A DNA stretch of 64,000 nt from Sphaerodactylus townsendi (taxonomy: Eukaryota), in contig NC_059433.1 of assembly GCF_021028975.2 (NCBI RefSeq), forward strand, positions 18,538,001 to 18,602,000, read 5' to 3'. Shown here in pieces: positions 1-64,000 of this stretch (its first letter is position 1; each line of letters opens with the position of its first letter). The notes below the pieces were generated by a model that was not told the origin of the DNA, searched no databases, and saw nothing but the letters and a program-made list of their open reading frames with translations. The position numbers were made by a program, and so were the translations under genes.

Positions 1-753
1 CATACTTCTTTAGCTCCAAGCCAGGGCTTCTAAGTCCGGCCATATAGTTTGGCTCCCTCCCTCCCTTTAGATCTCATGGTCTTCTTCTATTAAGCTTTTG
101 GGAAATTTGTGATTGTTTTCAGTTGCAGCTGTAAATGTTGTCTCTTTCACGAAAATCTGATGCTTCTCCCAGGGGTTGTCTAGGACTGGAGTCATGGTAC
201 AGTCCTGGGCAGAGTTCCTCGAGTGTAAATCCAGGGGGCTTCAGCTGGAGTAGCTTAGCACAGCATTGCACTGTTAATTTCTCACTTCTTCTTTGGTTAA
301 AAAAAAAAGGAGTGGGCATGTTGCAGGAGTCGTATACAGGCCACCGTAGTTCTGTTTTCTTTGGCTAAACTCATTTATGCAGAAGATGAGCTGCATCTAC
401 AATATAAAACATATAAATAATGAATAATCCAGTCACATCTTCAACCATAAGTAAACAATCCATGCCCTTACAACGAGAGAATACAAAACAAATTGAAATT
501 GACAGGGGGGAGGGCTTTTAGTCTGTAGCAGCCAAAATATCCAGTAATTTTGCAGTAACTTAAGCAAGGCTGTGGTGTTCCTTTTCCTGCTTGTCAGTCA
601 GTCAGCCTCCCTCCATCTTGCTGGGCTCCCTGTGGCTCCATGGCTTCAGAATGGGAAAAGGAGGCCGGACATCTGCTCTCCCAACCTCACAGAATTATAG
701 ATTTGGAAGGGGCCGTACAAGACATCTAGTTCAACCCCCTGCTCAATGCAGGA

Positions 754-1194
754 GAGGGGTGTCCTAGTCTGGCCCTCCAGGAGCAGCAGTGGCATAGTGG
801 CCAAGAGCAGTGGCTAAGAGCAGGTGCACTCTGATCTGGAGGAACCGGGTTTGATTCCCAGCTCTGCCGCTTGAGTTGTGAAGGCTTATCTGAGGAATTC
901 AGATTAGCCTGTACACTCCCACACATGCCAGCTGGGTGACCTTGGGCGAGTCACAGCTTCTCAGAGCTCTCTCAGCCCCACCTACCTCACAGGGTGTTTG
1001 TTGTGAGGGGGGAAGGGCAAGGAGATTGTAAGCCCCTTTGAGTCTCCTACAGGAGAGAAAGGGGGGATATAAATCCAAACTCTTCTTCTTCTTCTTCTTC
1101 TTCTTCTTCTAGATGTTCATGGACTACAATTCCCATCAGCCCCAGGGGAATTGTAGTCCATGAACATCTGGAGGGCCAGACTTAGACACCCTTG
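754..1194. mobile_element. Palindromic hAT (Charlie/URR1-like) MITE split by a SINE insertion
   Basis: AGGGGTGTC..GGCCCTCCAG left end, GGAGGGCCAGACTTAGACACCCTTG right end, shared core ATGTTCATGGACTACAATTCCC. Confidence 0.75.
780..1110 (+). mobile_element. tRNA-derived SINE (Squam3-like, long subfamily) with (CTT)n tail
   Basis: Box A/B-like head, GCTGGGTGACCTTGGG core, (CTT)n tail; near-identical copies elsewhere in window. Confidence 0.85.
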
Positions 1195-2004
1195 CTCTAG
1201 CATCCCTGACCAGTGTTGGTCCATCTGCTGCCTGAAGTCTACCAGTGAGGGGGAGCTCACCACTTCCCTAGTTAGCCGATTCCACTGTTGCACAGCTCTT
1301 AACTGTAAACAAAATGCTTTTAATATCCAGCTGTACCTTCTTAAACCCATTATTGCAAGTCCTATCCTCTGCTGCCAACAGGAGCATCTCCCTGCCCTCC
1401 TCTAAGTGATAGCTTTCAAATATTTAAAGAGAGCAATCACGTCCCCCCTCAGCCTCCTCTTCTCCAAACTAAACTCTTCTCTGCACCCATTCCGTTCTGT
1501 TCCACACCCTTTTTGAAGTGAGGCCTCTAGAACTGTACACAGTGCTGCAGGTGAGGCCTAACCAGTGCATATTGCATGACTATGACATCTTGCAATTTGG
1601 ATGTTATTCCTCTGTTGATACAGTCCAAGATCACATTAGAGTTTTTGTTGCTGCATCACACTGGCTGCTCATATTTAACAGGTGGTCCACCCATACCCAA
1701 AGATCTTGTTCATACACACAGCCACCCAAAAGGGTATCCTCCAACCAGGATCTGTGTTCCTCATTTTCGTTTCTCAGATCTAGAACTTGGCACCTATCCT
1801 TGTTGAATTGCATCTTGTTCACAGCCGCCCACTTTTCCAGGATACTCCGATCTCATTGAATTCTATCTCGGTCTTCTGGTGTGTTTCGCTGCTGCTCCTC
1901 CCAATTAGGTGCCGCCTGCAAATGTAATGAGCAGCCTCTCCACACCCACCTACCCCCCATCCAGATCATTTAGTCCAGCATTCTGTTTCACATAGTGACT
2001 AACC

Positions 2005-2506
2005 CAGTGGTGGCGAACCTATGGCATGGGTGTCAGAGGTGGCACTCAGAGCCCTCTCTGTGGGCACGCACGAACAGAGTGCCCCCCCCCCCACATCTAG
2101 GCTGGCCTGGGCCACTGGGCTCGATTATTAGCACTAACCCTAAGACCTAGTTTTGGGGAAGCAGTGTAGGTAACCCTGTTAAGCACTGTTAAATCCCACT
2201 GATTTTCATGCAAAGAACTAAAGCACAACCCTTTACCCGGGAGTAAGCTTGGTTGCTGGCAATGGGTCTTGCTTCTGAGTATACCCTCCTAGGGTCGTGA
2301 TTCACCCTTTGGAAGAGTTGCACTGTTGCTTCAAAGCAAAGCCACCAAGCTTACTCCCGAGTAACGCATGCCTCGGAGCCAACTGTTTTTTTCTAAACTA
2401 AAACCTCAGTATTCAGGTTAAATTGCTGTGTTGGCACTTTGCAATAAATAAGTGGGTTTTGGGTTGCAGTTTGGGCACTCGGTCTCGAAAAGGTTCGCCA
2501 CCACTG
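2005..2506. mobile_element. Non-autonomous hAT element, family A (~500 bp)
   Basis: TIR CAGTGGTGGCGAACCT / AGGTTCGCCACCACTG; perfect 8-bp TSD GACTAACC; related copies at 21549 and 35316. Confidence 0.9.
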
Positions 2507-2619
2507 GACTAACCCAATGGGGTACCCAACATCGTGCCCAGTGTCTGTCTTCCTTCAGACAGAACTCAGACTGACTGGCCTGTAGTTTCCTGACTCCTTT
2601 TCTTTTCTTTATTTTCCTT

Positions 2620-2760
2620 TTGTATTTTATTGGGTTTGCTATCCCGCCCTTTCCCAGCCAAAGCTGGGCTCAGGGCTGCTCACGCACATGATAATAAGAC
2701 TTATACAAATTCCATATAGAATCTAGCAAGCAAATAAAAACAATAACATTATAACCTCCA
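2620..2760 (-). mobile_element. L2-like LINE 3' end remnant
   Basis: Reverse complement resembles the GTGAGC..CCCTGAGCCC..GGGCGGGATA..AATAAA tail also seen at 46545..46610. Confidence 0.45.
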
Positions 2761-2789
2761 TACCCTTTCACCTCCACACCCGTACACTT

Positions 2790-3081
2790 TCCTGGTGCCT
2801 GTCACATGTTTGTAGGAAATGGGCGGGACCAGGTAGGGCTTTTGCCCAGCAAGTCTCCTGATTGACTGTTGGAGATATGATTGACTGTATAGATTTTGCT
2901 TTGGCAGCAGCTGCCACCACAGCACAAAGTTCTATGCTGTGTTATTGAAGTTAAACTGTGGCAAGCATTTTGTGGCTGGCTCCACCTCCTGAGGCAGCCA
3001 TTTTGTTGCTGTAACTACTATGCCATGTCAGAATTCCAAATGTATCCACAAACCCAAATAAGTTGGGGGGGGAGGGGTCCC
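2790..3081 (-). mobile_element. Older hAT-like non-autonomous element, family B
   Basis: Shares CTGATTGACTGTTGGAGAT..GGCAGCCATTTTG..GAATTCCAAAT blocks with 26840..27375 and, inverted, with 46965..47270. Confidence 0.65.
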
Positions 3082-3134
3082 TATGCTAACCAGTTGCCCA
3101 AAAGGGCCAAAGAAACAAGGCACCGAGGTGGAGG

Positions 3135-3526
3135 CAGTGGTGGGATCAAAACATTTTAGTAACAGGTTCCCATGGTGGTGGGATTCAAACTGTGGCGTAG
3201 CGCCAATGGGGCTGGGCAGGGCACGATGGGGGCGTGACTGGGCATTCTGGGGGTGGGGCATTCCTGGGTGGGGCTGTGGCAAGGACGCAGCCGCTGCGCC
3301 GGTCCTTGGGCGGGAAACGAATGCACACAGGCGCAGGCTGCCACGCACGCCGGTGCACCTCCTGCTAGACTGCTTCAAGTTCTGCGTGCTACTGGTGAGA
3401 GGAGGGGCGTAACTAAGGCAAAAATCACGTGGCAAAATCACCAATTAGTAACCCCCTCTCGGCACACACAAATAATGAGTAACCTGCTCTCGGGAACCTG
3501 TGAGAACCTGCTGGATCCCACCTCTG
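3135..3526. mobile_element. Non-autonomous hAT element
   Basis: TIR CAGTGGTGGGATC / GATCCCACCTCTG; perfect 8-bp TSD GGTGGAGG. Confidence 0.85.
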
Positions 3527-5114
3527 GGTGGAGGTCTTCCCCTGCTGCCGCCTTCTATCAGTGCTTCTGCTCCTTCCAGTCCCCGGGGCTATTATCTGTT
3601 CCACAGAAAGATGATGGCAGGGTTGTATATTCCTCCGCCACAGAACAAAGCATGCTGGACCTTCTTTGTTGTAGAATGCTCCACCTGGGTCCTAGTGCCT
3701 GCCTAGCCCTGTTCTTCCTATCCATTTGAAAGTTAAAATACATTTTGGCACAAATGCTCTTGTATCAAAGTACCATGTTCAATAATGCACAAAATCATGG
3801 TTTTGACAAAGACAGCCTACAAAAATGAATGATAATTCTCATGTTCATTCGGGATTACATTCTAGCGCGGAAGCATACAATTTTCACAACCGTTGCACCT
3901 CATTTTTCTGTGGAACAGGAGATAATAGTCTTTAATGGATCTCTCGTTAATTTGGCCAACCCTGTTTTAAAGCTGTGTGTTCTTGTGGCCGTTGCTGCTT
4001 GCACTGACATTGAAGAACAGTTCGAGCAATCGCTTTGTGAAAGGAACGCGGGGGCGGTGGGTCAGAGCCCCAAACGGGGTCCTCCGTAGGGGTTTGCGGC
4101 AGTTCCTCAAGCTGCTGCTGTCGTTCTCTCTCTTCTCAAGTTTTGCCTCTGAGGTTGCGGTTGGCAGAGTCAGTGAAGCGTCCCCCTTCACGGAGCCATG
4201 TTAGGCCCTGCTAAGATGGAGTTGCTGAGGAGAAATTGCCTGGGAGTAGGTTTGGGTCTCTCTTGGGGAATTCTTTAATTTTCTAAATAGCTGCAAATTT
4301 CCAAATTGGTACTTTTTGCATGATTAATGCAAACACTTTTTGCCACTTTTTCCAAACACAGACAGCTTGCATATAGTAAAATTTTTATATCAAATCCAGC
4401 CAAGGAACTCATCTCTTCAGTATGTTTTTCAGACCTTTGTCTGATAACTGATACGTTAGAGCAAAAGCTGTGACTGAAAGGCACTTTAAGCCCAAGGGAA
4501 AACTTGAGGTTTTATTTCTAATAAATCTGATCTTTTAAAATAACGTAAAGGCTTTGGCCCCCGCTGTCACGTCTAAAAACAACCAGTTTTTGAGGAATTG
4601 TTTCTGCCTTGATCCGCCTAACTAAAATCCAGACGGCTGTTTCTCAGCTTTTGTAAGACTACTTTACTAGTTCTGAATTACAGGCACAAGTTTGACAGCC
4701 ATTGAATAGCACTTTTCAAGGGTGTTTTTGTTAGGCTGCCCCAATAAACGGTTCACATGAACAATAAAAGATGGAGGAAATTGCTCATTTCTTTTAAAAG
4801 CAAGCAACTCTGGCATTTAAGAGAGTCTACGCCTCCCTCCTGAATTGGGCATTTTAATATGTTGTAATAGCTTACTTGCCTTGTGTTCATTTTTTAGCAA
4901 GACCCCTCCCTTTTTGTGTACAATTAGCCAAGCCAGGAATTTGACTCGATACAAATATTCATTTTCATCTAATTTTCTAATTGGCATAGTTTGCTCATAG
5001 CCAAAAAAATCATATATTGTCAACTCTACAGCTAGTTGTAATCAACTTTCAGTTCTTTGATTGGATGAGCATTCTTCCTCTCCTTGCAGGTGGCTCGTTT
5101 TCCATCCTGTAAAG

Positions 5115-5314
5115 CACAGGCGTCAAACTCGCGACCCTCCAGATGTTATGGACTACATTTTACACGCATAGGCATCAAACTCGCTACCCTCCAGATGTTA
5201 TGGACTACAGTCCCCATCATCCCCCACCAGCACGATGCTGGCAGGGGATGATGGGAACTGTAGTCCATAACATCTGGAGGGCCGCGAGTTTGACGCCTAT
5301 GCGTGTAAAATGTA
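5115..5314. mobile_element. Palindromic hAT MITE (5167..5301) with a duplicated left arm (5115..5157) and inverted flanks
   Basis: TIR CA(C/T)AGGC(G/A)TCAAACTCGC; shared palindromic core; 13-bp inverted flanks. Confidence 0.85.
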
Positions 5315-5354
5315 TTCGTAACAAGCGGAGAGGTCCAGAATAAAACAGGAACCC

Positions 5355-5425
5355 AGTTGTACTTTAAAGACTAACAAATTTATTCCAGCCTAAGATCAGG
5401 AGTCAGAGTTTACCTCATCAAGTGT
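5355..5425 (-). mobile_element. Penelope-like terminal-repeat remnant
   Basis: ACTTTAAAGACTAACAAATTTATTCCAG block; related to 27570..27637 and, inverted, 59050..59126. Confidence 0.45.
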
Positions 5426-5903
5426 GTTGGAGTATAAATCCATCAGGCCAGTGTTTTATACACAACAGAAAAGGGGTATGTGTATATTACAAAGAGGCAA
5501 AATAATAATAATATCAGGTCACTGTGTGTATATGCCGCTCCTGACTCTTGTTAAAATTTCAAACCTGGTATAGGAAGAATTGAGATAAGCTGCAGATACA
5601 GCGGAAGTTACAGAGATGTAGATGAAGTAATTAACAACTTTAAGGGGAATTGCAACCTAGTTGCTGGGTAGAAAATCAGGTTCATGTATTACAGAGGTCT
5701 GCAATATGCTAGCATCTTAGGTTGGTCTGTTCACTTGCATTCAAATCTTGAAACTGTGTTTCATTTAAAAAAAAACATTCTTGTCCTGTTTGCAGAATAA
5801 AGGGGGAGATTGTCATGATGGAGCCTTGAAGATAGAGGAATCGGAAGTCAAATAAAATGTATTCAATTACAATCAATGGAGCTTTATGTGTTGCACTGCA
5901 GTT

Positions 5904-6071
5904 CAGGGGCGGATCGAGGGGGAACTGCACCTGGGGTGTGCGCACGTCCTGTGCCTCTGCCACAGCACCGCCCGCCCCAGAACGCCCCCGGAATGCCTCG
6001 GCCACGCCCCCACTGCGGTGGCGCCCAGGGGCGTCGCACCCCCGCCTAGCCCCGTTGGTGCTACTCCGCTG
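5904..6071. mobile_element. GC-rich hAT-type MITE
   Basis: CAGGGGCGGA..CTACTCCGCTG ends; perfect 8-bp TSD CTGCAGTT. Confidence 0.75.
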
Positions 6072-6103
6072 CTGCAGTTTGTATGTTTCCTAATGAATAC
6101 TCC

Positions 6104-6216
6104 GGCAGATTCTGCATGGGCCAAAAACAACAGTGTGAAAATGGTGTCAACCCTTTTACACCATTTTAAACCATTTGACACCGTTTTCACACTGTTTGGC
6201 CCAGGCGGAATCCGCC
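6104..6216. mobile_element. PIF/Harbinger-like MITE
   Basis: TIR GGCAGATTCTGCATGGGCCAAA / TTTGGCCCAGGCGGAATCCGCC; 3-bp TSD TCC; same family at 47815. Confidence 0.75.
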
Positions 6217-6842
6217 TCCCATTTATGGAGTTGAAAATCATACTTCAGACAGCTGTTCAGCTTTTGTGATAACCAGTAGGCTCGGAATGCCAATATGCCG
6301 TGATCTGATTGGCTGCTAATTTAAGCAGTAGCAGCAGTCAGAAGAGGAAAAGACCACTGATGAGTAATCTTGACGTTGGTCTCCACTCTCCCTAAGTTTC
6401 CATTTTCAGGGGAAGTGTTTATATTATTGCAACGTTCTGATGGGCAGTGGCTAAATATCAAATAAAATATTTTGACTTTTGGAACTCCCTGGTATTGGCA
6501 TAAACAAGGCTGTTGATCATCTTATTTGGTTTTAAAAATTCCACCCAGCGAGAGGAAATTATCCTGACCTTTCCAATGCGCCTTCAGCCGTTTCGTGAAA
6601 TCTTTGAGTAAATGTCATCATTGCTGACTTCGTATAACAGACATAACTTGACGTCTTATTGTGATTTCTGTTCCCACAGTTGAAATAGTATACCTGGGGA
6701 GGGGATTCCTTACCTTGCCATGACAACACAAAGCCAAACCCACGTGTGCCTAAGGGAAGCCCTTTTCCAGCATTTTCACACATGGTGTGATCAGCATTTG
6801 TTGGACAAGTTATTCAGAATACCCAGTTTCCACATATCATTG

Positions 6843-7689
6843 TGTCAAGCCTCTGAACCCTAGCACCAACCGACATGCCCCTATCCAGGGTCTGAGGAGC
6901 CCTTCCTCTGGCCTCAGACAGGGCCCCTGGGTGCAGCTGCACTTCAGTGACCCTTTCCCAAGGCTAACAGGTCCTGAGTCAGGTCATAGCTACACGGGAG
7001 CATCCTCCCCGGCCATCCAGGCCCTCAGCCTTTTTATTACCTCTCCCCAATTTGGGTTCCGACCCCGGTCCTTCTCCCTGGCTCTTTCNNNNNNNNNNNN
7101 NNNNNNNNNNNNNNNNNNNNNNNNNNNNNNNNNNNNNNNNNNNNNNNNNNNNNNNNNNNNNNNNNNNNNNNNNNNNNNNNNNNNNNNNNNNNNNNNNNNN
7201 NNNNNNNNNNNNNNNNNNNNNNNNNNNNNNNNNNNNNNNNNNNNNNNNNNNNNNNNNNNNNNNNNNNNNNNNNNNNNNNNNNNNNNNNNNNNNNNNNNNN
7301 NNNNNNNNNNNNNNNNNNNNNNNNNNNNNNNNNNNNNNNNNNNNNNNNNNNNNNNNNNNNNNNNNNNNNCCTCTTCCTTGTTACTGCTCCAAGAGAGCAG
7401 AGGCCTCAGTTGGGCTTCTGGGTCTTCTCCAGACTCCTTGCTCAGGGCCTGGGCTTCTGGTGCTATGCTAGGTCGTACCTGGGGGTGGCCTGCCTTCCAG
7501 GTTTCTTCTGCCACTGTGCGGCCTTTGAGACCCAGGCAACTGCCGGCCTAGGGTGGGGTTCCCCCCTGCGAGCCCCCTTGCTTTGTGGGATCTGTCTTCT
7601 ACCCTATACGCCCCTGGAGGCTGGGTATGTCTTTCTCCTGGGGCCCTCAAGGCCCTCCCCCAGGAGTCCAGGAGGGCAGTCCCCGGACA
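6843..7689. mobile_element. Probable solo LTR (Gypsy/ERV-like), interrupted by an assembly gap
   Basis: TGTC...GACA inverted termini; 5-bp flanks CATTG/CAATG (1 mismatch); GC-rich interior sharply bounded by AT-richer intron. Confidence 0.5.
7089..7369. other. Assembly gap (N run)
   Basis: Run of n. Confidence 1.
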
Positions 7690-7884
7690 CAATGCACTGG
7701 CTACCCCCACAACAAATAACAGGAATTGAACAAGAGGTACAGAGGAAAGACCGCCGGTCTTCGAGGCTTGTATGCCAACATTTTCTAGCCACTCATTTCC
7801 AATATTCCGTATTATTATCAGTTTGGGGAATACGTAGAAATACCAGTTACAATATTTTGTTCCCTTTTTCTTTTCGGTTCACAG

Positions 7885-7977
7885 GGAAGGTCTGTTTCGT
7901 TAACAGCCTTTTATCGAACAGCAAGGAATGTTATGAACATGTGCTTCAACAAGGAACCCACAGCGGCTGAAATAGAG
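7885..7977 (+). CDS. JARID2: JARID2 coding exon (human exon 9 equivalent), [31 protein letters not shown]
   Basis: Pyrimidine tract + ACAG acceptor, GTGAGA donor, 93 nt, phase 0/0; peptide closely matches recalled vertebrate JARID2 ([21 protein letters not shown]...). Confidence 0.96.
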
Positions 7978-8099
7978 GTGAGAAGTTCCCCCCTGAATAT
8001 TAGCAAAAGGTGTTTAAACTGGCTACAGATAGCTGTTTACTTCTGCAAGTGAACAGATTTAGTCAAGTGGGAATGCTGTTGCACTGAGTAACACCAGGG

Positions 8100-8255
8100 G
8101 TCCAAGAAGACTGCACCTTTCCCAAAATCTAGGATACCTTTTTTGAGATGGAGTGACCTGAACTATACATAGTATTTCAAATGCAGCAACACCGTACACG
8201 TGTTTTCACTCCCTGCCCTAATAATCATTACAAAATTTGCTTTTTTGCTGCCGTG
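8100..8255 (-). mobile_element. Old CR1 fragment
   Basis: CCTTTTTTGAGATGG..GACCTGAACTATACATAGTATTTCAAATG resembles reverse-complemented CR1 ORF2 (HLEYCVQFWSP region). Confidence 0.5.
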
Positions 8256-8486
8256 ACATTTTCCTAGATTGCATTTGGATTTTATTATGTCTGTTTTTAG
8301 AAGTGTCCACCTCACCTTTCTCTCACTTACCGTAAATTGTCACTGACCAGCGGGACATTATAATAACAGCTCTGATACAACTATTTCAAATACAGCAGGG
8401 CAAGGCTGGCAGGGCAAGGCTGAGCTTTTCCCAAAGGGTGGAACTGAGCAGCCCTGGGTACATGCCGCTTGGCATAAGGAACAGCA

Positions 8487-8866
8487 GGAGCAGCAGTGGC
8501 GTAGGAGGTTAAGAGCTCGTGTATCTAATCTGGAGGGGCCAGGTTTGATTCCCAGCTCTGCCGTCTGAGCTGTGGAGGCTTATCTGGGGAATTCAGATTA
8601 GCCTGTACACTCCCACACACGCCAGCTGGGTGACCTTAGGCTAGTCACAGCTTCTTGGAGCTCTCGCAACCCCACCTACCTCACAGGGTGTTTGTTGTGA
8701 GGGGGGAAGGGCAAGGAGATTGTCAGCCCCTTTGAGTCTCCTGTAGGAGAGAAAGGGGGGATATAAATCCAAACTCATCCTCCTCCTCCTCCTCCTCCTC
8801 CTCCTCCTCCTCCTCCTCCTCTTCTTCTTCTTCTTCTTCTTCTTCTTCTTCTTCTTCTTCTTCTTC
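8487..8866 (+). mobile_element. Squam3-like SINE (long subfamily) with expanded compound (CCT)n(CTT)n tail
   Basis: Near-identical to 24737 copy; tail about 8778..8866. Confidence 0.88.
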
Positions 8867-8948
8867 CACACCCCAAATCTCCGGGAATTTCTGAACCCAG
8901 AGTCGGCTGCCATAGTTGTTTCACTGCTGCCTATCCATGACCCTAGAT

Positions 8949-9080
8949 CAGGGGTGTCCAACTCTGGCGCTTCAGATGTTCATGGACTACAATTCCCATC
9001 AGCCCCTGTTGCCATACCAGCAGGGGCTGATGGGAATTGTGGTCCATGAACATCTGAAGCGCCAGAGTTGGACACCCTTG
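8949..9080. mobile_element. Palindromic hAT MITE
   Basis: TIR CAGGGGTGTCCAACTCTGGCGCTTC; perfect TSD CCCTAGAT; near-perfect palindrome. Confidence 0.9.
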
Positions 9081-9685
9081 CCCTAGATCAATTCAAGTTA
9101 AATAGCACTAGTCCCAAAATAGATCCTTGTTAAAAGCACAGCACTTTCATTGTGAAACTGGCCATTTCCATTCTGTTTTTTTAACCTAGTGTTTCCCAAC
9201 CTGTGGGTTTTGACCCAAAAAGCGGGTTATGAAGCCTGCGAAAGTGCAGTTGTATTAACTGTGAATGCGTTGTGATTTGTGGATTAAGTGGGTTACCATA
9301 CCAAGTAACTTGGGACTTGTGGGTAACCATACTGGGAACCACTGTTTTGTACTCTTAAATAATTTTGAATAATGAAGTTGGTTTTTAATAACGCTATCCT
9401 GCATATTTTCCCCAAGACCTTGCAATAATAATACCAGTGCCAGAGGGAAACATACAATTTACTATAAGAACTGCATTGTAAAAATGAAAGCATTCCCTGG
9501 TTGCTTTTCTAAACTAATTTTGCTACATTCTTTATTATGGTTTTTGAAGTACTGGATACCCAGTTTTAAAGAAAGGACAGCAGTAAGGGAATAATGTTTG
9601 ACCGGGGAGTCCGAGGAAATACTTGAGAGATACAATTCAACTATAATAAAAATGGTTAACCTACTCTCCTTTTTCCCCCATGTAG

Positions 9686-9805
<120 letters not shown>

Positions 9806-10310
9806 TAATACTTGGTAATGTTAATTAGATTTGTGTTGAATATTTACATCCGCACTAGGCAGTAGGGCAATCCATTGGATTCTTTGGGCTGTTGTGGCTG
9901 AGGCCACGGTGCTTCTGCCGGAAGGGGTGTGAGTGTGTGTGTGATTTTAATTTCTTTGCCCAGCAGGGCTCCTGGGAGTCCTCTGGACCCCAGGAACGGC
10001 CTTCAGAGATGTGTGGGGCTATAGCAATAGGATGGAGGGGAAACAGTTCTGCCAGCAGAGCTGCGTTCACAGATCATTAACTGCTAATTAGTTTACTAAG
10101 ATACAGATACAAAACCCTTGTCTTGTATAGTCACAGGTTGCCTTGGTTCACACTTAACTAACAAATCACAGAGAGGTAAAGGAAGCACACAAGGCCACAA
10201 CACGCTGTTTAGAAGACCAAGAACATTACATCAGATCTGACCTATTAGTGACAGTGTGCTTATACTTTTTTATGCTTTTTAGTGACCTTAAATGAGAAGC
10301 CTGGGCAATA

Positions 10311-10495
10311 CTAGCCTGATCTCGGCAGATCTCAGAAGCCAAACAGGGACAACCCTAGTTAGTATTTGGATGGGAGACATCCAAGGAATACTAGGGCTGT
10401 GTCTTGGAGCCTGGCAAACCACCTCCAAGAATCTCTTGCCTTGAAAACTCTAGGGGGTGCCGTAAGTCAGCTGTGGCTTGGTAGCACATACACAA
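10311..10495 (+). mobile_element. 5S rRNA-derived SINE with RTE/BovB-like tail
   Basis: GCCTGATCTCGGCAGATCTCAGAAGCCAAACAGGG..GTTAGTATTTGGATGGGAGAC aligns to 5S rRNA; followed by GGCAAACCACCTC..CTTGCCTTGAAAAC..GCCGTAAGTC tail. Confidence 0.75.
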
Positions 10496-10840
10496 AAAAC
10501 ATAGACGCACACTATGTACCTTCAAAAACTCTCTTCCTGGAATTACACAATTTGACATTTAACACATTGCGATTGCCTCATATTGCAAAGAATTCATGAA
10601 AGAAATCACTGGGTTCCGCTGGTACAGGGAGAGCATCTTGAAGGGAAGCACTCCAACCTTGGGAAATGTGCATGCATTTGCCAACCATGGCAATTTCTAG
10701 AGTCCACGTGAGCGTGAGATGGCCCCCCCCCATCTCCCTTTGTGATCTCATGTGGTCCCTTTCCCCCGTTCTGTGGTTCCAAGGCACTTAAAAGTTTTAC
10801 TTGTTCCTGAGGTTAAGGACAGCAGAATGATGGGATATAG

Positions 10841-10941
10841 CAGTGGTGGTGAACCTTTGGCGCTCCAGATGTTATGGACTACAATTCCCATCAGTCCCTG
10901 CCAGCATGGCCAATTGGAGTGCCAAAGGTTCACCACCACAA
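10841..10941. mobile_element. Palindromic hAT MITE with right-arm deletion
   Basis: TIR CAGTGGTGGTGAACCTTTGGC; TSD GGATATAG/GGGTATAG. Confidence 0.75.
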
Positions 10942-11544
10942 GGGTATAGTAATGATTTTGTGTGTTGGGGGGGGGGGTGTCTTTATTTGTTTGCTTTGGT
11001 GACTTGGCCACAACTTAGTTTTGGTGGAAACAGATGGCTGATAACCATTTGGTGGCTTCCTAAGGCTTAATCCGTGGCAGCTGGGACCCTATGAAGACAG
11101 TCGGCACCTGCCAAAATTTCTCCTTCTCCACACAGTTATTGGAGAGCCATTAGATGGGCAAGTGTCCTAGCTACTGAATTATTGCATCTATTTATTTTGC
11201 AAGTGCACATACACACACACACACACACAGCTGACAGAATGGAATGAAGCGTTGCACAGATTTTGTATATTGTATCAGCACAAAATCCCAAAGTGTCAAT
11301 GTGTTTACGACTGTTTGGGCATAATTTAAACACGGATGAAATTGAGTTTTCCTAACTTGCCCTTCCTTTGGCTGCAGCCCCGTCCAGTAATCTGGAATCC
11401 CCCACAAGACAATTTTGAAAAACACACTGGGGGAAAAAGGAGAGAGAATAAGACAAACACTGGTGGCATCTACTGCTGAGAGAACATTATTGTTCCTTCT
11501 TCCTTCTTTGGGTCCCTAACATCTTGGGACCCACCGTTCCCACT

Positions 11545-11724
11545 CATTTGGGAGGGTTTTATTGTGGATGTTAATGGACGCCGATAATTCTGTACTGTAC
11601 ACTGTATTTTAAAGGGTTTTATTTTATAGTTAATATTCAATTTATATTTTGTATTTTGTGTGTTTTATTATTTGTTGGTTTGTTGTGCACCGCCCAGAGC
11701 CCTTCGGGGAAGGGGCAGTATATA
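11545..11724 (+). mobile_element. L2-like LINE 3' end running into gap
   Basis: T-rich tract then TGTGCACCGCCCAGAGCCCTTCGGGGAAGGGGCAGTATATA stem-loop tail. Confidence 0.6.
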
Positions 11725-11900
11725 NNNNNNNNNNNNNNNNNNNNNNNNNNNNNNNNNNNNNNNNNNNNNNNNNNNNNNNNNNNNNNNNNNNNNNNNNNNN
11801 NNNNNNNNNNNNNNNNNNNNNNNNNNNNNNNNNNNNNNNNNNNNNNNNNNNNNNNNNNNNNNNNNNNNNNNNNNNNNNNNNNNNNNNNNNNNNNNNNNNN
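11725..11900. other. Assembly gap (N run)
   Basis: Run of n. Confidence 1.
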
Positions 11901-11960
11901 GCAATTAATTTAGGGTTTTAACGTTTGCTTGTTATAATTTGTATCCTCCAACATGAACAG

Positions 11961-12031
11961 GCATGGGTGGAACCTGACAGTCCTTCCTAATAACACAGGA
12001 TCCATCCTGCGTCATCTTGGTGCTGTACCTG
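11961..12031 (+). CDS. JARID2: JARID2 coding exon (exon 11 equivalent), [23 protein letters not shown], start of JmjC region
   Basis: CAG acceptor, G|GTAAGG donor, 71 nt; frame continuous with flanking exons. Confidence 0.96.
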
Positions 12032-12615
12032 GTAAGGCGATCTATTTCCTCCCCGTTTTCACAGACACCCTCTTCCTTGTGGAATCCAAACAGCGTGTTG
12101 AATAAATTATGTTTTTGCTGCTTCCCTGGAGCCAGGCATATACCTATAGTCCCTGTTTAAAAATGAATTAATATTCAATAAGCGTCATGTCATGGCGGCA
12201 TTTATTATAATCCTTTTTGTGACGATGTTGCCCATTGACCCTTCAATCTGTTCTGCACATATGGGCACCCTTCACCCCAGGAGAGGCTCAGAAAGGTGCG
12301 TTTTTGCTTGTCGCAGCCCAAATGCAAGAACATGGCTCAATCCTCTTGTATGACAATAAAAGCGAAAAGGAATACAGAGGTGAAGGGTAAAGCTCAGAGC
12401 CTGGGCCATATACCTCGGGGCGTTCATTTCTCCCTGTTGCCACATGTTTGTTCATCATGGTTCAATATGCTAATGTTTAGAGTCGATGTGGTGAACGATC
12501 AGCATGTGTAGCTTCGTTATTTGTGGACTCTAGAGAGCAAAAGCATGTCAATAAATGTGCAGAATTTTCTGCAGTTGGCTGTTTGGCCTTGTGGCTTATG
12601 GAGGTGGTGTTTGCT

Positions 12616-12860
12616 GAGATAGCATGGTGTAGTGGTTAAGGGTGTGGACTCTAATCTGTTGAACTGGATTTGTTTCTCCACTCCTCCACGTGAAGCCTGC
12701 TGGGTGACCTTGGGCTAGTCACTGTTCTCCCAGAACTCTCTCAGCCCCACCTGCCTCACAAGGTGTCTGTTGTGGGAAGAGGAAGGGGAGGAGTTTGTAA
12801 GCTGCCTTGAGACTCCTTACAAGGGGAAAAAGCAGGGTGTAAATCCAAACTCTTCTTCTT
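12616..12860 (+). mobile_element. Squam3-like SINE (short, older subfamily)
   Basis: TGGTGTAGTGGTTAAG head, GCTGGGTGACCTTGGGCTAGTCAC core, CTCTTCTT tail; lacks the internal insert of the long subfamily. Confidence 0.8.
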
Positions 12861-13227
12861 GACAATTGTGTGGTAGAACTGTTGTTGTCCATGATGTGTG
12901 TCATCATTCCTTTTGTCAGGATATCACATTGGTTTTGTAGATTTTTTTTTCCAGTCATCACAGAGACAGAACTTAAGGTGTGTGTATTCATACCATATGG
13001 TAACAAAGCCACATCCAACTCTGAGTCAAAAGAAGGCCCAACCAACCATCTCCAGCCAGTACTCATGATATACGTTTCTGGTGTTCAGTGAACACAGACA
13101 CATAAGTACAAAAAGGCTGTGAAAAGATAACTTCCTTTTCATAGGGTTGTTTTAATTTGTCAAAATGCTGTTGCAATGAAACTATATTAAAGGGTAACTA
13201 GATCTAACGACCTGCTGCAATTAATGG

Positions 13228-13386
13228 CCCAGGCTAGCTCGATCGTATCTGATCTCAGAAGCTAAGTAGGATTGACCCGGGTTAGCACTTCGGGAAGCAA
13301 TGGCAAACCATCTCTGTCATTCTTTGCCTTGAAGGCCCTGTAAAGGGGTTGCCGCAAGTCAGCTGTGACTTGGCAACAGTTTACAC
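13228..13386 (+). mobile_element. 5S-derived SINE (internally deleted)
   Basis: TCTGATCTCAGAAGCTAAGTAGG..GGTTAGCACTT head plus the same tail as 10311. Confidence 0.65.
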
Positions 13387-13518
13387 CAGGGGTCTGCAAC
13401 CTGCGGCTCTCCAGATGCTCACGGACTACAATTCCCATCAACTCCTGCCAGCATGGCCAATTGGCCATGGGAATTGTAGTCCATGAACATCTGGACAGCC
13501 TCAGGTCGCAGACCCCTG
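13387..13518. mobile_element. Palindromic hAT MITE
   Basis: TIR CAGGGGTCTGCAACCTG; TSD GTTTACAC/GTTTATAC. Confidence 0.85.
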
Positions 13519-13719
13519 GTTTATACAAACCCACACGATTCGATCTAAAGCCAAGTCAAAGTGAAGGCTGGTTCATTTCTGTGAAGGATGTTATTTTATT
13601 TCCGATGGAAGGGGAAAGATTTCAAATTTTGAGTATCGGCTCGGCTGATGTTTATGGCTTTCAGTGTGCTTTTTAAAAGAACTATTTTATTTTTTAAAAA
13701 ATGGATTGTGTTTTATTAA

Positions 13720-13866
<147 letters not shown>

Positions 13867-13892
13867 TGAGTGACCCTCTGGCTTGCCTGCTA

Positions 13893-14125
13893 CCGTGTTT
13901 CCCCGAATATAAGACAGTGTCTTATATTAATTTTTGCTCCCAAAGATGTGCTATGTCTTATTTTCGGGGGATGTCTTATTTTTCCTTTGTTCTGTTCGTC
14001 GGGCATGCTTCCAAACAAAAACTTTGCTATGTCTTACTTTCGGGGGATGCCTTATATTTCGCACTTCAGCAAAACCTCTAGTATGTCTTATTTTTCGGGG
14101 ATGTCTTATATTAGGGGAAACAGGG
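13893..14125. mobile_element. Tc1/mariner (Tc2/pogo-like) MITE
   Basis: TA|CCGTGTTTCCCCGAATATAAGAC...GTCTTATATTAGGGGAAACAGGG; internal TGTCTTATTTTCGGGG repeats; second copy at 61724. Confidence 0.8.
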
Positions 14126-15034
14126 TGGCTGTCTTGTGCTGTGATTTTCAGTCTGGTGTGAGGAAAATGGGTAGAAAATCCAGCCGATTCTGTGATTCTG
14201 TTTTCTTCCTATGGTTACATTCAGCTGTGATTCAGACATGGCACTGACAGAGCAAAAGCACTATTTAATATTGCTATAGTACTTGAAGGAGGATGGTTTG
14301 GGAAGACAAGAGCCCAACGCTTTGGTACTACGCAACATTGATTATGAAATCTCATTTATCTCTCAGTCAGGGGTATATATATCATGGTCTCCTACGTCTC
14401 TGTCTATCTCCCTGTAGTAATTGTAAAAAGAAATTTTAAAAATCACAAAGTTCATTCTTTCCAATATTTCAGAGGCTTTGCTTTGTTATGGGTCAGATTT
14501 AGAAAATACGTGAGTTTAACTGACTTCAACATTATGCTACTGGTGTATCTTTTGGAGACCATTTTGGGATCATTAGTAACTCCATGACAGTGTAACAAAT
14601 GGAAGTCAGCAGCTTTTGAATAGACTTAGGCAAGATTTCACTGCACAGGACTCAACTAGGCTCCTGTAGGGTCCTTACACTCCTTTTCTGGGGCTGCCAT
14701 CAGAGGAATTAGCCTGGGGTAACTTTGACCCATTGGAACAAGAGCTGAAGCTGTCAAGGGGCTGTCAAGCCAGCCAGGGAGAGCCGGAGGAGAGCTAGGG
14801 GATCACTAGCTGGGGCTGTGCCGTCTGCCCAGGGAGAGCTGGAGGCCAGGCAGAAAGAACCCAGGAGGGGAGGCACTCAAGGTGCCACGGGCGGGGTAGT
14901 ACATTCATCTCCCGTGGCGCCCCTTCAACCCTGAGTCTCAATGGCTGGAGAGCTCAGTGTCTCTCCTGCTGTAGCCAAGCACCTTTGGGTTCCAGGAGCC
15001 TTGCACCTGCCAGGGTTGGGACATACTGTTTGGA

Positions 15035-15890
15035 GCTCATGAGAAGAGCCCTGCTAAATCAGACCGGTGGTCCATTTTGTCCAACATCCTGTTTCACACT
15101 GGTCAGTTCTGCACAGCAAATATAACTGGTGCAGGATGCTATATAACCCATTGGGGGGGGGGGGTTAGCACAGGTCCAGCCCCTAAAACGAGTCTGCCCC
15201 ATTTTATTTTCCTCAACTTTGGCTTTTCAAAAATTGCTCAACCAGCGATCCTTTTGACAAATCCAGGATTGCAGCCGCTGCCGTTCAGGTGGCCAAACCG
15301 GAGGCGCTTTATTCCCGCCCTTTTGTTGCGCCGTCCGTAGTCAGGGAGAATCCATCTGCCGTTGCTTTTTCTTTCTTTTTAAAAATTTTGCGGGTTGCAT
15401 GCGCATAACTGCACAGGTGCAGCCAGTCGTATCGTAGGACAATTGCCATGGCATGTGGGGGTACATTCCTGCATGCCTGCGTAGCTACACATGTTGCAGG
15501 GAATTAAAAAAAGAGAGAGAAGCGTCTCCAGATTGTTTTCATGGGCTCCAATCGCTGCCTGCACGGCGTGCAGGTAAACAGGAAACAGGAAAACAGGTTC
15601 CTTTATAATGACTGCAACCCATTTTACATTTGCTGTGCGGAATCAACCACGGCCACCAACCCAGTTGCCTTGAATGGCCAACAAACAAAGGCCCTGAAGC
15701 TGTCTTTTGCCATTGGGTTTCAAAGGAGGTTTACTGCCTCTGAAATGTGGTAAACCTTGGAGAACCATGATGGCTGGTAGCCGTTGAGAGCCCTGTTCTC
15801 TCCCTGGATCTGCCTAACCTCCTTTTAAAGCTATCTGTGGCCATTACTACATCCACTAGCCGTGAATTTCACGATCTAATTACTTGTTGT
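15035..15890 (-). mobile_element. Old CR1 3' end split by a Harbinger-like MITE
   Basis: CR1 3'UTR-like blocks (GCCCTGCT..ATCAGACC..GGTCCAT; CCTTTTAAAGCTATCT..GGCCAT) on either side of 15101..15648. Confidence 0.55.
15101..15648. mobile_element. PIF/Harbinger-like non-autonomous element
   Basis: ~25-bp imperfect TIR GGTCAGTTCTGCACAGCAAATATAA / TTACATTTGCTGTGCGGAATCAACC. Confidence 0.65.
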
Positions 15891-16488
15891 GCATGTTAAA
15901 GCTTTTGGGGGAGGAGGGGGGGGGTGCAGAAATCTAGTTCACTCGTGGCTGGTGGAGCTGCTTTCACAGTGAGGGCCGAAGCTGGCCAGTTTAATGTCAG
16001 AGTTAATGAAGGGAGACTGGAAGCAAATAGGCCTGTTGGAGCCAAGAACGAAGTGACTGCAGATTTATAGACAGGCGGCTTTAGAATGGGCCGTCCTTCA
16101 GACACAGTTAAAAGAATCTTCATGCTGTGCCCTGTGCGGAGGGAACAGTCTTTCTCGCTTGTATCTCTGGGAAAATATGAGTTGCTTCCTGATTCTCGTG
16201 CTTTGTTTTTCGTCTGTCGTGCCAGAATGGATTGTCACTGTATTATTGCAAAGTTGGGATGTGTTTTAAAATACCACTTGGAGCTCGCGTCTTCGCTCTA
16301 AACAGATTGCTGTTTGTGAGCCAAAGCATCCTTTCCCAGATAGTGCAGTCGGGGAAGTTAATTTTGAATGTATTCATGCTCGCTCTTGGCTTTGGAAGTG
16401 TAGATCAGGGCACCTGTCACAACACCGCGCCTGATGATGATCTTCTGTGTGTGATAAACACTCCTTTTGCTTTGCCGTAAATACACAG

Positions 16489-16594
16489 GTATTGCATTCC
16501 TGCTGCAGAGGAGAAAAAACTTGACAAAGTGGTACATACCCTGCTGCAAGCCAATGGCACTCCAGGGCTGGAAATGCTTGAAAGTAATGTCATG
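16489..16594 (+). CDS. JARID2: JARID2 coding exon (exon 13 equivalent), [35 protein letters not shown]
   Basis: CAG acceptor, GTGAGT donor, 106 nt; frame continuous. Confidence 0.97.
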
Positions 16595-17469
16595 GTGAGT
16601 TGCTTTATGGTTTCTGTCTGGGGAAATCCCAGCCAGCCACTTTGTGATGATGTGAACTGCAGTGCATTAGACTGTCTGAGAAAATAAAACACCGGCTATT
16701 AAAATGCTGATGCCGGCGTTCGCATAAAGCCCCACAATCCGTGCGCTCCTACAGACCGGGCAGATCGCAATAAATGCAGCGTTATAACGCAGCCGCTTTC
16801 CTTTTAATTAATAGACGTAGATAAACGTCGTAAAATGCACACACGCTTTTAATAAAGAAAGCACAGGCAAATATTTTTCTTGACACTGTTTTGGGTTGCA
16901 TTCCGGGGGTTTCGTTCACTAGCGGAAGTTCTCCCCTCTGAGGGGAGGAGCCTTTCCGTGGGGCGAGGCGCTCTTGCCTCAAGAAACCTCCTAATGCCAG
17001 AGGAAAAGCTTCTCCGGTAGCAGGATAGATCCACGGAATCTGATGCTTTGTCGACTGTCACCCTTAGCTTGAAGAAAGAGATCTGGCGTAAAAGACTCCA
17101 GTTTCTGTATCTTGTTGATTTGTCACATCCACAATTCCAGACTTCATATGTATCATCTGGAAATTCTGAACACTGGGCTGCTGCCGCCGCTGAACTCAGC
17201 TAGTCAGCTGCTGCCACTCTTTGGTTCCCACTTTTGTGTGTAGCAAGTAGGTCTTGGCGATACAAGGCGTGCGTATGCGTATGTCGTCAAGCATGCTGCA
17301 GCTGACTGCTCTCCAGGGAGTGGCAGAAACCATTGATCCTGGTTCTGCCTACATTCTGCGTATTTATTGGAAATATTTGTAAGCCTGCCTTTCTCCCTTG
17401 ACAAAGCAGAATCCAAACAGATATCCACCATGTAGCAAAATACAGTGCAAATTAAATGCATCAAAGAAG

Positions 17470-17770
17470 GGAGCAGCAGTGGCGTAGCGGTTAAGAGCAG
17501 GTGCACTCTAATTTGGAGAACCGGGTTTGATTCCCCCGCTCTGCCACTTGAGCGGTGGAGGCTTATCCGGGGAACTAGATTAGCCTGTGCACGCCAACAT
17601 ATGCCATCTGGGTGACCTTGGCCTAGTTAACAGTTCTTTGGATATCTCTCAGCCCCACCCACTTCACAGGTGGGGAGGGAAAGGAGGGAGGGAAAGGAGA
17701 TTGTCAGCCCCTTTGAGTCTCCTTACAGGAGAGAAAGGGGGGATATAAATCCAAACTCCTCCTCTTCTTC
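17470..17770 (+). mobile_element. Squam3-like SINE (long subfamily)
   Basis: GGAGCAGCAGTGGCGTAG head; tail CTCCTCCTCTTCTTC. Confidence 0.85.
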
Positions 17771-18189
17771 AAAATAACCAATGGGGGAGCACCCAGTTCA
17801 CAGCTGGAAACAGTTCCTTTTTCACCCAGACTCAAACTGGCCCCCAAACTATATGGAATAATTCTGTTGTAGAGCCTTGCTGAAATGGTAGGAGGGTGAA
17901 AGTACCTCCACAGACCTCTTACTAGGAGCTGTATTCTATCAACCGGGAACAAACAGAAATCCCTCCACTCCAAAGCCAAAATATGACAGATCCTACTGCC
18001 AGTACGTATCTAAAACTACCTTAAAGGTTTGATTTAAAAGCCGACTGACTGGATCTCCACCAGGAATGCAGGAACTGGGGTGTGGCCCCTCTTGCAGATT
18101 GTCTGGCCAGGTCACCAATGGGTCATCCTTTCTGCTGCAGCTTGAGAAACTGGGACCATGCTTGTGAATAGAGCTCTTGTATTTTCTAT

Positions 18190-18445
18190 GCAGTGGTTGA
18201 GGGGTCGTACTGGACACTGGAAACACAGGTTCAAATCCCCATTTGCGCCACGGAAGCTTGATGGGCGACCTTGGTCCAGTTACACGCTCTTAATTGTGAC
18301 CCTGGCTAGTATTTGGATGGGAGACCACCAAGGAATTACCAGGGTTGTGACGTGGAGGCAGGCAATGGCAAACCACCTCGGAATGTCTCTTGCCTAGAAA
18401 AACCTACAAGGTTGCCGTTGGTCATCTGTGGCATGACGGCACGCA
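18190..18445 (+). mobile_element. Degenerate tRNA-SINE head joined to a 5'-truncated 5S-SINE (from ~18298)
   Basis: GGTTCAAATCCC box B; then CCCTGGCTAGTATTTGGATGGGAGACC plus BovB-like tail. Confidence 0.55.
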
Positions 18446-18536
18446 CAAAAAAGAGGCGAATGGCAGAGCACCTGGGACTTGGCTACAAGAAGAGTCCCCG
18501 TTACAAGCTTTCCCTCCTCCCCTTGTCTCTCCTTAG

Positions 18537-18752
<216 letters not shown>

Positions 18753-19612
18753 TGAATTGTGTGCTATGCATCGATGCCAGGATAGGAGTAATTTATGTTC
18801 TGGAATATGAATAACCCTAAGGAACAGGGAAGAAGCTTTAAGACTTTTTCCTAATCTTCAGAACTTTAGAATTTGTCTGGCTGCGAAAATGGTGGAGTGA
18901 CTCGCAAACGCTTGGATTTACCCTGATTACATTGCAGTTTCCTGGGAATTATTCTCATTCAGTTTCCATCGAAGTGAACGGGAGTTGTTCAAGCTCCATT
19001 TTACTATGATCCTGCAGTCGTGTTTGTTGTCGGGACAGCAGAAATTGGCTATTTTAGTCCTCACGTTTTCCATATGGCTTCGTTGTTCGGCAGCTGTGCA
19101 GGTTATAATTTGCAGCTAAGAGCTTTGACTGAGACTTGTGAAGATGAGCCAGGCTTCAGCAAAGCAGAGAAGGAAAGTGGCAATCGAGATGCCAGGCTGG
19201 TTTGCTAGTTGCAGAAGAAGTACCAATGTGGGGGCCGTGGAAAAGGATGACTCAGTTGTACAACCATGACATATGTGGCAGGGAAGCCATTTTTAAATAC
19301 TTTCTCTGAGGATCCAAAATGTCTTAAGGTGGCAAACCATTTTTGTGCATTCATGTCACACTTCTGGTTTGTATGGGCTGATTCAGTGAATTCTATTCCA
19401 GCACGTTGCTCTACTTTTACTGCCGTTTCGAAGACCGATTGATTTTGGTCTCTGTAACAGGCTTTAAAGGGCAGTAAGATTTCTTCTTGAAACTATTAAC
19501 GTTTTTATTGACGGATGCATGCCACTCTTGTTTACTGGCAAACAGTGAAGAGAAGAAGAGGGCCCTGCACCAAGGCAAAATGAAGGCAAGGAAACAAATG
19601 GTGTCAAGGGAA

Positions 19613-19801
19613 ACAATTTTTAAATTATTGCAACTCCTACACACTTTGTGTGTAGCTTCATCAGGGGGGATCTGTCAGATGCCTTTTAGTAACAGCCCCA
19701 TGCATGTGTTAAAGCATTACTAAAAGGCATCTGAAAGATTTCCCGCTGACGAAGCCACATGTGAAATGCATAGGAGTTACAAAAATTATTAAAGAATTTG
19801 T
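19613..19801. repeat. Long imperfect inverted repeat (~80-bp arms, ~25-nt loop)
   Basis: TCAGATGCCTTTTAGTAA / TTACTAAAAGGCATCTGA perfect core; pairing extends outward to AACTCCTA/TAGGAGTT. Confidence 0.8.
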
Positions 19802-21277
19802 TAAGATCCTAGGAACCCTCTAAAAAGGCCAAAGGCTGGCGGTTCCATTCTCTCACTAGGCTAGCATTAGCTGGACAGGGGAAAGCTGTTTTCTTCTGAA
19901 CACCTCTCTGTGTGAAGAGCACTGTGGGGCACATGACTTTCACATAGTGGTTGGATGCAGGGAAAAAAAACGGAATTTACTTAGCAGGGATTACAGAAGA
20001 TCTTGTGCAGCGTCTCCTGCTCCCATCTGAGTCTGATCACAATACACAATGACACACAGATGGAGGATATTGCCCAACAATTCTTCTCCCTCTCCCGTGG
20101 GGTTTCTGGGGGAGACGCTTCAAGAGTGGAGAAGCTTCCGGGTTCTCTTCTTTGAAACCTTGCACAAGTGGGAATACGAGTTGGAATTCGGCAAGTTTGA
20201 CTTGGCGAAAGCAGCTGTTGTTCGGCCCTGAGCAGGAGGACACCTTTACCTTGGGATTCTTCTTGTTCCAGGAACTTGAGGTGTCCCACGATAAAGGTGT
20301 CCTCCTTAGCTCAGAGGAGAAGGACCCTTTATGGTCCAGTGGTCGTTTGGGTCTTTTTCTTGCACTTCTTCTCCCAGAGTTCTTGTAGAAGTGGACATTT
20401 TGCGTTGAGTCCAACCCAGTGACTTCTACGCAGTAGCAAACCATGTCACTCACCTGTACTCAGGCTGATTTTCCCATTTGTGCAGGGTAAAGATTACTGG
20501 CCTAATTCATTATCTCTACCTTCATCTAGTTAATATTTTTGCAGCACCACCATTATAATAGGGACCTAGACAAACCAGGGGCGTTTCCTTCTCAGAGGGA
20601 TTTTTGAATTATCTTTTTGCTTTGTGTTGTGAAGTGAATGTGGAGAGGCAGTAGATTGATATAGTAAATAAATTACAATGGCAGGGCATTGCCTGGGCTT
20701 GACGGGGAGATTGGCGAGAGGATAAAGGAGAGATTATTTGGGGACAAGGGCTGCAGGATTCGTTTTCTCAGATCAGGATCATCCAATTAAATGGATGGGG
20801 AGTCAGTTCAAGAATCTCAAGGAAACTTTGGTAATGGGACAGATCATGGCTCAGTTGTAGGGCAGTCTGCTAGGTCCAATTCCTGGCATCCCATTAAAAA
20901 AAATCATCAGGTGATATGAAAGACTTGTATCTGAGACCCCGATCGATTCCCCACTGAGGATTAGATGCGTGCTCATCACACAAAATATCCAGGTTTCCAG
21001 CAAAACTCCTGACTGCACCAGCACCGAACACGCTTTCATCCCGTTCCTGGTGCTCTGCGCCCCCCCCCCCCCGCCACCCAAGCACGTGTTATTTTAGAAC
21101 TTGGAAGAAAGTAGACCTTTTCAAAAAAAACATGTGGGCAATCTGGAGTGGTGGGGAAGTTGGGGGGGGGGTGAATCCAGATTCGTTTTTCCTGCCGCTG
21201 GTAGTGAAGTGGAGCCTCCCATCCAATGAGAATGCAGTGGGCTGTGCGTGATGCATGCGCAGCCTTTTTTTTTTTAA

Positions 21278-21494
21278 TTTTGCGGACCGGAGATCCACGT
21301 GGATACGAAGCAACATGGGGTCAGTTTTGACTGATTGACTGAGTAGAAGGCAATACAAAGCAGTGCTACACGTCATATCCACGTGGATCCGACTAAATGG
21401 AGGTGCACAGAAACAGCTTTGCTTTAATCGCCCGTTTCTTCGTCTCCGCGTAGAGTCGTTCTGCGCATGCTCGCACAGACGTGGATCCGCAAGG
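21278..21494. mobile_element. piggyBac-like MITE
   Basis: TTAA on both sides; TTGCGGA / TCCGCAAGG termini; internal ATCCACGTGGAT palindromes. Confidence 0.55.
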
Positions 21495-21548
21495 TTAAAA
21501 CATCTTGGGCTGATCTTTTTCTCCCTCTCAGGTTGACCTACCTTAGAG

Positions 21549-22064
21549 CAGTGGTGGCGAACCTATGGCACGGGTGCCAGAGGTGGCACTCAGAGCCCTC
21601 TCTATGGGCACGTGCAAACGGAGTCCCCCCCCCACACACACACACACACATCTAGGCTGGCCTGGGCCGCTCGACTATTAGCATTATTAAACCTAAGACC
21701 TAGTTTTGGGGAAGCAGTGTAGGTAACCCTGATAAGCGCTGTTAAACCCCACTGATTTTCATGCAAAGAACTAAAGTGCGATCCTTTACCTGGGAGCAAG
21801 CTCGGTTGCTGGCCATGGGACTTGCTTCTGAGTAAACCCTCCTAGGGTCGTGATTCACCCGTTGGAAGAGTTGCACGGTTGCTTCAAAGCAGAGCCACCG
21901 ACTAGCACAAAGCTTACTCCCAAGCCAACCTCGGAGCCAACCATTTTTTTCTAAACTAAAACCTCAGTATTCAGGTTAAATTGCTGTGTCGGCACTTTGC
22001 AATAAACAAGTGGGTTTTGGGTTGCCATTTGGGCACTCGGTGTTGCAAAGGTTCGCCATCACTG
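21549..22064. mobile_element. Non-autonomous hAT element, family A
   Basis: TIR CAGTGGTGGCGAACCT; perfect TSD CCTTAGAG. Confidence 0.9.
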
Positions 22065-22258
22065 CCTTAGAGGATTGGGAAAATAAGGGGCAGGAGTGAT
22101 TTTCCATGTATACCAGCGGGGTCCATGTAGAAAAGACAGGATAAAAATGCATAGATGGTCATTGGAACAAAATGCTGGACTAGACGGGTCTTTGGTCTGA
22201 TCTAACCAACAGCACAACTTCATGTGCCTAATTTCCCCGCAGGCTGTACAACTTAAGT

Positions 22259-22315
22259 CAGGGGTGTCCATCTGGTGCTTCAGATGTTCATGGACTCCAA
22301 TTCCCATCACCCCTG
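22259..22315. mobile_element. Collapsed palindromic hAT MITE (57 bp)
   Basis: CAGGGGTG..CACCCCTG; TSD ACTTAAGT/ACTTAAGG. Confidence 0.7.
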
Positions 22316-22476
22316 ACTTAAGGCATCCTCAACATTATCCTCATATATCCGTGTTTCTCACCCATCTTTTCGGATGGGAAATATTTTCCCCAGGTGCTGT
22401 GATTAATTTTTCTTTTCAAGCGACTCATTTTGTTGTATGTTACGGAGGACTAACGCTCTGGAATTCGTCAACGCAG

Positions 22477-22607
22477 GAAATGAAGCGGCGCCACATACCT
22501 AAGCCATTTTCGATGGAGAAGCTGCTTTACCAGATAGCGACAGCAGAGGCGAAAAAAGAAAACGAATCGGCTCTGAGTACAATATCGGCGCTTTTGGGAG
22601 AGCTCAG
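22477..22607 (+). CDS. JARID2: JARID2 coding exon (exon 15 equivalent), [43 protein letters not shown](R)
   Basis: CTAAC branch-like motif + GCAG acceptor, AG|GTAACT donor, 131 nt (overlaps ORF 22222..22611). Confidence 0.97.
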
Positions 22608-23857
22608 GTAACTGGCCCAGTCCTTGTTGTTCTTCTGTGCTTGTTGTTCTTCTGTGCTTCCACAGAGAAGTTCTCAGGGCAGATCTAGGGAGAGCGCTGC
22701 TGGAAACCCAAGATCCGTGTTGCTTTCACTGACCAAGCCGTCCTTCTCGAACAGATCCCTTTACAGGAGCTGGAGACTCCACGACTGACCTGCTGTGACT
22801 GTACCTGTGCCGGAGCTTCGAATGCCACGTCTTTTGCACTGTCAAGAGATGACTTTTCTTTTTTGCCTTCTTCAGCGTTTCCCAGTGTGCTCCATCGTCT
22901 CCAAACTTAAATACACACACTTTAAAGCATGATTTTTGTATTGCAGCAGGACCATTGATTAAGCACGCCAAGTCTCTGGCCGGGTGCTATTTTTGTGAGC
23001 GCTGGATATGCCAGGAACTTCTGCATTTGGGGAAGCTGACTTTTCAATAACATTTAAATATCTTAATCTGTATCGGAAGGAGTAGCAAACAGACTCGCCT
23101 CTGGAGGTGCTGAGAGACCTGATGTTAAATGTCTCCCCCAGAAGATAGGCTTTAAAAACAGGGAGGGGGAAATGCTGTTTCTTACGTAATGCTGTTCTCT
23201 TTTGTTCTCCTACCCTGTAGCATCTACCCACAATTCAAGTGCTGATCGCTAGCAGATTGACTAGAGCAACAGATCTGAGGGCTGGAAACTGCAAATTGTA
23301 TTTAACAAGTCGATGTGTTCCTATGCAAAAAAAAAAATTAGTTACAGTCTTTTCCACTGTGTGTTTGTGCTCAGAGTGGAAGACTTTTCAGACACACCGA
23401 GGAAGGACTCCACCTGGAGCTACTTCCTGTGTGGGGGTTTGCTACCACGACATGCATTCTTTTTTTCCTGGAAGGGAGGAAATTTTGCAAGTGCGAAGTG
23501 GAATGGTGTTGTTGTTTTTCCTGTTCAGTCATCTGAGTAGTTCTCAAAAGTGTTCAAATTTAAATTGTTGCCCCTGGAGATCCTCTACAGGTTCTCTGTC
23601 CTGAATCCTGCTTTTTGCTGATTTGAACGATAGATTGCAGCTACAAATGTCAGCTTACTGCTTTTGCTTGCTATGACTTTCTTCTGTCCCGTTTCTGAAT
23701 GTGATTCCCAGTCACTCACTATTTCGGTAGTTGTTCCTGCTATCTTCTGAATGCTGCCTTGTCATTGTTTGTAAGCACGGTGTTGTTTATAAGCGACAAA
23801 GTCAGTTTTGACAATCATTGGCCTCTCAGGAGAATCTGCCATAGGACATGATTTGAT

Positions 23858-24148
23858 GTGGTGGTGTAGTGGTTAAAAGCAGGTGGATTCTAATCTGGAG
23901 AACCGGGTTTGATTCCCCACTCCACCACCTGAGTGGCGGAGGCTTATCTGGTGAACCAGATGTGTTTCTGCACTCCTACATTCCTGCTGGGTGACCTTGG
24001 GCTAGTCCCAGTTCTTTGGAACTCTCTCAGCTCCACCTGCCGCACAAGGTGTCTGTTGTGGGGAGAGGAAGAGAAAGGAGTTTGTCGGCCGCCTTGAGTC
24101 TCCTTACAGGAGAGAAAAATGGGGTATAAATCCAAACTCTTCTCCTTC
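23858..24148 (+). mobile_element. Squam3-like SINE (intermediate subfamily)
   Basis: TGGTGTAGTGGTTAA head, internal insert, CTCTTCTCCTT tail. Confidence 0.82.
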
Positions 24149-24422
24149 AGATTTTCCTTGGGAATACCCTGTTGTTGGTACAGCTGATACCTGTTTCCGC
24201 ACCCAGTTAAAGGGATTTTGCTTCCTCAAAATCATAATCTCCCTTGGTAGTTCACAAATGGCAGCCACGTTCTCCCAGTGGCTTGGCCTGGCCTCTGGTC
24301 TGACCCAGTGGCACCACAACGGCTTCCGGGAGCAACTCTGCTCGGAAGCCTCCTGTCCAGACTGAAGAAATGAGGCCCAGTGAGGGAGGCCTCTGTTTTC
24401 TAATCGTTCCTCACCTTTTCAG

Positions 24423-24624
24423 GGACACAGAGGTGAGGCAGCGGCGGCAGCTGTATGATGCAGGCCTCCATTCTTCTGCCCGCTACGGTAGCCATGACAG
24501 CGGTGGCGGCGGCGGTGGCGGCGGCAGCTCGGGACTGGATGGGAAGAAAAAGCCTCGGAAATGGCAACTGGAGACATCCGAGAGGCGGTGTCAGATTTGC
24601 CAGCACCTGTGCTACCTGTCCATG
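24423..24624 (+). CDS. JARID2: JARID2 coding exon (exon 16 equivalent) with poly-Gly and first half of C5HC2 zinc finger (CQICQHLC)
   Basis: TTTTCAG acceptor, GTGAGG donor, 202 nt; [67 protein letters not shown]. Confidence 0.97.
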
Positions 24625-24736
24625 GTGAGGGTCGTTCTGAGAATCCACGCGCCTGTCGTGCTCCCCGGAGTGCCATTTGGCCACTTCTCTTTTGTTGCGA
24701 AACATTCCACAGCCAAAATACTGCCCTTTTTCTTCT

Positions 24737-25040
24737 GGAGCAGCAGTGGCGTAGGAGGTTAAGAGCTCGTGTATCTAATCTGGAGGAACCGGGTTTGATT
24801 CCCCGCTCTGCCGCCTGAGCTGTGGAGGCTTATCTGGGCAATTCAGATTAGCCTGTGCACTCCCACACACGCCAGCTGGGTGACCTTGGGCTAGTCACAG
24901 CTTCTTGGAGCTTTCTCAGCCCCACCCACCTCACAGGGTGTTTGTTGTGAGGGGGGAAGGGCAAGGAGATTGTCAGCCCCTTTGAGTGTCCTACAGGAGA
25001 GAAAGGGGGGATGTAAATCCAAACTCTTCTTCTTCTTTTT
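24737..25040 (+). mobile_element. Squam3-like SINE (long subfamily)
   Basis: Near-identical to 8487 copy; CpGs retained. Confidence 0.88.
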
Positions 25041-26300
25041 CAGAACAATATTGTTTTGAAATATCCTGGGATGCATTTATGAATAGGATGCTCGGGATTG
25101 CGTGGCAACTGCCGTTGCAACTATACGTAGTCGAGGCCAGAGTTGATTTCCCAACCATTGTTTCAAGTGCTTGCTGGCTCAACCATAGGCCAAAGCAGGA
25201 ATCACTAACCCTTGGGAGGGGGAGAAACACAGATGCATTTGGGGGAGGGGAAACCATCTACATAGGCCTGAACTCCACAGAGGAACGTCTTGAAATCTTG
25301 ATTCCTTCTTGATTATATTGAGTTTGTTTGGAGACAGGCGGAGCCACCGCCCCGGGCTTGCAGAGCACCTCTCTTGGACCCCTGCTCGGTGCAGCAGCAG
25401 CCGCCCCGGGCACCCTACCCTCACCCACACTTACCCAGATGGTGGAGGCCGGCTGCACCATGTCAGAGCGGCAAACCCAACCCTGGCAGGTGCAGCAGGG
25501 AGGTTCAGCAGGTGGTGAGAGTGAGTGGCATTCAGGCAGACTGAGCCGTGGCGTCCAGACCTTCAGCAATCTCTGGGCCCCATGCCAACCAGCCAGTCAC
25601 CACCCAGTAGCTACAGGACGGGGACCCTTCTGCCAGCCTTAAGGAGGGAGGTGGGGCTGCAGGCCTGGCAGCCCCCCAGGGACAGGGCAGAGCCTGATGG
25701 ATGGCCTGGGGTCCAGTAGAAACAAGGGGGTGGGGGGGAAGCTAACTGATTGAGGAAAGGAGGAAAGGCACTGAAGGTTGGGAGGAGAAAAAGGAGGAGG
25801 AAGAAGAGAATAGAGACACAGCTGGAAACCAGAGAGAGTTATACCGGAGAAGGGAAGGTGAGATAGCCAGCAAGGAAGAGTAGATGAAAGTTGCAGGGGA
25901 AAGAAGGGGTCAGCCGAGATAGCAGTGCCGCCAGAACCAGACCTGGCAGGCGAGGCTGAGGCTGAGGCTTTACCCTGTGGCAGTGACACTTAGCAAGGTG
26001 TAGCACACACTCTCCAGCCAGTGAGGGTGAGAACAGGCCAACCACTGCCTGGGAAGGGAAAGGAGGGATGGCAACCCTGGCCGGCCGGGAGGGGGAAGAG
26101 CCTCACACAGTTGTTTTTCAACTTCCTATATTGATGATCAAGCACAGTTACGCCCTTTCAATCCCACTGACTTGACTTGACCTAGAAAGGTCTGTACTGT
26201 TAATGACTTACTAGTCAGCGTGTTTGCAAAATAATCCTGAACATCATGAGACTCGTGTGTTACAAGCCCTGAAAGTGAATCCACCACGTCATGTGTATAA

Positions 26301-26528
<228 letters not shown>

Positions 26529-26839
26529 TAGTACGTTTTTTTTGCTCTTGCCACCGTAAGGGCCACATAGCTTTATAAGATGGAAATCATTGCATTTGTA
26601 ATTTGTAGCACTGAAAAACTGTACTCTCTCCTTAGAATTTTCGGTTTCGTTCGAAAATTTGGTCTTGATTTTCATCCCTGTTTTATGGACTAAAAGTAAA
26701 AACAGTTTACTAAGCTGTGTAGTTCTTGTCTCTTATCCCAGGTCCGGTAAACACAGAAGCCCCCTTCCTCGTGTTATAGTGGGAATCCACAACATGGTGC
26801 CACAATGACACATTTTCTGGCAACCACCAAATGTCTTGA

Positions 26840-27375
26840 AGAAGTGGGCAGAGCCCAGTAGGGCTTTTGCTCAGTAAGGCTTCTGATTGACTGTTGGAGA
26901 TTTGATTGACTGCAAATTTTTTAAAATGTTGCTTTGGCAGCAACACAAGGATCTATACCAGCCATTCTCAACCAGGGTTCTGTGGTACCCTGGGGTGCCG
27001 TGAGCATGTCCCAGGGGTACCGCGGCAACACTACTGCCCCCCTCTCAGTTTTGTGGTGTCTCCCACCAGTGCCAACAAGGACATGGAGCTGGCCCATGGG
27101 GCAGGGCCTGCTGCAAGGTCAGCAGCCCCCCCCCCCCCAGTGCTTCCCTTCACCCTGGGAGGGGAAGGTGGGGGTGGCAGCAGGGGTACCGTGAGATATG
27201 AAGAGTGAGGTCAAGGGTACCCTGACCTCGAAAAGGTTGGGAAACACCGATCTACGCTTGGTTACTGAAGTGAAGCTGTGGAAGTCATTTTGTGGCAGCC
27301 ATTTTGTTGCTGCACCTCTTGTGGTGCGTCGGAATTCCAAATATGCCTGCATGTTCAAGAAGGCCGGGGACCCGC
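26840..27375 (-). mobile_element. Older hAT-like element (family B) hosting a nested hAT insertion
   Basis: Family B blocks on both sides of 26959..27249. Confidence 0.6.
26959..27249. mobile_element. Non-autonomous hAT element (nested)
   Basis: CAGCCATTCTCAACC / GGTTGGGAAACACCG ends; TSD ATCTATAC/ATCTACGC. Confidence 0.7.
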
Positions 27376-28337
27376 TTGTTACGTCCTGCATGTGCATGCC
27401 ATACCTCTGTCTGCAAGAGTCAAAATACTTTCACTTTGCAAATGGAACAAGGGGGCCAGTACCTGGATAAACGTGGGGTTTAAATCTCATGTTGAGCTGT
27501 GTGTTGAGCACTGATCAGAGGGGGGGCCATGTCGGTTAGCAGTTAAATAAAAAAAAAGCTAAATGTGAATCCTCAGAGACCAACAAGATTTTTGAGGTAT
27601 GAGCTTTCAGGAGTAAAAGTTCCTTTTGTTCAGATACCACAATGGTTGCACTTCACAGATGGTGTTCACTGTGGCTCATTCCGCGCAGGCAGCAACAGGT
27701 TCAGGGCACTTGTTTCTGGTGCCGCTACTGCCATTTGAACGATGGCTACGCGGGCCAGCTGGGACCCCAGACGCAGGAGCCAGCACGGTAGGCACAGAAA
27801 GGCTGCTTCTGTGCAAACCACACAGCTGAGAATCCCTCCACCTACCTGGCATGGCATGGCATCCGCCTATTAGAGTATCTCCTCTAATGGCGGCTGCCTG
27901 GGGTGGGGGGAAGGGAGTGGGGATTGAATGCTTCCTGCTTGCCGAAGTTTGCACAGGTTAATGGGAAAAAGTCGCTACGTTAGTGATTTTTATTTAACCC
28001 AGGGTAGCAGTGTTTTGGGGGCGAGTTCTGTGGGACCCTCCCTTCCCCCAATGCTTTTAAAAAGGGCCTCAACCCTTGGCCCATGTAACTTGTGGACAGG
28101 GCTAGACAAGATTTCTTCCGATGGCATACACACCCATCTTTTGCCAGAGGAAGTGTCCTTGGGCTGGAGGAAAACGCTGCCGTTGGCACGCTCACACACA
28201 AAAACGACATGGCCACGCCCTTGTTCCTTGCCCCTGTGATCTCAACTGAGGCTTTCTTTTCAGGCAGCTGATTTCTATAAAGTTGTTTTCAAGTGACCAA
28301 AGTGCTAATTTTGCTGCTCTCCCTTTTCCCCCAAAAG

Positions 28338-28517
28338 GAACAAATCATCAGTTTAGTCAATCAAATCTGTGGGAAAGTATCTGGCAAAAACGGCACCATT
28401 GAGAACTGTATCAGCAGCAAGCCTACACCAAAAAGAGGACCCCGGAAGAGAGCGACAGTCGAGGTGCCATCATCCAGACTTTCATCCTCCAGTTCATCCA
28501 AAAGTGCTTCAAGTTAA
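28338..28517 (+). CDS. JARID2: JARID2 terminal coding exon, [59 protein letters not shown]
   Basis: Pyrimidine tract + AAAG acceptor; TAA stop at 28515-28517; matches recalled JARID2 C-terminus. Confidence 0.97.
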
Positions 28518-28637
28518 TCATGAAGATGCCAACTCTCTCTCTCTTTCTCTCTCTCTCGTTTTTTGTCAATTTTATATATATTTTTTGTAATTATTATATC
28601 CTAGTTTGGAGTACTTGCTGTAGAATACAAGCTGTCT

Positions 28638-28645
28638 TTGCACTA
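28638..28645 (+). promoter_or_regulatory. miR-130/301 family 8mer seed site (TTGCACTA)
   Basis: Exact seed match in JARID2 3'UTR. Confidence 0.55.
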
Positions 28646-28692
28646 GCTCTAAAGAAGATTTTCTTCTGGTTTTAGAGAACTAATTTTGTTTT

Positions 28693-28700
28693 AGCATTAA
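28693..28700 (+). promoter_or_regulatory. miR-155 8mer seed site 1 (AGCATTAA)
   Basis: Exact match; JARID2 is an established miR-155 target in mammals. Confidence 0.7.
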
Positions 28701-29470
28701 ACTGTTGAATTTTTTTTTTTAATTTAGGATAGATCGCAGCAGCAGTCAGGTTTCCCCAGCCCCGCCCCCGCTGCTCTGCATCAACTGTTTTAAAACTGGC
28801 AAAGAGGCAAATGACGTTCAGTTGCATTTGTCCCTCTGGCTTAAAATTTACAAAAGCCTTTTTTCCCCCTTCAGTAACTGTGAAAAAGGCTTTTAAACCC
28901 CCCCCCTTTTTTTTTTTGGATAAGTTAAAGTTCGGGGTGTGTGATGATTTGTTCTCTAGTCATGTCAGCAGGTTTTTTTTTTCCCAAGCAAGAAAAGGGA
29001 TAGGAGACGAAACTTGAAAGAAATGGCTATACCTTTTAGCTTGTATTCTGTAACAGGCGGAGTGAGTTTTGTACCTTTTTAAACTTGGAGGATACACACT
29101 TTTCTTTGAGAGGTTCTGGCAGCTGAAGATGGGACTTAGTTTTCTAACTGTAGGCAAAATGGGAGATTTGGAGACACTGTTCTCTGTTACCAGCACTTCA
29201 CTATGCATCTGTTCGCGGAGGAGGAGGAGAGAGAGACGGCTGCCCGCCTTGAGGAGTCACATGAGCGGAAAAAACTGTGCCTGATTTCATTAGGAAATCC
29301 ATTCTGTTATTTTTTTGGTGCTGTTGGCTACTTTTGTCAAAAGAGAAAAAAAAACCCTTCAATAGCATCCTTTAAAAATGATTGAAGCCATAAGTGCTTC
29401 TTGTCATAGATGTGCAATCTTTAACATTCCATTTCCATTCCACTGCTGTTTTTCATACCTTTTCACAGTC

Positions 29471-29478
29471 AGCATTAA
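29471..29478 (+). promoter_or_regulatory. miR-155 8mer seed site 2 (AGCATTAA)
   Basis: Exact match in JARID2 3'UTR. Confidence 0.7.
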
Positions 29479-29631
29479 TTTTGTTTTGAATTTGTTCTGT
29501 TAAATGATCGCATTTAGAGCCACTAGTGGGTTTGCATCTTTCTTTCGAATGTGAAAATGCATTTGCTTTCCATCTTGTTTTATTTTTTTTCCCCTTCTTC
29601 ATGTTGTAACAAAAAAAGAAATCATACCTTT

Positions 29632-29639
29632 TGTACATA
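29632..29639 (+). promoter_or_regulatory. Pumilio response element (TGTACATA)
   Basis: Matches UGUANAUA consensus in 3'UTR. Confidence 0.45.
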
Positions 29640-29874
29640 AGCCTGTAAATTGTTTTAAATACTTGAGCCTTTTTCTTGGGAGGGCGTGGAAAGGGTGGCA
29701 AAGAGACAAGATGAAGAAAAGCCTTACGTTTCACTTTCTTCATCGGTTGGATTGGATGCTTACAGGGTTTTTCTTGTAACATTTATAAGTGCTGCTTACA
29801 TCACTGAACAACAAGAAAAAAATAATAATGGAGTAGTTGTTGCCCTTTTCCAGTTGTGTGTACAGTATGTGTGG

Positions 29875-29880
29875 AATAAA
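29875..29880 (+). terminator. Proximal polyadenylation signal of JARID2 (AATAAA)
   Basis: Canonical hexamer followed by U/GU-rich sequence. Confidence 0.5.
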
Positions 29881-29950
29881 AAAGGGAAAATGTTTTCACA
29901 AACTCTTTGTTTCATAATTGAATTCAACAAGACCGTAAAGCTACTCATAT

Positions 29951-29958
29951 TGCACTGA
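29951..29958 (+). promoter_or_regulatory. miR-148/152 8mer seed site (TGCACTGA), overlapping a miR-130 7mer-m8 (TTGCACT, 29950..29956)
   Basis: Exact seed match. Confidence 0.5.
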
Positions 29959-30259
29959 GCTAGCCAGGGGTGGCTGTCAGGAAAGTCTTATAAAATACAT
30001 ATTGTTGGTTGTTGCAGAAGACTGAACTGTTTTGAAAATATTTAACAATAACATACAGAGTCGAGTGTTTTCCAATGTGGTTGTCCGGTTTTTATGGCCT
30101 TGCTGTGTACTTTTTCCTTCTTGACAGTAAACTTCTGACTATGGCTTACAGTTTGACATTTAATTTATTAGCGCTGCTCTGCTCTCTTTCCTTGTAAGGA
30201 AAGACTTCATGTTTATTGCCAGTTTTTTGTTTACTTTTCAGGTTTGTAATACAAGGTTT

Positions 30260-30265
30260 AATAAA
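30260..30265 (+). terminator. Distal polyadenylation signal of JARID2 (AATAAA)
   Basis: Canonical hexamer with upstream TGTA and downstream U-rich tract (ctttgtctttctt). Confidence 0.75.
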
Positions 30266-31530
30266 AGAAACACTTTTGGACACTTTGTCTTTCTTCTGAG
30301 AGAGTAGTCGAGTTAAATTTAGCTACTTTAAAAACAGAACCAATCAAACAGGCTAGAGAAAACTAGGAACTTGCAGTTAATGTTTAGTTTTTATTTTATT
30401 GAATGACATTATTCTACCAAATGAGAAATAAATCCTTGTATCATATTCAGACATTCTCTATCAAACCACTTATTAGTATTATTAGTATTCTGTCCCCCTC
30501 CAGTGGATAATTTTACATTCTTAACCAGGCACAGCTTCAAGGATCTAAATAATTTATTGTATATATCGCAAAGACCCTCATACAAACTCAGTACTAAAGA
30601 GATGGGCTAAAGAGACTGATAGCAGGTGAACAAAAAGGTTAATGCAGGTGCGGGCCAGTCGTAATTATCCTCCTTTTCCAGTTACCTTTGTTCCAGGTAC
30701 TTGAGTGATATCATGCTTAGTGGTAAGCGGCTGGATCAGTGTTGTTTAATGGTTGATTTTGCTGAGGGTAGGAAATTAACAGGAAATTAACAGCGCAATC
30801 CTAAAAGAGAGTTACTCCAGTCTGAGCCCGTTCATTTCAGTGGCTGTAGACTGAAGAAACCCTTTTCAGGAATTGTACCAAAGGCCAAATACAGTCTCAA
30901 ACGTAGTACCATACCTCAACTCTTTTTGCACTTATAAGACACTTTGATTTTCAGACAAGGAATGTGAAGGATGGCTGGAGGAGAAAACCAAGACTACCCT
31001 GTGTGTCCTTTTACCCTTTTCATTTCAGCTTGCCTTGAGCAAACAAGTAAAAGGTAAAGCAAAAATGTTGTTATAGAACTAGTTAAAATACTTTGCATTC
31101 AAGATATATACACTTTACAATTATTCACCCACCATAGATCCTTCCACAAGTAATGGTGTGTGTGACACCCGCTTCGCCCTTTACAAGTTCAATACAATTC
31201 TCCTTCACTGGCATCCTGGCTAGGAGAAAATGAACACCACTTCCTGTGAATGTTCAATGCAGCCGCCCCCTTGGCTTGGTTTCCTTTTTCAGGTTGTCGA
31301 TCAGAACATTAAGAGGTGGTTATTCTGAGGTTAGTTGTTTGATTACAAGCAGTACTGGCTTTTAGCCACAACAATTGAGACAGGCACACTAAGAACAATA
31401 ACCCCACACACACACACACAAATCTTCGGTATTGTTAACATTCCTAGTGAGGACTTTACAACAAACCCTTTCAAAATTTATGCCTTGGACAACCCTCTAT
31501 ATAAAGGTTCTGTGTTCAAAAAGGCAAGGC

Positions 31531-31536
31531 TTTATT
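31531..31536 (-). terminator. DTNBP1 polyadenylation signal (AATAAA on - strand)
   Basis: TTTATT on + strand, ~170 nt past the DTNBP1 stop. Confidence 0.7.
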
Positions 31537-31704
31537 GCTAAAAGGTGTGCTTTGGAGACATTTTATAAAAATATTTCGCATGACTGAAATTCATTTTGTA
31601 CGTGCTAATTTTTATCTTGATGAATCATAGTGACACAGGCAAGCGCGTTCACCTGTCCCTTCGCTCATTCCATGGTCATAATTCCTGTGGCGCAGTGGTT
31701 AGAT

Positions 31705-31952
31705 TCAGCCCGTCTGTGAGTCACTCTCATCGCTAAGATCAGAAGGGCCCTTTGCTTCTGCAGTGTTGGCCACAAGGGCATTGTCCACGTGTACATCTTC
31801 CTCATCTGACTGGATCACAGGCGATTCCCCTTCACTAACATCCTGGCTAGGAGAATCCGCGCAGCCTGCTGCTGAAGACCACTTCTCTCTCAGTTCTGAC
31901 GGAGTAGGGACTTGAAGACTGATTTCCTTTTGACCGGTGGTGGAGTCTGGCC
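31705..31952 (-). CDS. DTNBP1: DTNBP1 (dysbindin) terminal coding exon, (G)PDSTTGQKEISLQVPTPSELR...ESPVIQSDEEDVHVD...SDSQTG*
   Basis: ttttgtcattctttgaAG acceptor; TGA stop at 31707-31705; acidic PEST-like tail matches recalled dysbindin (ITLQVPNPSELR, ESPVVQSDEEEVQVD). Confidence 0.96.
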
Positions 31953-32572
31953 CTTCAAAGAATGACAAAAGTCATTAAGCCCCACAATCTTTAGTCTGAT
32001 CACATTCATTACAATATTAAGGTAGTAAAGCCCCACTAGAAAGTCTGAATAGATGGACAAAATTCATGGGAACATGTTCAAGTGGAACAAAAGCGACAAT
32101 AACACCATCTGACTCCACACCTCTGGAAGCACAGAGTTACAACTAGGCCAAGAGGCAGATGGTGGAACAGTAGTTACATTAGGAAATAACAGCTGTTGGA
32201 CGTTAGCCTTGTGCTAGAATTTTGGCTGGCTTTATATACATTCTGTGCAAATAACTGAAGTCTCTAGATGTCTGTACAAGAAGACTTGGGCTTGTAAATT
32301 TCCATTCTATTCAGGGACTGTGAGACTGGGCATGATCCACTCATGAAACCTGGGAAGATGCACTTCCTCAGAGGCTTGAAGATATCCAGGTCCACTGCCT
32401 TTAAAAACCACTCAAGTGGGAGCTAAAGAAAAAGTCTAATAGCCCAAATGCGTTGGCCAGGCAGCCAAGAATGGCACTGCTGTCACACCGTCTCCAGAGA
32501 GCTTCTAGAGAACCCTCAGCCACCTGAAAGCCCTCCATAGGGGCTAATGAAATTTTCATACAGAGGGCACTC

Positions 32573-32674
32573 CGGCTTGGTGCGCTTTGCCTGCCATTGG
32601 CTCTCACGGGGCTTTGGCCCTGGGAACGTCGGCATCTTCTCTGCTGCTGGCGTTCGGCAAAGCGCACCAAGCCG
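32573..32674. repeat. Perfect 19-bp inverted repeat in last DTNBP1 intron
   Basis: CGGCTTGGTGCGCTTTGCC (32573..32591) / GGCAAAGCGCACCAAGCCG (32656..32674). Confidence 0.85.
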
Positions 32675-33039
32675 AATGGTCCTCTCTGAAAAAATAGTCC
32701 AGATTCTTCCGAACAATGGATCTGTTTCAACAGGAATCCAGGATTCATTATCAAACACACCCGAGTCTGTCTGTTTATGTAAAATAAAAAAAACTTCGGG
32801 TCAAGCAGTATAAATATGATGCAAAGGGCATCTCAACAGACACTGGTTTCCAAGAAACTCCCGCCTGTATCTCATTGCAATCACTGTATCTCATTACAAT
32901 CACTGAAACCACTGAAATAGTACTTATGTACTATTCAGAAATCATAAAATTACAACCCGTTCCTCCAGCATGTCTCAGTAGGAGTAGCACCACTTCTATT
33001 TTTTGTGCAGTAGCAACTATGGACGCAACCAGGTTCTAC

Positions 33040-33183
33040 CTGTCATGGGGGATGGGATAGTACTGTCCTCTCCTCCGGAATTAAGAAAGACATCTAAGGC
33101 TTCTTGGTCAGACATATCCACGAGATCCATTTGCTCCAACATGTCCACATTCACTTCCATAGAAGACATGCTTCCTATTGGCT
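33040..33183 (-). CDS. DTNBP1: DTNBP1 penultimate exon, (E)[47 protein letters not shown](G)
   Basis: tttttctgattgcAG acceptor, AG|GTAGAA donor, 144 nt; dysbindin-domain signature. Confidence 0.97.
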
Positions 33184-33866
33184 CTGCAATCAGAAAAAGG
33201 TGAATGAACAAAAGACAATTCATGGCAAAGATTTCCAACAAGCTTTCATTGTCACAGTCATACACTGTATCCAGAGTTGTTAAGATACGTGGAGGAGTGA
33301 ATATATTGGAAAGCGAATGGATGTGTTTTGTGAACCCACACAGTCTTTTCAGTTTTTGTTGGGTTTTTGAATGCTGTTTGCCTGGTATGAGTTTGGCCCA
33401 GAACTACTACTAGTAATTTTCAGAAAGTACAGTTATACTTTATTGATGACCCCTTTCCCCCCCCCCCCCCAAGGTTTTCTTTCTGCTTCCTGTCAACATG
33501 AGCTAGGTAAGTAAATTAAATGGATTGTGCAAATACAAGCAGCTTTTATTCCAGCTACTTCCCCTTGAACCCGACTGAATATTCCAGCCGCTGCAGTTAC
33601 CCCCATGGAGGTGAACACAAACGTGGTTAAAGGTAAGTAGGATTAATAGCTCACGACTTGGGTGGGGAAATGCCTGGACATGGAGGTCACCCCAAAGCGG
33701 GCGGGGGGGGGGGGGGGACAAGTGTAATAAATACGAATAAAAATAGTCCTGCAGCAAGCGAGGGAAACATCAGGCCGGTTCCCCTGCAGCTAAGCATGTT
33801 CGGTCTTGCGATTCAGCTCAAAAATTGTGCGCCTACAAAATTGCATGGGAAGCTTTGAGCACTTGC

Positions 33867-34022
33867 CTCGTCTTTCAGCTATCTGCAGGTAGCCAGTGGA
33901 GAGGTACTGTTCCATGTCCTGCTGGAAAGCTTCTTCAAAGAACTTCTGCCGCTCCTTGAGCTTCAGCTGCTGGGTGTGCTCCATGTCCAGCACCTTCTGC
34001 GCATGCTCTGCATCTAGTTCAG
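33867..34022 (-). CDS. DTNBP1: DTNBP1 exon (exon 8 equivalent), (A)[51 protein letters not shown]
   Basis: gttcctgtttgcAG acceptor; GAG|GCAAGT non-canonical GC donor; 156 nt keeps frame into the next exon. Confidence 0.96.
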
Positions 34023-35315
34023 CTGCAAACAGGAACACCCCAGTCAGACCTCAAGGTGAAAACGTTCCCATTTCCAGGCTTTCAGAATCTGTTGTGTGCA
34101 TCTCCCTCCCACTCCACCCCTAAGTAAAACCGGGTTGAAGTTAAACATCACCACAAGCTAATATCATCAAGACCGGAATCAACTGACAGCTGTCATTTTT
34201 AAAGAGCAACTTGCTTAGACCTCCAAGGCCAATGATTTGGTTGGATGAAGCAGAGCTATTAAAGAGCATTGCTTGGTGAACAGCCTCTTAAGAACACGGG
34301 TTTATGCATCACCGCACGCTGTCTGTCAGCGGTGAGGAGCGCAAATGGTTATAAAGACCACAAATTAGGGAGAAGTCATTTTATGAACAGGTGCAGATGA
34401 GAAAGAAAAATCCACGCTTGCTTTTGGGGAGGGGGGGGGGCTGCTGAGCCATATAAGTCACTAGCCACTGTACTCCACTGATCAGAGCAAAACTGCATAG
34501 TGAGGAATTTGCTAGTTCTGTATGATGCAGAAACGAAATTCAATTGCCATACCAAAAAGGCAAGCAGCTATTACTGAGCATAGAAACCTCATGACTTTCC
34601 CCTAATCGCTCCTGACAGCTTTGAATTCTAATGGCCACACAGGCTTTCTTGTGTTCCCCAAATAGACACAGCAGCTAAGCAACAAATGGTGTTTTATGTA
34701 AGCTTTGACCAAGCTTCTACATCAAGGTTCATTTCATGCTTAAACTAGGAGCACGCTTTAAAAATGGTCATTCCGATGCCATGTCGGAAAGTCGGGAAAG
34801 GGCGTGAGTATCATTTTCATTAAGCATCAGAAAGTTGAAATTGTGCTGAAAAGGAGTGTTGGGGAGTATTTACATTTAAATGAGTATTGGGAAAATATCA
34901 AAACTTTCCATATTGAGTGAAAACAATAGTGGTGCCCTTTCCAAAATGAAATCAGAACATAATGTTAAACCACAATGGCTAGAGGGAGACAAACCTTTCA
35001 GTTTCATTAATGTTACATGAACCCCCCCCCCTCCTCTTCTGTGGGTGGGCCCAGAGAGGGAAGGACTCCTGCGCCACCATATATACATTAAAAGGTACAC
35101 ATGAAAGTGGCACAACTGAAATACCAAAGCTATTAAAGTCCCTCTATAAAAGCTATAGACACGTTACAACATTTTCTGCTGATTTCAAAAAGCACCTCCA
35201 TTCTTTAGAACTACATTCGGAACCGTTCTGGACAACTGCAGTCGATAGCTGGCTGGCATCAGAGAGGAAACAAGGACATCTGAGACTATAGAACAGGACC
35301 CAAAAAAATCTATGT

Positions 35316-35723
35316 CAGTGATGGCGAACCTATGGCACAGGTGCCAGAGGTGGCACTCAGAGCCCTTTCTGTGGGCACACGTGCAGAGTTCATCATGGGG
35401 GGGGGGCGGAAAATCATCCCCCCCCACACACACATACCTAGGCTGGCCTGGTAATGATCATTTACCTGGGAGTAAGCTCAGTTGCTGGCAATGGGGCTTG
35501 CTTCTGAGTAAACCCTCCTAGGGTCTTGATTCACCCATTTGAAGTGTTGCACGGTTGCTTCACCAAGCTTACTCCCGAGTAACATGTGCATTGGAGCCAA
35601 CTGTTTTTTCTAAACTAAAACCTCAGTATTCAGGTTTAGTTGCCATGTTGGCACTTTGCAATAAATAAGTGGGTTTTGGGTTGCAATTTGGGCACTCGGT
35701 CTCGAAAAGGTTTGCCATCACTG
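35316..35723. mobile_element. Non-autonomous hAT element, family A (internally deleted)
   Basis: TIR CAGTGATGGCGAACCT; perfect TSD ATCTATGT. Confidence 0.9.
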
Positions 35724-36627
35724 ATCTATGTGATGACCAGCAGGCAGGCATTAGGCGGCCTCCAAACAGTGTTCGTCCTGCATTACTGAGCCGGATAGGG
35801 CAGCAAAGAAACCTGGGGAATCCCTTTCCCCACCATCTCTACAATCAACGTATTGGGCATTTCTACTTTTGCACAAACCAGTTTGGCTTCATACATCTAC
35901 ATTCCAAGTCTGCCTTTCCCCCTTTGTGGATCTAAACATCTACAACGCATCTTAAGGCAGAGATTTCTGGGGGGAAAATTTGGGAGGTAAACTGACCATA
36001 AATTGTACAAATGTGGCTGTACGGAAGAGGAAAAACTAAAGCCCAGCTGGGTGATGGCTGTGGCCTGGCCATTTCCCAGTGGCAAGATATTCTCTGCAAG
36101 ATATTATCCGTATGTGTGAACAAGCAATTTCTCTGCCGTTTTTGGCTAGCTACAAGTACAGCAATAGAACTATTTTTAAGGTCATTTTTGCTCCCAGGTG
36201 CTTGTTATTAACATGGATTGTGTGGCTTCAATAAAAATTAAGTTTTCAAGCGGCAAATAGAGATGATGTTCCACTCACTGGTCTAGTACAGAATCTTCCT
36301 CCTCGTGCCCATTTTGCAGTCTTCCCAAGACTGATGAGGAACCAGAGAATGATATATCCCAATAGCTTTGATTAGCTTAAATTAGCTGCTGCCGCAGCAC
36401 TTGCTCTGGGCCAATTTCACAATTGAGGAAAGCAGTTCTCAATGATACACATGAAACCGTTCTCAATCCACCCTGGGAACTCACTCTGAAAAAATTAATA
36501 GGGACTAACCAGGCCCAAATGCACAACTACTGTGCTAGCAGACAGATGTATGCTGCAAGGAGTGGCAGCATTACTTAAATAAGCTACGTGACATTTATTA
36601 CATCAGAACAAGCCCTTTGTTCTAGGA

Positions 36628-36775
36628 CAGGGGTAGGGAACCTGCGGCTCTCCAGATGTTCAGGAACTACAATTCCCATCAGCCCCTACCAGCATGGCCA
36701 ATTGGCCATGCTGGTAGGGGCTGATGGGAACTGTAGTTCCTGAACATCTGGAGAGCCGCAGGTTCCCTACCCCTG
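36628..36775. mobile_element. Palindromic hAT MITE, full-length 148 bp, near-perfect palindrome
   Basis: TIR CAGGGGTAGGGAACCTGCGGCTCTCC; centre GGCCAATTGGCC; perfect TSD TTCTAGGA. Confidence 0.92.
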
Positions 36776-37131
36776 TTCTAGGATATCAAAAGGAAGAGAA
36801 TCTTTCTTCTTTTGACAGACACCTCCACTGCTCACCTCAAAGGTAGACAAAGCATAACCAAGAGAATCTGCCAATGAATGGTCCTATCGCTTGGCCTCGC
36901 TCCCGTTGTGCTGGCAGGGGAAAGAAAGCAGCATTCTCCCACTAGTGACTAACTCAAAGCTTTTAAAGGGTACAGCCATTAGCCCCAAACGTTCACTCAG
37001 CATGCGGGGAGGGAATGAGAGTGTTGGTCCTGTCTCCAGCCTCTGCAGGATCACCTGCTTGTCCGCAATGGAGGAAGAAGCCTTGCAAATTCTCCCTCCC
37101 CGTGATCTGCAACGCTGACGTTGGACTGTTG

Positions 37132-37662
37132 GAGGACCTGCTAATGTTAACAGAGCAGGAGGTCTATGGGGCTATCAAGAAGAGACTTTTTGATAGAGAG
37201 TTTCAACAGATGCTAGAGGAAGCTAACAAAACCTGTTCCCCGATCTCTCTGGGAATACCTGTGATAGATTAATTGAGGCCCGGTGGTGTAGAGCAATCAC
37301 CTTAGCTAGCTGTAATGCCCTGCCTTCTTCCCTTAGCCTTGGACGCCACCTTGGAATTCCACATAAAGAAAGGAAATGCCTGTGTGGCATGGGTTCTGTG
37401 GAAACAGTATCTCATATGCTGTTGAATTGTCCTTTTTATGAGATAGGAAGAAGCACATAATCCCCTTCCTGCATGGAAGTGAAGGCATTACAGATAAACA
37501 GAAGGTTATATATCTTTTAAACAGCCACAACTACAAGCTGTTGGAAGCGGTGGCTAAATTTTTTAATGGTGTTATTTTAACTCGACAGAAGTTGTAAAGG
37601 CTGTTATTATCTTGCAATGTTAATGTTAAACTATTTATATGCCATCAAAGGTATTCGAAATC
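37132..37662 (+). mobile_element. 5'-truncated LINE 3' end with CCHC zinc knuckle (RTE-X-like)
   Basis: Frameshifted translation RAITLASCNALPS..GRHLGIPHKERKCLCGMGSVETVSHMLLNCPFY..LLEAVAKFF; flanked by direct repeat GACTGTTG (37124, 37663). Confidence 0.65.
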
Positions 37663-38130
37663 GACTGTTGATGATCATAGGGAGGGCGATTGGATGCCCC
37701 GGCAGAAAAGCAGGTGATCCAACAGAGGCAAGGGGCAGGGGCAGCGTGTTCACGCCCACTCTCCCTCCATGCACATTCAGAGACCACATGGAGTGGGAAC
37801 GTGTGCCCTGTGCAAGTATACATGGTAAACATCTTTATAAGCTAGGGATGGTCACAGTACAATGCCTGTTAGACAAACCCAGAGTAGCTCATTTGAACAA
37901 ACCCAGTGCAGCTTATTCAAAATCCTGCAATATTCAGCACAATTCCAAACAGAATGCAATGTTAGATTACACTGACTGCACATTACATGATGATTCAGTT
38001 TTGGAAGTCGATAAGTTGTATTCATCATCACATATTGAATAGCTTGTTAAGTAACATCCTAGTTACAGTACTGTGCAGCGTAGTGGTTCTTTACACATCG
38101 TCTGTTCCCATTTACCAAGTACCCAACATT

Positions 38131-38362
38131 GGCTTGGATCCAGCAATGCACAACTGGAAACATAAATCGACTTAGCACAACTGCATTTTCTTCCCCATTT
38201 ATTACAGCGCCCTGAAACAGACTGCACGGGATCTACGTGCAAGCAGAAACACGAGATGTGATAAGTCGGACTTAGCACAAATGACTACTGTAGCCCTTTT
38301 CTTGCATTTGCACTTCCGCAAGAGCTCCAGCGCATGCAGCAATTTTGCACTGGATCCAGGCC
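38131..38362. mobile_element. PIF/Harbinger-like MITE
   Basis: TIR GGCTTGGATCCAG / CTGGATCCAGGCC; 3-bp TSD ATT. Confidence 0.65.
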
Positions 38363-38817
38363 ATTAACCTTGAACACCCACCCCACAGCCTCCAGTAAAA
38401 AAACAGCATGTAAAAACGGTACAGATCCCAAGCATGTATTTAGCGATATCTTTGACCTGATCAGCCTGCTCCTTAATCCCCGGTTCGATTCTTATTCGCT
38501 GAGTGCCACATTTTAAGGGCCTAAGAGAGAAATCTAAATTGGATATGTTATCTTCAGGGTGGGGCAGGAAGACAATAATCTTCAGGGTGGGGCTGCCTAA
38601 AATCCCAAATCCCTCCCACATATCCCAAAATATTTCTGCATGCTCCCCAATTGTTCTAGGTAGGCCCTTTGGGAAGCATAATGGCGGCCGTAAAGAATCA
38701 CTACTTAAGAATCAGTGGCTTAACAATTCAGGTGGCTGTCCAAGGATGATGGACAAGATCTTCCATCAGCCAACAATCTGGTCTCATTAGTGCCCTGCAA
38801 AGTTCGTATCTCTAAGT

Positions 38818-38952
38818 CACAGGTGTCAAACTCACGGCCCTCCAGATGTTATGGGCTACAGTTCCCATCATCCCCTGCCAGCATGATGCTGGCAGGGGAT
38901 GATGGGATCTGTAGTCCATAACATCTGGAGGGCCACAAGTTTGACACCTGTG
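38818..38952. mobile_element. Palindromic hAT MITE
   Basis: TIR CACAGGTGTCAAACT; perfect TSD CTCTAAGT. Confidence 0.9.
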
Positions 38953-39272
38953 CTCTAAGTTATAACCTAAAAACCTTATTCATCATCCCACGACATCTTT
39001 TCATCCTCTTCCATTTATGTGTTCAGGTCTCTGGGATAGTTCCATGCCCCTTTCATTCCTCCAAACAACCAACATCATTCAATCATATAGTTTCCACATG
39101 TGCATCAAAGAATAATGCTTTAAAAAACTCACTCACTGATATGAGAACACTGGAGACCTCTCCAAGATAACTGGGTATCGAATTTTCTTATCTTAGCAAT
39201 GCATAAGGAAATGTGGCACATTAATCACTCTGCCCAAAGAGTAAAACTTAACACTATTGCCTTCCTAACTAT

Positions 39273-39275
<3 letters not shown>

Positions 39276-39306
<31 letters not shown>

Positions 39307-39320
39307 CACACACACACACA
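39276..39320. repeat. Compound (CT)n(CA)n microsatellite
   Basis: Directly visible. Confidence 0.9.
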
Positions 39321-40599
39321 TTTTTCAAAGGGGGGAGAGTGACAGTAGCAAGTATAAAGAGATCCAGATGAACACTAGTTTGAATTAGGCCTTACATTTT
39401 AATCCCTTTATTGAACTCAAATAGAGCCAAATTTCATAACTCCAAATAATTACAAAACAGCTGTACTGGACAGCTCCTGTATAAAAACAGAACAAGCAAA
39501 ATAGTCTCCCAAATACTTACAGCAATAGTTTCTAACAAACCAAAGAAACCACATATAGAAAATAAATACAATTTAAATCATCCCAGCAACTTGCAATGCC
39601 TTTTCCTCTCATTGTTAGTTATAACCAAATAGCAGGCACAATTCTTTTCTAGCGGCGGTTCATACTTGTGAGAAACTAGCATCCTACAACGCTACTTTCC
39701 GACGACTCCCTTCTGTTACTACACATCAGACCCTATGGAATATATTCAATCAGTCCCCTCACTCACCTCTTTTACTTACTTAAATCAGTAACGTCAAAAC
39801 ATTTTTTCAAGGTTGTTTCAGATCACCAGAATTAGTAACACTGAAGCGCACACCTACACACTTTATATCTCAAGCGTTTAATTTGTAAACGCAGCTGGAG
39901 GAAAGACAATGCTCCAGGTATACGACCGGAAACATTACAAAGGAATCCAGTGGACACTTTTTCATTTAACTTTTCAGAGCACAGCCAAGAACAGCAGATA
40001 CTAAAAATAGGCAGGATATTCCATTCCAAACTGTCTCTTCGTAATCTGAAAAGCATCCAGGATCTTACACACAGTCCTTGACATACTGGAAGATTATTAA
40101 ACCAATGCTTTGGTTTATCAGAGAAGTTTCCATTTTTTCCCTCCTGCAGGATGGGTACTAAAAAAATAACAATACTAAGGGTAGAGTTTCCACGAAGGAA
40201 ACAGCTGGGCTACAAAAATAAGTCTCAGCAGCTGGTTGGCTGCACCTGTGACCTGATGTGTTCTTCATTGTTGATACAAATGACAAAAGATATTCTTTAA
40301 TATTAAACAAGCCTGAAGTTCTCAGGAACAGAGACTTCCTTCCGCCATACGAAAGCCATTCCACGTGCAGCTCAGAAGTAACAGTTCTGACTTTTTCAGA
40401 GAGGCTATTTTGTTGGAAGAGGTGTTACAAGACATTTTGAGGCAGGCAAGAAGGGGCCTCACAATGTCAGCCTTCATGCTGGACCCATGGAACGGGCCAG
40501 TCCACTTTAATAGTGCCATGGTGGCATCAGCTGGAATGGGCAAGCACAAAGGAGCATGGGAAAAGCTTCATCCAGAGCCACTCTACAGATCTTCTACCC

Positions 40600-40675
40600 C
40601 AATTGGCCATGCTGGCAGGGGCTGATGGGAATTGTAGTCCATAACACCTGGAGTTCCAAAGGTTTGCCACCACTG
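40600..40675. mobile_element. Half palindromic hAT MITE (left arm deleted)
   Basis: Starts at palindrome centre CAATTGG, ends GGTTTGCCACCACTG; TSD TTCTACCC intact on both sides. Confidence 0.8.
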
Positions 40676-40744
40676 TTCTACCCCATTCCTTTCCCCTTCC
40701 CTTCCCCCAGTCAAGGTTCCTGCATGGAAAAAATGCTAATTTGT

Positions 40745-40888
40745 GGTGGAATCTCCTTCTTTAGAGGTTTTTAAACAGAGGCTGGATGGCCATCTGTTAG
40801 TAGTGCCTTGATTATGTGTTCCTGCATTGCAGGGAGCTGGAACTGATGGCCCTTGGGGTCTCTTCCAACTCTATGATTCTATGAGTCT
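40745..40888 (+). mobile_element. CR1 3' terminus
   Basis: TCTCCTTCTTTAGAGGTTTTTAAACAGAGGCTGGATGGCCATCTG..TTCCAACTCTATGATTCTATGA tail. Confidence 0.75.
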
Positions 40889-41006
40889 ATTTATTTAAAT
40901 ATTTCTATGCCCCCTTTCCACCCAGAGTCCCCAAGGTGGCAAACATTAAAACGTTTCAACTTAAAAACATCTGACACATTAAAACAACACTCAAAATAAA
41001 GTATAA

Positions 41007-41170
41007 ACTGGGCTGTTGTGTGGTTTCCGGGTCGTATGGCCGTGTTCTAGTAGCATTTTCTCCTGACGTTTTGCCTGCATCTGTGGCCGGCATCTTCAGA
41101 GGATCAGCCATACAGCCTGGAAACCACACAACACCCCAGTGATTCTGGCTGTGAAAGCCTTCGACAATAC
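41007..41170. mobile_element. Penelope-like element terminal repeat in inverted configuration
   Basis: Inverted arms (GTTGTGTGGTTTCCGGG..TATGGC / GCCATACAGCCTGGAAACCACACAAC); GTGAAAGCCTTCGACAATAC end; hammerhead-like motif on - strand. Confidence 0.7.
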
Positions 41171-42003
41171 AAAGCCTTCGACTACACATAGAATGGAAAA
41201 ATGGGAAAGTGCAGAAAAGGAAATGTAGAAACATTCTCTTTGCCAACATATTGTTAATCTAAAACTGTGTTTGTGAATTAGAAATCATAAGTGGGGGTTG
41301 AAAAAGTGTACATTTCATACTGCATCTATGCACCTGTTTTGCCTTAGGACGTACAGCAGACCATATGGCCTGACATACAGAATATATGATCTCAGTAGCT
41401 TCTCAGTGATAAGCCCTTTCCACACTTCTTGCTGAGCTCGGTCAAGAGTACCAGGTCCGCCTAGTCACTTACACGCAGTCATCAGCTACGCTTCCCACAG
41501 GCCAGCAATTTGTCCTGGAATTGTCAGGAAATCACTTAAGTGGACTTTGTAGTTTCTGATATCATGCACAGTGACATTTTACACACTATTTGCATCACAA
41601 CTACTACGTTTTACACATTACTGTGATAACTTAAAGCTGCTTAATGAAAGCTTTCAAGATCTTTCTTCAGGAGGTCCCGATTACACTGATACAAGTTTTG
41701 AATACCTTCAAAAAGCGTACAAAATTAAGAAGCAACTGCTGATTTAAACAGTATGGGTTCATTAAAAAAATTACCTACTTCACTTCTGGTTAGAATTCAA
41801 TTCTGAGTTGGATCTTTCTTTCCCTGAGACTCTGGATCCCTGTTATGGTCAGAGTAGACTAACCTAACTTGGTATAAGCCAGCATCACACGTTCACTGTC
41901 TATGACACATAATGTTTAATACAGAAAATGGCAAAAATAATTCATAGTCACTTGTAGCAGAGACTCTTGGCCAAGGTATTAAATCTCAAAATACTGCCTA
42001 GCA

Positions 42004-42425
42004 CAGGGGTAGGGAACCTTTAACACTCAAAGAGCCATTTGGACCCGTTTTCCATGGGAAAAGAAAACACTTGGAGCCGCAAATAATTTTTGACATTTAA
42101 AATAAAGATAACACTATATATATATAGGGTTTTTCCCCCTTTTACTCCGCTCATTCTGAGAAGCGCATGGATAGGCAGCAGGGCGGGCAAGGATGAAGCC
42201 GGTGGCTCGGCCTCGCCGGCCGCCGGGAAAGCACCCTCCCCGCTCCAACGGGGCGGGAGAGAGGGGAAGCCCGCAGCGTGGCCCAGCCGACCGTGGGCAG
42301 TTGGTGCGCCCGCCCTGCTGCCTGCAGGGCGGACAAGGATGGGGCCGGCGGCTTGGCTCGTGGAGCCACAGTGCAAGGGCAGAAGAGCCACATGCGGCTC
42401 TCGAGCCACAGGTTCCCTACCCCTG
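42004..42425. mobile_element. Non-autonomous hAT (Charlie-like) element with CpG-rich interior
   Basis: TIR CAGGGGTAGGGAACCT / AGGTTCCCTACCCCTG; perfect TSD GCCTAGCA. Confidence 0.9.
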
Positions 42426-45400
42426 GCCTAGCAGATGGCAAAGGCAACAGAGAACACAAGCAGTCATGTGTACAATGGCCAGAAATTTTAACCAACTGGA
42501 AAATATCCCCCTCCCCAGTATTTTGGGGGGGAAATTTAAAAATCCAGGGAACAACTGAAATCAAGCTTAATGTAACTGCTCTGTGTATAAGTTAGCATAT
42601 AATGTTTCCCCCAAAAAAATTCTCCCTCAATCTTTCTGTTTTTCCAATGGGCCTTCATATCTCCACACAAGGACCATAACTCTTATTAGGCCCCAGAGTA
42701 CTGACAATATCAGAGTCTGGATCCTGATAACAGTTAGAATACTTGAATTAGACTAGATTTCACAGGAAGAATGCAGAAGTAGACTGAATCAGTTATATCA
42801 GTTACTCAGAGAAACCTCCACTGGGAAAGGTATGACCCAAGACCACCCAGGTGTGAACGGCTTGGCATTTTAAATATTTTGGATTTAGGAAACTGACCAA
42901 TTCATGAACAAAGGTAAAAGCTATCTATACCGCTTTTGACATTTCAGTTTGTGCGTTTTGTTACGTCGTGTGTTTTTATTTTGGAAGCAGCTTCAGGCAA
43001 ATCTTCCTACGTTATTTATACCCTGCGTTCTTCAAAAACAAGCAAGCCAATGCTCTCAGGCTTCGGTTCTTTCTCCAGCTGTACATAAACCTAAAGAGGC
43101 TGAAAGAAATGAGTCTTGGGTGCTCTTCTGTCAAAAGCAGCCGCTCGCAACAGAATCAGCCACCCATGAGAGTCCAACGCTTCACTTACTGACTCATGAC
43201 AAACCCATTCATCCGACCACTGCACAGCCCCAGCCTGAGCTGTCAAAGAGCTGCACGTTCTTTCGTAATCAATATAAACAAGCCGGGCAATCTGGTTAAG
43301 AGGCCGTTTTCTCCACTGCCTGTCTGAGAAGACGATCTGCCCGGAAAAAAATCTTCCAACAGCAATTATGAAACCCACAACAGAACATACGTCTACGCTA
43401 GGCTTGCGATTCAGTACACTGAACCACAGAAAGACTCCCAGATATCCAAATCACCTGGGGCTGAAAAAGCCGAATAACATTACATTTTTTCAGCTTTTCA
43501 AATCTCCCTCCCCCGACATTTGCCAAGCCCACGTGGACTTGGGAGTCAGTAAAGGGGGGAAGGGAGATCTGTTCTCTGGTCATGTGGGAAGGGACAGAAA
43601 GATCTCAGAACCACATGGTGATCAGACACCCCCCCCCCCCCAATCATTTCCCAAGTTCCTGAGGGCTTGGGAAATGGCAACAGATGCGGTTCTCTCCCCT
43701 CACCATTTGCCAAGTCCCTGGACGGAGGATTTAAAAATTCAGGTTCAGATTTTTTTTACAGTAACAGCTGAATGACGGCAATGGTTTTTAAAAACAGCTA
43801 TTATTGACAGGAATAGCATTTTTATTGACCAAAAGTAAAATGATAAAATCTACCTAGAGAAGCTAGTGGTACAAAAGATACTGATGTGGGCATCATTATT
43901 TATCCATATAAATAAATACCGAGATTCTCCTATCAGAAAATCCACTTCCCTGTTTTAATTATCACACACCTGGTGCTCGGCATTCATTCACTGATAGCCA
44001 AAGCAGCACCTCTGTTCTTTGCAACAGAACATGTGCACGGCTTCATTGGTCTGTATAATTAACTTCCCCATAAAAGCATTCTGAGAAAGGGTCCTCAAGT
44101 ACAGAACTAATTTGCTTTTTCTCAGCCCAAATTAGGTGACCTACAGAGCAGGCAGAAAGCTGCACGTTTTCCCAGGCTTTTCATGAGAATCCGCAGAACT
44201 AATTGGGTCTCAGAGGTGGATAGAAAAGGGAAAGTTTGCTATCTCATCTACAGATACGTTTATCGTATCTGTCACATGGAGCATTTTAAAATTAATGTAC
44301 AGTGAATGTACTGTGGTTTACATTAAGTGTTATTAATGAATAATGGAACACTTGCAAATAAAAAAAACGAAGAGAAACTTTAGACTCATGCAAAATGAAA
44401 CGGGAGAACCTCGAGACAGTTCTGGCTTAGGTTTTTCCTTAAACTCTAAAATGTTCTGAATATCAAACCAAAAAGCACACAGACAAATTATGCTGACTAC
44501 TATCAATCAGGAGGGAATTGATTCATTATCTTCAAATGTATAACTAACTATCTAAGAAATCTGATCTCGAGTGGCGATCAGCATCCCGTTAAGTTGGCTA
44601 CTCTCCGCAAATTATGTTGACTATTCTGTAGACATAGTGCCAGTTTTTTAATACATTTTAACTATTCATGTTAACAGATTAGAACCTTTATAGCCTCTAG
44701 TCTTGAATTAGTTAGATATTTTCAGGCAAGGTACCAAATCTTTTTTTAAAAATGAAGTACAGGACACAGCAATCCCTGAAACTAATTGCGCAGCAGGATA
44801 GAATTCCCCTACCCCACCAGATGGGCTTGTGACGAAAGAAGCAGTGAAGGCAAGTGAAGACTTAGATCAGTTACTGAAAAGTAGTGGAACTGGTAAATTA
44901 AATATGCCCTTATTATTCTGGATTTCACCAGTCAGAGATTAAAGCTCCAAGCAAGGTAGTCTGGTTCACTCTCGAGGAGAATGGCCCTGCTTTTGCCACA
45001 GATCACACCTGCAATCACAAAAAGTTTCACAGAGCGAAGAGCATTTTCCTAGAGAGAGCAAGGACAAGGTTTTTCAACATCTGCGGGAAATCTGGATTGC
45101 GGATTATAGCAAAGTAATTATGAAAATTATGATGAAGAGAGACATCTCTGTTAAAAAGCTGGAAATCACTGAGAAGGCAACTTGTATGACTGTGGGGGAG
45201 AGGGAAGAGAGACGGACAAGGAGTTAGGAGGAACCACCACAAAGCTACAACAAGGGAGGGGAAGGCAGGAGACAGAAGGCCATATTGAGTGTCGGCTAAT
45301 GAGGGTACTTTGTTGTGAAAGGAACTCACAGCAAAGAGTTACGATGCAGCCACTATCAATTTCCCTTTCAGGGGCAAGAAACCTTTTGCAATTCAAAGCC

Positions 45401-46299
45401 AAGATGAGAGATAAGTGCTGGTGGAAATTCCGAAATCTGAGAACATGAGCCTGGAAGTATCTCTCTCCTGACTTCTTATTTGCAGTTTACTCAAAGGTGT
45501 ACAGTTTATCAGTGCTTAAGCAGTAGTTAAGTTATCCGTTGCTGCCGTCATTAGCTCATCCATAGGTTATGCACAAACCCTTTGTAGAGAATCATCTTGA
45601 TGAAGAAACTATCTTTGACAAGACTGTATATAAGCGTTCCAGTGTCATGTCACATCCAGAATCAAAACAAAGCCCTGATTTCATCTGAAGTGTAGGAGCC
45701 CCCCCCCCCCCCCACTCGCGGACATTAGATAAATGTAACTTATGTTAAAGACTAGTACCTTATTTTGAAGGATTGTCATATGTCCAAAGCCCTCATTTAC
45801 ACATGTTTTTGGGCATCACAAGTTCTTGTATGATTTTTTAAAACTTGGAATACTTTTATTTCTTTTGATCTGTACCAAGACAATTATCACGCACTTTTAC
45901 AGAATGGAGAACTTGCCCTTTTTGCAGAACTTGGGCCTTCAGTCTGAGGCCTTCAGGGCTCCCTTCAAAGAAGTTCCAGCCTAGGGATTGATTGTCCTGA
46001 GGAGCTCCAGGCGCTTGCATGTCTTCAGTTGCCTTCTTTTTATGGTAAAACCTCGAAGCAACCAAAAGGCCGTATGCAGCCCATCCGATATTCTTAGCAC
46101 AGCATTTTAGCCTGAACAGCTAAAATCATGCACATACAGACGAGTAAGATCCAGAAAATGGTAGCGGATGGATATACAAATCTACTTAGATCTTTATGTT
46201 GAACAGATTATAGATGGGTGGCAATCCAAGAGCAAACCTTTTGGGGTGAGGCACAACTATGATATCCTTTCCCCAGAGAGATTTGCATAACTATTTGGT

Positions 46300-46610
46300 G
46301 AGGCTGGCCGAGGATCTACCGCCCCCCACTGAGGCTGCCAGTTTTCCATCTTGGCAGGGCCTTGATTCCATCTTGGGCCCTGCCTTTCCCCTCCCAGCCT
46401 TTTTGATCGGGTGCCTGACTTTAATTTTGCTTGCTCTTAACTTTGTTATTTAAATTTTAAGAAACTGCTGCTGTGGAAATTTGTTTTAATGTGGTTAGTT
46501 TTAGTCATGTATTTTATGTGCTGTTATTGGAACAGCTGTATTGTGAGCCGCCTCGAGCCCTTTGGGTGGTGAGGCGGCCTATAAATCTAATAAATAATAA
46601 ATAATAATAA
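46300..46610 (+). mobile_element. L2-like LINE 3' end
   Basis: T-rich 3'UTR, TGTGAGCCGCCTCGAGCCC..GAGGCGGCC stem-loop, (TAA/TAAA)n tail. Confidence 0.7.
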
Positions 46611-46632
46611 CCCCCTCGATCACTGTCTTGAA

Positions 46633-46848
46633 CTGGCTTGCCAACTTCCAGGCGGTACCTGCTCTCCTGTTATTACAACTGATCTCCAGGAGAGCAAGAT
46701 CAGCTCCTCTGGAGAAAACAGCAGCTTTGGAAGGTGAACTGTATGACATCATATCCTGCTGAGGTCCCTCCCTTCCCCAAACCCCCACCCTCCCCAGGCT
46801 CCATCCTCCAAATCTCCAGGTATTTCCCAACCTAGAGCTGACAACCTT
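46633..46848. mobile_element. Degenerate hAT-Blackjack-like MITE
   Basis: GGCTTGCCAAC..GCTGACAACCT ends (TAGGGTTGCCA-type TIR); a related fragment lies near 8867..8912. Confidence 0.55.
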
Positions 46849-46964
46849 TCTAAGCCAAAGAGACCTTTCTTCCAATCCCAAGTAGACCCAGGTCACATGG
46901 TAGGCTGGAAACAGTCAAGAGGACCTGGCATCCCGCTGCTTATTTACAGAGAGATGCTGTAGCT

Positions 46965-47270
46965 CAGTGGTCCCCAACCTTTTCGAGCTTGTGGGCACAT
47001 TTGGAATTCTGACCAAGCATAAGTAGGTACAGCAACAAAATGGCTGCCACAAAATGGCTGCCACACGAGGTTCAGCCAGCTACAAAATGATGGCCACAGT
47101 TTAACTTCACTAACCATGTGCAGATCCTCAAGCTGCAGTGGCAGCAACATTTTAAAAAATCTGCACAGCCAATCAAATCTCCAATAATCAATTAGAAGCC
47201 CTGCTGGCCAAAAGGTCCCACCAACTTCCTAAAAATTCCAACTTCCATGGGCACCACACTGGAGACCCTC
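46965..47270 (+). mobile_element. Older hAT-like element, family B
   Basis: CAGTGGTCCCCAACCTTTT left end; AAAATGGCTGCC repeats. Confidence 0.65.
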
Positions 47271-47667
47271 ATCTAGAAGCTCCATTAAAAAAATGAGAGA
47301 AACTAATCAGGTCTGTTGTAGAATAAGGGTTAATATGAGAACACCCTGTATCTTGTAACAGCAGTAATACTGAACAAGGGTTTGTATTATCTCACCTTGC
47401 TGTGTTATGTACTCTTTTTAATATCAGTTTATTAAAGGATACTGGACATTCAGACAGCATGTTCAGTCTGAGTAAATTTAACAGTAACAGCTTCTTTTTA
47501 TTCAGGCCCTTTGCTTGTTGAAAGGTCATGTTGAATCATTCCTCTTCCGACTCTTTTCCAATATGTTCAAACATTAAAACATCCTTCTCCTCAGCATTTG
47601 CTTCTATATTTGCCTTCTCAAGTAGTCATCAGATCTGGTATAACTCTCCTATCCAGCACTAAATAAA

Positions 47668-48446
47668 GGCCCCTTTACACAAGTCACCTAAAACGTTTCC
47701 TGATCCCCACTTGACTACGATGTTTGCCCGCACTCACCCCCTCCAAACGTTTCATGGCCACCATGAGGGTTTTTTCCCTTGTTGGGGCTATTTGCAGAAA
47801 CGATGCTTCATAGAGGCTGGTTCTGCATGGGCCAAAAACAGCGGTGTGAAAATGGTGTGAAAACAGTATAAACCCTTTTACACCATTTTAAACCCTTTTA
47901 CACCATTTTCACACAGTTTTCACACTGCTGTTTTTGGCCCATGCGGAATCAGCCAGAGTCTTAGATTTACTATCGTGGGTTTACTCACAAGTAAATTTAC
48001 CCATGTGTAAGAGAAACTGAAAGAAGCAAATTGTTGGTTCGTGTAATTGTGGGTTTGCTCACAAGCAAATTTTACCTGTACAGAAGAGAAAATGCAAGGG
48101 GGAGAGAGGAGTGAGAGAACAGACAAAAATGATGGAAGTTGAAAGCAAAACAGCTCAGGGCCAGGAAAAAATGTCACTGAGGGAAAACTGAGTAGGGGAC
48201 AGAGGTGTGGAAAATGACAGCGGAAAAGATAGAACATTTTTAAAACGACTGCACAGTGAGAAAAGATAGCTTGAAAATGTTTCAAACAAAAGAATCATTA
48301 CAAAAGGGGTTTCAGAAAAAAACACTTTCAGGTTGGACAGAAAACATTTCCAAAACCAAAGAGAGAGAAAATAGTATGGCACTCTACAGAGGAAACATTT
48401 CATTTTATGCGTGGAAATGTTTTAAAAGTTGTGTGCAGTAAGGGCC
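47668..48446. mobile_element. Old Harbinger-like element hosting a younger Harbinger MITE
   Basis: Imperfect TIR GGCCCCTTTACACA..AAAACGTTTCC / GGAAATGTTTT..TGTGCAGTAAGGGCC; AAA on both sides. Confidence 0.45.
47815..47954. mobile_element. PIF/Harbinger-like MITE
   Basis: TIR GGCTGGTTCTGCATGGGCCAAAAACAGC / GCTGTTTTTGGCCCATGCGGAATCAGCC; TSD AGA. Confidence 0.8.
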
Positions 48447-50191
48447 AAAGTATTGTGTGTTGATTCTTTTTAGCAGTTTGTGGAATATTTTAAGGCTGTC
48501 CTATCTACTGCTAATAATCCTAAATGTGAATTTCTCTTTACATGAAAAAAGGGATTATGCTTTTTTAAACCATCTACAAGGCAGAACAGCCATTTCCATT
48601 AAAGATAACATGTCTACATTATGTATCTAAATCAACATATGTATTAAAATGTCAATATTTTGCAACAAGTGGAATGTTACAGCCCTCATCAATTATACAA
48701 ATAAACAGATTCATCTCCTTTATTCTGCTTCCCAACTCATGGACTGTAAACTAAACAGGGAACTTAAAGCCACTAGACATTTTATTCAGAAATGTTCAGC
48801 CTTCTGAACTTTCACCAGGAATGACCCATTAGGTTTCCAAGCTAGAAACTTATAGGAAAGGAAGGAAAGAGGGATTCTCAGGCTTTCCATTTCTTCATCC
48901 GACACCATATTTGTGCGGATCCCCCCCTCTCCCCGCTTAGCACTCCCACGTTACTGCATGTTAACATTTCTGAAATCAAAAGTTGGGGGTGGGGAATTAA
49001 TAAACACACCTCAAAAAGAAAGTTAGGTCTACATTTCTATGATTGCTTCCAAATACGTACATGGGTATATTTAAAGACAAAAAGTATGAGTATTACTGTC
49101 TCAATTTCTTAGTACCTGAACTGGATGTAGTAAAAAATGTAAAAACAATGTGCAAACATTTATGCAGAAGTCACATAAATGTCTGAATTAAGCCTAATCA
49201 AATTACAATATAAGGAGACATATTCCAAATGCTTTTACACAGTAGCAGAGATGCACCTTTTCAGAGCTACTTATCTAATGTGCCCTTGCAACTGCCTGGA
49301 CAATTACCATAAGTTTTCAGCATCCAGCTGTACTGTTTGAGTTCCTTTATGGGATTAGGTTGGTTTATGCAATAAATGCCTTTTAACATTATGGGGTGAA
49401 GCCAGCCAATTTCTTCACTCAATGTCACCCCTTCCCACAGCCTCTGTATCACATGGTGTTAGGTCAAGAAGGACCCCAACCTCCCTTTCTTATCAGTGAA
49501 AAAGATGGCTGGATCCAATCCTATGTAACTTTTGGAAATTACTAAAACACAGAAGCCCCCCCCCCCCCCCCCCGGCCCCGAGTGTCTATTTGCAGGGGCT
49601 CCATGGTTGGACTCACATTCATGCTACATGACATTTCAGCATGCAATCTGTATGAAGATGTTGGATGACCACCGTATCAAGCAATCTGTGATATTAGTTT
49701 CTAGCTACAGATATTGGGAAAAGCTTGAACCTCCAAACAGAACTAGTTCTTCAATCTGTTACACTGCTTTTCAGTTTCAATCACTTGGACATTTTATTGA
49801 TTAGAAGGAGACTTCTATACCATACAAACATGCTCTGTGTGTATGTGTTTTCCAGTGCCCTAAGAATATTCTGCATATATGTTCTGTGTCACATGGATGT
49901 TTATTACCAATGCCAACATTTTTGTATGACCTCTACCCATTCTAGGGAAATTCTACCATGTAGTTTAACAGAACGCTACTGTAACAATATACAATTAAAA
50001 GAGTATACATCAAAATGTAAAAACCGCTGTGTTTATCCCACAGACATCCTGCAGACCAAGGAGGAGTGATCTCACCCAATTTCCCTCCTTACTGCAGCCC
50101 AACAACACACATGACCCCACACACACTCTGGGCAATGCCTTTTCATGGATGTAGAACAGAAAGGTAGCAAAAGATTTCATGCCACAGAAAA

Positions 50192-50650
50192 TCATAAGAA
50201 CATAAGAACTAGCCCGCTGGATCAGACCAGAGTCCATCTAGTCCAGCACTCAGCTACTCGCAGTGGCCCACCAGGTGCTTTTGGGAGCTCACATGCAGGA
50301 TGTGAAAGCAATGGCCTGCTGCTGCTGCTGCTCCTGAGCACCTGGTCTGCTAAGGCATTTGCAATCTGAGATCAAGGAGGATCAAGATTGGTAGCCAGAG
50401 ATCGACTTCTCCTCCATAAATCTGTCCAAGCCCCTTTTTAAAGCCATCCAGGTTAGTGGCCATCACCACCTCCTGTGGCAGCATATTCCAAACACCAATC
50501 ACACGTTGCATGAAGAAGTGTTTCCTTTTATTAGTCCTAATTCTTCCCCCCAGCATTTTCAATGAATGCCCCCTGGTTCTAGGATTGTGAGAAAGAGAGA
50601 AAATTTTCTCTCTGTCAATATTTTCTACCCCATGCATAATTTCATAGACG
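50192..50650 (-). mobile_element. Young CR1 3' end
   Basis: ORF 50350..50757 contains CR1 ORF2 C-terminus (RTRGHSLKMLGGRIRTNKRKHFFMQRVIGVWNMLP); tandem CATAAGAA tail repeat. Confidence 0.9.
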
Positions 50651-51928
50651 TCCAATCCATAGGATGCAACCTCTGCAAACTGCACAGAATACGGCCGTTC
50701 AGGAGAGGTAGGCACAATTGTTTGCCCAAAGCTGTCAGTTTTTGTACGTATTTGCAAATACAGTCACCGGATATCACTGGTATTGTATGTTATGCATTAT
50801 AAAGAAGCCATTAGTGTTTTTTCAATTATTCTCAAATCCTGGATGCACGCCAGAACAGTGTGTTGAAAGCCTCCAAACAGTGGCATAAGGAGAGGCTTAC
50901 ATTATCCCTGCGAGAGAAAGAGCGAATATTATGTATAGGTCATTGTTCTAGCTAGTCATTCAAACAGGAAAATCTACACAAACTCAAAGAATAGAACCAA
51001 GGCCGATATACATGTGTTGGCTCCTTTCACTGCCTCCAGAACAAACAGGGAAATTAATGTTTATATCTTTATTTGGCATCATCTGATTAGCATTCAACAC
51101 TGAAGTATTTTGAGGTTCTTTCCCCCTTCTCTTTGACTGCTCAGCTGACTTATGCAGCGAGCTGATCCGATTATCTGTTTAGAAGAAAGCCCTTTAAAAA
51201 GAAAACCAAAAAAAAGCCTAATACAAATTATTTCCTTTTTATATAAGCGTATTTAGTTTGATAAAGAGAGAAATGAAGTCTCGAGGACAAGGTATATTGT
51301 CAGTACATATACATCTTCTAGGAAATGTAGGAGGGCATCCAAATGCCCAGTGGGCAATGGAAAGTAGACCCTCTGACTTTAATTGAAGGAAGAAAAGTTT
51401 GGCATCCTTCAGCAATTACTCTAGTATTTGAATAATTCAGTGGAACAAATGACTATTACTTCCTATATTAGAAGTGTATTTTTTTAAAAAACCTGCAAAG
51501 CATCTATAATTAATTGCCACCTTTTAGAAGAGGGTCTAGACATTACACCATTTCCAAAATTATACGGTAAAAGCCAAGCCATTTTTTTAGCAGCCTCCCA
51601 TTCTGTGCCAAATGGACTTTCAAGCTCTCAAGGTCTCCATTCAAAAAGATTGTACTTTTAATGTGGCAATACTGAAAGTTGCTATCTTTTGCAAAGCAAC
51701 CTATTTCATGGAGCACGTCCATCAAATAAGATATTCTTAAAGCATACAGACTAATGTAACTGCTTATTTCAGGGAGTGTTTAAATTAACAATCTTAAACA
51801 TTCCTCTTTTGACTGTATCACTCAGAGTCTCTTTTTCAGTTCAAGAAGTTCTGATGTACAGGTAATCCGAGTCTAGCTCTGGACAATTCACCTCCCAGGC
51901 TCCAACTATGTCATCTAACCAGCTAATA

Positions 51929-52579
51929 CAGGGGTTGGCAACCTTTACCATCCAAAGAGCCATTTGGACCCATTTTCCACGGCCCCGAAGATCTACCGAG
52001 CCAGAGAGGCTGCCTCCGGTTCGGCCCCTCCACTCACCTTTCCTTCTAGCACTGGGAGATGGAGGCGCCGGGCAGGGAAACCTCCTCTGCCCAACGGAGC
52101 AGGCAGCTGCCTGCTCTGTGGGGCAGAAGGGGGATGGTGTCTGCGGCCTGCCTGGTGCTGCCACCTCTGGTGCTGCGGGAGGCAGCGGCCGGGCAGGGAA
52201 ACCCCCTCTGCCCGCCTGCTCCATGGGGCAGAGGAGGGGTGGTGGCTGTGGGGATGGCGAGGGGATGGCGGCTGCTCTGGAAGGACACGCCCACACTACT
52301 CTCTGACCTCCAGGGGTCAGAGGGCAATGTGGGCGCAGCCCTCCAGGCCTCCAGAGCAGCGCTGCAAGGAGAGGTGAGCGGAGGGGATGCGAAAAGTGGT
52401 GCCCTCACGCATGGAGCTGCATCCGGTTCGGCCCCTCCACTCACCCTTCCTTCCAGCACTGCTCTGGAGGGCTGGAGGGACACGCCCATGCTACCCTCTG
52501 ATTTCCAGGCCACACAGAGCCGCAGTATAAGGCTGAAAGAGCCGCATGCGGCTCTGGAGCCGCGGGTTGCAGACCCCTG
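51929..52579. mobile_element. Non-autonomous hAT (Charlie-like) element with GC-rich internal duplications
   Basis: CAGGGGTTGGCAACC / GGTTGCAGACCCCTG ends; perfect TSD AGCTAATA; subterminal blocks shared with 42004 element. Confidence 0.88.
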
Positions 52580-53073
52580 AGCTAATACTTTAAATACCCG
52601 TGTGTGTGTCTCTTCCACACCCTGTGCTATTAGCCCCTCTCAACTGTGCCTCTGATGTCCCTCCACTGGTGGTTTTAGAATGGCCAGTGATGAATGATGC
52701 ACCCTTCAAAGAAGATAAATCCCTTGCGCTCAGTCCAAGGAGACCAGGGCAAGGACACATGTGAGCCTGAGTCTTTTTTCCCCTCATATCACATACAATA
52801 ATGAATGTCTGACCGAGGTGGCTAGATGAAGGGAAACAAGCTACCCAAGAGTAGCAGTACACGAAGATTCAGGCCTGCCCTGCCCTTATGGGAATGAGGT
52901 AACAGAATCTGGAGGTGGGAGTGCGAACAATAGCGCACTACCATTTGGATATCACTTCGAGCTTATATCGAGCCAACATGTGCATGAACCTGGCTTACTA
53001 CCATTCCTGCCTATATGAAGAACCCGAAGTCACCAGCCATTTCACATAAATGCAGATGTGCAGATTAACTATT

Positions 53074-53428
53074 AGAACATAAGAACAAGCCAGCTGGAAC
53101 AGACCAGAGTCCATCTAGTCCAGCTCTCTGCTACTCACAGTGGCCCACCAGGTGCCTTTGGGAGCTCACATGCAGGATGTGAAACCAATGGCCTTCTGCG
53201 GCTGTTGCTCCCAAGCACCTGGTCTGCTAAGGCATTTGCAATCTGAGATCAAGGAGGATCAAGATTGGTAGCCATAAATCGACTTCTCCTCCATAAATCT
53301 GTCCAAGCCCCTTTTAAAGCCATCCAGGTTAGTGGCCATTACCACCTCCTGTGGCAGCATATTCCAAACACCAGTCACACATTGCGTGAAGAAGTGTTTC
53401 CTTTTATTAGTCCTAATTCTTCCCCCCA
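53074..53428 (-). mobile_element. Young CR1 3' end (same subfamily as 50192)
   Basis: Near-identical to 50192..50550. Confidence 0.9.
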
Positions 53429-53669
53429 AATAATTAGAATCTTATATGGGGATTAATAAGAGTGGCTTAAACACTAATTCCATGACAAAGGGGGGGACAT
53501 GGCCTACTTACATTCATAGATTACAGGTAAATTAAGTTTCCAATCAGGATTCTCCATGCGAGAAGAGGGAAGACGTGATAGGGGAGGGGTACCCTCACTC
53601 AGCAGAACAAACCAGGTTCATGTGTGCCAACTTAAAATTACATCTCAATGCAACCCTGGTCATATTCTC

Positions 53670-54370
53670 CCACTGTAATGTATACCGGATATGTAGTCAG
53701 GTCTTGGATTAAGTCAATGCTTTCCCATAAATAATCCAGGACAGACTGCAGTCCTGCTCCACACTCACAGTTTGCTTTCGTAGGGGCTCACTCCTCCCCA
53801 AGTAATTCTTTGAAGAATTTCTGGCAGAAGATGCAACTCATTTATCCTTTCTATGAAGCACTGTGGGAAAAACAACCCTCGGTGCTACATCTTCCAAACA
53901 AGTTTAGAAGGGCTTTTAACATCCATTTAGAATGGACGCAGGCACATTCCCACAAGCCTTTCCTAACCTAAACACAGGACTAAAAGTTCAAATGGAATAC
54001 ATCCCAAATGCTCATGTTATTAATCTTTCTGATGTAAAATGAACTGTTTACTAATCACCCAGCCTTGCAGCCTCGTGTATGAAGATGTGTTCTTTTATAA
54101 AGTCTTCTTCAGGCAAGGAGTTGAGGGTGGCTTTCCATATAGACTATTTCTTTTTCTGGAAAACAAACACCCTCCCCTGCAACTTGCTTCCTGACATCAA
54201 GGGCAACACAGCCCTTCTCCAGCAATATGTTCTGTGACTGCAATTTGGATTTCAGTCTGCCGAGGCTTCTTGAAGCTTTATTGTCTATTCTACGCTCTTA
54301 TCATCTGAAGTAGTCACAGAAGTACTGCAAGACGAAAATACGGAGTTCTTGGCCCACCAGCCCTTTTATT
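53670..54370 (+). mobile_element. Highly decayed Penelope-like element 3' part (GIY-YIG remnant + hammerhead-like motif)
   Basis: Ordered motif remnants VYRI (53680), GQT..L.T (53739), LE (53904), PNLN (53962); CTGAAGT-AGTC..GAC-GAAA at 54305..54337. Confidence 0.35.
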
Positions 54371-54496
54371 TAAGTTTTTAAGGATTATTTTTATAATATT
54401 CACAAAATCTAGCTTCAGATGAAATATCATATATAGAAGTAACAAAGACCTATTTTGCAGAACTGTAGAGGTCGGAAGTATGGTTGAAGGCCAAAA

Positions 54497-54968
54497 TCAA
54501 CTGGCTGTTGTGGTTTGAGAGCCAGTGTGGTGAAGTGGTTAAGAGCACGTAAACTATAATCTGGAGAACCGGGTTTGATCCCTCACTCCTCCACATGAGC
54601 GGTGGGCTCTAAACTAGTAAATCGGTTTTGTTTTTCCATTCCTCCAGATGAAGTCTGCTGGGTGACCTTGGGCTAGTTGGTCACAGTTCTCCCAGAACTC
54701 TCTCATCTCTACCTACTCTAGAGATGTTGTGGGGAGAAGAGAAGAGGTTTGTAAGCTGCTTTAGGACTCCGTACAATTGATAAAAGCAGGTTATAAAATC
54801 CAAACTGTTCTTCTTCTCTTCCAGGCTGTGTGGCTGGAAGATTTTCACCAACATTCTTGGCTGGCATCCTCACAGGCACGTCACAGTAAGACTGTGATGC
54901 GGATGAAACATTAGGAGCAAAACCTATCAGACCACGGTCACACAGCCCAGAAAATGCACAACAGCCCG
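54497..54968. mobile_element. Penelope-like inverted terminal remnant interrupted by a SINE
   Basis: GGCTGTTGTGGTTT|SINE|TCCAGGCTGTGTGGC; inverted partner CACACAGCCCAGAAAA..CACAACAGCC. Confidence 0.55.
54517..54818 (+). mobile_element. Squam3-like SINE
   Basis: GAGAGCCAGTGTGGTGAAGTGGTTAAGAGC head, core, TTCTTCTTCT tail. Confidence 0.8.
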
Positions 54969-55357
54969 TCAGTGAAATACTCTGAACATTCAAAAAAGAC
55001 AACATCAGGAAGGAGTCAGAGATCAGCAAGAAGGTCTGTTTACAGGATTGGATTTTTTAGCCCTCTCTTTCCAACTCTTCATAAAAAGCCGCCTTGCTGC
55101 GACTCCTGCCACGCCTCCACCACTTCCCATCACTGCTGCTGCCTCTCTGCTGCTTCCCAGCAGAGCAAGCTCATCAGCAAGCACTGAAAATGTGTTGGGG
55201 GGGGGGATTGGAACAGCAGGGGGAGTTTGGATGGGTTGGGGACCGCTTTGTGATGCTAAGCCATTGCTGCAGAACATCCCTTCCTTCTCTCTTTAGGGGA
55301 AAGACAAGCTTTCCACTAATGTGAGGCAATGTATTTGGATCCAACTCACTAAAAGCA

Positions 55358-55651
55358 ACGTGTGATTGGTGTTTGGAATATGCTGCCACAGGAGGTAGTG
55401 ATGGCCACTAACCTGGATAGCTTTAAAAAGGGCTTGGACAGATTTATGGAGGAGAAGTCGATCTATGGCTACCAATCTTGATCCTCCTTGATCTGAGATT
55501 GCAAATGCCTTAGCAGACCAGGTGCTCAGGAGCAGCAGCAGCAGAAGGCCATTGCTTTCACATCCTGCATGTGAGCTCCCAAAGGCACCTGGTGGGCCAC
55601 TGCGAGTAGCAGAGTGCTGGACTAGATGGACACTGGTCTGATCCAGCAGGC
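55358..55651 (+). mobile_element. Young CR1 3' end (same subfamily, opposite orientation), runs into gap
   Basis: Reverse complement of the 50215..50506 and 53090..53385 segments. Confidence 0.9.
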
Positions 55652-55800
55652 NNNNNNNNNNNNNNNNNNNNNNNNNNNNNNNNNNNNNNNNNNNNNNNNN
55701 NNNNNNNNNNNNNNNNNNNNNNNNNNNNNNNNNNNNNNNNNNNNNNNNNNNNNNNNNNNNNNNNNNNNNNNNNNNNNNNNNNNNNNNNNNNNNNNNNNNN
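55652..55800. other. Assembly gap (N run)
   Basis: Run of n. Confidence 1.
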
Positions 55801-58800
55801 ATATAAATGGATTCCACAATACTTAGTTTGGACTGAAGGTGGCAGAAGCAAACTAATGCTGCAAGTCTAGGTGCATTTACGTGAACAATTGTAACTTTTT
55901 CCTCTATGGCCACTTCCACTCATTTTCACCTATCGTACCAAAGATGAACAAGTGTCCAAAAAGGCAAACTGTTGTAGCGTACAAGAGATTAGACATCCAT
56001 TTGATAAGTTCTTTGGCAAAATGCTTCCATAAATTCACTTGGTGAATCTTTCACTCAACATTCGCATGGTGATGGACACACCATAAGAACACTCAGCCAC
56101 ATTCCACTTTTAAGAGCATATATAGGGAAAGTAACATGGGAAACAGAGTTCAGAATATACCAACATATAAAAGGAGTACTAGTGGGAATGGGAACGTATT
56201 AATGCAGCATGTTACTGCCACCTATAGAATAAACAGAAGACTACAACTGCTCTTCACATTTTGGGCTGGAGGTGGCTAAAGCGAGCTACAGTAACAATTG
56301 CAGATGCTTTTACAACTAAGTGGCTGTAACTCCTCCCACCAACCAAAATGTGTTTAAACCAAAATGTACTTAAACCGAGTTTAGCTGCTTGGCACTCTGA
56401 ACTAATCCCCACTGTGCACCACTGTCTAGATGTAATCCACAATGACAAAGATGAAGTAAAATGCAAGGTTTCTTTTCAGTTCACCTGTGTTGTTCTTATG
56501 CACACTCGCACTTGTATTCTTCCAGTTCTTAAAAAGCATGGATGACTACTCATATGTAGCGGTTCAAACCACTCCTTTTAAGAGCATAGCCAGATTAATC
56601 AGCTGACTGTATTTGTGACAGTGGGAATGTACTGAACGAAAGCTCAGCAATCTTAGCATGTGATCCGAGGGTTGAATCCTGTCTGCAGGACTGCAGATTT
56701 TTCCTGTTTCACCTCCCACCCCTGGCAGTCTTTCCAACCCCAGGAAAGTAACAACCAGGCAAATCAGAAGGCAGGAGGAAAGTAGGCAAAATTGCCACCT
56801 CATCCATTAACAAAGCCGCACGGATAAAAGAGGCCGAAAATACTATTTCCTCTGCGCTCCTGAAGCCTCAAGAACTGAAGAATGTAGTTAACAAGGATGC
56901 TACAACCCCAGGAATAAGCTTTCCCAGGGTCAGAAAGCAAAAGGACCACAGGAAAAATCCATGTACGTTGGTGCCATCTTCCTGGTGGACCACAAGATCC
57001 GACCCAAAACTGTTGCTATGATAAAAACCCAAAAAGGGCAAAACGTTGAAATCTCCACTCATAAATAAGCTGAATAACCACTGAATAACTTCAGTGGTTG
57101 AATGCTACAGGTAGCCTTTTTGGCAAAGCTCTTTCCAAGTTTTCACACCTTTTAGAAAACTAGGAAGGAAAGGGATATTATATGCAGCATCAGCAAAGCC
57201 TGGCCTTCCGTGGCAACGGGGGCTCATTCTAGCCCACAACCAGCTGGCCTGATTCTGATGTGCTTTCTCAAAGAGCTTCTGGCAGTCAGTCCGTGAGTCA
57301 ATTGTATGTCGCTCTCCTATCACAGGACACTCTTTCTTTCTCTTAATGGCTCCTGAAAATAGCTACTGTACCACAGGCGCCTAGACACCGTAACTGCAGG
57401 AAAACATGCAAGTAACTCAGCTACGCTGTGAGGAACTTTATGCACTTGACACAGCTTCCTGTATCACAGGTACACCAGCACCATCACAAAGAGGGGGAAA
57501 AAACAGAAATAAACTACACTGAAAGGAGTTCCCCCGCGCACGCTGTGTAGCAACACTTGAGATTAATTTTCTGTGCCGTAGCTGTCTAAGCATGGCCACT
57601 GAAGGGGAACCAATAAAAGGAAATAACCCACTATGCCTAGTCTTTTTTTATTTTAAGTTGTCAGCAATGCCTGAAGATGGATTTTGGTCACTATTGTTGG
57701 AGAGAAGAAATAGAGAAACTCACTCACTAAACAACAACCAAAAACACACCAACTCCAAGAAAAAAATCTCACAGAAAAAGTTTACAATAATGCTGAGCAG
57801 GAAGGAATGGCTCCTGCTCCTTTGGACATGCTCGGTTTGAGCTGTGACTCTGGGGAAACCTCAGAATGAGTTCCCAAATGAATAATGTTCTGTCTATCGC
57901 AATTAGAAAATGTTTTTTTAAATCTAATACAGAGTTTTCTTCATTGGACCTTTTTACTGAGCCCTCTTGTAGAAGGGCATCTTATAAATCAAGTGAAATA
58001 AATTCATAATGTAAACAAATACAACAGGTGCTAGAAAAGGTGGTGGGTAAAGAGCGCCCACTGAGGGCCCTCTGTTATCTGGCTTTCCTTCCCCTCTTTC
58101 TCTCACTAATCCACTGCTGGTCTCTGCTGCATCCCACTCTGCTCCATTCCTCCTCTCTCATCACCCCCCCCCCCCCCCGCTGTCTTGCTTTCCTCCATTT
58201 ATCCGCTCCCAACCTCATCCCCTTCTGAGCTCCCTCCACCTTACCTGGCTCTTTTAAATCTTGCTAGGGTGGGGGCCACTTGCTCCATCTCCCCTCCTGC
58301 AGCCTAGCAGGCACAGCTGGCTGGCTGCCACTGGGTCTGGAGGCTGGGCTTCAATGAGAGGGCTTTGCAGTCCTGGGGTCGTCTTTGCCCACTGATGGCC
58401 ACATCAGCCATGCCTCCTTGCCACAGCTTGCCTTCTTCGCCCAGGAGTGTCCGGGGTTCCTTGTTAAGTGAAGGTGGGAATGGAGCCATGCCAGACATTC
58501 ACCAAGCTGCAGGAGGCTTGGCTCAGGGTGGAAGGGTGAAGTGCTGGTCAATGTTGGTTGCTTCTGGGGGGGAGGGCAGCAGAGGACTGGCTGGGATGCA
58601 AGGGATATGGGGGGCCAATCACAATACTTGGGAGAGGGTGGGCAGGGGGGTGGGCAGGCTTGTGCCAGGCCCAGCAAGGAGGCTTGCTGCCGATGCCTCA
58701 GTTTGGTCTGTAGGGGGTGGGAGAGGACAGGCGGGGGAATGGGGAGGTTTGTGTCTGGCCTGACAGGGAGGTCAGCTTGCCACTGGTGTCCCTGCAGGCC

Positions 58801-59049
58801 CAGCTTGCTCCTTGGTCAGGGGGCAAGGCGGGGGGGGGGGGGACTGGTTGGGCTGGGAGGGACAACCAATCCCCGCACAGGACTCACTTCCACGGCTGGA
58901 AGTGAGTCGTGCCTCATTTGGTTGGAAGTGCATCGTTGACATGTTCCGTCTCTTAGCAAATTATTACTGAGAATTCACATCAAAAATCTCTGCCTCCCCT
59001 CCCTCGTAATCTTCCCCATGAGAAGAGTTCCTCCTGTGATATCTGTTTC

Positions 59050-59126
59050 ATGTATCTGAAGTAGCAAGCTGGACCTCACAAAACCTATATTGAAATAAAT
59101 GTTGTTAGTCTTTAAGGTGCCACTGG
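59050..59126 (+). mobile_element. Penelope-like terminal-repeat remnant
   Basis: GTATCTGAAG..AAATAAATGTTGTTAGTCTTTAAGGTGCCACTGG. Confidence 0.55.
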
Positions 59127-61723
59127 TCATTGGCTCTCTTTTTCTTCTCATTCTAGCCTTCTCACTAGAACACCATACAATGCCTCTTTCAGTGAAATTT
59201 GCCTTCATGTGACATCTACTGGAACAATTCCGAAAAAGGCAGTTTCCTACCTAATTGACAGTGTTTCAAAATGAAAGATTCTAATTGAATTTTCATTTCT
59301 GAAGTATATTTAAGTAGTTATGATTCTACAAATCAGGCAAGAAGTTTGTCATTAAAATTAATCTGTCCTGCTATACCACTGACCAATAGCTCAAATCATC
59401 CCAATACTATAACCAAGATGCAAAAACAAGAAGATAGTCACAAGATCATAGTAGCAACTCCATTTCTACAACATCAAGACTTCATATTTGTCAGCATCTT
59501 ATTGGCTTGACCATATACACAAATAAGGTAAGATGTCATTATGTAACTGAGAACAGATCAGAAATTTAAAGGGGAGGCAAAAACAAATTGTAGAACAAGC
59601 CACAGAAGTGTGTGTTGTGATATGCTAAGAAGGGAGCAATTATAGATATCAAAGTTCTACTGTAGCATCTTATGAAATTATGTAAACAGTTTTTGGCTGC
59701 TAGGAAATGAGCATGATGTCAAATACCGTCTTCAAAAAAACAGAGGAAAGCAACAGTCTCTTGTTCTTAAGAATGTTAGCCTGAAGGCATTTACCACTAG
59801 GATCAATTGCATTAATACTCCCAGCATTATGAACCAAGTCTAGCTCATTATTATGGTATCCCTAAAAACACAATCCTTTTATTCAGATTTTTTTTTTTAC
59901 AGGCACTTCAGTCCTGAGAGGTGTGAGGAAGTGCTCTTGCTCAAAACAAACCTTTGCAATAGCTGTTCTAAAAACAAAACGCTGCAACAGAAGCAAGCCT
60001 CTTATGGGTTCATCTAACATGCATAAAGCGGTACCATTCTTCTAATGGCTAGTTCACACTTCCAAACCCAAGCTTTATGTCACAGCATGCTTGGACAGAA
60101 GAATGCCAACAGCCAGTGTGACAGAAATTGATTCTGTATCTGTAGCCTCACAGTCATTTTTTGTAATAAATCCATTTTTGCTGATACTGAAAATGCTGGA
60201 AGAATTCTATCCCACGACTGGCATTACAAATTTGACAGTGAACATTCTTCTGCAATTACAGATTCCAATCGTCATGAGCTTTGATTCATGCCTGCCTCAC
60301 CACTGAATTCCACTTCGTCATTAAGGCAAATAAGCAGTCTCTCTTGCTATAAAATCTGCATTTCTCCATTTTATTCTGCTTCACAATATAAGCTGGAGAT
60401 CTAGCAGTTTCAGTAACAGAACATACATTATTAGTTAAGCAGCTCAAGTGCTTAAAATGCAGTACAATTTACCCTGTGTCCTAAATAGCCTTTTAATCAT
60501 TAGCATGACAGCCGATAGACGTAATAAACTTTCACCTACAAGAATTTTTCTGATTATTCTCGATGGTTCCTGGAGAGGACATGGCAGAGAAAAACAAGCA
60601 AGTAGCACAGTGCTGGTCAAGCGAAACCTCCAATTACGACGCAGCTCCGATGATGTGCATCTTCCCTGATACAGAAAGACAAACGATGCCAGCCACTCTC
60701 TCCCCCAACACAGGATACGCCACTTTCCGAATGATCATTCACATAGCATTTCTGATCCACAGCACTTCCTTCTACTGCTTCTGCACAAGCTGAATGCAAG
60801 CTGTCAGAGATGGTGTACCAGAATGCATGCCTGTATCTGGGAGCATACCACATGCTGTTCAAGAAAGGGGTGGAAAATATGCTGCTGAGGAATGCACTAA
60901 CAGCTAACATTTGACAATCCAACTTTCAGTGAATTATTACACTGCTTAAACCACTACTAAAGAGATTTCAGTTCAGATAGCTACTGTTGATTTGGCTTCC
61001 CTTTCGGCAAAATTAACAGTTGTTATGGCCCTGCTTAATAACCCTACAAGGCAGATGACTGTCTTATCTTACTAGTAATATACTTCCCCACGCCCAGGGC
61101 TGAAACAAGCGTTCACAAGCTTATTTGTGCATTGTAAATACAGACATGGGGGGATGGCATGCAATTGGGAAGTTCAGCAATTGGGAAGTTCATTCTTCAT
61201 TCCTTGATACCCAACCCCAACTCAGTGTCATGATTCTGCCTCTCCCAATAATTCTTTCCTCCCATCAACTTACTAATTTGTAAAGCTGGTTACGCTGACA
61301 GACAGTAACTAGCCTAAAATCACTCAGTGAGCTTTATGCCAAAGGGAGGATTTGAATCTAGGACTCAAGGAAGAGCTACTGTCTGTTCCAGTTGTCAGAC
61401 TCACCATAGGTTGAGTCTTCACAGACAGCCATCCAGCACTCCAAGAGGCAAGGACAGTTCCCTCCAGAGACCATGCCATGCACAGCGAGGTCTCCTGCAG
61501 CAAAGATGGAACGGTTTCCTATTGCAGATACTGGGTCAGAGCTGCAAGGAGGAGAGAGAACTGGCAACACCTGAGCCTGGAGAATCTGACCTCCATAGAG
61601 CATCTGTTCCTTTCCCATGCTGCAGGTATTGGAAGCCTGAGCTGGGCCAGAAGCACGTGCCAAATGGCTCTTTGTTGGCAGCTGTGAGGCATGGCCAGCA
61701 ACAGACTGGGACACTGCAGCTTA

Positions 61724-61955
61724 CCGTGTTTCCCCGAATATAAGACAGTGTCTTATATAAATTTTTGCTCCCAAAGATGAGCTTTGTCTTATTTTCAGGA
61801 GCTGCCTTATTTTTCTGTGTTCTGTTCGTCAGGCATGCTTCCAAACAAAAACTTTGCTACGTCTTACTTTCGGGGGATGCCTTATATTTCGCACTTCAGC
61901 AAAACCTCTACTATGTCTTATTTTTTGGGGATGTCTTATATTCGGGGAAACAGGG
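61724..61955. mobile_element. Tc1/mariner (Tc2/pogo-like) MITE
   Basis: TA TSD on both sides; TIR CCGTGTTTCCCCGAATATAAGAC; same family as 13893. Confidence 0.85.
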
Positions 61956-62494
61956 TATCCCCTGCTTCAAGCATGCACAGGGGCCTACGGGGATCAATGT
62001 CTTCATGTAAACACTATTCTTCATACTTCTCTTTGTAAACCACTTCGAGTGTCCAGAGTGAATGAAAAGTGAGATAAAGTCAAACAGAAATCAGGGCAGC
62101 CAACCTGGATACATGACACTGATACACAGTATGCAGTTTTACAAACATGGAGATGAACTGATGGGTAGAGATGCATCTATCACATGCATACAGAATATGC
62201 TGGCAACTCTATGAGGATGTCCTGGTGTCACTACTCTATGATCGATAAAAGCTGTTCTGATAGTTCACATGCTGCCTCCTGATATCTCCACTGGAAGGGA
62301 CAAGGAGTGCCCCAATGAGAAAATGAACGGGAGAAGTGAGAATTGGCTTCCCCTTCTAATGCAGAGCTGGGGGTTTATCTTGGTCATGGTCAGTAAATGG
62401 ATCACCTTCAAGGGTGACTGTGCTTCCACCGGGACTGCTGACTTGATAGTGGTGCGGACACTGGAGAAAGGACACTTGGAAGCACCTTCTAGAG

Positions 62495-62652
62495 CAGGGG
62501 TCTTCAACCTGCGGCTCTCCAGATGTTCATGGACTACAATTCCCATCAGCCACTGCCACCATGGCTGATGGGAAATGTAGTCCATGAACATCTGGGGCTG
62601 ATGGGAATTGTAGTCCATGAACATCTGGAGAGCCGCAGGTTGAAGACCCCTG
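62495..62652. mobile_element. Palindromic hAT MITE with internal duplication of the right arm
   Basis: TIR CAGGGGTCTTCAACCTGCGGCTCTCC; perfect TSD TTCTAGAG. Confidence 0.9.
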
Positions 62653-64000
62653 TTCTAGAGAAAAGGCCCACTAAAACAGGCAAGCAGCCAAACAAACATT
62701 GAAGAGGATGAGATCAGACAGGACAGAGAAAGATGAGTATACTGAGAAGGTAGCCAGCAGCATGAACTGATCACAGTTACCTGAGCACAGCCACGGATTC
62801 CAATGCTAACCACACTAATAGTCTAGCACACTGTCCCATCTCCAGTCTGTCTTGCTTTCTCCCTAACATTGGGACAGGGCTTCCAGCTTCACTGCTGGAT
62901 TTTAGCCAAACCTTTTTCGAAACATTTTTAGTCTCCTCATATAACTAAACATGTTTCATCCAAATGCAGTAACTTTAATCTTTGAACGTGGGCACCATTG
63001 GAACATGCAGATGCCACCAAAACAGGTTGGCATATCCCAATCATCCCTTAAACAATACCTACTTGGTATTCCATGCAAAAAGGAAGTAAAAGGGTAGTTT
63101 TTACCACCTCTCTCATTGACAACCAGTTTAGGTTTCAGATGCAGCATCACTCTTCCCTTGGATAGACACAATAGCAATTCCAAATGATTTTTGCTTAGGC
63201 GGCAGCACCATGTTCCTTGGCGGTAGAAAATAAATCTTTAACAACATTGCAAAGTTGTCTTCACCACCACTAAGGAAAATGAACCTTTTCCTTTCACCAC
63301 TTGAACAAACGCCATGGGAAAGCTCTATTCAGGCTACCAAATCAGTAGAAAGGAAAAGAAGAATCTAATTATTTTAGAAAATTTCTTCCATTTTTATCCC
63401 ACCCCTCCTGAGAAGAATGTAAGATGTACACAGGTCTCTTTGAACCTGTGTCTACCTTGGGTACTGTTTAAGGCAGACTGGCTATACTGATTATTTATCC
63501 CATATTCCCTTCAACACAACTGACAAATGGATCAGCAGGAAAAAACTCACCTGAGAGGCACAAAACAGAGATGATAAATACCGCCACACAAAATGACATG
63601 GATGCTTTAATAAAGTCTTTACGAAATATGCAATTACCACCTATTTATTACCTTCTAGTGTCAAGGTACAGTCAATGAATATCAGGCTACAGTGCCGCTA
63701 AATGAAGCAAAAAGCCATTGAACTTAATACATGTAAAAATTGCCATTTGAAACAGTGGTTATTTTCTCTTCGCTGCCCCAGTTATTAACAGTAACCAGCC
63801 ATTTTCAGTAGAGTACAGCAATCATGGCAAAGAGGCAATGGAAAATGTATGCTGTCAAAAATGGAATTCTGCACAGTGCTCTTGCTCTTTTACAAATTGT
63901 AAAAGAGACACAGTACATATTGTAGAAACAATAAATGCAAACTATTTTTCCTGGACAATTACTCAGGGTAGCAGTCCCAAGAAGTGTTTGATGGAAATTC

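Follow-up and report, generated by a model that had tools for sequence, protein, structure and literature searches.

Ten elements in a 64,000-nt stretch of the Sphaerodactylus townsendi genome (contig NC_059433.1, forward-strand positions 18,538,001 to 18,602,000; here called the window) are members of a palindromic hAT/Charlie MITE superfamily that is general in this genome. The superfamily combines one core of about 100 bp with interchangeable 23-nt ends, an arrangement that probably arose by repeated capture of left ends from unrelated hAT families, followed by fold-back copying. A non-autonomous DNA transposon should disappear once its transposase does; judging from sequence, this MITE likely remains mobile by acquiring an end from each new family as it becomes active. 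For most MITEs, to our knowledge, the source of the interior has not been traced.

Palindromic MITEs in the window and in the genome

The ten core-bearing elements, none of which is assigned a strand, are the following (window positions):
754..1194, no strand, palindromic MITE with a G-like end, split by a SINE (which we take to be Sauria-type) at about 790-1110, inside its left arm; left target duplication unrecognisable
5115..5301, no strand, class B MITE (5167-5301) with a preceding partial arm (5115 to about 5157); palindrome overruns the element by about 16 bp
8949..9080, no strand, class G MITE; target duplication 8/8
10841..10941, no strand, internally deleted class A2 MITE; duplication 7/8; class consensus end 1 nt off the family A left end
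13387..13518, no strand, class C MITE; duplication 7/8; its end matches long family C on the left
22259..22315, no strand, class G half element, right arm lost between short repeats; duplication 7/8
36628..36775, no strand, class D MITE, near-perfect 148-nt hairpin; duplication 8/8
38818..38952, no strand, class B MITE; duplication 8/8; the search for a core-less donor came up empty
40600..40675, no strand, class A2 half element, left arm lost; duplication 8/8
62495..62652, no strand, class C MITE with a rearranged centre and one substitution mirrored on both ends

The initial annotation had already placed ten elements here, and all were recovered, each with the core; the exact core word gave 17,894 + 17,679 matches genome-wide, compared with 0 for the reversed control. 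Mirror-image arms, which it ascribed to all ten, are lacking in the half elements at 22259 and 40600. Its many end types on one core shrank from seven to five within the window (G, B, A2, C, and D) but were borne out genome-wide, where at least seven classes (A, B, C, D, E, F, and G) share the core. The element at 62495, a candidate seventh class, proved to belong to class C, the same single substitution being present in each arm, and its type of end occurred in 0/100 of the MITE end matches listed genome-wide. Subfamily A1, the exact match to the family A left end, is not among the window elements. None of the window's open reading frames bears on the MITE finding. An inverted pair of motifs similar to the M4 motifs of the core lies inside an unrelated hAT element elsewhere in this genome (L083:8643-9038).

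The palindromic MITEs are 135-148 bp long and show the hallmarks of hAT MITEs, namely, inverted repeats, small size, high copy number, and no coding capacity, with a fold z-score of -24. Candidate named Repbase/Dfam families for them are those of the URR1, Chap, and hAT-N1_AC types. Eighty evenly spaced 10-kb stretches held 82 core arms versus 1 for the reversed word, and tens of thousands of MITE arms matched exact patterns. An 8-bp target duplication with at most one mismatch flanked 119 of 155 complete MITEs, while a shifted control never exceeded 5/8. The duplications center on TA, with T at position 4 in 115/119 and A at position 5 in 112/119, a Charlie/Buster-group pattern that matches the hAT-HT1/HT2/SPIN relatives as tabulated in PMC3014272 (Table 1). 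Insertion by transposition was observed at the one site 36628, where a sequence from organism B skips 156 bp (148 + 8) and thus reveals a single-target empty site.

Among A1, C, F, and E (the last represented by one arm), consensus cores differ at 0/43 sites and the 23-nt ends at 3-8. The excess of end over core differences was clear for A1-C (p=8.5e-5), A1-E (3e-4), and C-F (1e-3), values drawn from 36 non-independent pairs, and was absent for C-D (3/23 versus 3/43, p=0.35). The ends of C differ from those of F, E, and A1 at 5-8 sites with no core change. The steps F to A1 (3 substitutions), C to D (3), and A1 to A2, all within 1-3 substitutions, could be gradual. No amplified intermediate ends were present among the MITE end matches listed genome-wide, and no one- or two-step precursor family of class D among 100 matches listed. 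The comparison of core and terminus trees, set beforehand as a check, gave a parsimony conflict that was not significant, since 8 of 60 random partitions scored as high; the test was underpowered, with only 2 informative core columns. Judged by its end, class B clusters with B0, and a core deletion places it with A2; the F end is mosaic-like, with a tip like G/C/D/E and a remainder near family A.

Copying between the two arms was evident from mirrored non-CpG changes, of which 21 were observed and at most 3.9 expected in 131 copies; 3 of the 21 came from loci chosen because one arm was changed at position 24, and 2 could represent a single window locus entered twice. Class G was excluded from this count for its poor reference center, as at least 13 of its 17 calls fell at positions 34, 62, and 63. 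A further sign is the inverted flank at 5115-5317. Here, the palindrome arms (5151-5232 and 5236-5317) overrun the class B MITE by about 16 bp, and the flanks are inverted rather than direct, the footprint expected if a template switch had copied the right arm plus flank leftward. The master's arm asymmetries were retained in 21/29 A2, 25/30 B, and 8/10 D copies, indicating that arm homogenisation is occasional.

Core-less hAT elements and their transposases

Five long hAT elements in the window carry related ends:
2005..2506, + strand, long non-autonomous hAT of family A, without core; left end at 2005, candidate donor for A1/A2
21549..22064, + strand, another long copy of family A, its 23 nt on the left exactly those of the class A1 end
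35316..35723, + strand, long family A copy of the other position-6 subclass
42004..42425, - strand, long element of family D lacking the core; its left end, at 42425, is a possible donor of the class D end
51929..52579, - strand, long element of family C lacking the core; its left end, at 52579, is a possible donor of the class C end; organism B has the empty site

The three end matches to longer hATs reported by the initial annotation hold and are longer than it claimed, extending over 23 nt and involving one particular end of the longer element. For the MITE at 36628, the partner is the far end of long family D at 42425, identical over 23 nt, and not the end named, at 42004, which agrees over only about 16. 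Likewise, 10841 and 40600 match family A insofar as the A2 consensus lies 1 nt from its left end, but the exact match is A1. Mismatches over positions 1-23 to the donor's left and right ends were 0 and 6 for A1, 0 and 5 for D, 1 and 7 for C, and 3 and 8 for E, the E end having 1-2 mismatches to a minor long E family. The left-specific match includes positions at which the donor's own two ends differ. Over positions 24-33, mismatches to the left end climb to 7-9 of 10. Each of the 6 left-end consensuses forms a subterminal stem of 5-8 bp centered on positions 24-25, compared with 0/6 right ends; the match ends after position 23, at the tip of this donor hairpin. The single donor left end is present on both sides of the MITE.

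As the initial annotation had it, the longer elements lack the core: it was missing from 5/5 in the window and from 46/47 complete long elements. Its occurrence in the remaining one (L332) is a nested MITE and was rejected as part of the long element. Using exact patterns, by which old donors can be missed, we found a core-less donor for B in 0/100 matches listed of 146 and for F/G in 0/11; class B is at least 8 and class F at least 3 mismatches from every donor end. The earlier wording that the core takes its end from "whichever hAT is active" is too strong, as one long subfamily (11/100 long matches listed) had no MITE partner among the 100 MITE matches listed. Decay at one CpG, read by eye, affected 4/62 MITE D and 9/69 long D copies versus 11/34 MITE C and 9/15 long C copies; by this crude proxy, D seems younger than C among MITEs and long elements alike. 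In organism B, the single MITE D site lacks the element, as the single long D site also seems to. Contigs of organism B suggest that 38818 and 35316 are present, with overlaps into the element of only 21-23 letters, below the 31-letter standard.

The long A, C/D, and E right ends were located behind Charlie-type transposase frames. Between families, these frames share 31-39% identity, so little that a single drifting lineage cannot explain the end families. Among the transposase loci examined, the family A left end was in place only at L163, and the link between left ends and transposases therefore runs mostly through the non-autonomous long elements. The frame at L154 matched PF05699 above the cut-off and PF18658 and PF14291 below it; all three matches were below the cut-off at L151, and the frame at L158 had no Pfam match and was 31% identical to L151 (E 5e-67). 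From a PF05699 profile search of the same genome, 40 of 73 matches were taken, which were mostly other hAT lineages and host genes and included no complete hAT element. The Charlie-type frame L144 served as seed for a second search, from which 20 of 145 matches were taken.

Origin of the interchangeable ends

Serial capture from several hATs, as initially proposed, agrees with the identical cores and with ends tied to such divergent transposases, but donors for B, F, and G were not found. Its second part, capture of one end and copying to the other side, accords with the paired donor ends and the observed arm copying, but no capture event was caught: 0/155 complete MITEs carry ends of two major classes. 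Mechanistically, synthesis during gap repair or replication would copy the donor's first 23 nt and stall at the donor's subterminal hairpin. The stalled synthesis could then switch to the MITE arm via a short motif at positions 19-23, similar in all ends, and would copy the core as far as its center, where the strand would fold back and copy its own new arm. One such event would yield a perfect palindrome with the donor left end on both sides, which the donor transposase could amplify; subfamilies would later drift by point changes, as from A1 to A2 and from B0 to B. A more specific version, in which the core is a portable mobility module (a "CORE-MITE") that hops through successive hAT invasions by one-step capture at the donor hairpin tip and is retained because a host factor, recruited by its two inverted M4 (THAP11/Ronin-ZNF143-type) promoter motifs, boosts transposition of any adjoining hAT end, appears quite unlikely.

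The donor likeness could in principle have arisen without sequence transfer if, among about 100,000 copies, point mutants fitting a new transposase were amplified and then made symmetrical by arm copying. Charlie-type ends are 60-75% alike beforehand, the short steps among F, A1, and A2 and between C and D are within reach of such mutants, the E-partner match is imperfect, mirrored changes do occur, and chimeric intermediates were absent from the 155 MITEs. Such stepwise convergence is nevertheless unlikely, given the 5-8 end changes separating C from F, E, and A1 over an unchanged core, the exact or near-exact, left-specific matches even where the donor's two ends differ, and the lack of amplified intermediates among the MITE matches listed. 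Partial gene conversion between resident copies, with short tracts passing either way, would make some matches transfers from MITE to long element, or the ends a patchwork rather than whole captures. The F mosaic and the conflicting affinities of B fit this reading, as does a long A subclass in which left-end position 6 resembles the MITE and not its own right end (14 copies; 12 right ends differ). We consider it improbable, since the right ends of the long elements run on into transposase loci and variable tracts would not place the junction always after position 23.

It is very improbable that the MITEs are simple deletion derivatives, each class stemming from its own autonomous hAT with the core beside the left end and the right part later replaced by the left, as in mariner MITEs. 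Replacement of the 3' by the 5' part is documented in passages of PMC4161770, and the left ends of most autonomous elements were not recovered here. However, the long derivatives keep donor sequence beyond position 23 without the core, and descent of an identical core across families so divergent in protein is not credible. This origin is largely refuted for classes A, C, D, and E; homology of the interior to the parent element is not seen, the core being absent from the long elements except as one nested MITE.

Significance and comparison with known systems

If serial end capture is true, a palindromic MITE would outlive its partner through a single 23-nt end replacement, its hairpin supplying the second end, much like SINEs with LINE tails. 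This would account for orphan hAT families with nothing but their ends in common with an autonomous element, and MITE classes would record past hAT invasions, including those of donors now lost (B, F, and G). The 23 nt of left end plus the core may then be a minimal, very efficient hAT substrate. In a literature search that stopped short of subscription journals and repeat databases, no account came up of a palindromic hAT MITE capturing ends across families.

Among the closest known systems are the orphan non-autonomous hATs of Anolis carolinensis, which, in the portion of Novick et al. (PMC3014272) available, are hAT/Charlie elements with 8-bp duplications and a central TA and have only the terminal repeat in common with an autonomous family; that portion does not report a single interior under the ends of several families. 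It describes hAT-N1_AC as 135 bp long with 57-bp inverted repeats starting like SPIN, and families A and E of the present genome are similar to the hAT-HT1 and hAT-HT2 repeats given in its Table 1. In mariner MITEs and in Goblin of Aedes, as excerpts of PMC4161770 and PMC3814204 present them, an end was duplicated by a presumed template switch to give long inverted repeats; their interior comes from the parent, whereas the core here is foreign to every donor and reused. T2-MITEs of Xenopus similarly outlive single transposase bursts, but they belong to the Kolobok superfamily, and their persistence is attributed, in the part of PMC6004289 consulted, to conserved or domesticated transposases and not to end exchange. 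The lizard elements hobo-N10/11/12/15_AC likewise combine termini and a center from different groups by recombination, although PMC3014272, in the same portion, places this within one transposase family and in non-palindromic elements of 1.3-3.4 kb. In the MITEs studied here, by contrast, the exchange probably crosses the divergent families described above, with a single end copied onto the two sides.

SINE tail swapping, implied by the title of PMC11481361, is the exchange of LINE-related tails. Superfamilies of SINEs with a shared central domain (PMC4758252; see also PMC4824008 and PMC11481361) likewise join a conserved middle module to exchangeable recognition parts and different autonomous partners. 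Those SINEs are retrotransposons with one 3' tail, whereas the MITEs move by cut-and-paste and need two ends, the second apparently supplied by their own palindrome. By this analogy, MITE end capture is probably the DNA-transposon counterpart of SINE tail swapping.

Core-bearing elements in the window and the genome

The palindromic core that the initial annotation had placed in ten elements of the window was confirmed in all ten. A target duplication of 7/8 or 8/8 was found for seven of them, with both ends or one end intact. Two others are listed here:

22259-22315, half element, an eighth with a target duplication (7/8)
754, element interrupted by a SINE

The SINE family in the window is presumably Sauria-type, and this family, together with hAT ends resembling those of Anolis, suggests a lizard genome. 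Half elements with the target duplication retained lie at 22259-22315 and 40600-40675, and central deletions are frequent in every class; short core-internal repeats resembling element tips seem to direct deletions.

In the 1.81-Gb genome, the exact core word matched 35,573 times versus 0 for a control, and an evenly spaced 800-kb sample held 82 core arms versus 1 for the reversed word, from which we extrapolate a genome total of roughly 90,000-100,000 elements. Of 155 complete elements, 119 are flanked by 8-bp duplications that have TA at the centre and no more than one mismatch. At one class D site, a contig of a related organism (organism B) omits exactly the element and a single target copy. 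The core-bearing elements are true hAT/Charlie MITEs. Sequence nearly identical to class D, matching half or more of the words, is present in runs from five studies and at least three organisms.

Other features of the window include the following:

53089-53385 and 55355-55651, inverted pair of 297 nt, 94% complementary, spaced by 1,969 nt
13889-14129, 61722-61957, 47815-47954, 41007-41140 and 32552-32695, short inverted-repeat elements
44972-45103, skipped by record 2 of sequencing run X12, which has about 96 other letters instead

Of these, 13889-14129 and 61722-61957 resemble the Tc1/mariner MITE termini tabulated in PMC3014272 (Table 2).

End classes and their donor families

Consensus building resolved the MITEs into end classes A1, A2, B, B0, C, D, E, F and G. 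Distinct ends on one core, as originally proposed, are real, but the window holds five classes rather than seven. The supposed separate end of element 62495 belongs to class C, altered at a single site on each arm, and was found in 0/100 of the C/D-type matches listed. Arms matching exact end-plus-core patterns numbered 38,340 (C/D type), 15,922 (B), 5,264 (E/F) and 1,304 (G) in the genome. The core begins directly after position 23 in all classes (22 in G). Over arm positions 24-66, classes A1, C, E and F have identical consensus cores, while their ends differ from each other at 3-8 of 23 sites. The excess of end over core differences was significant at the Bonferroni threshold of 0.0014 in 6 of 36 class pairs; C-D, F-G, A1-A2 and B-B0 showed no excess in this comparison. 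Class B0 (L313, L319, L320, L325, L072) is an asymmetric subfamily whose two tips are unlike and whose centre is imperfect. Class B shares one tip with B0, yet has the core deletion of A2, which suggests exchange between MITE subfamilies too.

The core-less long hATs gathered are mostly 200-1300 bp, and exact left-end patterns matched 3,927 C/D-like and 1,754 E-like ends. Their two ends are alike over about 16 nt and divergent beyond. Charlie-type transposase frames precede the T-rich end, which identifies it as the right end:

Family A, T-rich end behind transposase loci L145, L153-156 and L165
Families C and D, T-rich end behind L144, L151 and L161
Family E, T-rich end behind L158 and L160

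Frame identity is 36-39% between A and C/D, 32% between A and E, and 31% between C/D and E, with Pfam support above cut-off for L154 only. In L144, L151, L153-L156, L158, L160, L162, L165 and L167, the right end is kept and a recognisable left end is mostly missing within 3 kb; open frames of 500-670 codons persist in several of these. Of 20 loci, L169 alone holds a complete Charlie-type element; it is 2,723 bp long, retains both ends, shows an 8/8 duplication, and matches no MITE class at its ends.

For A1, D, C and E, the MITE ends match longer hAT families, specifically at the left ends. Mismatches to the donor left and right ends are 0 and 6 for A1, 0 and 5 for D, 1 and 7 for C, and 3 and 8 for E; a minor long E subfamily has 1-2 mismatches to the class E end. 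Similarity collapses from position 24 on. The core is absent from 5/5 long window elements and 46/47 complete long elements, the remaining one containing a nested MITE. Simple deletion from longer, core-holding elements, named at the outset as the refuting case, fails for A1, C, D and E, whose donors are core-less, and as an explanation is very improbable.

Exact-pattern searches, which old donors may escape, found no donor for class B (0/100 matches listed of 146) or for F/G (0/11). Among the MITE matches listed, neither the main long E family nor another long subfamily (11/100 of the long-element matches listed) has an exact partner class. A SPIN-like non-autonomous family of 183-190 bp (L313, L047, L131, L291, L179, L045) and hAT-HT3-like families (L087, L097, L035, L317) are also present; in 1.8 Mb scanned, no core-bearing MITE carried either type of end.

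The junction and copying between arms

A stem of 5-8 bp centred on positions 24-25 was found in 6/6 donor left-end consensuses and 0/6 right ends. The MITE follows the donor to the tip of this left-end hairpin and continues as core. A motif at positions 19-23, similar in all classes, would supply microhomology for a template switch, which we place at the hairpin tip. End capture by such a switch plus fold-back is probably the origin of the classes. Stepwise convergence of ends under transposase selection could account for the F to A1 and C to D steps but explains C versus A1, E and F poorly, and appears unlikely overall.

Mirrored non-CpG changes numbered 21 versus at most 3.9 expected in 131 copies (class G, whose reference centre was poorly built, was excluded), including 3 from loci chosen for a one-arm position-24 change and 2 that may be one window locus counted twice. 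Arm asymmetries of the subfamily source copies were erased in 1/29 A2, 4/30 B, 2/10 D and about 6/26 E copies; most copies retain them. At 5115-5317 (element 5167) the palindrome runs about 16 bp into flanks that are inverted, not direct, indicating that sequence at either tip can be copied to the opposite side. Ends of two major classes on one element were seen in 0/155, the seven mixed-end calls coming from A1/A2, whose ends differ by 1 nt, and from B0, which is asymmetric. One-step fold-back predicts this absence; equally, a capture intermediate was not seen among the 155. Patchwork conversion in both directions, between MITE ends and long-element ends, is rather improbable.

Both informative core columns (A2 with B; B0 with D) conflict with the ends, and with two columns the tree conflict is not significant (8 of 60 random partitions scored at least as high). 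Perfect duplications, an age proxy, fall from 11/12 in D to 5/17 in G and 1/8 in F. One-CpG decay, read by eye among the matches listed, was 4/62 for MITE D, 9/69 for long D, 11/34 for MITE C and 9/15 for long C. Organism B, whose flanks differ by about 2%, lacks MITE D at 36628 and long C at 51929. It also appears to lack long D at 42004, a same-depth contig resuming near 42427 (all single sites). The absence of long C shows overlapping C and D activity.

The core motif and comparison with known systems

The M4 promoter motif, a binding site for THAP11/HCF-1 that frequently overlaps those of ZNF143, fits each arm of every class consensus in the form described in PMC5006282. Variable core columns disrupting M4 were 0/9, too few for significance. 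As a post hoc match to a putative binding site, M4 is only a lead to why the core may have succeeded. L083:8643-9038 is hAT-like but belongs to another group; this 396-bp element is flanked by a perfect 8-bp duplication and contains a 54-bp palindrome carrying two inverted M4-like motifs, and similar inserts occur in L093, L072 and L146. It may have recruited this host motif independently, or may be related to the source of the core.

The literature searched, repeat databases being outside the search, yielded no description of a single palindromic core carrying ends from several hAT families. Some of these classes probably have individual entries in repeat databases, and a related consensus may be present in the supplements of PMC3014272. 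The hAT ends in the window resemble those tabulated for Anolis in PMC3014272. That paper reports orphan lizard hATs with nothing but their ends in common with autonomous families, a family of 135 bp whose repeats are 57 bp long, and exchange of termini among hobo elements. In Tc1/mariner MITEs, one end is described as duplicated onto the other side (PMC4161770, PMC3814204). SINE superfamilies, as outlined in PMC4758252, offer a modular analogy for a shared core under exchangeable ends.
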